NCBI GenBank assembly: GCA_977020255.1
Contig: CDROCS010000253.1
Location: 372,001-436,000, forward strand
Reading direction: 5' to 3'
Source of the DNA: Obrimoposthia wandeli
Lineage: Eukaryota
Length of the DNA: 64,000 nt
Shown here: piece by piece, positions 1 to 64,000 of the stretch
Position numbering within the stretch: position 1 is the first letter of the stretch
Layout of the letters: every line of letters starts with the position of its first letter
Program-made: the position numbers and the translations under genes
Notes under the pieces: model-generated
What the model was told of the DNA's origin: nothing
What the model saw: only the letters and a program-made list of their open reading frames with translations
Database searches by the model: none

Positions 1-1
1 T

Positions 2-163
2 TCGGTAATATTACAACCACTTGAACAAGCAGAGAAGCAACTGATTGAAAAAGCGATGACGGTCACTGGCGGTCAAGTTATTGAGGCGGCAAAGTTACTC
101 GATATTTCTCGTAATGCACTTTACCGACGTTTAGAGAAGTTTGCCATTCAACATGCCGAATAA
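2..163 (+). CDS. C-terminal end (partial) of a sigma-54-dependent Fis-family response regulator
   Basis: Frame from nt 2 reads SVILQPLEQAEKQLIEKAMTVTGGQVIEAAKLLDISRNALYRRLEKF...*, a Fis-type HTH; it overlaps the downstream kinase start. Confidence 0.85.
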   Translation, partial: SVILQPLEQAEKQLIEKAMTVTGGQVIEAAKLLDISRNALYRRLEKFAIQHAE

Positions 164-1511
164 CAGGCAGAACAATATGAATAAGCCGACAAAGTCCTTC
201 AAGTTAAAGTTAAGCCTAAAACTTAGCCATGAACAGTGGTTGATCTTTAGTTTAGCTAGTACTTTATTGGTGGTCTTGGCTTTAATTACTGCACTAACTT
301 ACAGCATCGGCTGGAGTAAATTAGCGATCGCTACGTTAATTTTTTTTATGTCTTATCCGCTCATTTGGCTTGCTTGGCGTAGTTATAGTTTTTGGCGACA
401 AGCCATTATGCAACTGACTACCTATACGCAAGTTATCCGCGAAGGTGAAACAAATCTACGCTTTAAAGTACAACACCAAGACAACTTGTTGGCTGAATTA
501 CAACAGGAAATATCGGCTTTAGCTATAGGTAATACACATAAAGTACAACAAAACCAAACACTGGAAAATGTACTTAGCCATATCCTCGATTCTTGGCCTA
601 TTCCTGTGTGCTTATTTGATGAAAATAATCAGTTAAGTTATCGCAATATCGCCATGAAAGAAAAAATCCAACAACCTATGCTTATTGGTGCCGCCGCAAA
701 AGACTTAGGCTTCTCTATGGAAAATGGTAACTTAAGCCACAGCCAGTTCAATCAACAATGGCAGTGCCAGAGCATCAGTTACCTCTTTCAGCAAAAAAAG
801 TGTCATATTTTTTCAGCTTTAGATATCTCTCAACCCTTGCATCAACAACAAAGTATTACCCAGCAAAACCTTATTCGCGTACTAGCCCATGAACTGCGTA
901 ATTCCTTAACGCCAATGGCCTCCATGGCCGACACCCTATTATGCCATGACAGTTTTAACGAAGATCAGGTTCGCTTAGTATTAAGTCGGATAAGACAGCG
1001 AAGTAATCGCTTACTGAGCTTCATTGAACAGTACAGTCAGTTGAGTCACTTACCTACTCCGCAATCAAGCTGGTTTGATTTTAATGATTTACTTGATGAA
1101 GCCAAAGCCATGATCACCGAGCCTTGCACCATACATTATCAAGGCAATAACCAATGTTTTGCTGACGCACAACAAATGGCGCAAATACTCATTAATATTT
1201 TCAAGAATTCTCAAGAAGCTTGTGATGAAGAACATTGTCAGATTGACGTTAGTCTATTCTACCGACAAGTGAATGCTGGAGGCCACCAACAAACCAAACA
1301 GATAATTGAAATTACCGACAATGGCCCTGGTTTTGCTAACCTTGATAATGCTTTAACCCCTTTTTATACCACTAAAAGTCATGGTTCAGGTATCGGGCTA
1401 TCACTGTGCGCTGAAATAACGCGCAATCATGGTGGTGAGTTTGTTTTAGAAAATATCGACAATGGCGCAAAAATCACTATGTCATGGCCAGTAGACAATA
1501 CAATCCACTAA
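153..1511 (+). CDS. Membrane sensor histidine kinase (two-component partner of the upstream regulator)
   Basis: Two N-terminal TM segments, H-box LAHELRNSLTPM, N-box LINIFKNS, DNGPG, FYTTK, GSGIGL; start ATG 153 or 177 rather than TTG 141. Confidence 0.9.
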   Translation: MPNNRQNNMNKPTKSFKLKLSLKLSHEQWLIFSLASTLLVVLALITALTYSIGWSKLAIATLIFFMSYPLIWLAWRSYSFWRQAIMQLTTYTQVIREGETNLRFKVQHQDNLLAELQQEISALAIGNTHKVQQNQTLENVLSHILDSWPIPVCLFDENNQLSYRNIAMKEKIQQPMLIGAAAKDLGFSMENGNLSHSQFNQQWQCQSISYLFQQKKCHIFSALDISQPLHQQQSITQQNLIRVLAHELRNSLTPMASMADTLLCHDSFNEDQVRLVLSRIRQRSNRLLSFIEQYSQLSHLPTPQSSWFDFNDLLDEAKAMITEPCTIHYQGNNQCFADAQQMAQILINIFKNSQEACDEEHCQIDVSLFYRQVNAGGHQQTKQIIEITDNGPGFANLDNALTPFYTTKSHGSGIGLSLCAEITRNHGGEFVLENIDNGAKITMSWPVDNTIH

Positions 1512-1574
1512 GGTATGCAAGGTGTTTAAACTTGAATTTATTGATAATAGCTAAAACTTAAGTTATGCACATAA

Positions 1575-1607
1575 AAAAATCCGATGAATATTATTCATCG
1601 GATTTTT
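1575..1607. terminator. Bidirectional intrinsic terminator
   Basis: 15-bp perfect inverted repeat AAAAATCCGATGAAT-att-ATTCATCGGATTTTT between convergent genes. Confidence 0.85.
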
Positions 1608-1665
1608 ATCTAATCGCCATTACCCAACTGTTTGGGAGGACGATAAGCTAACTAAATTACAGAGA

Positions 1666-1731
1666 TTACTTTAGACAAATAAATGGGTAACTCCTATTCG
1701 TCTCGCCATCGCCACCATCAACCTTTATTAG
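1666..1731 (-). pseudogene. Orphan remnant resembling an alternative C-terminal tip of the large surface protein
   Basis: Reads LIKVDGGDGETNRSYPFICLK*, paralleling the end of the upstream gene (WRITDGHTISNLYLSICIK*). Confidence 0.45.
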
Positions 1732-1733
1732 TC

Positions 1734-1770
1734 AGTCATTGAAACACACACATTGTGTGATTCAATGACT
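1734..1770. terminator. Stem-loop downstream of the large surface protein gene (possible terminator)
   Basis: AGTCATTGAA-a-CACAC-acatt-GTGTG-a-TTCAATGACT inverted repeat. Confidence 0.45.
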
Positions 1771-1855
1771 TATTCAACTATCTTAGAGAAAATTTGATAG
1801 GCATATTTAAGAATGTAAATCATCCTCTTGTTTGTCTGCCTCTTATTTTCCTGTG

Positions 1856-3103
1856 CTATTTAATACAAATAGATAGATAGAGATTCGAAATAGTGTGACC
1901 ATCTGTTATGCGCCACACGGAGGCGAGCCACATATCGTATATTATCGCTTTTTTGCTTTCAGCTATCCAATATTTTTCCTCTGCTAGGCCTAAAGTGTTT
2001 CCAAAACTTTTCAAATCAGCAGGAATATCATTTTCAGCAATGATTCTAGAGTATGTGCTACTGCAATAGTTAGTAGCGTCCACTTGATTTTTTGCATCAT
2101 TAACAACGATGTAACATGTACCTCCAATGTCAGTACCTGAACAGCTGGTATCTTTTGTGAAGGCTACCGATGAAGACAAAATTTCCCCTGCCTTATTATT
2201 ACTAGCTATTTCTTTAACACGTACCTGAACATAACCAGAGGCTATGTCAACATCACCAACATCAACTGGATTCGTTGTTGCGTCAACCCAATCAGCGCCA
2301 TTATTCACGCTATATTGATAATCTGACGCATTATCAAAGTCAGAAACATTAGTCCAAGCAAAGGTATCGGCGCTATCGTCAACCACACCATTAGTGGGGG
2401 CATCTGGTTTTTCTGATACATTAAAATCAATATCTGAAATAACAACTTCACCGGCTGGTGTTAGCTCAGTTTTGGCAACACGAATGACAATGCTGTCGGC
2501 GCTTGCCGCAATATTACCAATATTAATGATAAAGCTAGTCACAGCATGCCATGTGACGTCATTACCAGCTGCTACAAAGTTAGTGCTATATTGATAATCA
2601 CTTGCCTTGCTGAAGTTGGTAATCGCGCTAAAGCTTAGTGTATCACTGCTATCGTCACCTATAACATTGCTCGGTGCTTGTGGTTTTGCAACCGTAATAT
2701 AACGTGCCAGTGCCATACTACTATCAGTTACATCGGTCGCGGTATTACTAGTAAAGCCATAACGCTGCGCTTCATCGCTCTCAGTTACCTGATTTAACCA
2801 GTAACTTCCAACACTATCATCGATATTATGAAGCGGAAAGATTAGCTTATTTTCAATATTTAACTGTCCTTTAGGCATTTTTTCGGTGGTCAGTGGTGCT
2901 GAGGCCAAATTATAGCCTTCATACCCCCAGCCTGTACCTTTAACACTCCAAGTACCATCCTCATTTATCGCATGGAAGAAATAATTATTATCTTTCTGTT
3001 CACTGGTCCAATAACTGGGGGAATGACTCCAGTCATTTTTTGGCTGTTGGTGTAATCGACAGTCGCCAATGACTCTAGCAGGTTGACCGTAGGGATAGTC
3101 CAA
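1856..3103 (-). CDS. Open 3' fragment of the large surface protein (end of DUF1566-like domain, two Ig/FN3-like modules, lectin-like C-terminus)
   Basis: YWTS motif; modules APSNVIGDD...SDYQYS and APTNGVVDD...SDYQYS; C-terminal CSGTDIGGTCY...YC...YWI...ICIK; probably no genuine start of its own. Confidence 0.6.
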   Translation of the reverse strand: MDYPYGQPARVIGDCRLHQQPKNDWSHSPSYWTSEQKDNNYFFHAINEDGTWSVKGTGWGYEGYNLASAPLTTEKMPKGQLNIENKLIFPLHNIDDSVGSYWLNQVTESDEAQRYGFTSNTATDVTDSSMALARYITVAKPQAPSNVIGDDSSDTLSFSAITNFSKASDYQYSTNFVAAGNDVTWHAVTSFIINIGNIAASADSIVIRVAKTELTPAGEVVISDIDFNVSEKPDAPTNGVVDDSADTFAWTNVSDFDNASDYQYSVNNGADWVDATTNPVDVGDVDIASGYVQVRVKEIASNNKAGEILSSSVAFTKDTSCSGTDIGGTCYIVVNDAKNQVDATNYCSSTYSRIIAENDIPADLKSFGNTLGLAEEKYWIAESKKAIIYDMWLASVWRITDGHTISNLYLSICIK

Positions 3104-4637
3104 TCATTAAAGCCACAAATAACCGTCACTTTTGAAGCAAGCTGCCATGGTGCGCTAAACCGCCAGTTGAGTGGGGTAGTAGTCTTTGTAGCCGTGCCGG
3201 AATACCTTGCTTTGCAGCCGTTTGCCATAGGCGTTTGTTCCATTAGCGACCAAATACGACTTTTACCTTCGTGTCTAAGGTCAGCAACACAGCGCCACCC
3301 TTGTAGATATGTGGCACTCGTTGGCATGTAATGACCCGCTAAATCAAGTTTGGCAAAGTGTGTACCTACCATGGCATCTGCAACGGTGGTAACAAATTTT
3401 GACACTATTATAATGTGCTTTAAGATCGCCATTACTCGTGCCATTTGCTAGTGGGAAGGTGACTTTATCTTGCGTTAACCTGTGACCATTTTGCAATAAC
3501 GCCCATATAGTGCGCGTTTTTAGCCAAAGCGTCACTGGTGCAGACAACGCCAGCCCTAGGCTTTCTGACTTAGTTGACTATTGGCTTGAGTATTAAGTCC
3601 ACTTTTTGGCATACCAAGCGTGTTGCTCAATGTTGCGTTAGCTTGCTCTGTGCCACCTAGGGCATTTATCACAACCGCTAATGGCAGTGATTTACCTATG
3701 TCATCGAGTCGTGTTTTTTGACCCGATAACGCCGTAATAACATCGCTAACAGCGGTTTTATCCGCAGCAGTTTCTTGTCTTACTGGCTAATGCTGCATCA
3801 AGCGAGGCTTTTAACCGTAAAGAACTTTTGTGCCACATATCGTTCCGTTAATTGCTTGAAGTCGCTAACTGCTTGCTCACGCATTTTTTTACTAGCCAGT
3901 TCGCTATTTGCATTGTCGTAAGCGGTGATTGCATCAGCAGATTGCGCAGCTTGTAATTGCGTGTATTTGCTTTCATTGCTGGCAACTAGACCGGCAACAC
4001 GACCATTTTCAGCATTGGCTTTAACCCGTAATTTCACACCACCAATGGCAATATCAAAATTACCAACAAGCAAAGGCTTACTAGTAACAACTTGATAACT
4101 ACCACCATTAATACTGTATTCGTAATCACTTACTTTGTAGTGCTAGCAATCAGCTGTGCATTAACCAATAATTCCCCCGCATTTAAACTTGTTTGACTAC
4201 TGGCTAAGTTATTATTAATCGCCACATAATCATTAACATCGTAGTTAATGTCATCGTTAAACGAGCAGTAGTACTGGCAGCTTGGTTTGGTTTGATCTTC
4301 TGTAACTTGGCTAAAGGCTAGCATCATTATAACCGGGTATTGCCACCTTAAAATCATATTTTCTGATTTGAGGCTCACTAACTGTGGTGCTACCAGGAAT
4401 AGCAATGGTTAATGCTTGATGAAATGGTGACGATAGACTTGCTGCATTATCGATGCCAGCTTTTACCCGTACATAAAGGCCCGTATTTGCCTCTAGTGCA
4501 ATATTACCGAGTACAATAGGCTTCGCATCGACATTCTTCCACTCACGATTATCAAAACTATATTCATACATTTCTACTTGCTCAACCAGTAAGTTGGTGT
4601 GGCGGCATTGTGGTCAATTAAGCAGCTTGTGTCTGGT

Positions 4638-6506
4638 TTATTCCAATTGCCATAAACATTTAAAGCTTGAGTTGTGCGCTGCTGTGTAAGCAACATCATT
4701 AAACATAATCGCCATCTGGCTCTGATGCCCATTTTTGGCAACACGCACGCCAACTTGACCAATAGCAAAGTCATCGTTACCGACGTTAATAACTATAGAA
4801 TTGGCGTACTTCATCGAAGACCAAGTAGAGCCAGTATTGGTAGTATACTCATAATATTCAGCTAGTTTAAAATCAGCTAATGGCGTAAAAGTAAAAGTAT
4901 TCTTTTTGTCGTCAATAACAGGTTTTGTTGGTGCTAATGGCGCTACTGGAATTGGCTTAACAAATGCTTCTTGGTTACTCAGTGCTATACCTGCGCTATT
5001 GCCCACTTCAGGGTTACTAATAACTCTAACTTGTACTTGATTTATCGCATAAGTTTTTTCTGCTAAGACGATTGGGTTAACACTAACTGTTTGCCAAGTG
5101 TTACCTGTATCGCTTGAGTATTGGTAGTTAGTCAATTCGCTAAAAGTTGTAACTAAGTCAAAACCAAAGCTACTACTAGTACTAACACCACCATTAGCAA
5201 TCACACCATTACTTGGCGCACTAGGTTGTAATAAATAGGCGCTATCATTCACTAATATTGCCCCGGCATTACGGTCTATTTGATCATCTGCTTTAACTCG
5301 AACTTGTACTGTGCCCGCTAGATAATGCTGATTTGTCAAAATCAGTGGGTTAGTCGCAGCATCCTGCCAGTTAGTACCCTTATCTGTGGAGTATTGGTAA
5401 TCACTCACGTTGTTATAGCCAGTCACAAGAGTCCAACCAAAGGTATTAGCACTATCATCAATAACAGCATTTGTTGGCGCTGCTGGATCTGGTGTTACCG
5501 GATCTGGTGTTACCGGATCTGGTGTTACCGGATCTGGTGTTACCGGATCTGGTGTTACCGGATCTGGTGTTACCGGATCTGGTGTTACCGGATCTGGTGT
5601 TACCGGATCTGGCGTTACCGGATCTGGTGTTACCGGATCTGGCGTAACTGGATCTGGCTTAACTGGCTCAGGAATAATTACAGGGGTAATTTCACCGTTA
5701 TCTATTTCGCTTTTTGAAACAATTAAGCTAGGCGTGGTTTTTAAAAATAGCGCAGCTAGTGTGCTTGTCTCGCCACCCGTGCTGATAGCGTCATCTACTT
5801 GCTCACTAACTTGTTCTACCGGAAAGTTAGCTAACTTATCGGTAAATAATTTTGCTACTTGCGGCTTTTCTTCATCGCTAGTATTCGTTGCAGACTGTGC
5901 TAAACCTTGGGCAATAATATCAGTAACTACTTGGGAAAAAAGGTGAATCTTACTGTATTCTTGTTTTTGTTCTACCGTTAAAGTAGTGTCATTTTTTGCC
6001 GCGACAAAATCACTATAGAGCATGCTACTATCAGTTAAACCTAGTTGTTGCACTAGCGCTTGCTCAGCTTTGGTACTGTCTCCTAGCATTGTTGTTTTAG
6101 CATAAACTAAGGTAGTTAGCGGTGAAACCACCTCAGGTTTTTTATAATCACTTAATAGGTAATAGGCTTGGCTGATGGTTTGATCAGGATGATCGCTATC
6201 TATGGTAATACCTGCTGAAGTGGTCACTAATAATGGCACTTTAACATCTAACCCCTCGGGAGCAACTATTTCAAAACGCCCCTCTTTATCAGTAACTACT
6301 TGGTATTCACTCTCGCCATCACACTGAAAATTACTATTTAAATCTATACAAGCTTTTGCCATGGCTAAATAACCATCGACGGCAACACCAGATATTTTTT
6401 GAGTTTTTGCTACGGGAGCAGGTTCTGTTTTATTGTCAGATCCACAGCCAGTTAAGCCTAATAATAAAGGCGACAGTGCCAGTAATTGAGGGCTGATAAG
6501 TTTCAT
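4638..6506 (-). CDS. Open 5' part of the large surface lipoprotein (lipobox, CxDxNxNxxC domain, PDPVT linker, three Ig/FN3-like modules)
   Basis: MKLISPQLLALSPLLLGLTG-C lipobox with AAGGAAG RBS; GVAVDGYL..AKACIDLNSNFQCD...SPLTTLV; three ~85-aa repeats. Confidence 0.8.
   Translation of the reverse strand: MKLISPQLLALSPLLLGLTGCGSDNKTEPAPVAKTQKISGVAVDGYLAMAKACIDLNSNFQCDGESEYQVVTDKEGRFEIVAPEGLDVKVPLLVTTSAGITIDSDHPDQTISQAYYLLSDYKKPEVVSPLTTLVYAKTTMLGDSTKAEQALVQQLGLTDSSMLYSDFVAAKNDTTLTVEQKQEYSKIHLFSQVVTDIIAQGLAQSATNTSDEEKPQVAKLFTDKLANFPVEQVSEQVDDAISTGGETSTLAALFLKTTPSLIVSKSEIDNGEITPVIIPEPVKPDPVTPDPVTPDPVTPDPVTPDPVTPDPVTPDPVTPDPVTPDPVTPDPVTPDPVTPDPAAPTNAVIDDSANTFGWTLVTGYNNVSDYQYSTDKGTNWQDAATNPLILTNQHYLAGTVQVRVKADDQIDRNAGAILVNDSAYLLQPSAPSNGVIANGGVSTSSSFGFDLVTTFSELTNYQYSSDTGNTWQTVSVNPIVLAEKTYAINQVQVRVISNPEVGNSAGIALSNQEAFVKPIPVAPLAPTKPVIDDKKNTFTFTPLADFKLAEYYEYTTNTGSTWSSMKYANSIVINVGNDDFAIGQVGVRVAKNGHQSQMAIMFNDVAYTAAHNSSFKCLWQLE
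5485..5664 (-). repeat. 15-bp coding tandem repeat, 12 units, encoding a (PDPVT)n linker
   Basis: Plus-strand unit GGATCTGGTGTTACC repeated, with degenerate units at 5605, 5635 and 5650. Confidence 0.97.
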
Positions 6507-6617
6507 GATTTTACTTCCTTTATTAACCAAATATACCTAACCCTACATTGCTTTAAGCTCTTTAATTAATAAAAGAATGACTCAGCTAATCGTTAAGTAC
6601 CTATAAAAAATACGCCG

Positions 6618-6643
6618 TAATTATAATGCGAATCATTTTCGTT
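6618..6643 (-). promoter_or_regulatory. Fur-box-like operator overlapping a TATAAT -10 element of the large lipoprotein gene
   Basis: AATGCGAATCATTTTCGTT (6625-6643) matches AATGAGAATnATTnTCATT at 15/17 defined positions; minus-strand TATAAT at 6620-6625. Confidence 0.65.
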
Positions 6644-6803
6644 TACGAGTTTTTTTGTTGTTTTAATTAACTATTTAGTAAGCATTACCTATTGAAATGA
6701 TAAAATGGTGCTTTAACCTTCATTTGGCTATTTAACCTTAACCATCTCTAACAGAATTCAGGTTATTTACGGTGATATGCTGTATGCATTATTTAAGTAA
6801 ATT

Positions 6804-6823
6804 GATAAGAGATAATCATTATT
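6804..6823. promoter_or_regulatory. Second, weaker Fur-box-like site
   Basis: GATAAGAGATAATCATTATT contains 12/13 of the right part of GATAATGATAATCATTATC. Confidence 0.4.
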
Positions 6824-6937
6824 GAGCACTAATTTAGTTTTTTTCATACTGGCTTATGGAGCTAAAATTAAAACGTAAACACAATAGATATCCCCATTAC
6901 ATCAAGATAAATATTCAAGATGCTTGAGCTATTTCAG

Positions 6938-6966
6938 CCAATAAAAAACCGACGCTAAGTCGGTTT
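6938..6966 (-). terminator. Intrinsic terminator of the tad-apbE operon
   Basis: AAACCGAC-loop-GTCGGTTT followed by a U-tract on the minus strand. Confidence 0.8.
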
Positions 6967-7001
6967 ATCAGTTATTTAACTCGCTTGTCATAAACTGCCA
7001 G

Positions 7002-7826
7002 CTAAAAAACAAAGTGCCAATATATACCAGCATGGCGTGCATCAAGCTCAACCTCACCCGTTACCGTATCCAATATCTGTTGTGAGTCAGCAATACTGGT
7101 CGTCATATTAGCTTTATAGTCTATAAATACTGCACGTAATTCTACTTTACTGTGCCATTGTGGTAATTGATAAACTATTGAAGCGAGATAACCAGTCGCA
7201 TTACTAAAGTCAGCCTGTGAATTTATGACTAAACTTTCATCTGTGCGTGCTTGTCCTGAGATAAGTTCTTGTGCAGAAGGTATTAAGGCATCTGAAAACT
7301 CATTAAAAACCCTGAGTTCAGTATCTTCATCACTGCGAGCTGGCTTGACCAATAACGACGCTGATTGATCTGCCAACTTAAGGCTGAAATGACTTACTAA
7401 CCCCAAACCAAGCTGTAAATTATCACTTAATTGGTAATAAGGAATAAGCTCTACTTCGACACGCGTAAATTTCATATCTGGATCGCTAATACGATCCCAG
7501 TGATAGCCACCATTAAGCTGCACACTAAAGCGTTCATTGACTTTATAGTTTGCGCCTACCCCAAATACAGCAAAGCCACCCGTCTTAATTTTTTCACTGT
7601 AATCAACCGCTGTGACTTGCTCACCATCTCGACTATAAGTCACGTTAGTATTACCTAGCGCAAGCGTATCCCCTCCATTAGTTATGCCACCAAAAATGGA
7701 CCAAGATAGCTCACCTTGCCTTTGATGAACTTGGGCTTGAGCCAAGTTTGAACTGGCAAGTGTTAATCCTAAAGTAATAACAAAGACTAAGGGGGCTAAA
7801 ATAAACCCTGTTTGCTTATTTTTCAT
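7002..7826 (-). CDS. Outer-membrane beta-barrel protein, unknown function
   Basis: Signal peptide (..LAQA), alternating amphipathic strands, C-terminal GIYWHFVF; ATGA overlap with apbE. Confidence 0.7.
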   Translation of the reverse strand: MKNKQTGFILAPLVFVITLGLTLASSNLAQAQVHQRQGELSWSIFGGITNGGDTLALGNTNVTYSRDGEQVTAVDYSEKIKTGGFAVFGVGANYKVNERFSVQLNGGYHWDRISDPDMKFTRVEVELIPYYQLSDNLQLGLGLVSHFSLKLADQSASLLVKPARSDEDTELRVFNEFSDALIPSAQELISGQARTDESLVINSQADFSNATGYLASIVYQLPQWHSKVELRAVFIDYKANMTTSIADSQQILDTVTGEVELDARHAGIYWHFVF

Positions 7827-8776
7827 TGAATGACTTCCTTTTGGCTGTTGTTGATGCAGCCACTTTTAGATAAATATGCAGTATCTTGATGAAAATTAAG
7901 CGCATCATCAATAAAGATTGCTTTAATATTTTGTTGGGCAAAACTGCCATTTAATAGACTGGGTTTGATACTCAATGCGGTACTAAAAATACCACTGGTA
8001 AGTACGCTTTTACTTAACACAGAAACCGATAACACTTGTTGAGCAATACCTTGTTCAGAAAGAATATGCGAACCTCGCTCTTTGCCATAATTAAACTGCC
8101 GATGATAATGACCTGAGCTAGCTAAAGCTTGATCAGATAAAGCAATACTGCCACAAATATTATCCGCAACTTTTGGATGTTGGATAGCTACTCGAAAGAC
8201 ACTATTGTCCGGCTTGTTACCCCAAGAAATAATGTCGCCACCAAAGTTAATCAAACCGGCACTTATGCCTTTTTTTTTACATAGCGCCATCGCCAGATCA
8301 ACACTGTATTCTTTAACTACACCGCCCAGATCAAACTGAGTATTACTGTCATTAAAGTGCAAAAAGTTACCACTGATTGCCCAACTATCTAAACCCATCG
8401 CTCGCTGATATTTTTTAAATAGTTGCGATTTAGTTAACTGCGGCATTTGCAGTGCCATTTTTTTAATGGTGCCAACACAAATATCAAAAGTCCCTTGAGT
8501 TGCTTTTGACAATTCTCGCACCCGAGTAAGAATAGCTAAGCTTTCTGGCTCAAGGTGAACCTGCGATAAGGCTCGGTTATTTACCTCTCGATTTAACCAA
8601 GAGCTTTGCTGATAAAAATTATATTTATGCTCTAAAGCTAAAGTTTGTGCTTGCACACGTTCAGCCACTTCATTGGCATGTTCCGCGTTATCTGCCACTA
8701 ACAACAGCTCACAGTTAACCGTCATAGCACAAAACTGCCGACTATAAATGCGAGCTTGATCTGAATGACTAGCCAT
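7823..8776 (-). CDS. apbE: FAD:protein FMN transferase (ApbE family), no signal peptide
   Basis: FCAMT, FDICVG, DLGGVVKEY, INFGGDI, ALASSGHY, HI motifs. Confidence 0.9.
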   Translation of the reverse strand: MASHSDQARIYSRQFCAMTVNCELLLVADNAEHANEVAERVQAQTLALEHKYNFYQQSSWLNREVNNRALSQVHLEPESLAILTRVRELSKATQGTFDICVGTIKKMALQMPQLTKSQLFKKYQRAMGLDSWAISGNFLHFNDSNTQFDLGGVVKEYSVDLAMALCKKKGISAGLINFGGDIISWGNKPDNSVFRVAIQHPKVADNICGSIALSDQALASSGHYHRQFNYGKERGSHILSEQGIAQQVLSVSVLSKSVLTSGIFSTALSIKPSLLNGSFAQQNIKAIFIDDALNFHQDTAYLSKSGCINNSQKEVIQ

Positions 8777-8783
8777 TTTGACA

Positions 8784-10007
8784 CTAGAAACGATAATTCA
8801 CTCCTAGCACCGCCCAACTTGCCGCAAATTGGTTTGTTTGTTCGTAGCGATTAACCGCGAAATCAAGTTGCCATTCATTAGTCACTTGGTAGCTGATAGT
8901 TAAACCATAAGTGTCTGCAGAGAAACTACCTAAGCGAGTATCATTGCTACCATCACCACTGGCCATAAAGTATGGCTTTTCAACATTAGGATTAAGATAA
9001 AATGTAGCTTGGCTTTGTTCGTAGCGAATATATTCCGGGATGATAAATAAGCCATCAAACACTTCAAAACTGAAACTAGCACTCGTGGTATGAGAGCTTA
9101 TATTCCAGTTATCTTGATAATAGCGGTAGCTAAACTGACCGGTAAGCCATGGCCAGAATTGTGCTGAATAACTTAATTTAGTACCAAAACCATTACGAAT
9201 ATCAGGTCTACTATCAGCGGATAAAAAGTACTCATCATCCGTAATGGTATTGTCTTCGTTAATATCAATACCACGTAAAATGGTGAGGTAATGATTACTC
9301 AAGTAACCATTATCATGATTAAAGAATAACTTCATATCAAAAACACTGGTTGGTGATAAGACTTGAGTCAGCCCAGTTTCAAAATTTATCACTTGGATTT
9401 TTTCTTCAGTTCGGCTTTGATAACCCGTACCAAAAACTAAGGTTTCATCATTTAAGTAAGCAAAACCAATATTAACTGAGCGGTTTTTTCCCTTATCTAA
9501 AAACAATAAATATGACGCCGAAACACTGCTACTTTTATAGTCACTTTCTTTTGAATGGGCGACACCAATAGTCCATTCATTACGATAAACATCACGTATT
9601 GTTAGCGCGGCGGCGGCTGATTTTCTGGTATCTTCTAATGGCACTCTTTGTATTTGATAGCGGCTAACATCGTAGGCATAACCTAATAATGTTTCCTCTG
9701 TCATCGCTTGCCCTTGCTGAAGCTCATCTTGACGAAAAATAACCTCTGCATTAGAAACGCCTCCAGAGTTAGCTATTTGCCAAGTCGGTGATGCGCCAGT
9801 AACAGAGTCATAACCAAGTGATAAGTCCAAACTATAATCAACACCAAAATCTACTGTTAAGGCTAATGATGTGTCTGCAACCTTAATACGGTCGTCATCT
9901 TCTTGGTATTGCATTTGATGCAAAGACACTGTTTGTTCTGCTTGAGCTAGCCCTGAGCAAATGGCTGTACAGCCAAGTAAACTAATTTTAATTTTTTTAT
10001 TCATCAT
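8784..10007 (-). CDS. DUF3570-family outer-membrane beta-barrel with flavinylation motif DSVTGAS
   Basis: Signal peptide MMNKKIKISLLGCTAICSGLAQA; YQEDDDRIKV, YDSVTGAS, HSKESDY, YRYYQDNWNISSHT; terminal YRF; context with apbE/DUF4266/TlpA. Confidence 0.8.
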   Translation of the reverse strand: MMNKKIKISLLGCTAICSGLAQAEQTVSLHQMQYQEDDDRIKVADTSLALTVDFGVDYSLDLSLGYDSVTGASPTWQIANSGGVSNAEVIFRQDELQQGQAMTEETLLGYAYDVSRYQIQRVPLEDTRKSAAAALTIRDVYRNEWTIGVAHSKESDYKSSSVSASYLLFLDKGKNRSVNIGFAYLNDETLVFGTGYQSRTEEKIQVINFETGLTQVLSPTSVFDMKLFFNHDNGYLSNHYLTILRGIDINEDNTITDDEYFLSADSRPDIRNGFGTKLSYSAQFWPWLTGQFSYRYYQDNWNISSHTTSASFSFEVFDGLFIIPEYIRYEQSQATFYLNPNVEKPYFMASGDGSNDTRLGSFSADTYGLTISYQVTNEWQLDFAVNRYEQTNQFAASWAVLGVNYRF

Positions 10008-10038
10008 TTTCTCTTTAATGTTTGTAAATAAACCGAGT

Positions 10039-10641
10039 TTATTTACAACCACACCCCCCGCCTGCAATACCGTCGCCGCCTAAAGTGGCTGCTTTTGAAA
10101 TATATATTTTACTAGCGAATTTTTTCATCTCTGGTGCGACACCACCAGGTAACATAGCGGGTTCAGCTAATTTTTCTTTTTGCCACGGTTTTACTTCTTT
10201 CTCGATAAACCAACTGTCAATCCAAGTAAAACCTTTATTTAACCACTGACCTGCTGGGCTGACGGAAGGTGGGGCTTTTTGAGTAATAGGCGCAAGTGTC
10301 AATAAGGGAGTATCCTGCTTAACTTGCCCTATTTTATCTACCTGATTATTTACCTTGTTATTCTGCTGACTTTTGGCAGCCACTTTCCCCTGTTCAATAC
10401 TAGTTTCACCACTCGCTTCAATAGAAGCTGGCTGCATTGATCCACTAGCACGTCCTTTAGTTTTGTATCTTTTCACTACGTGGGTATTACTAACCACTTG
10501 CTCATTGACCTGAGCGAATACAAGCTCTTCACCTTGCCTCTCATTATTACTAACATCTACTGCTTTATTATCAGCTGCCATAACAAAAGTAGGTGAAAGC
10601 ACAAGAGCACTTATTAAGACTAAATAGTGTGTCTTGTTCAC
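10039..10641 (-). CDS. DUF4266-domain protein with long N-terminal extension
   Basis: C-terminal VKPWQKEKLAEPAM...GGDGIAGGGCGCK; GTG start overlaps the tlpA stop (GTGA). Confidence 0.8.
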   Translation of the reverse strand: MNKTHYLVLISALVLSPTFVMAADNKAVDVSNNERQGEELVFAQVNEQVVSNTHVVKRYKTKGRASGSMQPASIEASGETSIEQGKVAAKSQQNNKVNNQVDKIGQVKQDTPLLTLAPITQKAPPSVSPAGQWLNKGFTWIDSWFIEKEVKPWQKEKLAEPAMLPGGVAPEMKKFASKIYISKAATLGGDGIAGGGCGCK

Positions 10642-11186
10642 TTTAACGCTCCTAATTGAGTTAAATCTTGCTTTATCACTGCACCAATATTAGCAATGGC
10701 ACCCAACCTGATTCCTAATACTTTATTGTGTTGGATATAATACAAGGCAGGCATACCAATGGGTTCAAAAGTACTGATAACTTGCTGCTTTTGATCATCA
10801 ATAACGCGAAAAGATAATGAGATTTCTTTTAAAAATTTTGCCCCAACTTCTGAGTCTTCATCAACTTGTATACCAACAAACTCAACGTTATCACCACTTA
10901 ATTCTTGGGATAAATGATCAACTTCAGGCAGCTCTATACGACATGAAACACACCACGAAGCAAAAAAATCAACCAGACTAATTTTGTCAGGGTCAAGTGC
11001 CAACTTAGCGACTAGTTCATCGGGTAAACTATCACCTCGCTGTAATGCTTGTGCGGTACCTGTCAGAGCGAATAACAAAAGTAAACTAAACAGCACAGCT
11101 AGAGCACCATTAAAAATTTTATGCGTTCGATACTGGAAAAAATATCGCTGTGAAGAAAAATATAATGTGTTCATTTGGAGCCTCAT
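10638..11186 (-). CDS. Exported TlpA/ResA-like thioredoxin
   Basis: LVDFFASWCVSCRIELP (CxxC), GMPALY; signal ending AQA; TAATG overlap with tadG. Confidence 0.88.
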   Translation of the reverse strand: MRLQMNTLYFSSQRYFFQYRTHKIFNGALAVLFSLLLLFALTGTAQALQRGDSLPDELVAKLALDPDKISLVDFFASWCVSCRIELPEVDHLSQELSGDNVEFVGIQVDEDSEVGAKFLKEISLSFRVIDDQKQQVISTFEPIGMPALYYIQHNKVLGIRLGAIANIGAVIKQDLTQLGALK

Positions 11187-12493
11187 TAAGGGGTTAGCAC
11201 CAAGGTGCGTTTGTTATTTAAATCATCAATAATTTTTTTAAATACGCCTTTTAAATCATTGGCATAATTAGCAGTATAAAAATCACCTTCACTGGCGCAG
11301 AAGCGCATATTCTGTTCAGCAGTTGGGTCACTGTAGCTATTAGGAAAATACAAGGAAACTATGCGTATATCTAAAGTCTCCTTTATATAACTGCACAGCG
11401 GTAATTCATCTAAACGACAGATATCATAGCCCCCTGTAGAGTAACGACTTTCTTCCTTAATTAGCTTACACCAAGGGGTACTGCCACCCGGATCGCCATC
11501 AGAGATCAGTAAAACGACTTTTTGTGTTTCCTCATCTAAAAATTCACTCGGTAAGTTAGCTTGGTTAAAGGCGTGGTACTCCTGCCACTGTGGCGTTAAC
11601 ATACGAAGGCCCCATAACAAGCCTTGATCAATACTGGTGCCACCACTGGGAGCATTACTTTTGCCCGCATCAATAATAGCTTGGTCGATGATATTCCGAT
11701 CATCTGTTAATAATATGCGGGCGGCATTAGGGCCGGAACAACCAGTCTCGGTACTTTCTAATTCTAAATGGCTATCCACTGTTTGTTGTAATTGAGCATA
11801 ATTGAGGTACTGACTGATCCAAGGATAATCTGGATTCTGACTGTCACCACTGGTCAAATATTCAAAACAATGATTAGACTGCTCGTAGTAATCATTGGTC
11901 AATGAGAGGGTAATACCATCACTAAATGGTGTAATAGCAATTTTTGCTTGCTGATAGTGGCCCTTTTCAATGGTTAGTAAATCAGTTAGCTGCGCTAGAG
12001 TCGCTTGCATTTCATCAGTTTCACCCCACATTGAACCAGAGTAATCCATAATAATACTGAGCTCTAAATTTTGCTGACTCTGGTTAGGTTTAACTGTAGT
12101 TGAACCTTTAATCGTTATCGGTACTTGATCAGCAAGTAAGAGCGCATCAATCTCTGCACGAATACTTAACTGAAAAATGCCGTTGTCATTACTAATATTC
12201 ACGCTATCGCTGCTAATATCGCCTAAGCCATTAAATTGTTGAATAATGGCTGTTGCCGCCGATAAAGTGGTACCTTTTTTCGGATCCTCTCGTGAGGCTA
12301 TATACATGGTGGCAACTTCACTGGCATTACCGAGTTGAATTTGCTTGGCGAAGATGGCTGATACTGTGATGGCAATTCCCCCTAAAGCAAGTAGCGGTAA
12401 AGCAACTAACAGCGCGGCAATAAAGATCATGCCTTGTTGTTTCCTCAAAGAGGTACCATGAAAGCGAACGTTATGTTTACTATTCGTCATCAT
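11186..12493 (-). CDS. tadG: TadG-like pilus-associated vWA protein
   Basis: QQG + hydrophobic pseudopilin N-terminus; MIDAS elements IIMDYSGSM, GGTSIDQGL, LLISDG; start at 12493 with RBS. Confidence 0.8.
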   Translation of the reverse strand: MMTNSKHNVRFHGTSLRKQQGMIFIAALLVALPLLALGGIAITVSAIFAKQIQLGNASEVATMYIASREDPKKGTTLSAATAIIQQFNGLGDISSDSVNISNDNGIFQLSIRAEIDALLLADQVPITIKGSTTVKPNQSQQNLELSIIMDYSGSMWGETDEMQATLAQLTDLLTIEKGHYQQAKIAITPFSDGITLSLTNDYYEQSNHCFEYLTSGDSQNPDYPWISQYLNYAQLQQTVDSHLELESTETGCSGPNAARILLTDDRNIIDQAIIDAGKSNAPSGGTSIDQGLLWGLRMLTPQWQEYHAFNQANLPSEFLDEETQKVVLLISDGDPGGSTPWCKLIKEESRYSTGGYDICRLDELPLCSYIKETLDIRIVSLYFPNSYSDPTAEQNMRFCASEGDFYTANYANDLKGVFKKIIDDLNNKRTLVLTP

Positions 12494-13124
12494 ATGTCTT
12501 TTCTCTTCGCACCATAACGGCACGCGCATATAAATGACTAAAGTCACTGGCATCGCTAAACTTGGCAAATAAACTCATGCCAGTTATGTTCTGGCAAATT
12601 TGTACCATAAATAATATCGGTTCGTCTTTACCATTACTTGCTTTAGGTAAGCTACCGGCAACAGTATCGGTATCACGCCAAGCACAATCACCACTACCAT
12701 GGCTAAAACTGATAGGTTCACCAGCCGTATCTCGGTTATTAAACTCATAAACGCGCACCGCGATATCTTGTTGCGATAATTCATTACGGGCAATACGCGT
12801 TAACTCTGTCACTTGATCCTGTGCTAGCGGTAGTTCATCGTTGTCATCATCAGCGGTGGATAGATCAGGGTAATATTGTTGCCTATGGCTAATAATGGTC
12901 GCTAAGCTATAACTTAAGCGTTCAAGCTTACTTTGCTTTTGCAAGTAAGCTGTTAAATCAAAGATGAGTAAAACTACCATCAATAAAAAAGGTAAAACGG
13001 CGATAAACTCAAGTAAGACAACACCTTGTTGCTGAGCATAACGAGGCTGGCGTACCATAGAACAAGACTTAGCCGGCGCTGACATGTGATGAATACTTAT
13101 GGAATTACTCATGGAAGTACTCAT
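12480..13124 (-). CDS. tadF: TadF/TadE-like pseudopilin
   Basis: QQG-VVLLEFIAVLPFLLMVVLLIFD; start uncertain (13124-13148). Confidence 0.75.
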   Translation of the reverse strand: MSTSMSNSISIHHMSAPAKSCSMVRQPRYAQQQGVVLLEFIAVLPFLLMVVLLIFDLTAYLQKQSKLERLSYSLATIISHRQQYYPDLSTADDDNDELPLAQDQVTELTRIARNELSQQDIAVRVYEFNNRDTAGEPISFSHGSGDCAWRDTDTVAGSLPKASNGKDEPILFMVQICQNITGMSLFAKFSDASDFSHLYARAVMVRREKTYDDE

Positions 13125-13131
13125 ATTGAGA

Positions 13132-13605
13132 TTAATGCTTAGGCTCATGTTTCACCAAAATATCCGCACTAAAGGGAAACATATTTTGTAACCAAGGACT
13201 GAGTAAAGTCACCTGATAAGACACTTTATATTTAGCCAACAAGCCATTTTTATCTACGGCATTATTGTTTGTATCTTGGTTAGCAAGTTGTGTTGGTGAG
13301 CTATAAAAACTTGCCTGTTCAACGACAAGTTTACTGCTATCTAATAGTGAGCTTGGATTAGCAGTCATTGCATTGAGCAGTTGGCTTTGATAATTAGCGC
13401 CCGATGCAGAAGATAACTTGACCTTTCGAGCGGCTTCGCTCACAACATGATTCAGACTGGCATAGATAATAAGCCCGCGTGATAACTCTAATGCACTAAA
13501 GACAATAAACAAAAATATCGGCAGCACCAAAGCAATCTCCATTATCATGCTACCCCGTTGTTTTTGTTTACCACATGGAAAATATCTAATACTCGTGTTA
13601 ACCAA
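13132..13605 (-). CDS. tadE: TadE-like pseudopilin
   Basis: QRG-SMIMEIALVLPIFLFIVFSALE. Confidence 0.85.
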   Translation of the reverse strand: MVNTSIRYFPCGKQKQRGSMIMEIALVLPIFLFIVFSALELSRGLIIYASLNHVVSEAARKVKLSSASGANYQSQLLNAMTANPSSLLDSSKLVVEQASFYSSPTQLANQDTNNNAVDKNGLLAKYKVSYQVTLLSPWLQNMFPFSADILVKHEPKH

Positions 13606-14446
13606 GATCTTGCTCCTGGTTTACATCAAGCTTATTACTTTCACTAAATTGCAGGTAATATTTTATATTCTGCTCAATTTGCTCTTGGTTATAGTCTTTG
13701 GCTAAAACCCGTTTTGCTTGGCTTTTATTACCGTTAAGTGTCAAAGCAAAAGCCAAATTATTACGCATTTTTGCACTGCTACGCTGCTGCTGATATAAAG
13801 GTAATAATAACTTTATTGCGGGTAAATATTGCGCACGTAAAATATGATTTAATGCCAAGTTATTCTTAAACTCAACACTGCCAGGTGATAATGCCAATGC
13901 TTGCATTAAGTATTCATGGGCTGACTGGTAAGCATGCTGCCAACTATAGCTGACACCCAAACCATTGAGGCTGATAGTATCAAAAGCATTAAGGGTAATG
14001 GCCTGGCTAAATGCATGCTCTGCAGCTTGATAATCTTGTTGATCTAGATAATTTAAGCCCAGCTGACGCCACACTTTTACATTACTTGTCGACAGTTCAG
14101 TAACTTGTTTAAGGTAATGTACCGCCAACTCGTTTTGTTCAATGGTGCGATACGCTGAGGCTAAAGATAATAAAACATCAATTTTTGCTGCTGTTTCTTC
14201 CGCGCTTGCCTGGTAACCCTCATCGTCAGTGACTTTCATCTCTGCGCTAGCCAGTAACTTTTGGTATAAGGCAATGGCACTACGCATATCACCACTTTGC
14301 AAAGCAATATTTGCCAAAGTAGTTTCAGATAAATCAGCTTTTATCTGAGGCTCAGGACTTTGACAACCACTGAGTAACATAAAAGTAATAAAATTCAACA
14401 ATAAAAACTTCGCTTTCATAAACTTAGCTATAGATATTTTCTTCAC
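13598..14446 (-). CDS. tadD: TadD TPR lipoprotein (pilotin-like)
   Basis: LLSG-C lipobox; TPR repeats; NGLGVSY, NNLAL motifs. Confidence 0.85.
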   Translation of the reverse strand: MKKISIAKFMKAKFLLLNFITFMLLSGCQSPEPQIKADLSETTLANIALQSGDMRSAIALYQKLLASAEMKVTDDEGYQASAEETAAKIDVLLSLASAYRTIEQNELAVHYLKQVTELSTSNVKVWRQLGLNYLDQQDYQAAEHAFSQAITLNAFDTISLNGLGVSYSWQHAYQSAHEYLMQALALSPGSVEFKNNLALNHILRAQYLPAIKLLLPLYQQQRSSAKMRNNLAFALTLNGNKSQAKRVLAKDYNQEQIEQNIKYYLQFSESNKLDVNQEQDLG

Positions 14447-15351
14447 TATTGCATTCCTTTGAGTGCATCAACTAACAACGTAACTTGCGGTGCAACTAAA
14501 ATAAGTAATAAGGGTAAAAAGACCAATAACAGCATAGGCAAGGTTATTTTTGCGCTGAGTTTGGCGATATTTTCTTCCAACCTCAATTTACGCAACTCCC
14601 TTATCTCATCAGAGAAATTGCGTAACGTTTGCGCCAGTGGCGAACCAAAACGCTCTGCTTGGATCAGCACAGTGACTAATGCTTTAATTTCTTCTAACTG
14701 ATTACGATCTGCTAGTGCCATTAAGGCAACTTTTTTATCTGGATTAATTTTCATTTGTGCTAATGTTACTTGCCATTGTTTAGATAGTTGTGGGTAAACA
14801 TCAACTAATTGCTCACTGACCATAGTAAGACCACGTTCAAGCGTTGCACCAGATTCTAAACAAATAACTAACAACGCTAGGCTATCTGGTAGCGCTTTCG
14901 ATATTTCTGCTTGATTTCGCTTTTGTACTTGCTCTAAGTAGTAATCTGGAATTAAGTTAGCAATAAAAGCCATACCCGCAAATAACCAAAGTTTGCTGTT
15001 ATCGCTACTCATATCTTCCCCCCAAAAAGAGTAGGCTAATAAAAAGGCCAATAACGCAAAAGTCAGTTTGATTATCAATAAATATGTCAGCGCTTTAGGG
15101 TGTAGATAACCAGCACCATGCAGTGATGATGTTAACTTTACTGCTTCTCTTGTTAACCAATGACTCTCTTTTTGGGTAGTAAAAAGGGCTTCTCCGCTAG
15201 AAGAAACCTGTACGTTGTTGTGAATATGGTGTTGTAAACGCTGTTGCTGATACTCTTCTCGCAAAGACTTTTTTGCTAATAGCAATGTAAAAGCACAGCC
15301 AAAAACAAAAAGAAATATACTTGTCAGCATCCATAAATCAGCCAAAATCAA
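14446..15351 (-). CDS. tadC: TadC inner-membrane platform protein
   Basis: LPDSLALLVICLESG, QAERFGSPL, AKLSAKITLPM. Confidence 0.9.
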   Translation of the reverse strand: MILADLWMLTSIFLFVFGCAFTLLLAKKSLREEYQQQRLQHHIHNNVQVSSSGEALFTTQKESHWLTREAVKLTSSLHGAGYLHPKALTYLLIIKLTFALLAFLLAYSFWGEDMSSDNSKLWLFAGMAFIANLIPDYYLEQVQKRNQAEISKALPDSLALLVICLESGATLERGLTMVSEQLVDVYPQLSKQWQVTLAQMKINPDKKVALMALADRNQLEEIKALVTVLIQAERFGSPLAQTLRNFSDEIRELRKLRLEENIAKLSAKITLPMLLLVFLPLLLILVAPQVTLLVDALKGMQ

Positions 15352-15357
15352 TGCCCC

Positions 15358-16290
15358 TTACTCATCAACTTTACTCATTTTAGCGATAATATAAAGCCCT
15401 AAAATTATGCTAAGAGTTGAATACGTTGCAATTATTTGACCTCGTTCGTCATAAAGCAAATAGTCAAAAATATATTTGGCTTGGTACCAAAAAAGCAGTA
15501 AGAATAAAGGCGGCATTATCGCGATAATTTTTGCTGAGGTACGCGGTTCAGCGGTCATTGCTAAAACCTTTTGTTGCAAGGCTTTACGCTGATGTAAGTT
15601 TTCCATCAATTGCCGTAATATTTGTGACAACTGGCCGCCGGCATGTTGATTTAACAGTAAGGTCACGGTAAAAAATTTAAAGCTGGCAAGTTTTATCCGC
15701 AAAGTAGCATCTTGCAATGCTTGCTCTAATGAAAGACCTATGGCTAACAAGTTATTAATACGGGTAAAAGTATCACCTACTGGGCCAGCCATTTCTTCAC
15801 TCACATGAGCAATAGCCGCGGGTACTGATACACCTGCACTTACCGCTCGGCTAATACTGGCAATTGCCGTAGGGAAATCAGCTTCAAAATGCTGTAGTTG
15901 ACGTCGTTGCAACCAACGAACAACCGATATACTTATAACAATGTAAAAACAGATAAGCACTATTACCTGCCAATAAGCCGGTAATTTCAAAGTACTCCAC
16001 CATAAAATAGGTAGTAACAAGGCCGCAAAAATCCCCAAACGCCACGCCAGTTTTACTGGCACCACAGTTACTAACCGTTGTTGACGAACAAATAACCACA
16101 GTCGCCAGCCATGGTGCTGACCATTTTTATTAAATAATAATAACGCAGTACTGCCTCTTGACTTTAATGGTGCTAAATCAAGATAACGGTTAATACGGAT
16201 TGAATGTAAGCGCTGATTTTTTTGGTATTTAAACCAATAAAAAGCACTTACGATGGCTAAAGTAATTAGAATAAACAACAACGGAATCAT
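15358..16290 (-). CDS. tadB: TadB inner-membrane platform protein
   Basis: FPTAIASISRAVSAG, HAGGQLSQIL, AMTAEPRTSA. Confidence 0.9.
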   Translation of the reverse strand: MIPLLFILITLAIVSAFYWFKYQKNQRLHSIRINRYLDLAPLKSRGSTALLLFNKNGQHHGWRLWLFVRQQRLVTVVPVKLAWRLGIFAALLLPILWWSTLKLPAYWQVIVLICFYIVISISVVRWLQRRQLQHFEADFPTAIASISRAVSAGVSVPAAIAHVSEEMAGPVGDTFTRINNLLAIGLSLEQALQDATLRIKLASFKFFTVTLLLNQHAGGQLSQILRQLMENLHQRKALQQKVLAMTAEPRTSAKIIAIMPPLFLLLFWYQAKYIFDYLLYDERGQIIATYSTLSIILGLYIIAKMSKVDE

Positions 16291-17738
16291 GATAATTCCA
16301 GTGACTTTAACAGTTGTTCATCAAGGCCATAATAGCGAACTTTATCGAGACAATAAGGCTGTGTTTTATGACTAATAAATTCACCCGCTAACTCACCACT
16401 GGTTAATTCTCGACTGTATTTATAACTAAATAAGTCTTGTACTAATAAGTTTTCACCTTCAATACCAACCAACTCACAAATACTGGTTATACGCCTTTTA
16501 CCATCACGCATACGTTCAATCTGCATCACAATATCAATGGCTGAATTCATCTGTCTTTTTAGCGCTATCGGCGGTAAATTAACTTGCCCCATCAGTAACA
16601 TATTCTCTAATCGAATTAATGCGTCACGGGCAGAGTTAGCATGCAGGGTAGACATTGAGCCATCATGGCCGGTATTCATTGCTTGCATCATTTCAAAGGC
16701 TTCTTCACCACGCACTTCACCGATAATGATACGATCTGGTCGCATCCGTAGCGCATTTTTTAGCAAGTCTCTCAATGATACTTCTGCCCCGCCCTCTAAA
16801 CTAGCCGGACGGCTTTCGAGTGTTACCACATGAGCTTGTTGTAATTTGAGTTCAGCCGCATCTTCTATAGTCACAATACGTTCTTGTTCATCAATTTGAT
16901 AAGACAAGGCATTTAGCAGCGTAGTTTTACCGGCACCTGTGCCGCCAGAGACTAAGATATTAAGCCGGCAATGACTGGCAATTTTCAAGAAATTGACCAT
17001 GCCGTTAGACATCGCACCTTTGTCTGCTAGGTCTTGTAACTGCAAACCCATGGTCGAAAATTTTCGGATTGAGATGCTAGTGCCAGATAAACTTAATGGC
17101 GGAATAACAATATTGACACGACTGCCATCGGCTAATCTGGCATCGACCATAGGTTTACTTTCATCGATACGACGACCAACCGCCGAGGCGATACGACGCG
17201 CGACATGTAATAAATGGTTTTCATCTCGAAATCTGGCGTTAGTCAGTACTAACTTACCACTACGCTCAACATAAACTTTGTCAAAACCATTGATCAAAAT
17301 ATCATTAACACTGTCATCATCAAGCAAAGACTGTAGCGGGCCTAAACCCAGCATATCTGCCAATAATAACTGAGCTATTTGCTGCTGCGCTTGATAAGTT
17401 AATGGCAAACGTTGCTGATTAGCGATAGTGCTTACCGCTTGTAATATGCGTTCGGCAAGTTCGTCTTGCTTTAATTTGGTCGCTACTGAGGGATCAATAC
17501 TGGCAAAAATCTGCTCACGGATCACTTGATATACTTGCGTATCTACTTCAACAGTCGACTGACTATTATCATGATGATTTATTTGAACATCTTGCTTTAA
17601 AGTAATCGGTAAATCTTGACTACTGAGTGGCAATGGATCCGTTGATAAAACAGAATCTACTATAGGCTTTATTGCCGACTGCTCATTGCTTAGTAAAGCT
17701 GGCTGGTTATTAGGTTGACTAACCTTACGACCAAACAT
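16287..17738 (-). CDS. tadA: TadA/CpaF pilus assembly ATPase
   Basis: Walker A GGTGAGKT, TIEDAAEL, LRMRPDRIIIGEVRG, MNTGHDGSMSTLHAN. Confidence 0.95.
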   Translation of the reverse strand: MFGRKVSQPNNQPALLSNEQSAIKPIVDSVLSTDPLPLSSQDLPITLKQDVQINHHDNSQSTVEVDTQVYQVIREQIFASIDPSVATKLKQDELAERILQAVSTIANQQRLPLTYQAQQQIAQLLLADMLGLGPLQSLLDDDSVNDILINGFDKVYVERSGKLVLTNARFRDENHLLHVARRIASAVGRRIDESKPMVDARLADGSRVNIVIPPLSLSGTSISIRKFSTMGLQLQDLADKGAMSNGMVNFLKIASHCRLNILVSGGTGAGKTTLLNALSYQIDEQERIVTIEDAAELKLQQAHVVTLESRPASLEGGAEVSLRDLLKNALRMRPDRIIIGEVRGEEAFEMMQAMNTGHDGSMSTLHANSARDALIRLENMLLMGQVNLPPIALKRQMNSAIDIVMQIERMRDGKRRITSICELVGIEGENLLVQDLFSYKYSRELTSGELAGEFISHKTQPYCLDKVRYYGLDEQLLKSLELS

Positions 17739-19045
17739 TATGTTTTACCACTGGCTTTTTTATACCAAGTACGCAAAGGCATCAAACGTGTTAGTAACGA
17801 GTTATTAGTTGGTAAATTAACGTCTAGAATATCATTACTTAATGCTAATAAACTTCGGCCTACGGCATGAAGTTCACTTAATAAAGACTCGCCTAATTCA
17901 GCCGCTTTTAACACTTTTTTCGGCGCATAAGGCAATACATGATCAAAATTTCTTCCTAAGTGCTCCGCTAATATAGTTTGCGATAAACTATGTTCACTAT
18001 TACCGTGTAATAGATTTAATACTAATAAAGTCCGCTGAGCGTACCTTTGTTCTCCCAACTGGCTTAATAATGCTTTGCACTGACGTAAACTTGCTAACGT
18101 TGGGCTACACACTATCACTTGCACGTCAGCATTAAACAAGGTGTCTGCTATGCCTGGCTCAATAAGTAAATGTGCAGGTAGATCCCAAACCAAATAGTTA
18201 AACTCATCGGCTAATACTTGTGCTAATTTCTGATGATTTTGACTGTTAAAATGATACTTTTGCCCTAAAGATTTCAGTAAATACAAGCGTGGTTCTATTT
18301 GTAAACAAGATCTTTCTATCAGTAATTTGTCAACGTTTTGATGTTCATTAAGCAACTTTATCAAGCCAACGCCAGCATTAGTATTGGCATTAAGTAATAA
18401 GTCGATGTCACCGCCATAACAATTAAGATCGGTGACTAAGGTTTTAGCGCCATGATGAGCAAATGCTCTCGCTAAATTAGCGGCGATAGTAGAAACCCCA
18501 ACACCACCACTACAGCCAGCAATGGCAATACTTTTTCCATTACCAACCCTAGCAGTTTTTTCTACCTTACCCGTTGTTCGCCCTAACGCATGTAACAATA
18601 AAGATTGGTTTAATGGTTTACATAAATAATCATCAATACCCATATTTTTCAATTCACGGTATAAATCAACATTATCACTGCTACCAATGACCAGAACTCG
18701 TGTGCCCGGCTCACATACATTAGCCAATGCATTTATTGAGGTGATAACTCCCTCTTCTTCATCTATATCTACAATAAGAATTTTAGGTGATTGATTATCA
18801 CGCAGGTAGCTGATGGCATAATCTATATTGCCATTAAGCGTCTTAGTGGTATTCGCATGAACTCCCGGCGTGCCTGTATTAAGGCTTTTCATTGATGTCG
18901 AAAAGTTACTGAATACTTTATTTAATAACAGCTCATTACTTTTATCGGTTACAAAAGCGAGCAAACTATCAGCCTGTTGCTGACCTTTATGCGGACCTAT
19001 ATGAGAAATAACACTTTGAGAAGCATTGATAACAGAATTCGTCAT
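17738..19045 (-). CDS. tadZ: TadZ/CpaE pilus localisation ATPase
   Basis: Receiver-like N-terminus plus ParA/MinD-like domain with deviant Walker A GCSGGVGVST. Confidence 0.88.
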   Translation of the reverse strand: MTNSVINASQSVISHIGPHKGQQQADSLLAFVTDKSNELLLNKVFSNFSTSMKSLNTGTPGVHANTTKTLNGNIDYAISYLRDNQSPKILIVDIDEEEGVITSINALANVCEPGTRVLVIGSSDNVDLYRELKNMGIDDYLCKPLNQSLLLHALGRTTGKVEKTARVGNGKSIAIAGCSGGVGVSTIAANLARAFAHHGAKTLVTDLNCYGGDIDLLLNANTNAGVGLIKLLNEHQNVDKLLIERSCLQIEPRLYLLKSLGQKYHFNSQNHQKLAQVLADEFNYLVWDLPAHLLIEPGIADTLFNADVQVIVCSPTLASLRQCKALLSQLGEQRYAQRTLLVLNLLHGNSEHSLSQTILAEHLGRNFDHVLPYAPKKVLKAAELGESLLSELHAVGRSLLALSNDILDVNLPTNNSLLTRLMPLRTWYKKASGKT

Positions 19046-19647
19046 TATTTCACCTTAGTCAAGTCAACGAGGGTTTCGCTTGCTGGCGAGGCTACGGGAT
19101 AACGATAACGTTTAACCGCTTCCACCGCTTTAACACCATCCATTGGTGCTAAACTAGCGCCGCGTATTAATTGAACAGGATCAGCAACCATCATGGCAAG
19201 ATTTCGACTGCTGGCACAGCCTAAATCAGCATAACTAGTGCTATGACACGCGGGTGCAATAGCGCGAAAATACTCACTCGTAATAACTAAACTATCAGTT
19301 GGTTTATCGCTATAACGAAAAGCAATATTAGATCCCTGTATACCTAAGGTTAATAACCACTGATGTAATGCCTTTTGGTGGCGAGTAATTAATTGCTCAT
19401 GGCCAGCAACAAGTATTCGCTGTGGGTAGCTATTACCTTGCAAGGCAATAAATTTATATAATTGTGTTTGTTCTTTTCCACTAAGCGCTTCATTTATTAA
19501 GGTAAGTTCGAGCTTAGCATTAACAAGCTCTAATTCTATCGCGACTGCTTTTGCTGATACTGGCACTTCAGTGTATTGGGTAAGTGTATGGCTACAGCCA
19601 CTTAACAGCATAAGCACTAGCAGCATGAAAGAGGTTTGGTATAACAT
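19045..19647 (-). CDS. cpaD: CpaD/RcpB-like pilus lipoprotein
   Basis: LLSG-C lipobox; LGCASSRNLAMMVADPVQL motif; position in tad operon. Confidence 0.8.
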   Translation of the reverse strand: MLYQTSFMLLVLMLLSGCSHTLTQYTEVPVSAKAVAIELELVNAKLELTLINEALSGKEQTQLYKFIALQGNSYPQRILVAGHEQLITRHQKALHQWLLTLGIQGSNIAFRYSDKPTDSLVITSEYFRAIAPACHSTSYADLGCASSRNLAMMVADPVQLIRGASLAPMDGVKAVEAVKRYRYPVASPASETLVDLTKVK

Positions 19648-19688
19648 AATATTTCTTCTTGTTGTGGTTGTTACAGCGCCTGCTGCTA

Positions 19689-21128
19689 TCAATAGTAAAA
19701 GCCGTTATCGCCAAGCAATCTAGGTTGCTTGTCATTAACGGATAGCGACGGAACTACGTCATCTTGTTGCCAAGAGACATTAAATAAACGCTCTAGATCA
19801 CTATACGGCGTATAAAAATCGGTTGGTAATGCAAGATTTTTATCACGTGAAGGCTCTACCACATAAGCTTCGGCAATAATCACCAATTCAGTTTCATTAC
19901 GATTATAATTAGTTGAACGAAACAAGGCGCCGAGTACGGGTATATCGCCAAGAAAAGGAAACTTACTGACACTACTAGCTTCATCATTCATCAGTAATCC
20001 TGCCAGCATAAAGCTTTCTCCACTGGCTAGTTCCACGGTAGTTTTTGCGCGTCTGGCTTTGATAGCAGGTACGGATAAACCATTAAATGTCTGTGCACTA
20101 ATAAGATCTAAACTACTGACCTCAGGTTCAATTTGTAAACTAATACGCCTATCACTTAACACCGTTGGCGTTATATTAAGTAAGACACCATATTGTTTAT
20201 ATTCGATAACCACTTGACCATTTTGCGTTAAGCTCACTGGGATAGGAAATTCACCACCCGCCATAAAAGTAGCGGTTTCGCCAGACATAGCCGTTAAGTT
20301 GGGCTCAGCCAATAATTTTGCTGCCCCTTCTTTTGCTAACGCATCAAGCATTATGCTGTGCGAATTTAGCTTTAGGCCAAAAATTTTATTTAAACTGCCA
20401 AAAATATCGACACCAATAACTTTACCTACCGCTTGATTAACATCCATGCTCGAGCTACCCACACTTGGCTGACTCCAATTAGCATTTTGTATACCTAAGA
20501 AATTTTCCCCTGGATGTAAACCTAATTGAGTGGTAACTGTGCGAGAAACTTCAGCAATGCGTACGCGGATATTAACTTGATTGGGTAACGTGACCGCCAA
20601 CTGATTAATAGGCTCTAATACAGCATTACTCGCATCATTACTGGCATTTTTTTTCTCGCCAGCATTCGAACCTTCATTCTCAGTAGAAACCATATAACTG
20701 CGCGCTAATTCAATCACAGCCGTAGCCATAATGGCTGAGGGTACCGTGCCTTTTAGTAATAACTGACCATTATTTGATATCGCCTCAACCCTAGCTTGGG
20801 GGTATAATTCTGCAATTTGAGCATTTAACTCGGTAGTATTGTGTTGCACTTTAATCTGATCTGAAAAGATTACCGATCCGTTAGCATCGAGCGCATATAA
20901 ATTGGTGTTACCCGCTTGGCGACCAAAGATAAATATTTTATCTGCCGCTGGTACCTGATAACTGGCAATACTTGGGTTAGCAATAAAAATAGTGGTGGCT
21001 TTACTGGGTAAGTTGATTAAATAGCCTTCGCTTATACTTAATTCTAACGCTAAGCTCTGCCCCGTATAAAGGAACAATAAACTTGATAATGCCAATTTAA
21101 TTTGGCGGGTAAAAGGTAAAGCAGTCAT
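19689..21128 (-). CDS. rcpA: RcpA/CpaC secretin
   Basis: IFIANPSIA, QVNIRVRIAEV, LAEPNLTAMSGETATFMAGGEFPIP, PFLGDIPVLGALFRS; start at 21128 after AGGAG. Confidence 0.93.
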   Translation of the reverse strand: MTALPFTRQIKLALSSLLFLYTGQSLALELSISEGYLINLPSKATTIFIANPSIASYQVPAADKIFIFGRQAGNTNLYALDANGSVIFSDQIKVQHNTTELNAQIAELYPQARVEAISNNGQLLLKGTVPSAIMATAVIELARSYMVSTENEGSNAGEKKNASNDASNAVLEPINQLAVTLPNQVNIRVRIAEVSRTVTTQLGLHPGENFLGIQNANWSQPSVGSSSMDVNQAVGKVIGVDIFGSLNKIFGLKLNSHSIMLDALAKEGAAKLLAEPNLTAMSGETATFMAGGEFPIPVSLTQNGQVVIEYKQYGVLLNITPTVLSDRRISLQIEPEVSSLDLISAQTFNGLSVPAIKARRAKTTVELASGESFMLAGLLMNDEASSVSKFPFLGDIPVLGALFRSTNYNRNETELVIIAEAYVVEPSRDKNLALPTDFYTPYSDLERLFNVSWQQDDVVPSLSVNDKQPRLLGDNGFYY

Positions 21129-21129
21129 A

Positions 21130-22029
21130 TTACTCTTCTCCTGATTGCTTTTCTTTAGCATGACTAAGTACTTGTTTTTCGCCTTGCATTAACACCATAT
21201 GTGCACGCTGGGCATGTTGACCAAATTGCGGTAAAATATCAGCAAAGACGGTATCGGGGGGTATTTCTTCCGTGTGAATAGCTTCGGTATATTCTCCTGA
21301 GGAGCCACGTAATAATAAACTTAAGCGACCCAGTTGCTGTGCTATCGCTAGCTTTTGTGCCTGCTTTACACTTACTTCTAAGGTTACTGTACTGTCATCA
21401 TTATATGTAGGTTTACTTTCAGCATTACCATCATCCTCTATTTCTAATTTATTGAGTTCACGGTCAACGGCAATCAATCGCACATTAGCAACCAACTGTT
21501 GTACTGAAGCGCTGGCAGCAATTTGCCAAGCATCTTGCTCTTCACTACGTTTTAATTTGTGATAAAAAAGTACATCAACTCTATCGCCCGGACTCACTAA
21601 ACCAGCAATAGCCGATTGTGCATCAACCTTAATTGCCATAGCACGTTTACCACTCACTAATGAGGTGGTAAGAAAGTCACTATCCTGCACTAAAACCAGA
21701 CTATCAAACCGAACATAATCGCCACTTACTAATGGATAACGACTGATGGCACCTTTAAACGTTGCCAAGGTAAAGCCTTGACGTTTAATTAAGCCAACAA
21801 GATTTTGTTCCTGTTGTTCTGAAATCAGTTGCCAAGTAAAGTGTTGCGCTAAAACAGCTTCGCCTGCGTTAAGGTTGGTATTAAGTGTTAATACCTGAAT
21901 TTGTCTTTCATTTATCATCTCAGCATTAATCGCTGGTGCTTTAATGCCACTTAGCTGCAAATAAATACCAACAACACCAATAATTGCGATGCTAAAAGTT
22001 AGATAAATTATATTTCTGGTCGAAAACAT
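21130..22029 (-). CDS. cpaB: RcpC/CpaB pilus assembly protein (SAF domain)
   Basis: GKRAMAIKVD..AGLVSPGDRVDV, VTLEVS..AQQLGRLSLLLR. Confidence 0.9.
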   Translation of the reverse strand: MFSTRNIIYLTFSIAIIGVVGIYLQLSGIKAPAINAEMINERQIQVLTLNTNLNAGEAVLAQHFTWQLISEQQEQNLVGLIKRQGFTLATFKGAISRYPLVSGDYVRFDSLVLVQDSDFLTTSLVSGKRAMAIKVDAQSAIAGLVSPGDRVDVLFYHKLKRSEEQDAWQIAASASVQQLVANVRLIAVDRELNKLEIEDDGNAESKPTYNDDSTVTLEVSVKQAQKLAIAQQLGRLSLLLRGSSGEYTEAIHTEEIPPDTVFADILPQFGQHAQRAHMVLMQGEKQVLSHAKEKQSGEE

Positions 22030-22056
22030 CGAAACCAGCACTCCTAAAATATGTAA

Positions 22057-22548
22057 TTAAGTTAAAACAAGGGCCGCGCCAAGTGAGATAGCTATGCCAT
22101 AGGGAACTGTAATAATTGCTTTTTTATTACCTTGATAACGAGGGCTGAGTAAATTTAAACAAGAGTTATAACTGATGATTAATAACGCTATCAAACCGCC
22201 TATTAAGGTTGTTAATAACAAAAAAGTCTTAAGTTGTTCAAATTCAAACCAAACAGAAAGCGCTGCAATAAGTTTAATATCTCCGGCTGCCAAACCACCT
22301 AAGTGGTAAACAGGTATTGCCGCTAACATAAGTAATAGCGCCGTTAATATTCGTAGCCCTAATTCGTAAGACGAACCGCTAATGTCTTCTTGTTGTTGTA
22401 ATAGCAAAGTAAACACTGCACTTAGCAGCACTAGTAAAGACAAAGAATTAGGTAATTGGCGAAAACGCCAGTCCAAATAAATAGCGCTAACTAATAACAC
22501 GGCTAACAAGTAATTAAGGCCGATTAAAAACACAGTATTAGTTAACAT
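22057..22548 (-). CDS. tadV: TadV/CpaA prepilin peptidase (A24)
   Basis: LDWRFRQLPN, GGLAAGDIKL, VPYGIAI. Confidence 0.9.
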   Translation of the reverse strand: MLTNTVFLIGLNYLLAVLLVSAIYLDWRFRQLPNSLSLLVLLSAVFTLLLQQQEDISGSSYELGLRILTALLLMLAAIPVYHLGGLAAGDIKLIAALSVWFEFEQLKTFLLLTTLIGGLIALLIISYNSCLNLLSPRYQGNKKAIITVPYGIAISLGAALVLT

Positions 22549-22588
22549 TACTGAGCGTCATCCTTTCAACATCAGGTATTGATAACGA

Positions 22589-22789
22589 TTACTCTGCGGC
22601 AGTAAGTTCAGTAATTTTGGTTTTAATCGTTTCAAAAGTTTGCTCTATGATAGAGCTTAAACCTTCATCACCACCAAATGCTGACACCAACAAACCAACA
22701 ATAATGGCTGCTAATACGGAATATTCAATGGCAGAAACGCCACGCTGGTCTTGTAGAAAAGCTTTAAAATAATGATAAATGGGTAACAT
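22589..22789 (-). CDS. flp: Flp type IVb/c pilin
   Basis: FLQDQRG-VSAIEYSVLAAII Flp motif; 66 aa. Confidence 0.95.
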   Translation of the reverse strand: MLPIYHYFKAFLQDQRGVSAIEYSVLAAIIVGLLVSAFGGDEGLSSIIEQTFETIKTKITELTAAE

Positions 22790-22875
22790 GATGATTCACT
22801 GGGTTAATTAATGTTAATAAAATATTAATAAATGTTAATTTTTCGGTATCTTACCTAGAGAAAAACCATAATGCA

Positions 22876-22912
22876 AACAATAACTATTATCATTATAATT
22901 ATTGATCTCATT
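22876..22912. promoter_or_regulatory. Fur-box-like operator in the divergent flp / lipoprotein promoter
   Basis: AATAACTATTATCATTATA (22879-22897) matches GATAATGAT(A/T)ATCATTATC at 15/19; ATTATAAT (22892-22899) supplies TATAAT on both strands. Confidence 0.65.
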
Positions 22913-22966
22913 ACCATCTAATGTAATAATTTACTAATACCCCCACTCGTAGTAGATCAATTTTTC

Positions 22967-25114
22967 ATGCCCTTCAAATACTTTTTTTTAGTTAATATTA
23001 TTATGGTAAGTCTGCTGTTTGGCTGTAACTCTGACAATAATGACGCTTTTATTCCTAAATATGAGCAAGCAAAATACAGCGCAAATAAGTTCAGCTGCAT
23101 TGATAGCAATTTAAATGGTGACTGTAATGTTGGTGAAGCCGATTTATTAGCAAGTAAACAAGATTTGTTCTTAAATCAAAGCCCTGTTCTTGCTGTTTAC
23201 GATAACTTCACCCTTTCTGCTGTTGCTGGAAGTTCATTAATAACACCATTTACCACCTTAATTAATAATGAGGTTATGCATAACCCATTGGTGAGTGGCA
23301 GCATAGAGCAGGCTAAGTTTTATCTAAGTGAAAAGCTCTCTCTAGATTTTAGTAAGCTAGATAAATTTGATGGACCCGTCAGAGAAGGCAATCAAATAAT
23401 TGCCTCAATTATTAAAGCTCAAACAATTACTGCTGATAACCGTTACCTGCCAATTGCAGCCATGGTTGATTTGATGATTTACAGTAATAACTTGGACGTG
23501 CAAACGTTACAGATTCATGCTGATGCTTTAATTTATCCAGGTTTAGTGACAGGTAACTCTTATTTACTTGATGAAGATAGTAATGTCAGGTTTAGTCGAT
23601 TTGATTTACACCCAGTTACAGGACGAGCCATTATCGTTACCAGTAATAATCAATTGATTAGCTTAAACGCTAATAGTGGTGCTTATGCCAACATTGATAA
23701 TCAGGCTAAAAACCAAAAAACAGCACTCAGTTATAGAACAAAAAAAAATCAGAAAAAGTCTATTTCTAACGCCTACCGCAATCTAAATATTGCTACACCG
23801 AGAGATGGTGATGACGACGACGATGATGACGACGACGACGATGATGATGATTATAATGACTGGTTTGATTATTTGAATCAAACACGCAGCTCGGATATCA
23901 AGAATATAAAGCAGCATATTAATAGTAATAATTTCTTTATACTGACTAGTCAAGAAGCATCAACTATCACTGATGTATGTAATCCAAGTGGTGAATACGG
24001 TTTATTTTTATCAAATGTTCAACCTAATAATGAAAGTGATGTCCAAACAAAAGTAACCAATAGCAGGAAAATGACACTAAGTTATATTGATGGATTCACT
24101 TCGGCATCAACATCAACCCCGGTAATAGACAAACCTACCGTGATCCCACCTATTTTTGATAGTGAAGCCAGTTGTTATAATGATGCCATGATTACCATGG
24201 CAAGTAGCATAGACAGTAAGTTATTAGCGGTAGTACTTAATGATGGCTTAGGACATATTATTTATCGTCTTTCCGGTGAAAGTCTCACACCAACCCCTGA
24301 CTTTGGTTATAGAGTGCCTGACTTTATAACACTTGATCATATTGCTTTATCGACCAACGGCGAGTTACTGGCTTATACCGAACCAGAAAGCGGTAAATTA
24401 TCACTTATTGACACTAATAATATGAAGCTATTGGCAAGCTATCAACACGATAATAAGAAGCTCAGTCAAGTTCACTTTAGTGATGATAAGCAACTTGTTG
24501 CTATCAATACTGACCAAGAAGAACTCACTTTTATTGATATTATTGATAATCAACTCATTTTAAATAAAAGTTTGAAACTTGATTTTTCGCCAAGTGCTTT
24601 AAGTAGTAACCCCATAGCTAAAATAACGGTTGTGGCAAATGAAAAAAATATCAGTTTAGTTAAAGAAAATAATACTGACTTTACCGTTAAGCCAATGATA
24701 ACCGACTTTGATAACACCATAGAGCAAGTTGCAGTACTCTCTGATAAAGTAGTTTACACTACTGGTGAAGCATATCTTTCTGGTGCTGATACCATTAATT
24801 ATTTAAGCACAAACAGTATTATTGGCTCACCGCTTAGAGCGGCACAGCAATTTTTGACTGCTGGCATATTGATGGAAAATAGATCGGGTGTTTATTATCG
24901 CACTGGCTCCTTTTATTTACCCAAAAACCTGGATGAACATGGCATTAAAGGTATCACCATCGAGTGGTCAAGTAACCGCGGTGAAGAAATAAACTTAGAC
25001 AGTGGTGAAATTAACACTAGCTTCTATGAAGGTAGCTTGTTGTTGAGTGCAAAAATTCGCGGCGACTTCCGTTTCGAGCCAGCCACTATCACGAAAGTTT
25101 TTAAGGTAAATTAA
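22967..25114 (+). CDS. Surface lipoprotein: CxDxNxNxxC N-domain, poly-Asp tract, DGFTSAS motif, probable beta-propeller, C-terminal Ig-like domain
   Basis: LLFG-C lipobox; CIDSNLNGDC...ITPFTTLI; D14; C-terminal LPKN...GITIEWSS...SGEIN...LLSAKI...TKVFKV. Confidence 0.8.
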   Translation: MPFKYFFLVNIIMVSLLFGCNSDNNDAFIPKYEQAKYSANKFSCIDSNLNGDCNVGEADLLASKQDLFLNQSPVLAVYDNFTLSAVAGSSLITPFTTLINNEVMHNPLVSGSIEQAKFYLSEKLSLDFSKLDKFDGPVREGNQIIASIIKAQTITADNRYLPIAAMVDLMIYSNNLDVQTLQIHADALIYPGLVTGNSYLLDEDSNVRFSRFDLHPVTGRAIIVTSNNQLISLNANSGAYANIDNQAKNQKTALSYRTKKNQKKSISNAYRNLNIATPRDGDDDDDDDDDDDDDDYNDWFDYLNQTRSSDIKNIKQHINSNNFFILTSQEASTITDVCNPSGEYGLFLSNVQPNNESDVQTKVTNSRKMTLSYIDGFTSASTSTPVIDKPTVIPPIFDSEASCYNDAMITMASSIDSKLLAVVLNDGLGHIIYRLSGESLTPTPDFGYRVPDFITLDHIALSTNGELLAYTEPESGKLSLIDTNNMKLLASYQHDNKKLSQVHFSDDKQLVAINTDQEELTFIDIIDNQLILNKSLKLDFSPSALSSNPIAKITVVANEKNISLVKENNTDFTVKPMITDFDNTIEQVAVLSDKVVYTTGEAYLSGADTINYLSTNSIIGSPLRAAQQFLTAGILMENRSGVYYRTGSFYLPKNLDEHGIKGITIEWSSNRGEEINLDSGEINTSFYEGSLLLSAKIRGDFRFEPATITKVFKVN
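23810..23851 (+). repeat. GAY trinucleotide run encoding 14 consecutive Asp
   Basis: Mixed GAT/GAC codons. Confidence 0.95.
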
Positions 25115-25136
25115 CACTATATAATTAGTTCCAACG

Positions 25137-25171
25137 GCACAGATAAAGAGCTAAGAATCCTTTATCTGTGC
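25137..25171. terminator. Stem-loop between convergent genes
   Basis: GCACAGATAAAG-11nt-CTTTATCTGTGC. Confidence 0.7.
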
Positions 25172-25309
25172 TAATCAAGCGACATTTAATCTGCATTAGA
25201 AAGAACCTCATTGCCATTTATCTCGTCTATTGCACAAAAATAAAGCCACTACATTGCTGTAGAGGCTTTTTATCAATAAGTTAGTTGCTCACATCAAATC
25301 GATTTATTC

Positions 25310-26965
25310 TTAATCATTATCGATCAATAACGCTTTCATCATTTTTTGAGAAACGTCAGTGTGATGTTGCATAGTTGAAAATTGTTTGGTGATACTTGGC
25401 GGTCCAAAAACATAAACAGGTACAGGGCTCGCCGTATGCGTGCCTGTTCCCCAAACTATATTCTGTTCTGCGGATAAAGCCCTGCCAATCAAATTTCCAT
25501 GAACGTCATCACCATAAACATAGAATTCTTTAAAATCGTGTACTTTAGGGAATGTTTTTGCTGATAAATAGGTATGATTTTCTTGTTGGTGTTCATTAGG
25601 TTCACGTTGGCTAATTGATCGCGCTTGCTCTAGTGTTACTTTAAAATCACTATACTGATTAATAACCTCAAACCACTGTTCAGCCTTTGTGTCACTAAAT
25701 GAATAATTACTACTCACTTGGCTCATCATATCGTAAAAAGTTCGCTGCTGTTGATAGAGTCGATCAAGATTATCTACGGAGCCAAAATTGAAATTGGGTT
25801 TGTACTGGTTACCTGCCATACCATTGCCTGTTAAGGTTCTAGCACTTGGTACGTTCTTACGTGAATAGCTAAAGCCGAAACCACCCGTTTCGTGATCAGC
25901 GGTGACCACTAATAAAGTATCATTACGATCTTTAACCCACTCATAAACGGCGTTAACTGCTTCGTCAAACTTTAACAGCTCGTGTAACATCCAGCCAGCA
26001 TCATTAATATGTCCAGCCCAATCAATTTGCCCCCCTTCAACCATTAGAAAAAAACCTTTTTCATTTTTAGATAAGATGTCTAATGCAGATAATGTCATTT
26101 CACGTAATGAGGGCTGTGAACAGCTGGCTGATTTTTTACAAACACTATAAGCAATACCATTTTCCATAGCCGAATTAGCAAATAAGCCGAGCACTTTATT
26201 ACCTTCAATTTGATCTAATTGCTGCTGATTAAAAACAAGGTTATAGCCGTATTGGTTTTTTGCCTCAATAAGCAGATTACGCTTATCTTTACGTTTAGAA
26301 GATTTATAAAGTGTTTCTGTGGCACCTAAGTCCATCATAAGCTGTTGAGCACTACTATCTGTTTTGATATCGCTAGGTAAGAAATGTCTTGCTCCACCAG
26401 AAAGTAAAACATCAACACTACCTGACTCAATAAGTTCTTCGGCTATTTTATTTTCAAATGAGCGATGTGGTTGATGTGCAGCAAAAGCAGCAGGTGTTGC
26501 ATGCGTTATACGTGTGTCTGAAACCAAGCCAGTTGCTTTACCTTGGGCTTTTGCTTTTTCTAAAATAGTTTGCACTCTATTGCCGTTTTCATCTAAACCT
26601 ATCATTTCAGAACCAGCAGCTAATCCCGTTGCCAATTGAGTCGCAGAGCAAGCTGAGTCGACAACTAAACTGCCATATTGGCCATAAGGTGCCGTTAAGG
26701 ACAGCCCGACTTGGCCTGCCACAGCTAATTTGGTTAATGCGGTTTTATTACCTTTATTATTGTAGGTGGAGTGCTTTGCTCTTCGCGCATACTCCTCTAA
26801 CAAACCCACTTGTGGAGCGCCCATACCGTCACCAATCATTAAGATGACATTGTTAACTTTGCTGACCTTAGTAATTTTTTCCGTTTTAATTTCAAGGTGA
26901 TTATTACTACACCCGATCAAGCATAAAGAGGCGATGGTGAACATAAGTACTTTTTTATTAAACAA
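25310..26965 (-). CDS. phoA: Alkaline phosphatase PhoA family, lipoprotein
   Basis: VILMIGDGMG, VVDSACSATQLATG (catalytic Ser), THATPA, EGGQIDWAGH, TADHETGG; TTG start 26965 after GGAG; CLIG-C lipobox. Confidence 0.92.
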   Translation of the reverse strand: MFNKKVLMFTIASLCLIGCSNNHLEIKTEKITKVSKVNNVILMIGDGMGAPQVGLLEEYARRAKHSTYNNKGNKTALTKLAVAGQVGLSLTAPYGQYGSLVVDSACSATQLATGLAAGSEMIGLDENGNRVQTILEKAKAQGKATGLVSDTRITHATPAAFAAHQPHRSFENKIAEELIESGSVDVLLSGGARHFLPSDIKTDSSAQQLMMDLGATETLYKSSKRKDKRNLLIEAKNQYGYNLVFNQQQLDQIEGNKVLGLFANSAMENGIAYSVCKKSASCSQPSLREMTLSALDILSKNEKGFFLMVEGGQIDWAGHINDAGWMLHELLKFDEAVNAVYEWVKDRNDTLLVVTADHETGGFGFSYSRKNVPSARTLTGNGMAGNQYKPNFNFGSVDNLDRLYQQQRTFYDMMSQVSSNYSFSDTKAEQWFEVINQYSDFKVTLEQARSISQREPNEHQQENHTYLSAKTFPKVHDFKEFYVYGDDVHGNLIGRALSAEQNIVWGTGTHTASPVPVYVFGPPSITKQFSTMQHHTDVSQKMMKALLIDND

Positions 26966-27257
26966 GGGGTTTCTCCGATCTAAAACGATCGTAATAAAGT
27001 AAACGGCCATGAGTATAGACACGCTATATGACAATAATAAGATCGATGATATTACTATTAATGGCTTCAAATAATACAAATTAAATTAATAATGGTTCAA
27101 GTTTTAATGACGATAACTTTTCCAACATAAGGCATTTAATTGAGTGAAAGTTTGCTATTCGAATTTAGCGCACATTATTGTTAAATATCAGGCCTTCTGT
27201 CACTTAAAAGCATCTATTACTGAACGCCTAACGTTAAAAGCCAATCATTTAAGAAGT

Positions 27258-27323
27258 CTGTCACAATTCATTCGTTAAACGGTCATGATTAAGTCATTAT
27301 TTAGTCGATAATCCGTCATAAAC
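27258..27323 (+). promoter_or_regulatory. Tandem Pho-box (PhoB) array, six 11-bp units
   Basis: CTGTCAC-aatt / CATTCGT-taaa / CGGTCAT-gatt / AAGTCAT-tatt / TAGTCGA-taat / CCGTCAT-aaac in exact 11-bp phase; extra CTGTCAC at 27197. Confidence 0.8.
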
Positions 27324-27375
27324 AGTGAGCATACTTCCCCGCAATTAAAACAATAAACATTTATCTAGGGGATAT

Positions 27376-29658
27376 ATGACTATTCAATGTTCAAAAAATC
27401 TTATCGCTATAGCCATTGCTTCAGCATTGTCGTTACCTGTTTCAGCAGCTGACAAACAAGAAAGCACTATGGAAGAAGTTACAGTCGTGGCTAAAAAATT
27501 ATCTCATGCCAATCATGTGATTGAGTCATCGATGATCAAACAGCAATCACCTGCGAGTAGCATACTCGCTATTATGGACAACCTGCCCGGCATTAGCATC
27601 AATGAAGGCGATGCTTTTGGTGGTGATGATTGGTCAACATCGATTACGATGCGCGGCTTTACTATTGATGGTAATCAGCAGCAACTTGGCATGACAATTG
27701 ACGGTATCCCAAATGGTGGCTCTAACTATGGTGGCGGCGCTAAAGCAAACCGCTATTTAGACAGTGAAAATATGCGTACCATTGAAGTATCACAAGGAAC
27801 TTCTGATATTTCATCTGCCTCATTAGAAGCGTTGGGAGGTACTTTCAATTTTGTCAGTGCAGATCCTGCTTTTGAAGAAACAACAACATTGGCCTATACC
27901 GATGGCGATCATGATGCCTCACGTTATTTCATTCGTCATGACACCGGACGCATTTTCGATAATACCTACGCTTACGCGAGTTATTCATCCACTTCCACTA
28001 GCCGCTGGGTTGGCGAAGGTTCAAACGGAGGGATGCAAAGAGAGCATGCAGAAGTTAAGTTTATCACTGAGCTGGGTAATTTAAGTATTACCGGCCGTTT
28101 ATCTTATGATGATGCCGATGAAGATAACTACAATTCGGTGAGCTTAGCGCAATTCAATGCAACCCCTGATTGGGATCAATTAACATGGAACTGGACTGGC
28201 ACTCCTCATTTTGATCAAATGTTTGCCGAAGGATGGTCAACCTTACGTGAGAATACTTTGGGTTATGTAAAGTTTGATTATCAACTGTCAGACAACTTCT
28301 CTTTTCAAATTACCCCCTACTTTCATAAAAATAAAGGTCGAGGTGATTGGATACCGCCTTATTTAGTCTCTGCTGTGGATAGTGAAGGCAACCCGACAAA
28401 CGAAGGTGGAGAAATAGGATCGTCTTATGGCTTTACCGATCAAAGTGGTACACCATTAACTCCTGCCGCTGATTGTAAACAAAGCTTTTCTTGGCCATGG
28501 GACTCAGGTTCAGCCTTGCATCCTGGTTGTTACAGTGATGGCGCTGTGCCAGTAATGTCATATCGTCATACCCATTATGAAAAAGATCGTATTGGTTTAA
28601 CCGCAAATGCACAATGGTCTATTGCCATGAACGATATTCAATTTGGTTTATGGGCAGAATCAAATGAACGCAATGAATCGAGAGATTGGCATAAAGTTGT
28701 TGATGCGCGAGTTTATCATCACTTTGATGCAGAACCTTACTGGACACAATATAGCAATGAATTTCAAACCGACACGTTAAAGTTTTACCTACAAGATACG
28801 CTAGATTTTGGCGAGCTTTCACTTAATCTCGGCGTACAAAAATACCTAGTAGATATTGAAAAAGTCGATAATTTTTCAGGACAACAAACAGGTAAAATTA
28901 ACAGTGACTCTGATGTACTCTTTAGCACAGGCGCAATTTATCAACTAAACAGTAACATTGAGTTATTTGCCGGTTACAGTGAAAACTTCTCGGCGATTAA
29001 AGACGGTGTATTAGAGCGAGGTGCCTCTGCCCTTGAAGATATCGAACCAGAAACAGCAGAAAACATTGATCTAGGCCTACGTTATAATAACGAAGATATT
29101 AGTTTCTCTGCGACTTATTACACCATTGATTTTGAAAATAGAATTACCTTCATTGCCCCTGGCAGCGGTACCGATGGCATTGACTACAGTATCGGTACCA
29201 ATGGCTCTTACCTCAATGTGGGTGGTATCGAGTCAGATGGTTTTGAACTCAGTTTGAACTATCGGTTAAACGATCAGTGGAGCTTATATTCATCTTATAC
29301 CAATAATGACTCACGCTATGTGGGTAACGCCCCAGGTTTTACCGCGGGTGATAAAGTTGTAGATTCAGTTGATGATATGTTCGTTTTATCAAGCGATTAC
29401 ACTAAAGGTGACTTCCGTGTTGGTGCATCAGGTAAATATACCGGAGAACGCGGTGATGCACCTTCTTATACCACTTTTGATTTCAATGCAGGTTACTTTG
29501 TTCCCTTTAGTGGACATGCTATTTCATCTATTGATATAGCTTTCGTTATTACCAATATCACCGATGAAAGTTATTTATCAACGGGAACGGGTAATGGCAC
29601 AACCTTCTTTATTGGTGCACCTCGCACCGCATCCATGACTTTTACTGCCAGTTTTTAA
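27376..29658 (+). CDS. TonB-dependent receptor
   Basis: Signal peptide, TonB box EEVTVV, plug NLPGISI...RGF..IDGIP, C-terminal NITDESY...GAPRTASMTFTASF. Confidence 0.95.
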   Translation: MTIQCSKNLIAIAIASALSLPVSAADKQESTMEEVTVVAKKLSHANHVIESSMIKQQSPASSILAIMDNLPGISINEGDAFGGDDWSTSITMRGFTIDGNQQQLGMTIDGIPNGGSNYGGGAKANRYLDSENMRTIEVSQGTSDISSASLEALGGTFNFVSADPAFEETTTLAYTDGDHDASRYFIRHDTGRIFDNTYAYASYSSTSTSRWVGEGSNGGMQREHAEVKFITELGNLSITGRLSYDDADEDNYNSVSLAQFNATPDWDQLTWNWTGTPHFDQMFAEGWSTLRENTLGYVKFDYQLSDNFSFQITPYFHKNKGRGDWIPPYLVSAVDSEGNPTNEGGEIGSSYGFTDQSGTPLTPAADCKQSFSWPWDSGSALHPGCYSDGAVPVMSYRHTHYEKDRIGLTANAQWSIAMNDIQFGLWAESNERNESRDWHKVVDARVYHHFDAEPYWTQYSNEFQTDTLKFYLQDTLDFGELSLNLGVQKYLVDIEKVDNFSGQQTGKINSDSDVLFSTGAIYQLNSNIELFAGYSENFSAIKDGVLERGASALEDIEPETAENIDLGLRYNNEDISFSATYYTIDFENRITFIAPGSGTDGIDYSIGTNGSYLNVGGIESDGFELSLNYRLNDQWSLYSSYTNNDSRYVGNAPGFTAGDKVVDSVDDMFVLSSDYTKGDFRVGASGKYTGERGDAPSYTTFDFNAGYFVPFSGHAISSIDIAFVITNITDESYLSTGTGNGTTFFIGAPRTASMTFTASF

Positions 29659-29685
29659 ATATTAAGACTTACGACATTGGTAACA

Positions 29686-29710
29686 AAGCCAAGTAACTAT
29701 TACTTGGCTT
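29686..29710 (+). terminator. Stem-loop/terminator after TBDR gene
   Basis: AAGCCAAGTAA-cta-TTACTTGGCTT followed by CTTT. Confidence 0.65.
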
Positions 29711-29742
29711 CTTTCATTTACACCATTTGATACGGATCACAC

Positions 29743-30897
29743 ATGTTAAAAACTCTCTCTAAAGTCATGCTATTACTAACCTGCATTACTGGTAACGTTA
29801 GTGCAAAAAATCAGGTCGACGTTGATGCAGCAACGGCTAAGAATTTAGTTTTAGTCACCATTGATGGACTTCGTTGGCAGGAATTATTTTCTGGCGCAGA
29901 GCCTTCGTTACTCAATAATAAAAAATTTGTGCGAGAAGGCCATCACGTTAAGGAAAAATTTTGGCATGAGAATGAAGACAAACGTCGACAATTATTGATG
30001 CCTTTTTTTTGGCACACAGTGGCGAAAGAAGGCATGGTCATTGGTAATCGCACTATCGGCTCCAACATGTCAATTGCTAACCAGTGGAACTTTTCCTACC
30101 CTGGTTATAGTGAGATATTCACTGGTGTTGCTGATCACTCAATAGATAGTAATGAAAAAAAACTAAACCCACAGGTTTCTTTTTTAGAATGGCTTAACAA
30201 TAAAAATGACTACCAAAAAAAACTTGCTGCATTTGGCAGTTGGGATGTATTTCCTTATATTTTAAATAAGAAACGAAGCCAACTTCATATTAACGCAGGA
30301 TTTGATTCAGCCAAAGGTTATGCTTTATCTGATGAAGTAAAGCTATTAAATGAATTACAAAAAGAAGTTCCTAGCCCTTGGCATAATGTTCGCTTAGATA
30401 GTTTCACTTATCGTTACGCTAAAGATTATTTATTAACGGTGAAACCTAAAGTCATGATAATTTCATTGGGTGAAACCGATGACTTTGCTCATGATGGTCA
30501 TTACGACAATTACTTAAACTCTGCGCATCAAACCGATCAGTTTATCGCTGATTTATGGCATACCCTGCAAACAACACCAGGTTATAAAGACAATACCGTC
30601 TTAATGATCACCACAGATCATGGCAGAGGTAGTAATGCCGACGATTGGCAACATCATGCATCAAAGCTAGCCGTACAAAGTTATATGAAAAACCTGAAAG
30701 CGTTTCCAAATGGTATTGTTGGTTCTGAGCATATTTGGTTTGCCGCCATAGGCCCAGGTGTTAATGCGCGAGGTGAAATCAAAACGACACAAGAAGTTAA
30801 ACAAAAACAAATTGCCGCGACAGTGTTAACGTTATTAGGCGAAGATCCAAAAGCGTTTAATCCACAAGCTGGCGCAATTATTAAGGAAATTTTCTAA
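29743..30897 (+). CDS. Exported alkaline-phosphatase-superfamily hydrolase (AlkP/phosphoglyceromutase-like)
   Basis: NLVLVTIDGLRWQE, SYPGYSEI, ETDDFAH, TTDHGRG; signal peptide. Confidence 0.8.
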   Translation: MLKTLSKVMLLLTCITGNVSAKNQVDVDAATAKNLVLVTIDGLRWQELFSGAEPSLLNNKKFVREGHHVKEKFWHENEDKRRQLLMPFFWHTVAKEGMVIGNRTIGSNMSIANQWNFSYPGYSEIFTGVADHSIDSNEKKLNPQVSFLEWLNNKNDYQKKLAAFGSWDVFPYILNKKRSQLHINAGFDSAKGYALSDEVKLLNELQKEVPSPWHNVRLDSFTYRYAKDYLLTVKPKVMIISLGETDDFAHDGHYDNYLNSAHQTDQFIADLWHTLQTTPGYKDNTVLMITTDHGRGSNADDWQHHASKLAVQSYMKNLKAFPNGIVGSEHIWFAAIGPGVNARGEIKTTQEVKQKQIAATVLTLLGEDPKAFNPQAGAIIKEIF

Positions 30898-31988
30898 TGA
30901 AAAAATCATTAATTTCATTACTTTGCTTGGCAAGCTTTAGTCTATGTGTAACCACTCAAGCTGCTCAGTCAAATAAATTAGTTCCGTTAGGATATTCACC
31001 ACAAAAGATTCTTTTTGGCTCATGCTCACATCAAGATAAAGCTATGCCAATCTTAAAGTCCATTAATAAAGAGAACGCTGATTTATTCATTTTTCTAGGT
31101 GATAATATTTATGGTGATACTAAAAACATGCAAGACATGGCCGAAAAATATCAGCGACTAGGTAATAATCCAGATATAAAAGCACTGCGTTTAGCCACCC
31201 CAGCGATTGCCATTTGGGATGATCATGATTTTGGCGAAAATGATGCGGGTGCCGAATACCCACAAAAAGAACAATCAAGAAAGCTGATGTTAGACTTTTG
31301 GCAAGAGCCAAAGAACTCAGCTAGATATACACAAAAAGACGGTATTTATACGGCTTATATGTACGGTGAAGAGCACAATAAAGTACATATAATCTTACCT
31401 GATTTACGTTGGAATAGAGACGCACTCACTAATGTTGGCAAGCTTAATTATCACACAAAACGTAAACCAAAAAATATGGGGCCTTATAGCCCAAACTTAG
31501 CAAAAGATGCTTCAATGTTAGGTGAGAACCAATGGCAGTGGTTAGAAGCTGAATTACAAAAACCATCGAAAATTAAAGTGATTGCGTCAAGTTTACAGTT
31601 ACTCCCTGAATTTACCGGTTGGGAGTCTTGGGCAAATTTTCCTCATGACAGAGAACGCCTTTTTAGCTTAATTAAAAAGTATCAAGTCAATGGCGTTATT
31701 ATCATTAGTGGTGATACCCATTGGGGAGAAATGTCTAAGGTAACAAACAACCTAGACTACCCCTTATGGGAAGTAACAAGCTCAGGTTTAACGGAGGAAT
31801 GGAAAGAAGTAAGCCCTAACAAACATCGTGTAGGAGATTTCATTAATAAAGTAAATTACGGCGAATTACTTATTGATTGGCAGCAAAATGATGCTCAAAT
31901 CACACTGAACTTAAAAGATGTAAATGGCAAAGTATTTAGCCAGAAAAAAATGCCATTGTCTTCGATTAGTCCTTACGATAAAGCGTAG
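30897..31988 (+). CDS. phoD: PhoD-family alkaline phosphatase
   Basis: FGSC, LGDNIYGD, IWDDHDFG, SGDTH, EVTSSG; TAATG overlap with upstream gene. Confidence 0.9.
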   Translation: MKKSLISLLCLASFSLCVTTQAAQSNKLVPLGYSPQKILFGSCSHQDKAMPILKSINKENADLFIFLGDNIYGDTKNMQDMAEKYQRLGNNPDIKALRLATPAIAIWDDHDFGENDAGAEYPQKEQSRKLMLDFWQEPKNSARYTQKDGIYTAYMYGEEHNKVHIILPDLRWNRDALTNVGKLNYHTKRKPKNMGPYSPNLAKDASMLGENQWQWLEAELQKPSKIKVIASSLQLLPEFTGWESWANFPHDRERLFSLIKKYQVNGVIIISGDTHWGEMSKVTNNLDYPLWEVTSSGLTEEWKEVSPNKHRVGDFINKVNYGELLIDWQQNDAQITLNLKDVNGKVFSQKKMPLSSISPYDKA

Positions 31989-31998
31989 ATACAGGCCA

Positions 31999-32065
31999 TT
32001 TAAGCTGAGTTCAGCTTAAACTAATAGTATACGTCAAGGTAGGTGGCCCAAAAGTCACCTACCTT
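31999..32065. terminator. Two stem-loops between convergent operons
   Basis: TTTAAGCTGA-gt-TCAGCTTAAA (31999-32020) and AAGGTAGGTG...CACCTACCTT (32036-32065). Confidence 0.7.
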
Positions 32066-32070
32066 AACGG

Positions 32071-34002
32071 TTAATCCATCTTCATACTTTTCAATAACAC
32101 CGGGCTGTTATATTCAGATACGGTAGACTTTGTATTTAGCCAAAAGCGTCTACGGGTAGCAAAATAAGTAAACAACACAGTCATCACAATAATTTCTATG
32201 CCATTGTGAACTATGTATTGCATCGCCGGTATTATCATATTCGATAACTCTTTCAAATAAGGAGCATTACCGGCTTTCAGTGTTTCAATATCAACTGGCC
32301 CATTTAATGTCATCAATCCGTACTGCACACCTATAATGGCAGCCAATGCAACAATGGCAGTAAGCGGTTTGATAGTCCATTTTTTAGGTTTAGCAAACGC
32401 CCAAAATAAAAAATAAATACTGGCAAAGAGTGTGCCGCCTAAAAATAAATGTTCAAAATTAAATTTATAATTAACGACATTCATCATTGCCCAAAATGTT
32501 GTTAGACCTGCAAACGGAATGGCAAGAGTTATGATGGCTGTAATAACAAACGTTTTAAATTTACCTATCTGTTTCCAATAATACTTACTAACACCTTTAT
32601 GCACTAACCAAAAAGTGAATATCGCAACAGTAATATTTAACCCCTGCTGCATCCTAAAGCTTAGTGCCTGATGCAGTCCAAACAACCGATAATAACCACT
32701 AAAATAAGCTTCAATTACATTACTATAATGCCATATGTTAAAGCGCCCACTCACATCATTGGCAAATCCTGGTAGTAATAACGCAACAAAGGCCGCAAAC
32801 ATAATCAACAAATAGGCATTTTTAAACAAGCCGGTAAACATTTTACTAACAATGCCTTTATTACTCGCTTTTTTCAGTTGAGCTACCAACTCATGATAGT
32901 TCGCAACAACAGCATCTCGAATATCTGTAGACACCCAGTTTTGACTGACTAGATCAAGGGATGTTTTCGTTTCACTGGCTTCAACAATACTTTTTATCGC
33001 CGGTACAGCTAGCACTTCAGTATCGGTTTCTTTATCACCCGAACCTAGCTTTTGACCAATACTCCAAACAGCGGGATCATAAACGCCACCAGCATTATGG
33101 GTTAGATTATTTCGGCCGGCAAATTGTAAGTAGGTACTGCCCCCTTTAACATCGGCTTTAAATTGTAAGGTAGGTAGTATTGCTTTCATCGCATAAAAGA
33201 AAGTACAACCGCCAAAGGTATTACCAGCATCAACTTCTTGAATATCATTCATCGAATAAACAATATTTAATGCTTGGTTTTTAACAAAAGTATCTGACCA
33301 TGAATGATAATCAGTATTTTCAAAGACCCACTTTGTCGAACGTTCTGCGTTGCCGTCAATGGTATAGCTGCAATATAAATAACCGCCACCATTACAAGTA
33401 CTGCAGGTTATTGAACCTGTTCCAGAGCAAGTACCACAACGCGTTTTTCCAGAGCCACTACAGCCACTACAACTTTCTGTTGAGTATACTGTTCGCTCAT
33501 TGTGGTGATCATATTTTTGAACCTCTTTACGTCCCGAGCCACTACATGAACTACATGATTTATCACCGCTGCCGTAACATGAATAACAAGAATTTGAACC
33601 ACTTCCTCCACAATTGTGACAAGGGTCTTTACCGACATACTGCTCAGGCGCTGAGCGTAAATCTTGATTTGCTAAGACAAAATTTTTGGCCACATCATTA
33701 CAAAGGCACTTTCTCATTCGATCATTAAACAGTGGATCTTGACCACTGATATACTTTTTCGCATCACTATGGGCTTGAGCACTTGCTTCTGAGCCTCTAC
33801 CACAATAAACAGTTCCCGATCCCGATGGACTATATGCACCATGATCATGTTTGTTTACAGCAATACTAATAGTCCAACCAAAAGTAAACTTCAAATCAGT
33901 TTGCTTATTTTCCTCTTCACTTAATACAACAGGTACATTAATACCGGTAATTTCTTTACCATTTTTTTGTACAAATGCTTGGTATTTTTCTAAGTTACTC
34001 AT
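32071..34002 (-). CDS. Membrane protein with DnaJ-type CxxCxGxG zinc-finger repeats, no J domain
   Basis: Six CxxCxGxG motifs; multiple C-terminal TM helices; no HPD motif. Confidence 0.85.
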   Translation of the reverse strand: MSNLEKYQAFVQKNGKEITGINVPVVLSEEENKQTDLKFTFGWTISIAVNKHDHGAYSPSGSGTVYCGRGSEASAQAHSDAKKYISGQDPLFNDRMRKCLCNDVAKNFVLANQDLRSAPEQYVGKDPCHNCGGSGSNSCYSCYGSGDKSCSSCSGSGRKEVQKYDHHNERTVYSTESCSGCSGSGKTRCGTCSGTGSITCSTCNGGGYLYCSYTIDGNAERSTKWVFENTDYHSWSDTFVKNQALNIVYSMNDIQEVDAGNTFGGCTFFYAMKAILPTLQFKADVKGGSTYLQFAGRNNLTHNAGGVYDPAVWSIGQKLGSGDKETDTEVLAVPAIKSIVEASETKTSLDLVSQNWVSTDIRDAVVANYHELVAQLKKASNKGIVSKMFTGLFKNAYLLIMFAAFVALLLPGFANDVSGRFNIWHYSNVIEAYFSGYYRLFGLHQALSFRMQQGLNITVAIFTFWLVHKGVSKYYWKQIGKFKTFVITAIITLAIPFAGLTTFWAMMNVVNYKFNFEHLFLGGTLFASIYFLFWAFAKPKKWTIKPLTAIVALAAIIGVQYGLMTLNGPVDIETLKAGNAPYLKELSNMIIPAMQYIVHNGIEIIVMTVLFTYFATRRRFWLNTKSTVSEYNSPVLLKSMKMD

Positions 34003-34014
34003 TATATATTCCTG

Positions 34015-34554
34015 TTACATAACCAAGTTTATATGGCCCTGTTTTAATTCAATAGTTTTCACTTGCGATAAAATGACACCAGATAATTTGTTATCTTTGT
34101 TAATGTCGTATATCGGCATTTTCTCTACATAGTTAACAATATTGTGCTTTACACTAGCAAACATTGCCCCTTTAACTGACCATGCTTGGCCATCGGGAGT
34201 TGTCATCTCGATATGTTCAATATCATATTTTTTAATAAATATTTGTCCTGACTCATTATCTAAATAAGGCACACCAGACATAGTAATAAAACCACTAGCA
34301 AGGGTTATTCGCCCTAAAAAATTTTGCATCTCTACTGTGGCGTTTATGTTTAAATTTATCCGTTCAGCTGTGACTAAAAAACGTGCATTTTTCAAGATTA
34401 AAGACGGTAGTAAAGCCGACTTACCTAACGAGATTTTTTTCCCTTGCCCAATCCAATCTTTTGCTTTGTCATTGATATCATTTTCGCTAATTTGCAAACT
34501 ACTACAGGCAGACAGAAGTAAGGTAAAAAATATCGTAAAAATTATTTTATGCAT
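34015..34554 (-). CDS. Lipoprotein, probably DUF1439/YceB-like
   Basis: LLSA-C lipobox; ISENDIN, SGVPYLDNESGQIFI pattern. Confidence 0.6.
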   Translation of the reverse strand: MHKIIFTIFFTLLLSACSSLQISENDINDKAKDWIGQGKKISLGKSALLPSLILKNARFLVTAERINLNINATVEMQNFLGRITLASGFITMSGVPYLDNESGQIFIKKYDIEHIEMTTPDGQAWSVKGAMFASVKHNIVNYVEKMPIYDINKDNKLSGVILSQVKTIELKQGHINLVM

Positions 34555-34586
34555 AAAAAACTTTCCTTTTAGTACTGAATATCAGC

Positions 34587-37043
34587 TTATAAATTAATCT
34601 TAAAACTACTTTTTTCAGCTTTAAGGTAAACCCACTGTCGAACAGGAGCATAGCCATTTGCTGAAACTTTTATATCGTACGCACCCGCAGGTAACAACAT
34701 ACCCTGTGTGTATTTGGGCTTGATGTTCATAATACTTATTTTGGCCGAATCGATATTGCTTTTTATCGTTAACGGCAGCAATACAGAAGATAACTTTGTG
34801 TTAGCGACTGACTCATCTTTATGTTTGTAAAACCTTAAATCAAAACGACTTATTGGAGCACTTATTTTATCAAAACCGCTGGTTATACTTAAGGTATGAT
34901 CAATAGCTGAGCCAATAGGCTGCACTAAAGGCTGAGTAATAAGTAACCATTTCAATGCAAAAGAAACAGTGGCGGAATCATTTTTTTCCATTTGCTTAAA
35001 GAAATAATTTACCGTTGAGCCTGGCTTAGTAAACTCATTGCTACCCACTAATATAGGCACAATAAAAATTGAGCAGATTAAAGTGAATGAAATAACCGCA
35101 TTAACTATTTTCTTCTGTTTAACAGGTTCTTGTCCTTTAGCCGCCCTTTTTACTTTGACTAATTCTATTGCCTTAATTGGCAGTTTTAATACCGTCAGCA
35201 AAACTAAAAGCAAGCTAATACCCATGGAAATTGGTGGAACAATAATAGCTCGAAGTGCTGATTTCCCTGTAGATTCAAATGCCCCACCATCGGCAAATTC
35301 GGCCATTTGAGCTTTTAAGACTTCAAGATATTCTGCTGTCTTACGTTGTACGTTCACATCAATAACGTTCTTTTTAAATTGCACATTATTCCAGTCGGCA
35401 TACATTGGTTTTACGTATAAATCGCCCATTTTCTGTTTGATTTTATCTTGTACATCCGACTGTAACTGAAATTTTTGCCAAGAAAGGTTTGGTGGCATAC
35501 TGCTCTTTTTAGATTGAATGCCTTTATTCCATTGTCTATCCGCTTCTTGACGTACTTTTTTTTCTACCGCAGAATCAAATTCAGCCCGCTGTAGAAGTGA
35601 CCAATTACTGGCTAGCTGTAGACCTTTTTTTCTCAAACTAGCTTTGACTTTTTTACTCGTTACAGGGTGTATTCTAAACGCATGTACCGAGTTAATGCCC
35701 AGTGGATAACCACCAGACTCTTTTGCAAAATCAGGTGCCATTTTCACCATTAAAACACTTTTATAATGATTCACATCATTGGTATAAACCATACGATGAT
35801 CTTTCAAACCACCATCACCTCCGGTTGCTAGACTTGCCGCTTGCATAGCGGTAAAAATCCCACCGGTAAGCACGCCAGCGAGTACCGAACTCCCAAAGTT
35901 GTCCACTGAACTAATTTCTTCACGGATTAACCAATCATTCGCCGGAATATAAGGTATTTGGTATTTTTTAATTTCTTTATCGTAATACGCGTCATATTTT
36001 GCATAACATTTTGTGCGGTACTTCTTTTTCTTATCGTCGCACTTTTCGCGACGCTCAAAATATTCATATATCTTTGGCGCGATTTTTTGTGCTCTAGATT
36101 CAACTCTCGCCTCATAGGCAATTGTGCCTTGTTGATATTGCCCCCAAGCATCTTTGATTTCATTTTGCACTGCTAACCAATAGTTATCGGCTCTTTTTGG
36201 CGATGAAGCCAGGGCTTGGTTGTAATCGTTGGAGGCTTTAGCATATTCTTTGTATTGACCACGTAAACTAGTTCGAAACTCATCATAATTGCCGTAATAC
36301 TGATCAAACCGAGACATAGCATGATCATTGACGAATTTTTCCATAATACGGTGTTTGCGCTTTTCTAAAGAACCAACCACTTTATCATCAGCAAAGACTA
36401 GACCACCAAAAATAGATAAAAAGGCTTTTTCTAGTGCAGTATGCTCTTCATTAGGATCATAGCTTATCCCTTCAAATTCAACTGAGCGTTGAATAAGCGC
36501 ACTACGAATAATTTGCGATAAATAAGCTTGTTGGCGATCCTCAGCTGATGATGTATCTACAATGAAATGATCGACCAACCATTTTTGACCAAAAAAAACT
36601 GTTGGCCAAACAAGTACAGCAATCAATAAAAACAAACCAAAGGCTTTGCCTATTTTTGCCACATGTTTGCCTTTTAATAACATGTCAGTCAATAACAGGG
36701 TCACCCCAATACCACTGATGGTACGACCAAATAATTCAACTGCTCTTAAGTCTTCTTCGGTTGAGCTTTTACCTCCAGCGACATCAGTTAAAGCAGCATT
36801 AAAAACAGCTTCAGGAAACAAGTAAATCACCGAACAGATAAACATAAACACCATCCACCAAAAGGGTTTTCCCACCATGGCAATTTGTGCTTGTACTGCT
36901 TCCTGTTTTTCCGTTTTCTTTTGTTTTTTTTGCTGCTGAGATTGTACTTTTTTAAGTTCTTTTTCTGCTGCTTGCATTTTTATTTGTGTCGGCGCACTAC
37001 TGAGTAAACTTTCAGCAAAAGGGCTTATTTTATTGTCGGTCAT
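34587..37043 (-). CDS. Large inner-membrane protein of unknown function with extracytoplasmic helical region and C-terminal PEGA-like domain
   Basis: Several TM helices at both ends; C-terminal LTIKSNIDSAKISIMNIKPKY...GAYDIKVSANGY. Confidence 0.75.
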   Translation of the reverse strand: MTDNKISPFAESLLSSAPTQIKMQAAEKELKKVQSQQQKKQKKTEKQEAVQAQIAMVGKPFWWMVFMFICSVIYLFPEAVFNAALTDVAGGKSSTEEDLRAVELFGRTISGIGVTLLLTDMLLKGKHVAKIGKAFGLFLLIAVLVWPTVFFGQKWLVDHFIVDTSSAEDRQQAYLSQIIRSALIQRSVEFEGISYDPNEEHTALEKAFLSIFGGLVFADDKVVGSLEKRKHRIMEKFVNDHAMSRFDQYYGNYDEFRTSLRGQYKEYAKASNDYNQALASSPKRADNYWLAVQNEIKDAWGQYQQGTIAYEARVESRAQKIAPKIYEYFERREKCDDKKKKYRTKCYAKYDAYYDKEIKKYQIPYIPANDWLIREEISSVDNFGSSVLAGVLTGGIFTAMQAASLATGGDGGLKDHRMVYTNDVNHYKSVLMVKMAPDFAKESGGYPLGINSVHAFRIHPVTSKKVKASLRKKGLQLASNWSLLQRAEFDSAVEKKVRQEADRQWNKGIQSKKSSMPPNLSWQKFQLQSDVQDKIKQKMGDLYVKPMYADWNNVQFKKNVIDVNVQRKTAEYLEVLKAQMAEFADGGAFESTGKSALRAIIVPPISMGISLLLVLLTVLKLPIKAIELVKVKRAAKGQEPVKQKKIVNAVISFTLICSIFIVPILVGSNEFTKPGSTVNYFFKQMEKNDSATVSFALKWLLITQPLVQPIGSAIDHTLSITSGFDKISAPISRFDLRFYKHKDESVANTKLSSVLLPLTIKSNIDSAKISIMNIKPKYTQGMLLPAGAYDIKVSANGYAPVRQWVYLKAEKSSFKINL

Positions 37044-38482
37044 TGTTCAATACTCGGTATTGTTATTAGTATTGCTTTGCCTGTCGAGGTATCAATTTTC
37101 TCATCTTTAATCGTTGGAAAATCAAAAGACAGCTCTATTATTGTTGATCTAGCGTTGTTCGCTTTAATGACTGATTTTTGTTTGTCTGTCCCAATACGTT
37201 TTAAACCATCGGAGATAGACACGTAATAGCCTTCGTTTATGTATGACAACATTTGATCTAGCTCATCAAAGTCTGCATCTTGTGGTAAGTCAGTAATGTA
37301 ACGACCTATCGTGCTACTTGGACTATGAAGTTTTAAAGGTTTGGCGACGTTGAAAAGTTGCTGGCATAAGCGGTATGGCGTCGCATCAATAATGATGCCA
37401 TCGGGTAACAGCGATTCATTCAACGCCAACAGCCTACTTTGGTGATAATCCGAGCCATTGATTGAATAGGTATATACTTTCATTCTTAATCGATTCGCTC
37501 GACCTTTCACATAAGTCGCATTCGCATAACTTCGAATATCCATGTGTAAACCAGAGTTTGAACCCAGTTTTATTTGTAAATTATCCAGTGCTGATAACGA
37601 CGTATAGTCTTTATATTTCCGGCTATATCTTCGTGTACCATAGTTACCAACTGCTTCAATATTTTTGCTGTAAAGTTTATATAGTTCATCATTTTTAACC
37701 CCTTTCCTCAGATCTCTTTTTAGTTTTGCGATACTGTCTGGGTGAGAGCCTTGAATAAAACCTAAATAGACTGCTGCGTTAATACCACGTAGTTTTTTTA
37801 AGGTATCGAGGTTTAATGAGGAATAGTAAAATGAATTTTGTCCAATGGTTTTTCGTAACATATAGTCTAGTTGGGCTAGCTCTGCACCATTAGCTTTGCT
37901 CTTAACTTCAACATTGAGTACTTGTCCTGGTTTACGGTATTTGGCAAAGGCAGTAAAAGATTCGTAAGCAGTAATAGGACGCTGTTCGAGTAAATTATTG
38001 CTTTCTTTATCTCTTAAGCGTAATCCGGAAAACGTTTTATCTGACATTTTGCGCATGTTATAGCTTTTGCCACTATAGTGGACAACCGCTCGGCCAGTAT
38101 CCATGTCATGGTGGTTTACCCACAAACCACTTTTAATTTGCATCACATCAATTTCAACAGTATCAAAATTATCAGTAACGGCACCGGTAATTGCTCGTAA
38201 GCTACTTTCAGGCTCTCTAAAGTCACCACGATGAGCAACAATATCAATATCACACTGTTGAGTAGATAACAGTTTTACCCGCCCTTCGCTCGACATATAT
38301 AGATTTCTATCTTTTAGTGAAAGCTGTAGATCGACAATGTCCTTTCCTATCAACTTTGCATCATAGGGAAAAGATCGTAATTGCTGGGGAATTTCAACTG
38401 TTGCTGTGTTTTTAGGTAACGACTGACAACCCGCTAATAACAAAAGTATTGAGAATTTTAAGAATCTTTTTCGAAAAAACAA
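37040..38482 (-). CDS. Glycerophosphodiester phosphodiesterase (GDPD) family lipoprotein
   Basis: LLAG-C lipobox; IVAHRG..EPESS, VEIDV, NHHD, LNVEVK motifs; ATGA overlap with next gene. Confidence 0.85.
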   Translation of the reverse strand: MFFRKRFLKFSILLLLAGCQSLPKNTATVEIPQQLRSFPYDAKLIGKDIVDLQLSLKDRNLYMSSEGRVKLLSTQQCDIDIVAHRGDFREPESSLRAITGAVTDNFDTVEIDVMQIKSGLWVNHHDMDTGRAVVHYSGKSYNMRKMSDKTFSGLRLRDKESNNLLEQRPITAYESFTAFAKYRKPGQVLNVEVKSKANGAELAQLDYMLRKTIGQNSFYYSSLNLDTLKKLRGINAAVYLGFIQGSHPDSIAKLKRDLRKGVKNDELYKLYSKNIEAVGNYGTRRYSRKYKDYTSLSALDNLQIKLGSNSGLHMDIRSYANATYVKGRANRLRMKVYTYSINGSDYHQSRLLALNESLLPDGIIIDATPYRLCQQLFNVAKPLKLHSPSSTIGRYITDLPQDADFDELDQMLSYINEGYYVSISDGLKRIGTDKQKSVIKANNARSTIIELSFDFPTIKDEKIDTSTGKAILITIPSIEQ

Positions 38483-39087
38483 TATATTCTTCCTTGAGAG
38501 TTGAGCAACCTATATGCTGTTTGGACACATATTTTGAGTTATACGAGCAATGTTTTTATTATCTGGTGATTGCTATAATGAGGATGATTGATACATGATG
38601 ACTATGGTCACATTACCGTCCCTATCAGATCCGGACAGCCGTCGTATATGCAAAGAGCATGAAAGCAATAACATTCAATTATTGTTTAACCTCTTTCTGT
38701 TTTAATTAAGAATGTCTCAGTTCAATTTATTATTTGTATTTAATAAAGTTAAACGCTAAAAACACTCTTATAAAAAAGATTAATATAATAATTATTCAAC
38801 TAGAGTACAACTAAAAAGTATAATATATAGTGACATAGTTAATTTTATTAGAGGCGTTAAATATAAACCCTTTCATAAATCTCATCACTATCGAAACAAT
38901 GTATCTATTGGTGTATCACGTTTTAATTTTTTAAATTTCGTAAGTAATAATTAAGTTAGAGCCTAACAAAAGTAAAATAAGCCTAAATATATTTCCTAAT
39001 GAAAATTACACTAGATTTATTCATTGAGAGTAGAAGGTTTTAAAGGAGGTTTGGAATTTAACTATATGATTTGAAAATATTTTAGAA

Positions 39088-39136
39088 AACCGCCTAAACA
39101 TTTATAAATATAGAAAGTATAAATATTCAGGCGGTT
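39088..39136 (-). terminator. Long stem-loop downstream of rnpB
   Basis: AACCGCCT...TTTATA / TATAAA...AGGCGGTT inverted repeat. Confidence 0.55.
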
Positions 39137-39145
39137 ACCAAAATT

Positions 39146-39589
39146 AGTGAGCTGACACTATAAGCCGGGTTTTGTATCTCTTCCTAAGAAAAGTGACAAT
39201 CATTCGTCTAGGCCTTAAATCGCTCTAAGGCTCAAGCAACCTACCCGGTTTCCACGCGAACCACGCTTATATTATTGAAACTTGCGTTTTAATAATCATG
39301 AAACCCTATTTGGTCTTGCTCCAGGTGGAGTTTACCCTGCAATTACTGTTACCAGCAATCCGGTGCGCTCTTACCGCACCCTTTCAGCCTTACCTGTGCT
39401 TCTTTACTTATAAATAAGGAAGGAAGCCATCGGCGGTCTTCTCTCTGCTGCACTTGTCGTCGGCTTACGCCGCCCAGGCGTTACCTGGCACCCTGTTCAT
39501 TGGAGCCCGGACTTTCCTCCCCCTCATCTGTCTACATCAAACCTAAATTTGAAATACAACGATAAAGCAGCGATTGTCTGGTCAACTCG
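39146..39589 (-). ncRNA. rnpB: RNase P RNA, bacterial type A
   Basis: Minus strand has GACCAGACAATCGCTG, GAGGAAAGTCCGGGCTC, GGGTGCCAGGTAACGCCTGG, GGGTGCGGTAAGAGCGCACC, GGTAAACTCCACC, AAAACCCGGCTTAT; ends approximate. Confidence 0.97.
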
Positions 39590-39843
39590 GCGCGCATTCT
39601 ACCTTATTCAGTGAAAATGTCTATGTTCTTTATGCAATAAACAAGGATGATTCACTTTATTTGAGCTTAAAGGCTTGTTATACCAGTTTCATTAATTAGG
39701 TGATCTATTTTATACGCAGGAAAAATGGCAAAATACAAGGCATTTATTTTAATAACTAGTTGTTCTAATTCTTAAATAAATAACGAAGTAGTTGGTTATT
39801 TTAACCAGTAGAAATGATCACATAGTTAGTGAGATTGGTATTA

Positions 39844-40695
39844 CTAAACCTTTAGACTTAAAGCAACTTCATATAAAGCATTTTTCTTCACGCCGTAAAT
39901 TTCAGCGGCGATTGCACAGGCTTTTTTAGGTTTCATTTCACTGAGTAACAACTTAAGGGTATTAACAACTTCAGCAGATATCTCGTTTTCATCCGCTTTA
40001 TAACCTTCGATGATTAACACCATTTCACCTTTTAGCTGATTAGTATCTTGTTCAAGCCAAACCAGAAAATTTTCAGCACTATCACTATGAACAGTTTCAA
40101 ACGTTTTAGTTAGCTCTCTGGCAATGACGATGTAACGTTCACCGCCTAGCGTTGTCACAATATCTCGAACAGTATCTATTGCACGGCGTGGCGCATCATA
40201 GAACACCATAGTACGTGGTTCTTCCGCCAGCGCTTGTAACGTTGCTTGTCTTGCACCTGATTTAGAAGGTAAAAAACCTTCAAAGCTGAATCTATCCGTC
40301 GGTAATCCTGCAACAGATAATGCTGAAATGGCAGCACAAGCACCAGGAATAGGAGAGACATTAAGGCCAAGGCTTCGGCAATGTCGTACTAGATGAAAAC
40401 CAGGATCGCTGATTAAGGGTGTTCCAGCGTCAGAGACAAGCGCAATCGTTTTGCCTTCTTGTAACATGCTAGCCACTTGGTCTTGACGTTGACGTTCATT
40501 ATGGTCATGCAATGACATGGTTTTGTTTTTAATAGAATAGGCCGACAGCAGTTTTCCGGTATGGCGAGTATCTTCACAAGCAATAACATCAACGTGCGTT
40601 AATACATCAATTGCTCTTTGGCTGATATCGCCTAAGTTACCAATTGGGGTTGCGACAATATAAAGAGTCGCTGGGGTTAGGGTTATTTCACTCAT
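39844..40695 (-). CDS. rsmI: 16S rRNA C1402 2'-O-methyltransferase
   Basis: LYIVATPIGNL, ACEDTRHT, VSDAGTPLISDPG, ELTKTFE. Confidence 0.97.
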   Translation of the reverse strand: MSEITLTPATLYIVATPIGNLGDISQRAIDVLTHVDVIACEDTRHTGKLLSAYSIKNKTMSLHDHNERQRQDQVASMLQEGKTIALVSDAGTPLISDPGFHLVRHCRSLGLNVSPIPGACAAISALSVAGLPTDRFSFEGFLPSKSGARQATLQALAEEPRTMVFYDAPRRAIDTVRDIVTTLGGERYIVIARELTKTFETVHSDSAENFLVWLEQDTNQLKGEMVLIIEGYKADENEISAEVVNTLKLLLSEMKPKKACAIAAEIYGVKKNALYEVALSLKV

Positions 40696-40734
40696 TGATA
40701 CTTACTTCACTCGATTTGGCGTTTATATTTAACG

Positions 40735-40935
40735 TATACCCATGTCACCTCAAGATGCAGGATTCAGCTGGAATTAGAAACGCTTTTAGGCAAGGCATTG
40801 ATTGAAGAGAATGGTATTCCCTTGTCGAAATCAATAACGATGGATAAAGCGTTTCTAAACCAGCCCTTCGGGGACGCCTGAGCAAATCATGTTCAAGGCG
40901 TTCTGAAACGAGCATCTTGAAGTGGCTTGGGTATA
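40735..40935. mobile_element. MITE/ERIC-like intergenic repeat, copy 1
   Basis: TA-bounded terminal inverted repeats TATACCCATGTCACCTCAAGATGC / GCATCTTGAAGTGGCTTGGGTATA; internal AGGCAAGGC core. Confidence 0.8.
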
Positions 40936-41069
40936 TATTAGTTGTGACTCACTTCGTAGGCGTTTATTATAACCCCATACTGACAGCAATATGCACGGAT
41001 TTATTTATTGTGGTAAAAATAGCGTCCTTACTTGTAAGATTAAAGCCAACAAGAGTAAATTACTTTTCA

Positions 41070-43112
41070 ATGAATTTTCATCATATTAAATCTCGAGTGT
41101 TACCCACTCTGTTACTTACCTTTCTTGCTAGTTGTAGTACTAAGCAAGTTCCCGACCCGACAACACAGACTCAAGCAGACACTCAAATTGAGGAGCTTGC
41201 TGTCGATGCTGGCGCGCTATCTGCTGAGCAACATATTGCCAGGGCTAAAACGTTAGATACAAATGCCGCAGTAAGTGAATTACTTATTGCGACTAAACTT
41301 TTTTATCAACAAAAAAATTATCCAAAAGCGCTTTGGCTTGCTGATAAAGCACTGCCGCTGATTGATGAAGATGTAATTAATGCTATCCAAGAGAAAATAC
41401 AACTGACTCTAATTAAAGCGAGTAGTTTGCAGCAGCTTGGTTATTACACTGAAAGTCATTTACAACTCAAGCAACTTGAACAATACGCTGATGAAAATAA
41501 AATACGACTTACCGCGACATATTACCGATTATTAAGTGTTGCATTTCATCAGGAAAAACAGCCGATATCCGCTTTAAATGCCCAGTTATTCGCTTTTTCA
41601 GCAACTCCGGCTAACGCGAGAAATACACAGCAAATAATTGATATTTGGCATAATTTTCAAAGCCTATCTCAATGGCAACTGAGCTTGCTTGCTTTGGATA
41701 AAGCTCCTGACAGTAAAGGTTGGTTAATGTTAACCCACTTAGCGAATAAGTTTGGTGGCAATCAAGCGCAAATGAAATATCATCTGAGCATATGGCAAAA
41801 AAAATTCAAAACCCACCCTGGTAATGTCGTCGCAAAACAACTTTCAACTCAAGTTATCTCTCCAAAAATCATTAAAAATATTGCTGTGATCCTGCCATTA
41901 AGTGGCAAACAACAGTCAGCTGGGCGAGCAATACAACAAGGTATTTTGGCTAGTTTTGCTAACGATGAAGCTAAAACTTTGCATTTTGTCGATAGTAATA
42001 CAGTCAACTGGTACGGCTTAACCAATGATTTGACAACATTAAAAATAGATTATGTCATTGGACCATTGCTTAAATCTAATGTAGGCAAGTACATCAAACA
42101 CACAAGTGTACAAACACAATCACAAAATGATCACATGCTCAATGCTAGTTCCGGCTTATTTGATATCAATAAAGCCGAGGGCATTGTAGACACATCAGTA
42201 AAAAATGAAGATGAAGCCGTTGATTATATCACTGCTATCGACAGCGAGTCGGCGATAAAAAGCTATTTAGAGCCAACAAAAAATAACAAAGCCATCGATA
42301 CTTTACTGTTAAACACCCCTGCAAAAGCTGCTTTAACCAGTCAGCATACTGTGTTTTCGATGCGCCCAGAAGATGAAGCTGAACAAGCGGCAGCAACGCT
42401 GAGTCGCCAAAGTTTTCAGCACCCTGTTGTCTTAAGTCAAAAAAATATTGTCAGTAAACGAATTGCTCAAGCCTTTGTCAAACAGTGGCTGCGAATAACA
42501 GGTAATCTAATTGAGGTTGTATATTACGATACCGGCGCTCAAATGCAGGCTAATATTAAAGCCATTTTATCGGTTGATAAGAGTAAGGATCGCATTACTA
42601 AGCTCAAAAGCCGATTAAATCAAAGTATTAAAGCCAAAACCCGTAATCGACGCGATGTTGATATGATTTATCTTGTTGGTACTCCTGAACAAACGCGTTT
42701 AGTAAAGCCTTATATAGAGGTAAATATAAGTGAGTTTGCTGAAATTATTCCTGTTTATGCTAGCTCGCGCAGCCACAGTACACAAACCGATTATAGTAGT
42801 AATAGTGACTTACAAGGACTAACCTTTACCGAAATCCCCTGGTTATTAACCAGTGAGCAAAACACAGCGTTAGCAAGACTTAGCCAACAACTTTGGCCAA
42901 AGCGCAGTGATGGCTTATCACGTCTTTTCGCCATGGGATATGACAGCTACCAGCTCATTAATAAAATTCCTTTAATGCAACAAGCTCCTTATCTGCAGCA
43001 CTGGGGGAAAACGGGTGTGTTAAAGCTGAATGAAAATAGCGTTTTGACTCGAAGCTTACTTTGGGCTGTTTACAAGAAAAATAAGGTGGTTGCTATTGCT
43101 ATGGAAAAATAA
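41070..43112 (+). CDS. lpoA: Penicillin-binding protein activator LpoA
   Basis: FLAS-C lipobox at ATG 41070 (the ORF-track start lies inside the MITE); IAVILPLSG, RRDVDMIY, LFAMGYD; synteny rsmI-lpoA-yraN. Confidence 0.93.
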   Translation: MNFHHIKSRVLPTLLLTFLASCSTKQVPDPTTQTQADTQIEELAVDAGALSAEQHIARAKTLDTNAAVSELLIATKLFYQQKNYPKALWLADKALPLIDEDVINAIQEKIQLTLIKASSLQQLGYYTESHLQLKQLEQYADENKIRLTATYYRLLSVAFHQEKQPISALNAQLFAFSATPANARNTQQIIDIWHNFQSLSQWQLSLLALDKAPDSKGWLMLTHLANKFGGNQAQMKYHLSIWQKKFKTHPGNVVAKQLSTQVISPKIIKNIAVILPLSGKQQSAGRAIQQGILASFANDEAKTLHFVDSNTVNWYGLTNDLTTLKIDYVIGPLLKSNVGKYIKHTSVQTQSQNDHMLNASSGLFDINKAEGIVDTSVKNEDEAVDYITAIDSESAIKSYLEPTKNNKAIDTLLLNTPAKAALTSQHTVFSMRPEDEAEQAAATLSRQSFQHPVVLSQKNIVSKRIAQAFVKQWLRITGNLIEVVYYDTGAQMQANIKAILSVDKSKDRITKLKSRLNQSIKAKTRNRRDVDMIYLVGTPEQTRLVKPYIEVNISEFAEIIPVYASSRSHSTQTDYSSNSDLQGLTFTEIPWLLTSEQNTALARLSQQLWPKRSDGLSRLFAMGYDSYQLINKIPLMQQAPYLQHWGKTGVLKLNENSVLTRSLLWAVYKKNKVVAIAMEK

Positions 43113-43485
43113 AACCTCAACTAAAGACACAACCAGTACCGATAAAGGGCAGATTACTGAAAGCTATGCACAGCAGTACTTGTCTAAGCAAGGGCTAAGA
43201 CTTATTGAAAGAAACTTTCACTCGCGTCAAGGTGAAATTGATCTCATTATGCTTGATGGCGAGACCTATGTTTTTGTTGAAGTAAAATATCGTAAAAGCA
43301 AAGGCTTTGGTGGTGCTATTGCGGCTATTTCAGCGAGTAAACAAAAAAAGGTTAAACATTGCATCACATTTTATCTACATCAAAGCGGCTTAAATGAATA
43401 TAATACCCCCTGTCGTGTTGATGTAGTGGCCCTTGAAGGCGATATTAATCAGCCACAAGTTACGTGGTTAAAAAATGCCTTTTAG
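43090..43485 (+). CDS. yraN: YraN family (UPF0102) endonuclease-like protein
   Basis: KGQITE, RNFHSRQGEIDLIM, VFVEVKYR, CRVDVV. Confidence 0.93.
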   Translation: MLLLWKNKTSTKDTTSTDKGQITESYAQQYLSKQGLRLIERNFHSRQGEIDLIMLDGETYVFVEVKYRKSKGFGGAIAAISASKQKKVKHCITFYLHQSGLNEYNTPCRVDVVALEGDINQPQVTWLKNAF

Positions 43486-43513
43486 CCTTTTACTCATTAC
43501 CCATTATAAATAG

Positions 43514-44122
<609 letters not shown>

Positions 44123-44731
44123 ATGCTTATTCTTAATAATAGTTTATCTGTCTTAGCCAATAAAAAATTAGCACAAATTGCTGGTCTGCTTATGCTCGCT
44201 TCCGCGTTGCAAGGTTGTGCTGTTGCCACTGTGGTTGCCGTTACAGCAGGCGCTACTATGGTGGCCGATAGACGGACTTTTAGTAAGCAAATTGACGACC
44301 AAAGTATTGAGTTTATCGCCCATAATGAATTGAATAAACAAAAGGCATTGTCTAACAATACTAATTTACATGTGGTTAGTATGAATGGCACTGTTTTAGT
44401 AATCGGGCAAGCATCTAACAGCTACCTGAGAGATCTTGCTATAAAAACAATTCAGGATGTTCCTGATATTGTTACCATACACAATCAGGTTCGTATTGGC
44501 TCGACTACCGCTATAACCACACAAAGTAATGATATTTGGCTAACCTCTAAGGTCAAATCAGCTTTACTGACCAATGGTGAAGTAAATGCAAAAGATATTA
44601 AAGTTGTCACTGAGAATTCTGAAGTATTTCTTATGGGCTTGGTAACAAAAAAAGAAGCAAATATTGTGGTAGAAATCACGCGTAACATTAATGGTGTCAG
44701 TCGTGTATTTAAGGCCTTTGAATATATCTAA
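44123..44731 (+). CDS. dolP: Division/outer-membrane stress lipoprotein with two BON domains
   Basis: ALQG-C lipobox, DRRT, two BON domains. Confidence 0.9.
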   Translation: MLILNNSLSVLANKKLAQIAGLLMLASALQGCAVATVVAVTAGATMVADRRTFSKQIDDQSIEFIAHNELNKQKALSNNTNLHVVSMNGTVLVIGQASNSYLRDLAIKTIQDVPDIVTIHNQVRIGSTTAITTQSNDIWLTSKVKSALLTNGEVNAKDIKVVTENSEVFLMGLVTKKEANIVVEITRNINGVSRVFKAFEYI

Positions 44732-44764
44732 CGCTTATTTATCTAAGCTGAAATTAAGACATAA

Positions 44765-44801
44765 AAAAACCTGTAGATATCAACGATATTTACAGGTTTT
44801 T
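44765..44801. terminator. Bidirectional terminator
   Basis: AAAAACCTGTA...TACAGGTTTTT between convergent dolP and sspB. Confidence 0.8.
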
Positions 44802-44829
44802 AATTTTAATAATACTAACTAGCTTAAAA

Positions 44830-45309
44830 CTATTTAATAATTTTTAGGCTAGCTTTACTTTTTCCTTTAGGCTTGTTCGACTTTTCTGTCTCACTACCCG
44901 TTGAAGCAACACTACTTAAAGTAGACTTTGGTTTTTCAGGGATCACATCAACCATATCATCTTCATCCACAATAGGATGTTCGATTGGCAGTGAAGTCCC
45001 CGCGCCATTTTCTTTGGCATATATAGCACCTACAGCACCATAAGGTACGGTAATGTGCTCTAACTTACCGCCAAAACGGGCACTGAACTCAATGGCTTTA
45101 TCACCCAATGCAATCGTACCAACAGCTGAACCGGCAATATTTAATACTATCTGCCCGTCAGCAACATAACTTATCGGCACTAATACACCGTAAACATTGA
45201 CGTCTACCATGATGTATGGCGTTAGGTCATTGTCTGAAATCCACTCATAGAAAGCCTTAACTAAATAAGGCTTATTCGAGCTCATTGAGCTAGGTGTTGC
45301 GTCATCCAT
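44830..45309 (-). CDS. sspB: ClpXP adaptor SspB
   Basis: KPYLVKAFYEWISDNDLTPY, ARFGG, AIYAKENGAG, C-terminal LKIIK. Confidence 0.95.
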   Translation of the reverse strand: MDDATPSSMSSNKPYLVKAFYEWISDNDLTPYIMVDVNVYGVLVPISYVADGQIVLNIAGSAVGTIALGDKAIEFSARFGGKLEHITVPYGAVGAIYAKENGAGTSLPIEHPIVDEDDMVDVIPEKPKSTLSSVASTGSETEKSNKPKGKSKASLKIIK

Positions 45310-45950
45310 TAGGCTGGATGACCAAAGCGTAATTCACGTTCTTCTTCTGTTAATGACGCTTGAAATGACTCACGTTCAAACACACGTAACATATACGTTT
45401 TAAGTTCTTTTGAACCTTGACCATTCAATTCAATACCAAATACAGGCAAACGCCATAATAATGGTGCTAAATAACAATCAACCAAGCTGTACTCTTCACT
45501 CATAAAGTAAGGAGCTTCATTCAAAATCGGTGCAATGCTTAACAAGCTATCTTTCAATTCTTGACGCGCTTTTGCTGCTTCTGTTGCAGTGCCAGACATG
45601 ATCACTTTAGTAAGGCTATACCAATCTTGTTCCATGCGGTGCATCAATAAGCGACTACGACCACGTGCCACAGGATATACAGGCATCAATGGTGGATGAG
45701 GAAAACGCTCATCTAAATATTCAACAATGATTTTAGCTTCATATAACGCTAATTCACGATCAATTAAAGTCGGTACTGTCCCATATGGATTCAAGTCCAA
45801 TAGGTCTTCAGGCAAGTTAGCTAAATCAACTAAGTTGATGTCAACACCAACACCTTTTTCTGCTAAAACAATGCGTGTCTGATGACTATACATATCATCG
45901 GCATGAGAGAACAACGTCATCACAGAGCGTTTATTTGCTGCTACGGCCAT
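45309..45950 (-). CDS. sspA: Stringent starvation protein A
   Basis: MAVAANKRSVMTLFS, NPYGTVPTL, DERFPHPPLMPVYPV. Confidence 0.97.
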   Translation of the reverse strand: MAVAANKRSVMTLFSHADDMYSHQTRIVLAEKGVGVDINLVDLANLPEDLLDLNPYGTVPTLIDRELALYEAKIIVEYLDERFPHPPLMPVYPVARGRSRLLMHRMEQDWYSLTKVIMSGTATEAAKARQELKDSLLSIAPILNEAPYFMSEEYSLVDCYLAPLLWRLPVFGIELNGQGSKELKTYMLRVFERESFQASLTEEERELRFGHPA

Positions 45951-45974
45951 AAAGCCTCCTAAAAAAACTAACAA

Positions 45975-46008
45975 AGGGGAATTTGATATTTTACTATCAA
46001 ATTCCCCT
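45975..46008 (-). terminator. Stem-loop after petC
   Basis: AGGGGAATTTGATA-loop-TATCAAATTCCCCT. Confidence 0.7.
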
Positions 46009-46029
46009 GAAATTTATTGCATTTATAAC

Positions 46030-46788
46030 TTAGTGTACGTCTTTCCAATATTCTTTCTTAAGGAAATAAGAAATAATAAAGAAGAAGAATAAGAAAGCTA
46101 ATACCCAATAACCAAGTGCTTTACGCTCAAGTTTATTTGGTTCGCCAACATATTCTAAGAAGTTTGTTAAGTCACGTACAACTACATCATACTCTTCAGC
46201 AGTTAAACTACCACCCATTGCTGGTGATAAGCTAGATACTTCATGCTCTTCGCCGTGTTCATCAAGTTCTTTATGTACAACTAAAGTACTTACACCTTGC
46301 AAACTTTGTAAAACATGCGGCATACCAACATCTTTAAATACGGTGTTGTTCACGTCAAATGGACGTGATTCATCAATATAAAAAGAACGTAAATAAGTAT
46401 AGATCCAATCAGGACTACGTAAACGTGCTTCCAATGTTAAATCTGGTGGCGCGCTACCAAACCATTTTGCCGCTTCATTTTCCGGCATGGTATTTAGAAT
46501 ATGACCACCAATTTTGTCACCTGTAGGCATGAAGTTAGCAACGCCATCATCTTTATCAATACCTAAATCGTCAAAAGTACGATTGTAACGCTGGTATTGT
46601 AACTGATGACAGCCTAGACAATAGTTAAGATATGTTGTAAAACCTTTTTTCAAAGACTCTTTATCAGATAAATCATTATTAGCTTTATCTAGATGAATAC
46701 TAGGGCCTGAGGCAACAGCGGTGAACGACAAAAGTGTCGTTACGCTGAAAAGAATGCCGAAAGTAGCGGCTATAATTAATTTTTTCAT
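46030..46788 (-). CDS. petC: Cytochrome c1
   Basis: CLGCH haem motif, PPDL, C-terminal TM and EYWKDVH. Confidence 0.97.
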   Translation of the reverse strand: MKKLIIAATFGILFSVTTLLSFTAVASGPSIHLDKANNDLSDKESLKKGFTTYLNYCLGCHQLQYQRYNRTFDDLGIDKDDGVANFMPTGDKIGGHILNTMPENEAAKWFGSAPPDLTLEARLRSPDWIYTYLRSFYIDESRPFDVNNTVFKDVGMPHVLQSLQGVSTLVVHKELDEHGEEHEVSSLSPAMGGSLTAEEYDVVVRDLTNFLEYVGEPNKLERKALGYWVLAFLFFFFIISYFLKKEYWKDVH

Positions 46789-48065
46789 TAGTCTGCAATC
46801 CTCTCAGGTACTGGTTTAGTATTTTCGTTTTTGCTGTAGAACCACAAAGCAATAAAGAAACCAAAATAACCAAAACTAGCAATTACACCAATTAAATTAG
46901 CCGTTGGTGTTGCTGGCATAGTACCTAAAGCGCCAAGAACAACGAAACAAATAGCGAATTGTATTAAGTTAACTAAGTGTAACTTTGAACGATAACGAAC
47001 AGATTTAACTACGCCACGATCGAACCATGGTAAAGCAAACAACATCACGATAGCGCCAAACATAGCAACTGCACCTAATAACTTATCAGGAACAACACGT
47101 AAAATAGTGTAGAACGGACCAAAATACCATACTGGTGCAATATGCTCAGGTGTTTTCAAACCATTAGCAGGAGTAAAGTTTGGTGCTTCCATAAAGTAGC
47201 CACCGCCCTCTGGTGCGAAGAACATCACCCAACAGAATAAAAATAAGAAACCGGCAACGCCCATAATATCTTTTACAGAATAATAAGGGTGGAAAGGTAC
47301 CGCATCGACAATATCGTATTTTTCACTATATTGTTTATGGAAAGTAAATTTACTTAATTCTTCAGGTTTAACACTGCCTTTAGGCTTTTTAATGTCAATA
47401 CCTTCAGGGTTATTCGAACCAACTTCATGTAAAGCAAGAATATGCAAGAACACTAAAACAACCAATACAAGAGGCATCGCAATAACGTGTAAAGCGAAGA
47501 AGCGGTTTAATGTAGCACCTGATATAACGTAATCACCACGTATCCAAAGTGTTAAATCATCACCAATAATTGGCACGGCGCCAAATAAAGAAATAATAAC
47601 CTGTGCACCCCAATATGACATATTACCCCAAGGTAATAAGTAACCCATGAAGGCTTCAGCCATTAAGACTAAGAAGATCAACATACCGAAGATCCATAGT
47701 AATTCACGAGGCTTTTGGTATGAACCGTACATAAGACCACGCATCATGTGCATGTATACGACGACGAAAAAGGCAGACGCTCCAGTAGAATGCATATAAC
47801 GTAATAACCAACCGAAGTCGACATCACGCATAATGTACTCTACAGATGCAAAGGCACCATCGCCAGATGGCTCATAGTTCATTGTTAACCAAATACCAGT
47901 AACAATTTGGTTAACCAGTACTAACATGGCTAAAGAGCCAAAAAAGTACCAAAAATTAAAGTTTTTTGGTGCAGGATACTGAGCTAAATGTTTATTCCAA
48001 GCATCAGTTACAGGTAAACGTTTATCAATCCAGCCCATGAAGTCAGTCGCTAATTTCATTAACAT
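46788..48065 (-). CDS. petB: Cytochrome b
   Basis: RYMHSTGAS, GYLLPWG, RFFALH, PEHIAPVWYF. Confidence 0.98.
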   Translation of the reverse strand: MLMKLATDFMGWIDKRLPVTDAWNKHLAQYPAPKNFNFWYFFGSLAMLVLVNQIVTGIWLTMNYEPSGDGAFASVEYIMRDVDFGWLLRYMHSTGASAFFVVVYMHMMRGLMYGSYQKPRELLWIFGMLIFLVLMAEAFMGYLLPWGNMSYWGAQVIISLFGAVPIIGDDLTLWIRGDYVISGATLNRFFALHVIAMPLVLVVLVFLHILALHEVGSNNPEGIDIKKPKGSVKPEELSKFTFHKQYSEKYDIVDAVPFHPYYSVKDIMGVAGFLFLFCWVMFFAPEGGGYFMEAPNFTPANGLKTPEHIAPVWYFGPFYTILRVVPDKLLGAVAMFGAIVMLFALPWFDRGVVKSVRYRSKLHLVNLIQFAICFVVLGALGTMPATPTANLIGVIASFGYFGFFIALWFYSKNENTKPVPERIAD

Positions 48066-48667
48066 TATGCGTCTCCTTTACTTGCATCAGAGGAAACACC
48101 GATTAACAAAGTGTCATCATTGATAAAAGAATGTTCTGGAACCACTAAGTTTAATGGTGCAGGAACGCCTTGAAATACACGACCGGCCATATCAAATTTA
48201 CTACCATGACATGGGCAGAAAAAGCCATTTGGAACGCCTTCAACAAATTGGTCGAAATCGCCACCATGATGAGTAGGAGCACAACCTAAGTGCGTACAAA
48301 CACCTAAGGCAACTAAGAATTCAGGTTTAATTGAACGATAAGCATTAGTTGCATAGACAGGTTGCTGCGCTTTTTCAGAATTAGGATCACGCAACTGGTC
48401 ATCGTGTTTAGCTAAATTACTAACTGTCTTTTCCGTTCTACGTACTACGTAAACGGGTTTACCACGCCATTCCGCGCGGATTAATTGACCAGGCTGTATT
48501 TTACCTATATTGACTTCAACTGGAGCACCCGCAGCTTTCGCGCGAGCACTTGGATTCCAGGAAGCAATAAAAGGCACAGCAGCCCCAACCACACCAACAC
48601 CACCAACAACTGCAGTAGCAGCGGTTAGGAAGCGTCTGCGGCCGTTATTTACAGGCACATTGCTCAT
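48065..48667 (-). CDS. petA: Rieske iron-sulfur subunit
   Basis: RRRFL Tat signal, CTHLGC, CPCHGS. Confidence 0.98.
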   Translation of the reverse strand: MSNVPVNNGRRRFLTAATAVVGGVGVVGAAVPFIASWNPSARAKAAGAPVEVNIGKIQPGQLIRAEWRGKPVYVVRRTEKTVSNLAKHDDQLRDPNSEKAQQPVYATNAYRSIKPEFLVALGVCTHLGCAPTHHGGDFDQFVEGVPNGFFCPCHGSKFDMAGRVFQGVPAPLNLVVPEHSFINDDTLLIGVSSDASKGDA

Positions 48668-48924
48668 TCATACTCTCCAACTAAGACACTAACAAAACAA
48701 TTATTTTTATGACTAACTAAGCAATAAATTTATAATAACCAGCAAGCACAGCGTTTGTTTTTGTTAGATCAAATTCATACCAAGTGGTATATCGACAAAA
48801 AATTTTTATGATCATAAAGAAATAGCGTGTTTTTTACAAGGTAAAAAGGGGCTTAGGTACTGTAAAAACAGAAATAATTTGAAATACTTTGAAATAGAAT
48901 AAATAAAGTTTATTTCGACCAAGC

Positions 48925-49193
48925 TAATACCAAGTTGATTAAGTTCTTTCCCACTCAGCGAGAATTAAAAGGCATAAAGGCAAGGCATTGATTGAAGAGA
49001 ATGGTTATTCCCTTGTCAAAATCAATAACGCTGCATGTAAGCCTTTTAAACTCGCCCTTGGGAGCTTGTTCTATGCCCATTAACATCGTTAAATTCATTT
49101 GATTTAGAATGACTAGACCTAAACAAATTCGCCTTGTTATTGAACATCTAACATAGCTCTGAGTTGGGAAGAAATTTAATCAAATTGGTATAA
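48925..49193. mobile_element. MITE/ERIC-like intergenic repeat, copy 2
   Basis: TIRs TAATACCAAGTTGATTAAG..CCCACTCAG / CTGAGTTGGG..TTAATCAAATTGGTATAA; ~50-bp core nearly identical to copy 1 (AGGCAAGGCATTGATTGAAGAGAATGG...AAATCAATAACG). Confidence 0.8.
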
Positions 49194-49258
49194 TAAGAAT
49201 TATTAACAAAAATCACAGTAAAATAAGACAAAAAACTACCGGCTAATTTTGGACATAA

Positions 49259-49283
49259 AAAAACCGACACAAGGTCGGTTTTT
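49259..49283 (-). terminator. Terminator of rplM-rpsI
   Basis: AAAAACCGAC-acaag-GTCGGTTTTT. Confidence 0.85.
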
Positions 49284-49434
49284 AATAAACACATAAATTA
49301 AATCATGCGTCTTATTTTCAAAGTGTTCGGTATTTAGGCGAGGCGTTGAATTATGAGTTCCTGAGCTTAGATTAACTAAGTGACTAGAACGAATAATGAT
49401 AACAACGCAGCATAAATGCTGAACATGAAGAAAA

Positions 49435-49827
49435 TTAGCGTTTTGAGAATTGTGGTTTCTTACGTGCTTTATGTAAGCCCACTTTCTTACGCTCAACTTT
49501 ACGCGCATCACGAGTAACGAATCCAGCTTTACGTAGTTCACCACGTAAAGTTTCATCAAAAACCATTAATGCACGAGTAATACCGTGACGAATCGCGCCA
49601 GCTTGACCAGAAATACCACCACCAACTACAGAGATGTTAAAGTCAAATTTTTCTAACATTTCAACTAACTCTAATGGTTGACGAACAACCATACGAGCAG
49701 TTTCACGACCGAAGTACTCAGAAATGTCACGTTTATTAATTGTGATTGCACCGTTACCAGCTTTCATAAACACACGAGCAGTTGAGCTCTTGCGACGACC
49801 AGTACCGTAATATTGATTATCAGCCAT
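49435..49827 (-). CDS. rpsI: 30S ribosomal protein S9
   Basis: [26 protein letters not shown]. Confidence 0.99.
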
Positions 49828-49830
49828 TGC

Positions 49831-50259
49831 TTAAAGCTCCAAAAGTTGTGGTTGTTGTGCTGTATGCTGGTGCTCAGGACCGGCATACACTTTTAATTTG
49901 CGGAACATTTCACGACCTAAAGGACCTTTAGGTAACATGCCTTTCACTGCAAATTCAAGAACGCGTGTAGGAGCTTTTTCAATTAACTTTTCAAAGCTAA
50001 TTTGCTTAAGGCCACCAGGGAACTCAGTATGCGAGTAGTAAATTTTACCTTTCGCTTTGTTACCTGTTACACGTACTTTCTCAGCATTGATAACAACGAT
50101 ATAATCGCCAGTATCTACGTGAGGTGTATATTCTACTTTATGCTTACCGCGTAAACGGGTTGCAATTTCAGTTGCGATACGACCTAAAGTTTTATCTTCG
50201 GCGTCCACTAAGAACCATTCGCGTTGTACGCTTGCTGGTTTTGCTACAAAAGTTTTCAT
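49831..50259 (-). CDS. rplM: 50S ribosomal protein L13
   Basis: [31 protein letters not shown]. Confidence 0.99.
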
Positions 50260-50439
50260 TAAAAAACCCAATCTTAAAAATGTTACTTAAATGACAATAT
50301 AAAAAATAATTTTAATTGCCGGTTAAATGGACTACGCCATTGCCCCTTCGAGCATCGAGCCCAGCGCCACTATTTATAGGGAACTTTGACAAGAAACCAA
50401 AAATAATAGGCATTTGTAACGTAGGGAGCGCGGATTATA
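50260..50439 (-). promoter_or_regulatory. rplM promoter (-10 TATAAT, GC-rich discriminator) and long 5' leader
   Basis: Minus strand TATAAT-CCGCGC at 50439-50428; leader contains CGAAGGGG, GTAAC and TTGGGT..TTAATG, resembling the gammaproteobacterial L13-regulated leader as I recall it. Confidence 0.55.
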
Positions 50440-51008
50440 CAGAAAGAGTTAATAAAAATCACGTATATTTCGCTAAAAAGGGGTGTTTTTTAAGAATTAG
50501 TGCCATTTTACTATTCATCATAACTTGATTCGCTTTAATCATACGATTAGTAAGCAGCTAACTGATTATAACCACTGCCTTGTATATGTTGCATATAATT
50601 AGGATCCAAAAAATACCAAATTAATTTTCTACCTCGCTAAACATAGCTACAATTACCGAGTACCCGATTCTTAGTAATACTTTCAATTATGTTGATAAAG
50701 GGTATTTCTAATTATCATCTCCCCATATTTTAATCATACTTTGGTATTTATAATCTTATTAGTCATTGTAATTCTGTTATCAATAAATGAGGGGTTAGTA
50801 TTGATATTAAGGCGTCTTAGCTTAATTTGCGTTAGCAGCTTAAATCCTCAAAAAAGTTAATATCTAGTTAACAACGGGTTATAAAACAATCACCCGATGA
50901 TTGACCAGTAATAAAAACAAAAAAAGTCGCAACAAAATTTTACATTTGTGAAGTTATGTCGCAATATGAAGTCAGCCCCCGTAAAAATCAAATGGAAGTA
51001 TAAATATT

Positions 51009-51372
51009 ATGAATAACTTACAAAAAATGAAAAATAATGCGCAAAAAGGTTTTACTCTAATTGAATTAATGATCGTTGTGGCAATTATCGGTATTTTAGC
51101 AGCGGTAGCATTACCTGCTTATCAAACTTATACAAAGAAAGCTACATTCCGGAACCCACTTTCAAAACAGCTGTGTCTTGATATTACAAACTGTGGCCAC
51201 TACCAAAATGTAACACACTAATATTATTAATGCTGGTGCTATTGTCTGTCGTGGTAACACTGCTACTAATATCATAATTACAGGTAAAGGTATTGCAGCT
51301 CTAGATAGTAAAGAAACTAACTTGCAGTTAAAAAGTGGTATAGCGCTGGTCTTTGTTAAGAATATAAGCTAA
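51009..51372 (+). pseudogene. pilA: Type IVa major pilin, disrupted after the N-terminal helix
   Basis: [30 protein letters not shown] intact; stop at 51221; pilin-like TFKTAVS* in another frame (51158-51181); a further open stretch in +1 frame to 51372. Confidence 0.7.
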
Positions 51373-51667
51373 CTACTACAGACCGATAGTTAATATTGGG
51401 CATTACTAGTTTTTTAAAACTGGTGTCTAACGCTGTCTAAAGCTCTTTTATCTCTGTCTTTATTATTAATATATCTACCTTCTAACTTAAGCCCATTTAA
51501 CTCATTTTTTATTATTTAATGTAGTATGAATAATCCTGAATGTCTTTCGAGATATCTGGTTAGAATGTTCACCTATTCATAAATCTCTTTGTTCTTTTAA
51601 CTAATTATAAGTTACACTAAATTTATATAACTATTCCAATATTTCTAAAAGGTTATCTCTAAATATC

Positions 51668-53368
51668 ATGAAAGGTAGCCATCAGCAATATAGCGTTTTA
51701 TCTGCTCTGTCAAAGCAGAACCTTATCCCATCAGAATCAATAGATGATATTACAGCTGAATTCGTTGGTAAAAAAACACCTTTTATTCGTTTTCTTATAG
51801 AAAGCCAAAATATTGATGGCAAGAGTATTGCCAAAGTACTCTCTAAAAGTTTTGGTTACCCACAAATTCAACTTAATAACGTCGATACCAGCTTAGTACC
51901 TGATGGTGTTCGCAACGAAAAATTAATACTCAAGCATAATGCTTTACCACTATATTTACGCGGTAAAGTTTTGTTCGTTGCTATGTCAGATCCAACCAAT
52001 TTAGATGCCCTTGAAGAAATACAGTTTAATACTGGCTATAGTACAGAATTAGTGTTGTGTGATGAAAGAAGCCTACAAACTTGCATTGAAAAAGTATTAG
52101 AAGATGAAAGTGATGCACTAAATATAAATGACATAGATGCAGATGAGTTAGCTGGAATTGATGTTGAAGAGTCCAGAAAAGAAGAAGATTATACTAGCGG
52201 TGAAGATGATGCCCCTATTGTTGTTTTTATCAATAAAATATTACTTGATGCCATTAAAAAAGGTGCCTCCGATTTACATTTTGAACCTTATGAAAAGTCA
52301 TTTCGTATTCGCTTTCGTATTGATGGAATTTTATCTGAAATTGCTAAACCACCCGTTAGTTTAGCTTCAAGAATGGCAGCCCGTTTAAAAGTGATGTCTA
52401 AACTAGATATTGCCGAACGTCGTGTACCACAAGATGGCAGAATAAAACTGGCATTATCAAAGAAAAAATCGATCGATTTTCGTGTTAGTACCCTACCCAC
52501 TATGTGGGGCGAAAAAATAGTAATGCGTATTCTTGATTCATCTAGCGCGATGCTCGGTATTGATATGCTTGGTTATGAACCCGCCCAGAAAAAAATATAC
52601 ATGGAGGCTTTAGAACAGCCCCAAGGTATGATTTTAGTTACCGGACCAACAGGCTCAGGTAAGACAGTCTCCTTATATACGGGTTTAAACATTCTTAATA
52701 CCCAAGAGCGTAATATATCTACCGCAGAAGATCCGGTCGAAATAAACCTTGAGGGTATTAATCAAGTTCAAATTAATAATCGCGCAGGACTAACCTTCCC
52801 GAGTGCCTTGCGTTCTTTTTTACGACAAGATCCAGATATTGTTATGGTTGGTGAAATACGTGATTTAGAAACGGCTGAAATAGCAATCAAAGCAGCCCAA
52901 ACAGGTCATTTAGTTTTATCTACTCTACATACAAACTCTGCTGCGGAGACTTTAACACGTTTACTCAATATGGGAGTGCCTTCATATAACGTTGCCAGCT
53001 CAGTCTCTATTATTATTGCTCAACGATTGGCAAGACGATTATGCCCACAGTGCAAAGAAGAAGAGCCATTATCAGAGATGCAATTAGCCGAACAGGGCTT
53101 TCCTGTAGATAAGCTTTCGCAAATTACATTATTTAAACCGGTAGGTTGTACTCATTGTACTGGTGGTTATAAAGGCCGTGTGGGTATTTATGAGGTAATT
53201 AAAATTAGTCCTACCATAGCCTCAATTATTATGGAGGGTGGTAACTCTCTTGATATAGCTAATCAGTGTCAAAAAGAAGGTTATAACAATTTACGCCAAT
53301 CCGGATTAATTAAAGCGATGAATGGCATGTCTAGTTTGGCAGAGATTAATCGAGTAACTAGCTCTTAA
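51668..53368 (+). CDS. pilB: Type IV pilus assembly ATPase PilB
   Basis: [38 protein letters not shown]. Confidence 0.97.
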
Positions 53369-53487
53369 CGCTAATCCAAGCTAAATTACTTATACTTTAC
53401 AAGACAATTTACATCTTAATATATAAAACACTTTACCTGCTGCAATGATAAAGCAATAGTAGGGTAATTCATGGACTAGGGTTAACT

Positions 53488-54750
53488 ATGGCTATTACAA
53501 CAAAAAATAAATCAGCTAAAGGTAAAACTAAAGTTAAAGTTAAAGAACAAGATGTTTTTGTTTGGCATGGGGTTAACCGTAAAGGAAAAAAAGTTAGTGG
53601 TGAACTCCCTGCTAAAAGTATTATTGAGTTAAAAAATCAGCTGCGTAAACAAGGCATAGTGCCCAGCCGCGTTAAGAAAAAGCCTAAAGCTTTATTTGGT
53701 TTAGGCGGTGATAAACCAATAACACCCGCTGACATTGCTGTTATCACCAGACAAATAGCCACTATGCTAGGCGCTGGTGTCCCCTTAGTTCAGACTATTG
53801 AGATGATAGGCAAAGGACATAATAACGGTAAAATGCGCATGCTACTTGGAGATATCGGGACTAAACTTTCTTCTGGCATCCCTTTATCAGATTGTTTACG
53901 TGATCACCCACTTTTTTTCGATGACCTTTATTGTGATTTAGTGGCTTCAGGCGAACAATCTGGAGCACTAGAAACCATTTACGGCCGTATTGCTACCTAT
54001 AAAGAAAAAGCGGAAGCATTAAAAAGTAAAATTAAAAAGGCAATGACCTACCCTATTGCAGTATTAGTCATTGCCTTTATCGTAACATCGATACTGCTTA
54101 TTTTTGTTGTACCTGTTTTTCAAGAAATATTTGCTGGTTTTGGCGCTGAACTCCCTGCGTTCACTTTGATGGTAATTGCTCTATCTGAGTTTATGCAGGC
54201 CTATTGGTACTTTGGTTTAGCCGGACTTTATTTAGCCTTTTTCTTATTTAAACGTGCCCACAGAAATAGCCAAAAATTACGTGATAGTGTTGATAAAAAT
54301 ATACTAAAGTTACCTGTTATTGGTGATTTATTAGAGAAAGCAGCCGTTGCTCGATACGCCCGTACTTTATCGACAACGTTTGCTGCAGGTGTTCCTTTGA
54401 TTGATGCGTTGGAATCCGCCGCAGGTGCATCGGGCAATGCTGTATTCCGTGATGCAATACTAGAAGTGCGTACTGAAGTGTCTTCTGGTATGCAAATGAA
54501 TTTAGCTATGCGTAACTGTAAAATATTCCCTGATATGGTTATTCAAATGGTAGCTATTGGTGAGGAGTCTGGTGCAGTTGATGATATGTTATCAAAAGTT
54601 GCAAACGTCTATGAGCAACAAGTAGATGATGCGGTAGATGGCTTAACGGCACTTTTAGAGCCAATGATCATGGCTGTGCTAGGTGTGGTTATTGGTGGCT
54701 TAATTATTGCTATGTATTTACCAATATTTGAAATAGGTAAAATTGTATAA
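53488..54750 (+). CDS. pilC: Type IV pilus platform protein PilC
   Basis: RQIATMLGAGVPL, GEQSGAL, AMTYP, GEESG, MYLPIF. Confidence 0.97.
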   Translation: MAITTKNKSAKGKTKVKVKEQDVFVWHGVNRKGKKVSGELPAKSIIELKNQLRKQGIVPSRVKKKPKALFGLGGDKPITPADIAVITRQIATMLGAGVPLVQTIEMIGKGHNNGKMRMLLGDIGTKLSSGIPLSDCLRDHPLFFDDLYCDLVASGEQSGALETIYGRIATYKEKAEALKSKIKKAMTYPIAVLVIAFIVTSILLIFVVPVFQEIFAGFGAELPAFTLMVIALSEFMQAYWYFGLAGLYLAFFLFKRAHRNSQKLRDSVDKNILKLPVIGDLLEKAAVARYARTLSTTFAAGVPLIDALESAAGASGNAVFRDAILEVRTEVSSGMQMNLAMRNCKIFPDMVIQMVAIGEESGAVDDMLSKVANVYEQQVDDAVDGLTALLEPMIMAVLGVVIGGLIIAMYLPIFEIGKIV

Positions 54751-54838
54751 GTCTATATAAACTTATAAAGTCTATATAAAAAATGGAGCAGCTATATCTT
54801 TATACTGCTTCATTGTTATATTTTAATTACAACTCATC

Positions 54839-55102
54839 TATACCCGTTACCAGTCAAAGTACAGGATTTCAGTGGGAATTAAAACCACTTTAGGCAAGGC
54901 AAATCATTTAAGCATAGTCATTCTATGGTTTAATTATTTAACGCCGTATAAAGTGATTTTAAACCCATCAAAGAAGCGCTTGAGCAACATCACTTCATCG
55001 TTGCTGTGACTTATAATGGAACAACCATTATTTCATCACAGCGCCTTGAATTGAAATTGCTCAAGCACTATGAAACCTGCATCTTGAATGGTAATGGGTA
55101 TA
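54839..55102. mobile_element. MITE/ERIC-like intergenic repeat, copy 3
   Basis: TIRs TATACCCGTTACCAGTCAAAGTACAGG / CCTGCATCTTGAATGGTAATGGGTATA; AGGCAAGGC core. Confidence 0.8.
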
Positions 55103-55119
55103 TAACTTCAGTTTTAAAC

Positions 55120-56040
55120 ATGGAAACCACCTTGCTATATACTCATTTTTTATCTTTTTTTGAAAATTTATCTCTGTTATTTCAACAATCCCCGAGCTTC
55201 TTTTATAGTACTGTTGGCCTAATTTCATTGACCATAGGTAGCTTTCTTAATGTTGTTATTTATCGCACCCCTAAAATGATGGAATACACTTGGTATCATG
55301 ATTGCCGAGAGTTTCTAGCTGATGAGGTTGCTAATATTAAAGCAAAAAAACTCACAGAAATCACTTTATCTAAGCCTGACTCTACCTGCCCAAATTGCGA
55401 TCATAAAATTCGTTATTATGAAAATATCCCGGTAGTAAGTTGGTTATTACTCAAGGGAAAATGTAGCCAGTGCTCAAATAAAATTTCGGTTCGCTATCCC
55501 TTAGTTGAACTTTCTACCATGCTATTAAGCCTTATTGTTGCTCAGCATTTTGGTGCAACCATAACAACACTTTGGGTTTTACTACTCACTTGGTGTTTAA
55601 TCACTCTTACCATGATAGATGTTGACCACATGTTACTACCTGATCACATTACTTTGCCACTTTTATGGTTAGGGCTACTGCTAAACATAAACGGTACTTT
55701 CATTCCATTAACTGATGCTGTAATTGGCGCTGCTGTTGGCTATATGAGCTTATTCTCTGTCTTTTGGCTTTTTAAGTTAATAACAGGCAAAGAGGGCATG
55801 GGCTTTGGCGACTTTAAATTATTCGCTGTTTTTGGTGCTTGGATCGGTTGGCAACTATTACCGCTACTTATTTTAATGGCATCAGTTGTTGGCGCAATTG
55901 TTGGCATTACTTTACTGTTATTCAAAAACCATCAAAGAGAACAGGGTATTCCTTTTGGCCCTTATTTAGCGGTAGCGGGTTGGATCACTTTATTATGGGG
56001 TGATGGTATTTGGTCATGGTATTTACAGAAAATTCTTTAA
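55120..56040 (+). CDS. pilD: Prepilin peptidase/N-methyltransferase PilD
   Basis: IGSFLNVVIYR, CPNC/CSQC, DVDHMLLPD, GMGFGDFKL, PFGPYL; the ORF-track start 55006 lies inside the MITE. Confidence 0.95.
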   Translation: METTLLYTHFLSFFENLSLLFQQSPSFFYSTVGLISLTIGSFLNVVIYRTPKMMEYTWYHDCREFLADEVANIKAKKLTEITLSKPDSTCPNCDHKIRYYENIPVVSWLLLKGKCSQCSNKISVRYPLVELSTMLLSLIVAQHFGATITTLWVLLLTWCLITLTMIDVDHMLLPDHITLPLLWLGLLLNINGTFIPLTDAVIGAAVGYMSLFSVFWLFKLITGKEGMGFGDFKLFAVFGAWIGWQLLPLLILMASVVGAIVGITLLLFKNHQREQGIPFGPYLAVAGWITLLWGDGIWSWYLQKIL

Positions 56041-56055
56041 TAGGTTGTACTCAAT

Positions 56056-56664
56056 ATGTCTAAACTAGTTATTGGCCTTACAGGCGGAATAGGTAGCGGA
56101 AAAACCACGATTACCAATTACTTTCTAGCATTGGGTGTTGAAATTATTGATGCTGATATTATTGCTAGAGAAGTTGTTGCGGTTAACAGCCCTGCATTAA
56201 AAGCAATTGCCAAGCACTTCGGTGATGAATATATTCAAGCTGATGGTCAGCTCAATAGAGCCTTATTACGAAGGAGAATTTTTAGCAATATAGCTGATAA
56301 GCTTTGGTTGAATAAGTTATTACACCCCTTAATACGCATTAATATTGTGACGCAGACTAAAGAAGCTAAAAGCCCATATTGTATTTTAGTTGCACCTTTA
56401 CTTATTGAGAATAACCTACTCGAATTAGTTGATCGTGTATTAATAGTTGATGTCAGTGAAACAACTCAGATAACACGAACCCTGTTACGAGATAACAGCT
56501 CTGCACAAGAAATCAAAGCCATAATGGCAAGTCAAACCAACCGTGCTGCAAGAGTTAACATTGCCGACGATATTATAAACAATGATGATTCAACTTTATC
56601 GGAAATTAAAGCAGCCGTTGTATCATTTGATAAAAAGTATTTAGCCTTGACAATAATGGTTTAA
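56056..56664 (+). CDS. coaE: Dephospho-CoA kinase
   Basis: IGLTGGIGSGKT, DADIIAR, LLHP. Confidence 0.97.
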   Translation: MSKLVIGLTGGIGSGKTTITNYFLALGVEIIDADIIAREVVAVNSPALKAIAKHFGDEYIQADGQLNRALLRRRIFSNIADKLWLNKLLHPLIRINIVTQTKEAKSPYCILVAPLLIENNLLELVDRVLIVDVSETTQITRTLLRDNSSAQEIKAIMASQTNRAARVNIADDIINNDDSTLSEIKAAVVSFDKKYLALTIMV

Positions 56665-56732
56665 AAATCGACAATAATACCATTCGCTATCTATTTATAT
56701 ATCTTTCAAGTTAACTGGTTACAAAATGTTGT

Positions 56733-57485
56733 ATGTCTTCAATCTTATATGAACACCCGCTCAATGAGCGAATACGAAACTACTTAAAAATCGAGCAATT
56801 CTTCGCTCAGGCATATTCATGTCTTAGTGGTGATATCAAAATACTAACTAGCCATCCAGTGTTTTTTAATGCGCTATTTTCCATAATCGATACCTTAGAA
56901 CGAAACGATATCCGTGGTGATTTAATCAAAGATTTAGAAAAATTAGAACAGAACCTTGTTGTGTGGTCAAAAGTTCCTGACGTAGACAGCAGAGCACTTG
57001 AAAAGAATTTGTCTGAAACAGTTAAATTAGTCAGTCACCTGAGAACGCCACGATCTACTTGGTTACTATTAAAAGAAGATAAGTTACTTTCTTGTTTAAA
57101 ACAACGTTTTGCCATTCAAGGTGGTAGCTCTAGCTTTGACTTGCCGCAACTGCATTTTTGGCTTCACCAAGATGAAGTGCAAACGAAAAAAGAAGTTAAA
57201 CAGTGGCTCAACCTATTAAGTGATATATCATCTGCTCTTGCACTTGTGCTTAAATTTATTCGTTTACGCGCTGAGTTTGAGTCTATAGCTGTTGATAGTG
57301 GTTTTTATCAAGATAACGGTGAGGGACTTTTATTATTACGAATTAAGTTAGCTAAAGATGTTGCATATTATCCAACAGTCAGCGGCAACAAGTTCCGCTA
57401 CTCCATCCGCTTTATGCTACCTTGCCAACATACTGGCCGCAGGTATGCCAACCAAGCAACTGAATTTCAATTAGCGCGCTGCTAA
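56733..57485 (+). CDS. zapD: Cell division protein ZapD
   Basis: [31 protein letters not shown]; coaE-zapD-yacG synteny. Confidence 0.95.
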
Positions 57486-57559
57486 CTAGCAAATGGTTCA
57501 ACAGTCCTACACTTTCGTGTATAATTAGTATCACTTCTACCTTTAAAAAATATAGTACC

Positions 57560-57796
57560 ATGACCTTAAAAGTTCCCTGCCCTCAATGTAAAGAAGCTGT
57601 TATATGGCAAGAAAGTAGCGAGTTCCGTCCTTTTTGTAGTAAACGTTGCCAGCTTATTGATTTAGGAGAATGGGCCGATGAAGGACATAAAATCAGCCAA
57701 AACATTCAAGTTGATACTGTTTTATCAGAAGAAATGCTAGACGCAATGGAAGATGAGTTTTTACTTAACAATAAGTTTTTTGTTGAGCCGGAATAA
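57560..57796 (+). CDS. yacG: DNA gyrase inhibitor YacG
   Basis: CPQC...[17 protein letters not shown]. Confidence 0.95.
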
Positions 57797-57820
57797 TGGA
57801 TATCCGCCTAGAAAAAACCA

Positions 57821-58264
57821 CTAGAGGGATTTTTCTAGGAGCTTATCAATAATGGCTTTATTGGCTGCTGGAAAGTTTAGTTGCTCAAAATCATTCAACG
57901 CATACCAGCCCTGACCTTGTCCCTCTTGTGCGCTCGGCTCCCCCGTAAAGTTATCAACGATAAAAACGTCCAAACACACATTTTTAACTTCTTCGCCTCC
58001 CTCTTTACCTCGCCCTTTACTTCGATAAGTATGCTCAATTTTCATTAGTGGTTGGCAAGACAATACCTCAATCCCCACCTCTTCTTTAAGCTCCCTAGCA
58101 AGGGCTTGTGCAACTGTTTCGTTTTTTTCCACCTTACCACCTGGAAACTCCCACTTTCCACCTTGATGAGCCTTTTCTAGGCGTTTAGTTAAGAAATATC
58201 GATCACCTACGCCTTTACTTGTCCTTGTTATAACCCCTACGGCAACATGTACAACTTTATTCAT
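57821..58264 (-). CDS. mutT: 8-oxo-dGTP diphosphatase (Nudix)
   Basis: WEFPGGKVEKNETVAQALARELKEEVG, FPAAN; downstream of secA. Confidence 0.93.
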   Translation of the reverse strand: MNKVVHVAVGVITRTSKGVGDRYFLTKRLEKAHQGGKWEFPGGKVEKNETVAQALARELKEEVGIEVLSCQPLMKIEHTYRSKGRGKEGGEEVKNVCLDVFIVDNFTGEPSAQEGQGQGWYALNDFEQLNFPAANKAIIDKLLEKSL

Positions 58265-58287
58265 ATTTTATCTCTGCATAAAATAAA

Positions 58288-58311
58288 AATGCCAGTCATT
58301 AGACTGGCATT
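58288..58311 (-). terminator. Terminator after secA
   Basis: AATGCCAGTC-atta-GACTGGCATT with U-tract on minus strand. Confidence 0.75.
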
Positions 58312-58328
58312 CATTACAAACCTAGTTA

Positions 58329-61010
58329 TTAAACTAGCTTACCATGACATTGTTTATATTTTTTACCTGATCCACATGGGCAAGGCTCATTTCGACCCAC
58401 GCGAGGGGCTTGTTCTTGCTCACTAGGATTTGATGCTGATTGGTGTTGAAAATCCATGGGTACTTCTTCAGACTTTCTATGCTGCTCTTCTACTGCTTCA
58501 ACATCAGACTCAGCACGAATTTGCACTTTAGACAAAATACCCACTACATCGTATTTCAAGTTATTTAACATTTCAGTAAACAATTCGAAAGATTCACGCT
58601 TAAATTCTTGCTTCGGATTTTTTTGTGCATGAGCACGTAAGCCAATGCCTTGACGAAGGTGATCCATAGCTGATAAATGCTCTTTCCAATGAGAATCTAA
58701 GCTTTGCAACATCACCGCTTTTTCAAACTGTCGTAAAACATCAGTGCCAACGGCTTCTTCTTTATCTTTATAAGCTTGTTCAAATTCAGCAATGATCTTT
58801 TCGCGTAAGCTTTCCTCATGAAGTTTATTATCTTCTTCAAGCCATTTCGCGATGGTTAGCTCAGTTGAATACTCACCTTTTAATTGCTCTTCAAGACCTT
58901 GGATATTCCACATTTCATCTAATGACTGACGTGGAATGTGCTGATCAATAACACCCGTAATAACATCATTACGAATGGCATCAACAACGGCACCAATCTC
59001 TTCATTATCAAGTAACTCATTACGTTGCTCGTAGATAACACCACGTTGATCATTAGCAACATCATCGTATTCTAATAGCTGCTTACGCATATCAAAGTTA
59101 CGACCTTCAACCTTACGCTGAGCATTTTCAATACTACGAGTAACCCAAGGGTGCTCAATAGCCTCGCCATGTTCCATGCCTAACTTACGCATCATATTAG
59201 AGATACGTTCTGAGGCAAATATACGCATCAATGAATCTTCCATTGATAGGTAAAAACGTGTTGAACCTTCATCACCTTGTCGACCTGAACGGCCACGCAG
59301 CTGATTATCTATTCGTCTAGACTCATGACGTTCTGTCGCAACTATATGTAAACCACCCAACTCAAGTACACGGTCGTGGTCAATTTTCCACTGCGCTTTA
59401 GTTTTAGCGATATCATCTTCACTAGCATTAGTTAACTTAGCGATGATGGCATCTAAATTACCGCCTAAAACAATATCAGTACCACGACCAGCCATGTTAG
59501 TCGCTATAGTAACTGCGTTTTCTTTACCCGCATCAGCAACAATTTCAGCTTCTTGTTGGTGGAATTTAGCATTAAGCACTTTGTGCTTAATTTTTGCTTT
59601 TTTCAAGAAGTCAGATAAGAACTCTGACGTTTCAATAGCAATAGTACCAACAAGTACTGGTTGTCCGCGTTTCACACAATCTTGAATATCAGCTAAAATA
59701 GCTTCAAACTTTTCGTCTGTTGTTAAGTAAATCAAATCAGGCATGTCCTTACGAACCATTGGCTGGTTAGTAGGAATAATAACAGTCTCTAGACCATAGA
59801 TATGATTAAATTCGAAAGCTTCAGTATCTGCAGTTCCCGTCATACCTGACAGTTTTTCATAAATCCTGAAGTAATTTTGAAAGGTAATAGAAGCCAGTGT
59901 CTGATTTTCATTTTGAATATTAACACCTTCTTTTGCTTCAACTGCCTGATGAAGACCTTCAGACCAACGACGACCTTCCATCGTACGGCCAGTGTGCTCA
60001 TCGACAATAACGATCTCGTCATCTTTTACAATATAATCAACATCTTTTTGAAATAGTTTATGGGCGCGAAGCGCTGCCATAACATGGTGTAATAAAGTTA
60101 TATTAGCTGCTGAAAATAAAGTATCACCCTCAGTAAGTAACTCTTTTTCAACCATGATTTCTTCAATATGAATTTGACCACGTTCGGTTAAATAAACTTG
60201 CTTGGCTTTTTCATCAATAGTGAAATCACCCGTGCTCTCTTCACCTTCTTTATCTTCTTCTTCTTGCTGCTCAAGCGTCGGCACTAAAGTATTAATTATC
60301 TTATAGAGTGCTGAACTATCTTCTGCTTGGCCTGAAATAATAAGTGGTGTTCTTGCTTCATCAATTAAGATTGAATCGACTTCATCGATAATGGCAAAGT
60401 GTAGTGGTTTTTGAGAGCGTTCTTGCGGTGAGAACACCATATTGTCACGTAAATAATCAAATCCGAATTCGTTATTCGTACCGTAAGTGATATCTGATTG
60501 ATAGGCAGCTTGCTTATCTTCAGTTGTCATTCCTGCAACATTACAGCCAACAGTTAGTCCAAGGAATTCAAATAAAGGACGACTCCAATCTGCATCACGG
60601 GTAGCTAGGTAATCATTGACCGTAATAACATGCACACCTTTATCGGTTAGTGCATTCAGATATGACGGCAAAGTTGCCGTTAGTGTTTTACCTTCTCCGG
60701 TACGCATTTCGGCAATTTTGCCTTCATTAAGCACCATACCACCAATCATTTGCACATCGAAATGACGCATGCCAAATACGCGTTTACTGGCTTCTCTTAC
60801 TACAGCAAAAGATTCAGCTAATAATTGCTCGACTGTTTCACCTTGAGAAAACCGCTCTTTAAACTCAATGGTTTTGGCTTTTAATTCATCATCACTTAAT
60901 GCCTCTAAAACGGGTTCAAGTGCATTTATTTTAGTTACTTCTTTGCTCATTTGCTTTAGTAATCTATCGTTTCGACTACCAAACATTTTTGTTAACAAAT
61001 TTCCAAACAT
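58329..61010 (-). CDS. secA: Preprotein translocase ATPase SecA
   Basis: [28 protein letters not shown]-terminal [13 protein letters not shown]. Confidence 0.99.
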
Positions 61011-61100
61011 CTTATTTAAACCATTTATTGAGAATGATCAGTGACTATATTGGCCACCTTTCGTGAATTTATGATGATAACCGTTTAATGCTTTTTTCGG

Positions 61101-61997
61101 CTATTTCCCTTTGCGATAAACAAATTTAATTGGATTAATTTGTTTATTATTTCGTAATATCTCATAGTGAACATGTGGTCCCGTTGAGCGACCAGTACTA
61201 CCCATACGTGCAATATTTTGCCCTTTATTTACGACATCACCCACATTTACCAGTAAATCTTTATTATGACCATAGCGAGTAGTTAATCCATCTCCATGAT
61301 TTATTTCAATCAGTTGCCCATAGCCGTAGCGCTTACTTGCCCAAGTAACTACCCCTGAAGCAGTAGCAATAATAGCTGTATTTTCTTTACCAGCAAAGTC
61401 TACGCCTTTGTGCATTGTCGGCTTACCATTAAATGGGTCTTTACGAACACCATAATATGAAGATAACCAGCCCTTGGCTATCGGTCGACCTGATAAGTAA
61501 CCATTATTTTGTATATGGTGACCAAAAGTTAAAGATTCAAGCATTTGTAACTGTTTTTCTTCGTAATTTATCTTACTTTCAAAATGTTCTATTTCAATAA
61601 AGAGCTGTTCAAGTGTTTTATCATTGACCAACAAAGTATTTGAAGCAGGTCCACCACTCGCTGGTAGTTGGTTGAAGTTAAATTCTTTTTCTGGGATGTT
61701 AGCATCATCAGCCAAACGATCACCAAGGGCATTTAAACGTAATACCTGGCTTTGTAATTCAGCTAGCTTGATTGTCAGTCCGGTAATTTGTTGATCTTTA
61801 ACCTGAATAGGAGCCAGGCTGATTTGAGATAATACTTGGTACTTCTCGCCGTTGGGCTGTAATTCATTACTGACAATGAGATGAACAATTAACCCAGAAA
61901 TTAGTGCGAATGCACACACCGCTGATAACCAATGCAATTTAGTAAGCCGCATTGAAAATCTGACGTTCTTTCCTCGGTATAGTAGTGTTAAACTCAT
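61101..61997 (-). CDS. M23 family peptidase
   Basis: HKGVDF, YGH, STGPHVHYE; usual position upstream of secA. Confidence 0.92.
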   Translation of the reverse strand: MSLTLLYRGKNVRFSMRLTKLHWLSAVCAFALISGLIVHLIVSNELQPNGEKYQVLSQISLAPIQVKDQQITGLTIKLAELQSQVLRLNALGDRLADDANIPEKEFNFNQLPASGGPASNTLLVNDKTLEQLFIEIEHFESKINYEEKQLQMLESLTFGHHIQNNGYLSGRPIAKGWLSSYYGVRKDPFNGKPTMHKGVDFAGKENTAIIATASGVVTWASKRYGYGQLIEINHGDGLTTRYGHNKDLLVNVGDVVNKGQNIARMGSTGRSTGPHVHYEILRNNKQINPIKFVYRKGK

Positions 61998-62065
61998 AGG
62001 ACTCTATTTCGATTAATTTATTCAGTAAGCTTTATTACTGAATTTTGCTAATTTTTGGTGCAACA

Positions 62066-62572
62066 ATGGCTAGAAAATCAAAAGTCCCTATTAATATGTC
62101 AGCGCTATTACAAACAACGACAGGCACTTTGGCACATATTCAGACAAAAACCAACTCTTTGACCATCTTGGCAGACATTGTACGGCAAATTTGCCCTGAT
62201 TTACCAGTAGATGCTTGGCATATTGCTAATTGCCGAAAAGACACCCTAATTATAGAAGTGAAGTCTCCTGTTTGGGGGCAACGATTACAGTTTGAACGCA
62301 ATACTATTTGTAACGCATTAATGAGCAGTACTGACGGTAACTTTCAAAGGATAGAAATTAAAGTTAACCCGCAGGGTTTCCGCCAGCAACGCCATGAAAT
62401 AACCGAAAAGACACGCGCCGATCTCATGCAATCAGCACCAGTGAAGCCTTATCAAAGTGATGCGGTTGTTAATGAAAAAACCGCTAAGCAGTTTTTAGAT
62501 ATCGCAAAAAATGCACCAAAGGGCTTGAAAGAAAAACTAGAGAAATTAGCCCGGGTTGCAGGAAGAAAATAA
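62066..62572 (+). CDS. dciA: DciA / DUF721 family protein
   Basis: Position between lpxC and the M23/secA genes; LIIEVKSPVWGQRLQF, IEIKVNP; LKEKLEKLA end. Confidence 0.75.
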   Translation: MARKSKVPINMSALLQTTTGTLAHIQTKTNSLTILADIVRQICPDLPVDAWHIANCRKDTLIIEVKSPVWGQRLQFERNTICNALMSSTDGNFQRIEIKVNPQGFRQQRHEITEKTRADLMQSAPVKPYQSDAVVNEKTAKQFLDIAKNAPKGLKEKLEKLARVAGRK

Positions 62573-62651
62573 ACTGGGTATAGGATTACACTATGCGAAC
62601 ACTATGTTTAGTGATATTAATGTTCGCAGCTTTCTGGCTCTAGAGCGAAGG

Positions 62652-63569
62652 CTAAAATGCCGTGGCATTAATTTCCTGGTACTCTATTGGTGAAGGTTTA
62701 TCACCTTCATAGGTAACCCATTCCCATGAATCTGTCCGTTTAAAAACTTCTCTAAGCAACATATTATTTAAACCATGTCCTGATTTAAAAGCGTTTAATT
62801 CACCTAAAATACTAGCACTGCCCATATAAAGGTCACCAATAGCATCAAGTATTTTATGCTTTACAAATTCGTCATCATAACGTAATTCATTTTTATTAAG
62901 CATTCTATAATTATCAAGTACGATGGCATTTTCTAAACTGCCACCCAAGGCCAAATTATGAGAGCGTAAGAACTCAATATCTTTCATAAAACCAAACGTT
63001 CTAGCACGGCTTATTTCTTTAATAAAAGAACAACTAGAAAAATCCATACTCATAGTTTGACAAGTTTTTTCGATAACTGGGTGTTCAAATTCAATAGAAA
63101 AATTGACTCTAAAACCTTCATAAGGCAGTAACTCTGCCCATTTGTCACCTTCTTCAACACGGATTGGCTTCTTAATACGCAAAAAGCGTTTAGGCGCATT
63201 TAATGTCTCAATACCAACCGATTGAATTAAGTAAACGAAAGGTAAGGCACTGCCATCCATAATAGGAATTTCAGCGGCATCAACATCAACAAACAAGTTA
63301 TCGATGCCTAAACCGGCAACGGCTGAGAGTAAGTGCTCAACAGTTGATACTTTAACCTGCTGTTCATTAACTAAACAAGTACATAACGTTGTTTCGCCCA
63401 CAGCTTCTGGTGTTGCTTTGATATCAACCACAGGGTCAAGATCAATACGACGGAAAACAATACCGGTGTTTGCTGGTGCAGGACGGAGAGTAACCTGCAC
63501 TTTTTCACCTTTATGTAAACCAACACCTACTGTTGAGACACTCGTTTTTAATGTACGTTGCTTAATCAT
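62652..63569 (-). CDS. lpxC: UDP-3-O-acyl-GlcNAc deacetylase
   Basis: [33 protein letters not shown]. Confidence 0.99.
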
Positions 63570-63843
63570 ATCAGCCTCGCTTACTTTGCTTTTTATTGGT
63601 TAACAAATGCAATTGCTCTTATAATATTTTACTTAGCACCAAGCTATATAAAATGATCTACAAGCCGCATTTTATCCCATCATTAAAATGAACTACCCAC
63701 CTACTCCCGGAGTAAATTTAAGAATAAATTTAGGAGTAAAAGCGGCTACGCTCGTTTAAGGGCGCATAATATATCAAAAAAAAACGCTAAAATCAAAAAT
63801 ACCAATGACAGCCGAACTTAATTCAGACCTAAGAACTTAATAG

Positions 63844-63999
63844 TTAGTCCGCTTGCTTACGCAAAAATGCGGGAATATCTAAATAGGTATCTAAATCCGT
63901 TGCCACCGCTTTTTGCGCATTGCTATCAGTCATCGCCAACGCTTCTGTCGCTAAATTGACCTGTGGTACGGCTGGCGTATAATCACCACCAACAACTTT
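63844..63999 (-). CDS. ftsZ: FtsZ C-terminal end (partial)
   Basis: ...DTYLDIPAFLRKQAD*, upstream of lpxC. Confidence 0.97.
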   Translation of the reverse strand, partial: KVVGGDYTPAVPQVNLATEALAMTDSNAQKAVATDLDTYLDIPAFLRKQAD

Positions 64000-64000
64000 T

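What the first reader, a model, noticed from the sequence alone, without database searches (positions are those of the whole stretch)
1856..25114. Candidate undescribed system: Fur-boxed Tad pilus operon fused to an ApbE flavinylation module and flanked by two related surface lipoproteins
Seen: 18 same-strand genes (flp, tadV, cpaB, rcpA, cpaD, tadZ, tadA-G, tlpA, DUF4266, DUF3570, apbE, beta-barrel) run from 22789 to 7002. Most junctions overlap or are <45 bp, including TAATG coupling of tadG to tlpA and GTGA coupling of tlpA to DUF4266, and I see one terminator only (6938-6966). Both ends carry a lipoprotein gene with the same N-terminal domain and a Fur-box-like promoter. Known: Tad loci build adhesive Flp pili. 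ApbE covalently attaches FMN to Thr/Ser in [ST]GA[ST]-type motifs. As I recall, apbE-DUF3570-DUF4266-thioredoxin clusters are reported as stand-alone flavinylation modules, not as part of a pilus operon. Inference: an iron-starvation-induced apparatus in which the pilus and adhesins attach the cell to particles or Fe(III) minerals while a flavinylated outer-membrane barrel and surface lipoprotein perform surface redox, such as reductive iron assimilation. Alternatively, the redox module matures pilus-associated or adhesin components.
Basis: partly seen in the sequence, partly recalled or inferred. Interest (0 to 1): 0.9.

Follow-up and report, generated by a model that had tools for sequence, protein, structure and literature searches.

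The report
Tad pilus operon with flavin-relay genes
A Colwellia adhesive-pilus (Tad) operon runs straight into five genes of a known thiol-to-flavin electron relay, and the same arrangement is kept in about 50 marine species including Vibrio, which puts a relay of unknown function into a testable setting.

Summary
The gene list is right. Eighteen same-strand genes run from flp to a small barrel gene. Thirteen are Tad genes; then come thioredoxin, DUF4266, DUF3570, ApbE and the barrel, with one clear terminator.

The redox block is the DsbD-type DUF3570 flavinylation system of Méheust et al. 2021, so it is not new. That paper does not mention pili, and nine literature searches found no report of the link to Tad.

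The link is not unique to this genome. In 49 of 53 related loci from six gammaproteobacterial families, Tad genes lie directly upstream on the same strand. Forty of these loci add dsbD after apbE. The DUF3570 tree places the fusion as one clade, and the TadA tree agrees.

Two lipoprotein genes travel with the locus: a beta-propeller lipoprotein and a giant Lcl_C adhesin. In this window the adhesin is inverted and decayed. The two share only a lipobox and a short Cys-bracketed loop.

Fur-like boxes match 15/19 here and 16/19 in Vibrio, and they recur at these promoters in five genera.

A second flavinylation site in the propeller lipoprotein is not conserved.

Co-transcription, iron control and function remain untested. 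I rate this a new variant of known kinds.

The parts
22967..25114 (+). 715-aa lipoprotein (lipobox LLFGC). It has an N-terminal Cys-bracketed Asp/Asn loop, a poly-Asp run and a C-terminal beta-propeller-like part. It is divergent from flp.
   Evidence: Weak WD40/beta-propeller Pfam hits. 73% orthologue divergent from flp in C. psychrerythraea. Homologues beside the locus in Vibrio, Moritella, Pseudoalteromonas and Oleispira. A homologue lies between DUF3570 and apbE in a stand-alone cluster (E 2e-8).
22879..22897 (.). Fur-like box, 15/19 on one strand and 14/19 on the other, in the 177-bp flp | lipoprotein divergent region.
   Evidence: 8/2000 shuffles reach it. Related boxes sit at the orthologous promoters.
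22589..22789 (-). flp prepilin
   Evidence: PF04964, E 1.1e-8
22057..22548 (-). tadV prepilin peptidase
   Evidence: PF01478
21130..22041 (-). rcpC/cpaB
   Evidence: PF16976
19689..21161 (-). rcpA secretin
   Evidence: PF00263 and PF13629
19045..19692 (-). cpaD lipoprotein
   Evidence: PF09476; TIGR02522
17738..19045 (-). tadZ (ParA/MinD-like)
16287..17738 (-). tadA secretion ATPase
   Evidence: PF00437, E 7.6e-66
15358..16290 (-). tadB
   Evidence: PF00482
14446..15351 (-). tadC
   Evidence: PF00482
13598..14446 (-). tadD (TPR)
13132..13605 (-). tadE pseudopilin
   Evidence: PF07811
12480..13148 (-). tadF pseudopilin
   Evidence: PF16964
11186..12568 (-). tadG-like gene (vWA-type in orthologues); 4-6 conserved Cys
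   Evidence: No Pfam hit here. Orthologue cluster of 49. VWA_2 hit in V. coralliilyticus. Cys conservation.
10638..11186 (-). TlpA/ResA-like thioredoxin with signal/anchor and invariant CVSC
10039..10641 (-). DUF4266 protein: signal peptide, linker of about 120 aa, C-terminal GGGCGCK
   Evidence: PF14086; sequence; invariant CxC. It is 154-216 aa in the Tad-fused clade and 68-76 aa in stand-alone clusters.
8784..10004 (-). DUF3570, predicted 16-strand outer-membrane barrel. The ApbE target motif DSVTGASP is at residues 66-73 counted from the Met at 10004. An EF-hand-like loop DINEDNTITDDE is also present.
   Evidence: PF12094, E 3.5e-59. Motif present once in all 54 clade members. AF2 pLDDT 87.9. 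Foldseek matches to outer-membrane barrels. The family is shown to be flavinylated in C. luteolum (PMC8238504).
7823..8776 (-). ApbE (FAD:protein FMN transferase) without a signal peptide
   Evidence: PF02424; NF007774 aligned from profile position 48. Leaderless in all orthologues and in stand-alone clusters.
7002..7826 (-). 274-aa secreted protein, probably a small outer-membrane beta-barrel. It occupies the position that dsbD has in Vibrio.
   Evidence: Weak OMP Pfam hits. Signal peptide and C-terminal ...HFVF. AF2 gives beta strands but low confidence, pLDDT 60. Found only in Colwellia and Pseudoalteromonas loci.
6946..6966 (-). Intrinsic terminator-like hairpin plus T-run after the last gene
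6622..6640 (.). Fur-like box (15/19), about 115 bp upstream of the adhesin start codon
   Evidence: A near-identical box sits at the same distance upstream of the intact orthologue in two other Colwellia.
4638..6506 (-). 5' piece of the giant adhesin lipoprotein gene: lipobox LTGC, Cys loop, (PDPVT)n linker, repeated Ig-like modules. It ends at an in-frame stop.
   Evidence: 71% identical to residues 1-586 of the 1,549-aa C. psychrerythraea protein.
1856..4637 (-). Decayed remainder of the same adhesin gene, in at least three other frames. The Lcl_C-like part is at 3025-3396.
   Evidence: tblastn frame map; ORF list; Lcl_C in the intact orthologue

Best explanation
This is the Colwellia copy of a conserved composite locus of marine Gammaproteobacteria that arose once.

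Layout. A complete Tad/Flp pilus operon (flp to tadG) continues, with overlapping or nearly touching reading frames, into the already described DsbD-type thiol-to-flavin relay. The relay has four core parts: a TlpA-like thioredoxin, a long-linker DUF4266 protein ending in CxC, the DUF3570 outer-membrane barrel that bears the ApbE target motif, and a leaderless ApbE. dsbD follows in Vibrio, Photobacterium, Moritella and Marinobacterium. A small barrel gene follows instead in Colwellia and Pseudoalteromonas. Two lipoprotein genes travel with the locus and carry Fur-like operators: a beta-propeller lipoprotein and a giant Lcl_C adhesin, which is decayed in this window.

Proposed working (inferred). 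Low iron derepresses the locus, and the pilus and adhesin hold the cell on a surface. ApbE flavinylates pre-DUF3570 in the cytoplasm. After export, electrons flow from cytoplasmic thioredoxin through DsbD to the periplasmic thioredoxin, then to the DUF4266 CxC, then to FMN on a loop at the outer end of barrel strand 3. This gives a haem-free route to the cell surface. The most likely use is reduction of a surface or external substrate, with Fe(III) as the leading candidate.

Shown here: gene content, conserved order, single origin, motif conservation and recurrence of the box. Inferred: co-transcription, Fur control, direction of electron flow and the substrate.
For: Gene content.

Conserved order. 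The run rcpA...tadG-trx-DUF4266-DUF3570-apbE, all on one strand, is present in 49 of 53 loci from Colwelliaceae, Pseudoalteromonadaceae, Vibrionaceae, Moritellaceae, Oceanospirillaceae and Spongiibacteraceae. dsbD follows in 40 of them.

Junctions. trx>DUF4266 overlaps by 4 nt in essentially all loci, and apbE>dsbD does so in 38/40.

History. The fused DUF3570s form one clade (SH-aLRT 88), with Oleispira and Iodobacter as sisters and stand-alone clusters outside. The TadA tree gives the same groupings.

Linkage survives rearrangement. There are four layouts of propeller, adhesin, tad and relay, in Vibrio/Moritella, Colwellia, Pseudoalteromonas and Oleispira.

Fur-like boxes. 15/19 twice in the window, the same box upstream of the adhesin in two other Colwellia, 16/19 in two Vibrio, 15/19 in P. 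denitrificans, and boxes upstream of trx and of the propeller gene in two Oleispira. The background is 0.21 sites per 10 kb over 1.24 Mb.

Published precedents. V. vulnificus flp-1 rises about 131-fold under iron limitation (PMC6748444). DUF3570 is flavinylated by its ApbE when co-expressed in E. coli from a construct lacking the signal peptide (PMC8238504).

Other support. The barrel model is confident. The locus has no CxxCH haem motif.
Against: No expression data. The public runs that hold this DNA gave only fragmentary contigs of unknown library type.

The fusion has a single origin, so conservation could partly be inheritance rather than repeated selection.

The tadG>trx gap is the loosest junction (median 44 bp, up to 199 bp), so an internal promoter is possible in some lineages.

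The Fur-like boxes are 14-16/19 in AT-rich DNA, and no binding was tested. P. denitrificans flp itself has none.

This window has no dsbD, so the electron source here is assumed to lie elsewhere in the genome.

The side of the membrane on which the FMN site lies is deduced from strand counting, not from coordinates.

The loci were found through DUF3570 peptide patterns, one genome per species, so Tad loci without the relay were not counted.
Confidence: 0.6

Rival explanations
1. The relay is a dedicated maturation or proof-reading system for cysteine-bearing exported parts of the adhesion apparatus: TadG, CpaD, TadF and the Cys-loop lipoproteins. It would keep or reshuffle their disulfides in the periplasm or at the outer membrane, with the flavin acting as a thiol/disulfide mediator.
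For: DsbD-to-TlpA-type pathways classically reduce periplasmic client proteins (established knowledge). TadG has 4-6 conserved Cys, CpaD has 2 besides its lipobox, and TadF has 1-2. Both lipoproteins have an invariant Cys-x9-Cys loop. The relay genes sit directly after the minor-pilin/TadG genes.
Against: Stand-alone relay clusters exist without any Tad genes, so the core job does not depend on a pilus. A plain disulfide reductase needs neither an outer-membrane barrel nor a flavin. Whether Tad loci without the relay lack these cysteines was not compared.
Confidence: 0.25
2. The adjacency is historical only. An ancestral insertion of the relay behind tadG has been inherited or transferred en bloc, and the two parts work independently.
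For: The fusion has a single origin. The Tad and relay trees are congruent, as hitch-hiking would also predict. The tadG>trx gap is variable.
Against: The order is kept at 35-40% protein identity across six families while the flanks are rearranged in four ways. In Oleispira the relay has moved to the other side yet stays beside the same lipoprotein and tad genes. The relay proteins changed with the fusion: DUF4266 gained a long linker, and DUF3570 has an EF-hand-like loop in 50/54 clade members that the three unfused sister sequences lack.
Confidence: 0.1
3. One reading: the 715-aa lipoprotein is a second ApbE substrate (DGFTSAS) and forms the flavinylated surface end of the chain.
For: The motif is kept in C. 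psychrerythraea (DGYTSAS) and partly in Moritella (YSSAS). A homologue lies between DUF3570 and apbE in a distant cluster.
Against: The position reads GGAS in V. coralliilyticus, SSRS in V. splendidus and LTNN/LTAN in Oleispira, and no homologue has a canonical [ST]GA[ST] there. ApbE is leaderless, so a folded lipoprotein would not meet it after export.
Confidence: 0.07

Closest known systems
DsbD-type DUF3570 flavinylation system (Méheust et al. 2021, eLife, PMC8238504)
   Same: Same gene set: ApbE, DUF3570 with an [S/T]GA[S/T] motif, a thioredoxin-like protein and DUF4266 with C-terminal CxC. DsbD is in the cluster in Vibrio, Photobacterium and Moritella orthologues. The paper also counts 316 clusters without DsbD, as in this window.
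   Different: Here the system is the 3' end of a Tad pilus operon and is accompanied by two lipoprotein genes with Fur-like boxes. There is one motif per DUF3570; the C. luteolum protein has two. DUF4266 is 154-216 aa with a long linker and a non-lipoprotein signal peptide, against about 70-aa lipoproteins elsewhere. An EF-hand-like loop is present in 50 of the 54 clade members, and the three unfused sister sequences lack it. The paper does not mention pili.
Tad/Flp (type IVc) pilus loci, e.g. Aggregatibacter tad, Caulobacter cpa, Vibrio vulnificus tad1-3
   Same: Full canonical set: flp, tadV, rcpC, rcpA, cpaD, tadZ, tadA-G. Iron-limitation induction of a Vibrio tad locus is published (PMC6748444).
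   Different: As far as I know, and as far as nine literature searches show, canonical loci end at tadG and carry no redox genes. V. vulnificus did not appear among the DUF3570 hits, so its tad1 probably lacks the relay.
MtrCAB porin-cytochrome conduit of Shewanella (from my own knowledge; works-like comparison only)
   Same: The proposed logic is the same: a periplasmic carrier, an outer-membrane barrel holding a redox cofactor, and a surface lipoprotein partner.
   Different: There is no haem motif anywhere in the locus. The cofactor would be one covalently bound FMN fed by thiols. There is no sequence relationship.
Listeria flavin-based extracellular electron transfer, FmnB/PplA (from my own knowledge; works-like comparison only)
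   Same: An ApbE-type enzyme flavinylates a surface-facing protein that can pass electrons to external acceptors, including ferric iron.
   Different: That system is Gram-positive, fed by quinone/NADH dehydrogenase, and has no outer-membrane barrel, no thiol relay and no pilus.

Membership tests
Tad/Flp pilus locus | Flp prepilin and dedicated A24 prepilin peptidase | tested here: met
   PF04964 and PF01478
Tad/Flp pilus locus | RcpA secretin, RcpC/CpaB and CpaD | tested here: met
   PF00263/PF13629, PF16976 and PF09476
Tad/Flp pilus locus | TadZ, TadA ATPase and TadB/TadC platform | tested here: met
   ParA-like hit, PF00437 and two PF00482
Tad/Flp pilus locus | Pseudopilins TadE and TadF, and TadG | tested here: inconclusive
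   TadE and TadF are met. The TadG-position protein has no Pfam or NCBIfam hit here, though its orthologues hit VWA_2.
DsbD-type DUF3570 flavinylation system | ApbE gene in the cluster | tested here: met
   PF02424, E 1.7e-42
DsbD-type DUF3570 flavinylation system | DUF3570 protein with a conserved [S/T]GA[S/T] motif | tested here: met
   PF12094. DSVTGASP is invariant in its G-A-[ST]-P core across 54 sequences.
DsbD-type DUF3570 flavinylation system | Thioredoxin-like protein with CxxC | tested here: met
   PF13905/PF00085 with invariant CVSC. The paper cites PF13899, which is a different thioredoxin-like model.
DsbD-type DUF3570 flavinylation system | DUF4266 with C-terminal CxC | tested here: met
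   PF14086...GGGCGCK
DsbD-type DUF3570 flavinylation system | DsbD encoded in the cluster | tested here: not met
   No DsbD anywhere in the 64-kb window. It is present after apbE in 40 orthologous loci. The paper also recognises 316 clusters without DsbD.
DsbD-type DUF3570 flavinylation system | Covalent FMN on DUF3570 | not testable with these tools
   Shown only for the C. luteolum protein (PMC8238504)
Fur regulon | Fur box in the promoter | tested here: inconclusive
   Best matches are 15/19, with none at 3 or fewer mismatches. They are rare in shuffles and recur at orthologous promoters in five genera.
Fur regulon | Fur binding and iron-dependent expression | not testable with these tools
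   No usable RNA data
Porin-cytochrome (Mtr-type) conduit | Multihaem cytochromes (CxxCH motifs) | tested here: not met
   No CxxCH in any protein of the locus

The most novel reading that the evidence does not exclude
The locus encodes a haem-free electron conduit across the outer membrane. It would consist of DsbD, a thioredoxin, a tethered CxC shuttle, an FMN-bearing 16-strand barrel and a docked beta-propeller lipoprotein. Under iron starvation it would be deployed together with a Tad pilus and a giant adhesin, so that the cell clamps onto particles and reductively releases Fe(III) at the contact site.
Probability: 0.2. Interest if true: 0.9.

Novelty: new variant of a known kind. Interest (0 to 1): 0.65.

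Why it matters
[quoted passage not shown] Finding the whole relay welded to a Tad pilus operon, with two surface lipoproteins and Fur-like operators, gives that open question a concrete setting: surface attachment under low iron.

The setting is also tractable. The same locus is in Vibrio coralliilyticus, V. splendidus and V. crassostreae. The predictions are simple: one transcript, iron control, and a shared or separable mutant phenotype.

For pilus biology it defines a Tad subfamily with five extra conserved genes that standard Tad descriptions do not include.

Tried and rejected
1. Public reads. The runs holding this DNA gave only short contigs from mixed strains, of unknown library type. 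They say nothing about co-transcription.

2. Strict Fur search. A search with 3 or fewer mismatches found nothing in the window. I therefore scored matches out of 19 and used shuffles and orthologous promoters instead.

3. Similarity of the two 'flanking lipoproteins'. 1856-3103 against 22967-25114 shows nothing. 4638-6530 against 22967-25114 shows only the N-terminal loop.

4. The DGFTSAS site as a second flavinylation site. Rejected on conservation.

5. Supplementary table of PMC8238504. It is cut in the held copy, so it could not be searched for Tad Pfam families.

6. First profile for the search for related loci. It was too divergent and was redone with closer sequences.

7. Literature. 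Nine searches combining Tad/Flp with ApbE, DUF3570, DsbD, thioredoxin and Fur found no description of the link.

8. Atlas search of the 715-aa lipoprotein. It gave only unnamed Pseudomonadota families and weak NHL/SGL propeller resemblance.

9. Structure of the 274-aa protein. The model has low confidence (pLDDT 60). It is compatible with a small barrel but proves nothing.

Full report
**What is in the window**

On the minus strand, 18 ORFs run from 22789 to 7002. Pfam identifies them as flp, tadV, rcpC/cpaB, rcpA, cpaD, tadZ, tadA, tadB, tadC, tadD, tadE and tadF. Then come a thioredoxin/redoxin, DUF4266, DUF3570 and ApbE.

The gene in the tadG position has no family hit here. It belongs to an orthologue cluster of 49, and the Vibrio member of that cluster hits VWA_2.

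The last gene encodes a 274-aa secreted protein with weak outer-membrane-barrel hits and a C-terminal Phe. Its model is beta-rich but of low confidence.

By coordinates the junctions are overlaps or short gaps:
- tadG/trx overlap by 1 nt, or leave 11 nt if trx starts at its fifth codon, as it is called in C. psychrerythraea.
- trx/DUF4266 overlap by 4 nt, and the 200-aa DUF4266 ORF has a proper signal peptide.
- DUF3570 most likely starts at 10004, which leaves 34 nt after DUF4266.
- The only convincing intergenic terminator on this strand is 6966-6946.

The nearest relatives are Colwellia genomes, at 86-90% protein identity.

**What the redox block is**

It is the system that Méheust et al. 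(eLife 2021, PMC8238504) call the DsbD system: ApbE, DUF3570, a thioredoxin-like protein and DUF4266 with a C-terminal CxC. They found it with DsbD in 285 clusters and without it in 316.

They showed that Chlorobium luteolum DUF3570 is flavinylated by its ApbE at [S/T]GA[S/T] motifs. They state that the function is uncertain. The words pilus and Tad do not occur in the paper.

Every DUF3570 of the clade studied here has exactly one motif, D-[ST]-[VI]-[ST]-G-A-[ST]-P. The thioredoxin CxxC and the DUF4266 CxC are invariant.

**Is the link to Tad unique to this genome?**

No. A scan of one genome per species with a DUF3570 profile returned 53 loci. tblastn and ORF clustering gave the following:
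- 49 loci have rcpA-cpaD-tadZ-tadA-tadB-tadC-tadD-tadE-tadF-tadG directly upstream of trx-DUF4266-DUF3570-apbE, on the same strand. Two of the remaining four are contigs too short to judge.
- The 49 come from Colwellia, Pseudoalteromonas, Marinobacterium, a BD1-7 clade bacterium, about 30 Vibrio species, Photobacterium, Moritella, Bacterioplanes and Bacterioplanoides.
- In 40 loci the next gene is a full three-domain DsbD. Colwellia and Pseudoalteromonas have the 274-aa protein at that position instead.

trx>DUF4266 and apbE>dsbD overlap by 4 nt almost everywhere. tadG>trx is the loosest junction, with a median gap of 44 bp and a maximum of 199 bp. In V. splendidus the 84-bp gap holds no promoter-like or terminator-like site.

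More distant DUF3570 clusters at 24-30% identity stand alone and have no Tad genes.

In a DUF3570 tree the Tad-fused sequences form one clade (SH-aLRT 88). Oleispira and Iodobacter are sisters, and stand-alone clusters lie outside. A TadA tree gives the same main groups, including Moritella placed next to Photobacterium inside the Vibrio group.

So the fusion happened once, and the two halves have travelled together since.

**The lipoprotein genes**

4638-6506 is the 5' piece of a giant adhesin lipoprotein. 1856-4637 holds its remains in other frames with stops. The intact orthologue in C. psychrerythraea is 1,549 aa with an Lcl_C domain.

In the other Colwellia and in Pseudoalteromonas this gene converges on the operon. 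Here it is co-directional, so it has been inverted as well as broken.

The 715-aa protein at 22967-25114 is a lipoprotein with a beta-propeller-like C-terminal part. The two proteins share only the lipobox and a C-x-D-x-N-x-N-x-x-C loop.

Both genes are nevertheless faithful companions of the locus, in four layouts:
- Vibrio coralliilyticus, V. splendidus and Moritella: propeller (-) | adhesin (+) flp ... dsbD.
- C. psychrerythraea: propeller (-) | flp.
- P. denitrificans: both genes lie downstream of the barrel gene.
- Oleispira: trx-DUF4266-DUF3570, then a lipoprotein (-), then propeller (+), adhesin (+) and flp-cpaB-rcpA.

In one stand-alone cluster a homologue of the propeller protein sits between DUF3570 and apbE (E 2e-8). 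The lipoproteins therefore look like older partners of the relay than the pilus is.

**Fur-like boxes**

Nothing in the window matches the 19-bp consensus with 3 or fewer mismatches. Together with one site at 43799 they are the best in the window. Shuffles of their regions reach that score in 8/2000 and 16/2000 trials.

Comparison with other genomes adds weight:
- The box upstream of the adhesin is almost identical, and at the same distance, in two other Colwellia.
- The propeller|adhesin region has a 16/19 palindrome in both Vibrio species examined.
- P. denitrificans has a 15/19 site in its adhesin|propeller region.
- Both Oleispira genomes have a conserved Fur-like sequence just upstream of trx and another before the propeller gene.
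- Over all 1.24 Mb of fetched loci, such sites occur 0.21 times per 10 kb.

Where flp is not next to a lipoprotein gene, as in P. denitrificans, its upstream region has no such box. The operator therefore belongs first to the lipoprotein and relay promoters.

A published precedent exists for iron control of a Vibrio tad locus. V. vulnificus flp-1 rises about 131-fold under iron limitation (PMC6748444).

**How it may work**

The DUF3570 model is a confident 16-strand barrel (pLDDT 87.9, pTM 0.83). It matches outer-membrane barrels such as BcsC and PelB only at the level of general fold.

Counting strands from a periplasmic N-terminus puts the TGAS motif at the outer end of strand 3. That is the start of a 54-residue loop containing a helix. 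This placement is an inference, because I could not inspect coordinates.

ApbE has no signal peptide in any of the 49 orthologues, nor in the stand-alone clusters. This fits the published experiment, in which DUF3570 made without its signal peptide was flavinylated inside E. coli. Flavinylation before export is therefore the simplest reading.

The Tad-fused clade has its own changes:
- DUF4266 is 154-216 aa, with a plain signal peptide and a long linker. Elsewhere it is a lipoprotein of about 70 aa.
- DUF3570 has an EF-hand-like loop in 50 of the 54 clade members. The three unfused sister sequences (Oleispira, Iodobacter) lack it.

No haem motif exists in the locus.

I therefore favour a thiol-to-flavin route: cytoplasmic thioredoxin to DsbD, then to the periplasmic thioredoxin, then to the DUF4266 CxC, then to FMN on the barrel. 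It would be expressed with the attachment machinery when iron is low. Reduction of Fe(III) or another surface substrate is the most likely purpose.

The main rival is that the relay looks after the conserved cysteines of TadG, CpaD, TadF and the lipoprotein loops. Plain hitch-hiking is the least likely rival, given the rearranged flanks and the clade-specific changes in the relay proteins.

**What is not supported**

The suggested second ApbE site in the 715-aa lipoprotein is not conserved. No expression evidence could be obtained. The window has no dsbD.

**Limits**

- The loci were found through DUF3570 motifs, so Tad loci without the relay were not counted.
- The flanks were limited to 10 kb.
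- Because the fusion has a single origin, the argument rests on retention, not on repeated invention.

**Verdict**

The relay is known, and so are Tad pili and their iron control. Their conserved fusion, the accompanying lipoproteins and the shared Fur-like operators do not appear in the literature I could search. I class it as a new variant of known kinds, of good but not exceptional interest.

Noticed in passing
window 1856-6530: The giant Lcl_C adhesin lipoprotein gene is intact (1,549 aa) in C. psychrerythraea. Here it is broken by stops and frame changes into at least five pieces. It is also inverted relative to all other Colwellia and Pseudoalteromonas loci, although its Fur-like box and promoter region are kept.
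   Followed up: partly
window 9201-9236 (DUF3570 residues 268-279 of the long ORF): An EF-hand-like 12-residue loop (DINEDNTITDDE) lies in a predicted external loop. It is present in 50 of the 54 clade members and absent from the three unfused sister sequences (Oleispira, Iodobacter).
   Followed up: partly
window 10039-10641 and loci L058-L062: DUF4266 of the Tad-fused clade is 154-216 aa, with a non-lipoprotein signal peptide and a long low-complexity linker. In stand-alone clusters it is a 68-76-aa lipoprotein.
   Followed up: partly
window 7823-8776; L054, L056, L057: ApbE lacks any signal peptide, both in the Tad-fused clade and in distant DUF3570 clusters. This implies flavinylation of the barrel precursor in the cytoplasm.
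   Followed up: partly
window 23810-23870 (lipoprotein residues about 283-300): A run of about 17 aspartates is followed by YNDWFDYLN. A similar acidic run is kept in the C. psychrerythraea and Moritella homologues. It may be a cation-binding or mineral-binding stretch.
   Followed up: no
window 5470-5650: About twelve tandem PDPVT repeats form a linker in the adhesin's 5' piece.
   Followed up: no
L058 6835-6893: In V. coralliilyticus a hairpin followed by a T-run sits between the adhesin gene and flp. Read-through from the Fur-boxed adhesin promoter into tad may therefore be attenuated there.
   Followed up: no
L047/L048 8780-21113: In Oleispira the relay lacks apbE in the cluster and lies upstream of lipoprotein genes and flp-cpaB-rcpA. 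Bacterioplanes and Bacterioplanoides also lack apbE after DUF3570.
   Followed up: no
window 25310-29658: An alkaline phosphatase gene (-) and a TonB-dependent receptor gene (+) lie next to the locus. Their shared intergenic region has no Fur-like box (best 11/19).
   Followed up: partly
window 43799-43817: This is the only other 15/19 Fur-consensus match in the window. Its context was not examined.
   Followed up: no

What the first reader, a model, noticed from the sequence alone, without database searches (positions are those of the whole stretch)
6618..22912. Same 23-bp Fur-box/-10 promoter motif, in the same orientation, upstream of both flanking lipoprotein genes
Seen: plus strand 6618-6640 TAATTATAATGCGAATCATTTTC and minus strand from 22901 TAATTATAATGATAATAGTTATT are identical at 17/23 positions, including the first 11. 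Both are oriented the same way relative to their lipoprotein gene, and each overlaps a TATAAT -10. The second site also gives a TATAAT facing flp, so one operator could control the whole tad-apbE operon and the divergent gene. Known: Fur represses by binding GATAATGATAATCATTATC-like boxes over core promoters. Inference: the locus is one co-regulated iron-responsive unit; I do not know Fur as a typical direct regulator of tad loci.
Basis: partly seen in the sequence, partly recalled or inferred. Interest (0 to 1): 0.7.

Follow-up and report, generated by a model that had tools for sequence, protein, structure and literature searches.

The report
Fur-type iron operators flanking a pilus operon
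Two short DNA sites that look like binding sites for the iron repressor Fur sit in the promoters of two surface-lipoprotein genes flanking a Tad-pilus/flavin-redox operon in a Colwellia chromosome; this fits a known kind of switch, but suggests that the conserved gene block responds to iron starvation.

Summary
That mutual likeness is what two AT-rich intergenic regions give by chance (73% of shuffles). Their likeness to the Fur box is not chance. Each holds a 15/19 match to the consensus (shuffle P 0.003-0.009), and they are the only 2 of 25 non-coding segments in the window to reach 15/19.

Comparison changes the picture. The two lipoproteins (LP1, LP2) are a conserved pair. In Pseudoalteromonas denitrificans and Moritella they are divergent neighbours sharing one Fur-like box between back-to-back promoters. 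In 16 of 18 LP2-carrying genomes the pair lies beside the same tad + thioredoxin/DUF4266/DUF3570/ApbE operon.

In this Colwellia the flp promoter occupies the place of LP1's promoter beside that box, and LP1 has its own box after the operon terminator. The TATAATs inside site 2 are not conserved; the conserved promoters lie on either side of it. Five flp promoters not next to LP2 carry no Fur-like box.

Verdict: Fur-type operators for LP2 and LP1 are likely. Co-repression of the tad operon is plausible by geometry but unproven. No binding, transcript-start or expression data exist. Iron-induced tad expression is already reported in Vibrio vulnificus. This is a new member of a known kind, of moderate interest.

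The parts
4638..6506 (-). LP1: a 622-aa lipoprotein. It has the lipobox LTGC, an N-terminal CxDxNxNxxC module, a (PDPVT)n linker and about 90-aa repeats that weakly resemble CHB_HEX_C.
   Evidence: Orthologs: 71-83% identity in Colwellia relatives and 32% full-length in P. denitrificans.
6618..6640 (+). Site 1. The Fur-like 19-mer TATAATGCGAATCATTTTC lies at 6622-6640 (15/19).
   Evidence: The block AATTATAATGCGAATC is invariant in G001 and G002. The site has decayed to 12/19 in L078.
6620..6648 (-). Predicted LP1 promoter. The -35 TCGTAA is at 6648-6643, followed by a 17-nt spacer and the -10 TATAAT at 6625-6620. The Fur 19-mer spans about -9 to -27.
   Evidence: One search gives the anatomy. 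The TATAAT is invariant in four genomes. The transcript start is not mapped.
6946..6966 (-). Intrinsic terminator that ends the tad-to-OMP operon.
   Evidence: AAACCGAC-TTAGC-GTCGGTTT followed by TTTTATT.
7002..22789 (-). An 18-gene operon with tightly abutting or overlapping genes. In order: flp, tadV, rcpC, rcpA secretin, cpaD, tadZ, tadA, tadB, tadC, tadD, tadE, tadF, a 460-aa TadG-like gene, a thioredoxin-like gene, DUF4266, DUF3570, ApbE and a 274-aa outer-membrane barrel.
   Evidence: The gene order is identical in P. denitrificans.
22848..22876 (-). Predicted flp promoter. The -35 TTGCAT is at 22876-22871, followed by a 17-nt spacer and the -10 TAAGAT at 22853-22848.
   Evidence: The same TTGCAT/TTGCAA-N16/17-TAAAAT/TAGAAT is seen in the Colwellia relatives and in distant tad loci L068-L070.
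22879..22903 (-). Site 2. The Fur-like 19-mer TATAATGATAATAGTTATT lies at 22897-22879 (15/19). It sits within a phased array of four NATWAT-like hexamers at 22903-22880 (19 of 20 defined positions).
   Evidence: It lies between the two divergent -35 elements.
22902..22930 (+). Predicted LP2 promoter. The -35 TTGATC is at 22902-22907, followed by a 17-nt spacer and an extended -10 TGtAATAAT at 22922-22930.
   Evidence: It is conserved down to LP2 orthologs of 36-48% identity (window, G001, G211, L063, P. denitrificans, L064, L066).
22967..25114 (+). LP2: a 715-aa lipoprotein. It has the lipobox LFGC, the same N-terminal CxDxNxNGxC module as LP1, an Asp-rich linker and a C-terminal YVTN-type beta-propeller.

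Best explanation
Both sites are Fur-type operators, that is, iron-dependent repressor sites. They belong to the promoters of two surface lipoprotein genes, LP1 and LP2, which form a conserved gene pair.

Site 1 lies between the predicted -35 and -10 of the LP1 promoter. Fur-Fe2+ bound there would block RNA polymerase in the classical way.

Site 2 fills the 25 bp between two back-to-back -35 hexamers, TTGATC for LP2 and TTGCAT for flp. It is centred near -49 and -47 of the two predicted transcript starts. A Fur footprint of about 30 bp would reach into both -35 elements. This would repress LP2 and, probably, the 18-gene flp-tad-thioredoxin-DUF4266-DUF3570-ApbE operon when iron is plentiful, and release all of them on iron starvation.

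Shown here: the sequence matches, their rarity, their conservation, the synteny and the promoter conservation. Inferred: Fur binding, the transcript starts and the effect on flp.
For: - Fur-consensus matches: 15/19 at both sites. They are the top two non-coding sites in 64 kb; shuffle P is 0.003-0.009 and 0.097 such sites are expected.
- Small Colwellia PWM: it ranks the sites 2nd and 4th of about 128,000 positions.
- Fur and its box in this lineage: the chromosome encodes a typical Fur beside fldA. A sister Colwellia has boxes with 3 or fewer mismatches upstream of two TonB-dependent receptors, feoB and a ZnuA-family gene. One of them, GCTAATGATAATAGTTATC, shows the same AG deviation as site 2.
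- Site 1 conservation: the core is invariant in G001 and G002 at 15/19, with a compensating change.
- Fur-like array abutting the conserved LP2 -35 in orthologs: 14/19 in four Colwellia; 15/19 in P. denitrificans, where LP1 is the divergent partner; 16/19 in metagenome L066; 15/19 in Moritella sp. 24; 17/19 in G441.
- Paralogous lipoproteins with the same N-terminal module also carry 15/19 boxes.
- Iron context: the LP2 orthologs in L064 and L066 are divergent from TonB-dependent receptors, and L066 is also next to DUF3570.
- Synteny of LP2, LP1, tad and DUF3570 in 16 of 18 genomes.
- A close strain has a 12-bp, two-hexamer insertion that lengthens the array up to the flp -35.
- Precedent: iron limitation induces V. 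vulnificus flp-1 (PMC6748444).
Against: - There is no binding, transcript-start or expression evidence. No RNA run holds this DNA.
- The sites score 12-15.5 bits on the small PWM, against 19-26 for boxes at iron-uptake genes.
- Fur half-sites resemble -10 hexamers, so AT-rich promoters mimic them.
- Site 1 has decayed to 12/19 in L078 while its TATAAT is kept. The LP2 box is only 13/19 in L064.
- Five genomes with the LP2/LP1 pair (G304, G311, G586, G395, G399) have no site at 16/19 or better in that intergenic region.
- flp promoters not next to LP2 show no Fur-like box: 0 of 5, including P. denitrificans, which has the same operon.
- A site centred near -47 only touches the flp -35.
Confidence: 0.6

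Rival explanations
1. Fur controls only the two lipoprotein genes. The flp-tad operon is transcribed from its own TTGCAT/TAAGAT promoter, regulated otherwise, and merely happens to abut the LP2 operator after a rearrangement.
For: - The flp core promoter is homologous to those of distant tad loci that lack any Fur-like box.
- P. denitrificans has the identical operon with a Fur-less flp promoter (12/19), while its LP2/LP1 pair has the box.
- The 19-mer ends 2 bp short of the flp -35.
Against: - The geometry is mirror-symmetric. The box sits as close to the flp -35 as to the LP2 -35, and the LP2 arrangement is the conserved one.
- Fur footprints usually exceed the 19-mer (own knowledge).
- In P. 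denitrificans the LP1 promoter occupies exactly the position that flp occupies here.
- In the X7 strain the hexamer array is extended towards flp.
Confidence: 0.3
2. The sites are ordinary AT-rich promoter sequence, made of -10-like and UP-element-like hexamers, that resemble a Fur box by composition. Fur does not bind them.
For: - The two sites resemble each other no more than chance allows.
- The Fur consensus contains -10-like hexamers.
- The scores are moderate.
- Site 1 in L078 keeps TATAAT but loses the Fur match.
- A second Fur-like core at 6805-6828 is clearly not conserved.
Against: - Dinucleotide shuffles give P of 0.003-0.009 per region, and only these 2 of 25 non-coding segments reach 15/19.
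- The match recurs in seven lineages or paralogs of this lipoprotein family at P of 0.009 or less, but in 0 of 5 equally AT-rich flp promoters.
- G441 reaches 17/19 at the same place.
Confidence: 0.12
3. Another regulator binds the sites, for example a Fur paralog such as Zur or Mur, or an AT-tract binder such as H-NS, IHF or Fis. The signal would then be zinc, manganese, temperature or growth phase rather than iron.
For: The chromosome has a second, weaker Fur-family gene (C253:1389768). The sequence alone cannot separate Fur from close paralogs.
Against: - The sites fit GATAATGATAATCATTATC and the NATWAT hexamer array, not the TGTTATAWTATAACA-type Zur palindrome (own knowledge of the consensus).
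- The neighbouring genes in L064 and L066 are TonB-dependent receptors.
Confidence: 0.08

Closest known systems
Gammaproteobacterial Fur box (19-bp GATAATGATAATCATTATC, read as an array of NATWAT hexamers)
   Same: Both sites match 15/19, and site 2 has four phased hexamers. Both lie in promoters. Site 1 sits between the -35 and the -10, as in classical Fur repression.
   Different: The match is moderate. Site 2 lies upstream of, and only touches, two -35 elements instead of covering a -10. No binding data exist.
Single Fur box shared by divergent promoters in E. coli enterobactin genes (fepA-fes, fepB-entC, fepD-entS; recalled from own knowledge, not tested here)
   Same: One operator between divergently transcribed units would give coordinated iron control of both.
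   Different: In those cases the divergent core promoters overlap the box. Here the box sits between back-to-back -35 hexamers, and the partners are lipoprotein and pilus genes rather than siderophore genes.
Iron-limitation-induced tad1/flp-1 locus of Vibrio vulnificus (PMC6748444, citing Alice et al. 2008)
   Same: It is a Tad/Flp pilus operon whose expression responds to iron starvation.
   Different: That case rests on expression data, and the text read here shows no operator. Ours has a candidate operator and no expression data. The tad subtype also differs, because ours carries a flavinylation module.
DUF3570/DUF4266/thioredoxin-like/ApbE flavinylation clusters (Meheust et al. 2021, PMC8238504)
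   Same: The same four families sit adjacent to each other. That paper suspects a role in iron assimilation for some clusters (25 carry VIT1).
   Different: Here the module is the 3' end of a tad operon, is flanked by Fur-box lipoprotein genes and has no DsbD nearby in the window.
E. coli YncE, a Fur-regulated secreted beta-propeller (PMC5120174)
   Same: It is an exported beta-propeller protein of unknown function that is derepressed in a fur mutant. Some LP2 orthologs sit next to a TonB-dependent receptor.
   Different: No sequence or fold match specific to YncE was found; the best match is the archaeal YVTN propeller 1L0Q. LP2 is a lipoprotein with extra N-terminal domains.

Membership tests
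Fur operator (Fur box) | Match to the 19-bp consensus, or three or more phased NATWAT hexamers | tested here: met
   15/19 at 6622-6640 (+) and at 22879-22897 (-). Hexamer arrays score 16/20 for site 1 and 19/20 for site 2.
Fur operator (Fur box) | Score above the local and genomic background | tested here: met
   Window background: the sites are the top two non-coding sites, shuffle P is 0.003-0.009, and 0.097 sites are expected against 2 observed. A whole-chromosome background was not obtainable. In the sister genome G001, 14 loci carry 3 or fewer mismatches, against 7 hits for the reversed-pattern control.
Fur operator (Fur box) | Overlaps or abuts the core promoter elements of the regulated gene | tested here: inconclusive
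   The predicted promoters fit. Site 1 spans the spacer and -10 of LP1. Site 2 lies between the flp and LP2 -35 hexamers. No transcript start is mapped, and no RNA runs exist.
Fur operator (Fur box) | Conserved at orthologous loci | tested here: met
   Site 1 is 15/19 in G001 and G002 but 12/19 in L078. The site 2 equivalent is 14/19 in four Colwellia, 15/19 in P. denitrificans and Moritella, 16/19 in L066, 17/19 in G441 and 13/19 in L064. No site at 16/19 or better was found in five other genomes.
Fur operator (Fur box) | The organism encodes Fur and uses this box at iron-uptake genes | tested here: met
   A fur gene lies next to fldA on the same contig. In G001, boxes lie upstream of TonB-dependent receptors, feoB and a ZnuA-family gene. 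On C253 itself only one clear intergenic box was seen (L015).
Fur operator (Fur box) | Metal-dependent binding by Fur and iron-dependent repression | not testable with these tools
   Needs EMSA or footprinting, FURTA, and qRT-PCR with and without a chelator or in a fur mutant.
Tad/Flp pilus locus | Flp pilin, TadV prepilin peptidase, RcpC, RcpA secretin, TadZ, TadA ATPase, TadB/C, TadD, TadE/F pseudopilins | tested here: met
   Pfam hits for every one, in the canonical order.
DUF3570-type flavinylation cluster | Adjacent thioredoxin-like, DUF4266, DUF3570 and ApbE genes | tested here: met
   Pfam PF13905/PF00085, PF14086, PF12094 and PF02424 at 10638-11186, 10039-10641, 8784-10067 and 7823-8776. 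The family definition is from PMC8238504.

The most novel reading that the evidence does not exclude
The whole conserved block is one iron-starvation regulon for acquiring iron while attached to particles or surfaces. The block comprises LP2, LP1, Tad pili and the thioredoxin/DUF4266/DUF3570/ApbE module, sometimes with a TonB-dependent receptor. In this reading, Fur releases adhesion (Tad pili and large surface lipoproteins) together with an extracytoplasmic flavin-based electron-transfer module that reduces or mobilises iron. LP2, whose conserved ID[GA][FY][TS][SA]AS motif resembles an ApbE flavinylation site, would be a second flavinylated component.
Probability: 0.2. Interest if true: 0.7.

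Novelty: new member of a known kind. Interest (0 to 1): 0.42.

Why it matters
If Fur really binds here, two uncharacterised lipoprotein families and the DUF3570 flavinylation module, whose function is unknown, would gain a physiological cue: iron starvation. A Tad pilus operon would gain it too. That makes the module's suspected role in iron assimilation directly testable in marine psychrophiles. The conserved LP2-LP1-tad-DUF3570 synteny found here (16 of 18 genomes) is a useful handle whatever the regulator turns out to be. As a regulatory element the sites are ordinary. Fur boxes are well known, and iron-responsive tad expression has precedent.

Tried and rejected
- Rfam found nothing in either intergenic region, with gathering thresholds on the whole window or with permissive E-values on the two regions. 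There is no RyhB-like RNA in the 470-bp gap after site 1.
- RNA evidence: no RNA run holds the locus and all holders are contigs, so transcript starts cannot be read.
- The E. coli consensus with 3 or fewer mismatches gives 0 hits in the window. The sites only appear at 4 mismatches.
- A second Fur-like core at 6805-6828 (GATAATCATTAT, 13/19 overall) is not conserved in G001, G002 or L078 and was dropped.
- The third 15/19 site, at 43799, is inside a coding region.
- The C253 hit L014 is a coding Ile-rich stretch.
- A family-specific pattern, KATAATGAKAATAGTTATT, did no better than its reversed control and hit no LP2/LP1 intergenic region in five genomes.
- LP1 and LP2 are not paralogs overall. 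Only a roughly 50-aa N-terminal module is shared, so duplication of a gene together with its promoter is rejected as the source of the motif likeness.
- NCBIfam and the ESM Atlas gave no name for LP1 or LP2.
- The LP2 model is confident only in the propeller, which matches generic YVTN/WD40 folds.

Full report
**Where the window is.** The window is G000:C253:372001-436000. C253 is a contig of more than 3.3 Mb inside a 1.35-Gb mixed assembly. Orthologs at 73-78% protein identity lie in Colwellia MAGs and genomes, so the contig is a Colwellia chromosome.

**Gene map around the finding.**
- LP1 is a 622-aa lipoprotein at 4638-6506 (-).
- A terminator lies at 6946-6966 (-).
- An 18-gene operon on the minus strand runs from flp (22789) to 7002. 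It encodes tadV, rcpC, rcpA, cpaD, tadZ, tadA, tadB, tadC, tadD, tadE, tadF, a 460-aa TadG-like protein, a thioredoxin-like protein, DUF4266, DUF3570, ApbE and a 274-aa outer-membrane barrel.
- LP2 is a 715-aa lipoprotein at 22967-25114 (+), divergent from flp.

**The observation.**
- Both 23-mers are as stated, 17/23 identical with the first 11 identical, and both read away from their lipoprotein gene.
- This pairwise likeness is not significant. Dinucleotide shuffles of the two AT-rich intergenic regions give a pair at 17/23 or better in 73% of trials, and an exact run of 11 or more in 23%.
- The likeness to the Fur consensus is significant. The 19-mers at 6622-6640 (+) and 22879-22897 (-) match 15/19. 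They are two of three such sites in the window, and the third (43799) is inside a gene.
- They are the only 2 of 25 non-coding segments to reach 15/19, against 0.097 expected from shuffles. Per-region P is 0.003-0.009.
- A small PWM made from Colwellia boxes ranks them 2nd and 4th of about 128,000 positions. They score 12-15.5 bits, against 19-26 bits for boxes at iron-uptake genes.
- Site 2 is also a phased array of four NATWAT-like hexamers, with 19 of 20 defined positions matching.

**Does this lineage use the canonical box?**
- C253 encodes a typical Fur beside fldA.
- In the sister genome G001 the consensus with 3 or fewer mismatches hits 14 loci, against 7 hits for the reversed-pattern control. 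Intergenic hits lie upstream of two TonB-dependent receptors, feoB and a ZnuA-family gene.
- One of them, GCTAATGATAATAGTTATC, shares site 2's AG deviation.
- On C253 itself a palindromic box with a TTGCAA -35 precedes a 47-codon ORF (L015).

**Promoter anatomy.**
- Site 1. Facing LP1, the sequence reads TCGTAA-N17-TATAAT (6648-6620). The 19-mer covers about -9 to -27. The TATAAT is invariant in four genomes, and the block AATTATAATGCGAATC is invariant in G001 and G002, which keep 15/19 through a compensating change. In L078 the Fur match has fallen to 12/19.
- Site 2. They read TAAGGT in G001, G002, G211 and L063, and TATAGT in a close strain.
- What is conserved towards LP2, down to orthologs of 36-48% identity, is TTGATC (or TTGCTA)-N17-TGn(A/G)ATAAT (22902-22930).
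- What is conserved towards flp is TTGCAT-N17-TAAGAT (22876-22848). This has clear counterparts in distant tad loci: TTGCAT/TTGCAA, N16-17, TAAAAT/TAGAAT.
- The Fur-like array at 22879-22903 therefore fills the gap between two back-to-back -35 hexamers. It is centred near -49 for LP2 and -47 for flp. These positions are inferred, because no transcript start is mapped.

**Comparative evidence.**
- LP1 and LP2 share only an N-terminal CxDxNxNGxC module. They are nevertheless a conserved gene pair.
- In P. denitrificans DSM 6059, LP2 (48% identity) and LP1 (32%) are divergent neighbours. Their 157-bp intergenic region holds one box, GATAATGAGAATAGTTATT (15/19, P<0.001). It is flanked by TTGCTA-N17-TGgAATAAT towards LP2 and TTGATA-N17-TAGAAT towards LP1.
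- The same 18-gene tad-flavinylation operon lies two genes away in P. denitrificans. Its flp promoter has no Fur-like box (12/19).
- In Moritella sp. 24 the order is LP2-like, then a 15/19 box, then LP1-like, followed by flp-rcpC.
- In a sample of 401 genomes of the order, LP2 occurs in 19. In 16 of 18 examined, LP2 lies 1.3-5.7 kb divergent from rcpC, with DUF3570 about 11 kb further on. An LP1-like gene fills the gap in all five genomes checked for it.
- G441 has a 17/19 box 108-126 bp upstream of LP2.
- Five other genomes show no site at 16/19 or better there. Weaker sites could not be read.
- Metagenomic LP2 orthologs (36% identity) keep the promoter and a 16/19 (L066) or 13/19 (L064) array. 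They are divergent from TonB-dependent receptors, and L066 also has DUF3570 downstream.
- Two paralogous large lipoproteins with the same N-terminal module carry 15/19 boxes.
- Overall, 8 of 11 upstream regions of this lipoprotein family reach P of 0.01 or less, whereas 0 of 5 flp promoters away from LP2 do.

**Interpretation.** The box is a feature of the LP2/LP1 divergent promoter. In this Colwellia clade the tad operon sits between the two genes. The flp promoter now occupies the position that LP1's promoter holds in P. denitrificans, and LP1 has its own Fur-like promoter behind the operon terminator. I cannot say which arrangement is ancestral. Fur repression of LP2 and LP1 is the best-supported reading. 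Repression of flp follows from the mirror-symmetric geometry. A 12-bp, two-hexamer insertion in strain X7 keeps the array contiguous with the flp -35. Repression of flp is not supported by other tad loci.

**Context from the literature.**
- DUF3570 is an ApbE-flavinylated protein. It is typically clustered with DUF4266 and a thioredoxin-like protein, its function is unknown, and a role in iron assimilation is suspected for some clusters (PMC8238504).
- V. vulnificus flp-1 is induced about 131-fold by iron limitation (PMC6748444).
- E. coli YncE, a secreted beta-propeller, is derepressed in a fur mutant (PMC5120174).
- The C-terminus of LP2 is a YVTN-type propeller. The model has mean pLDDT 60 and is confident only for residues 400-620. 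The best match is 1L0Q.

**Limits.**
- There are no binding, transcript-start or expression data.
- The background is one window plus shuffles, not the chromosome.
- The PWM is small and biased towards the consensus.
- Several comparisons are among close relatives.

**Earlier notes of this scan.** An earlier follow-up on other DNA of the same genome also invoked Fur-like control (s1-217556). I did not test it. Another note proposed the LP2 motif DGFTSAS as an ApbE site (s1-234752). I find the motif conserved in eight orthologs.

Noticed in passing
window 24089-24109 (LP2 residues about 375-381): The motif ID[GA][FY][TS][SA]AS is conserved in all eight LP2 orthologs aligned, down to 24-38% identity. 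It resembles the Dxx[ST]xA[ST] target of ApbE flavinylation. It lies in a low-confidence linker of the structure model.
   Followed up: partly
window 6805-6828: A second Fur-like core, GATAAGAGATAATCATTATTGAG, has 12 contiguous consensus bases but only 13/19 overall. It lies in the 470-bp non-coding gap after the tad operon. It is not conserved in G001, G002 or L078, and no Rfam match covers the gap.
   Followed up: yes
L015:1480-1690 (G000:C253:3348990): A near-palindromic Fur box, CATAATGAGAATGATTATCATTATG, has a TTGCAA -35. It lies directly upstream of a 47-codon ORF or a possible small RNA with no long gene nearby. This is a candidate Fur-regulated small protein or sRNA.
   Followed up: no
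L054:1480-1540 (G001:C12:130177): TTGACA is followed by a Fur box with 3 mismatches, between two convergent genes (one a chemoreceptor) in the sister Colwellia. This may be a RyhB-like Fur-regulated sRNA promoter.
   Followed up: no
window 22878/22879, run X7 contig: A strain about 90% identical carries a 12-bp insertion, AATAAGTATAAT, exactly between the Fur-like 19-mer and the flp -35. That is two more hexamer units. It also has an 11-bp deletion at 22816 in the flp leader.
   Followed up: partly
L068:440-470, L069:3580-3610, L070:4210-4240, L071:4255-4285: The flp 5' leaders of distant tad loci share a conserved block, AAT(C/A)(A/G)ATCTCATTC. It lies just downstream of the -10 and is absent from the Colwellia leader. 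It may be a regulatory site or an RNA element of this tad subtype.
   Followed up: no
window 4638-6506; L038; L078: LP1 varies greatly in length through its PDPVT-type linker and its roughly 90-aa repeats. It is 622 aa here, 782 aa in L078, lies in a 1767-aa open frame in G001, and has relatives of 928-1642 aa elsewhere.
   Followed up: partly
window 39144-39589 (-): Bacterial RNase P class A RNA (Rfam RF00010, 299.9 bits).
   Followed up: no
G586:C2:1388618 and G395:C1:124632: In two genomes with the LP2-LP1-tad-DUF3570 block, an identical 16/19 Fur box, GTTAATGATATTTATTATC, lies about 8 kb beyond DUF3570. The adjacent gene could not be read.
   Followed up: no
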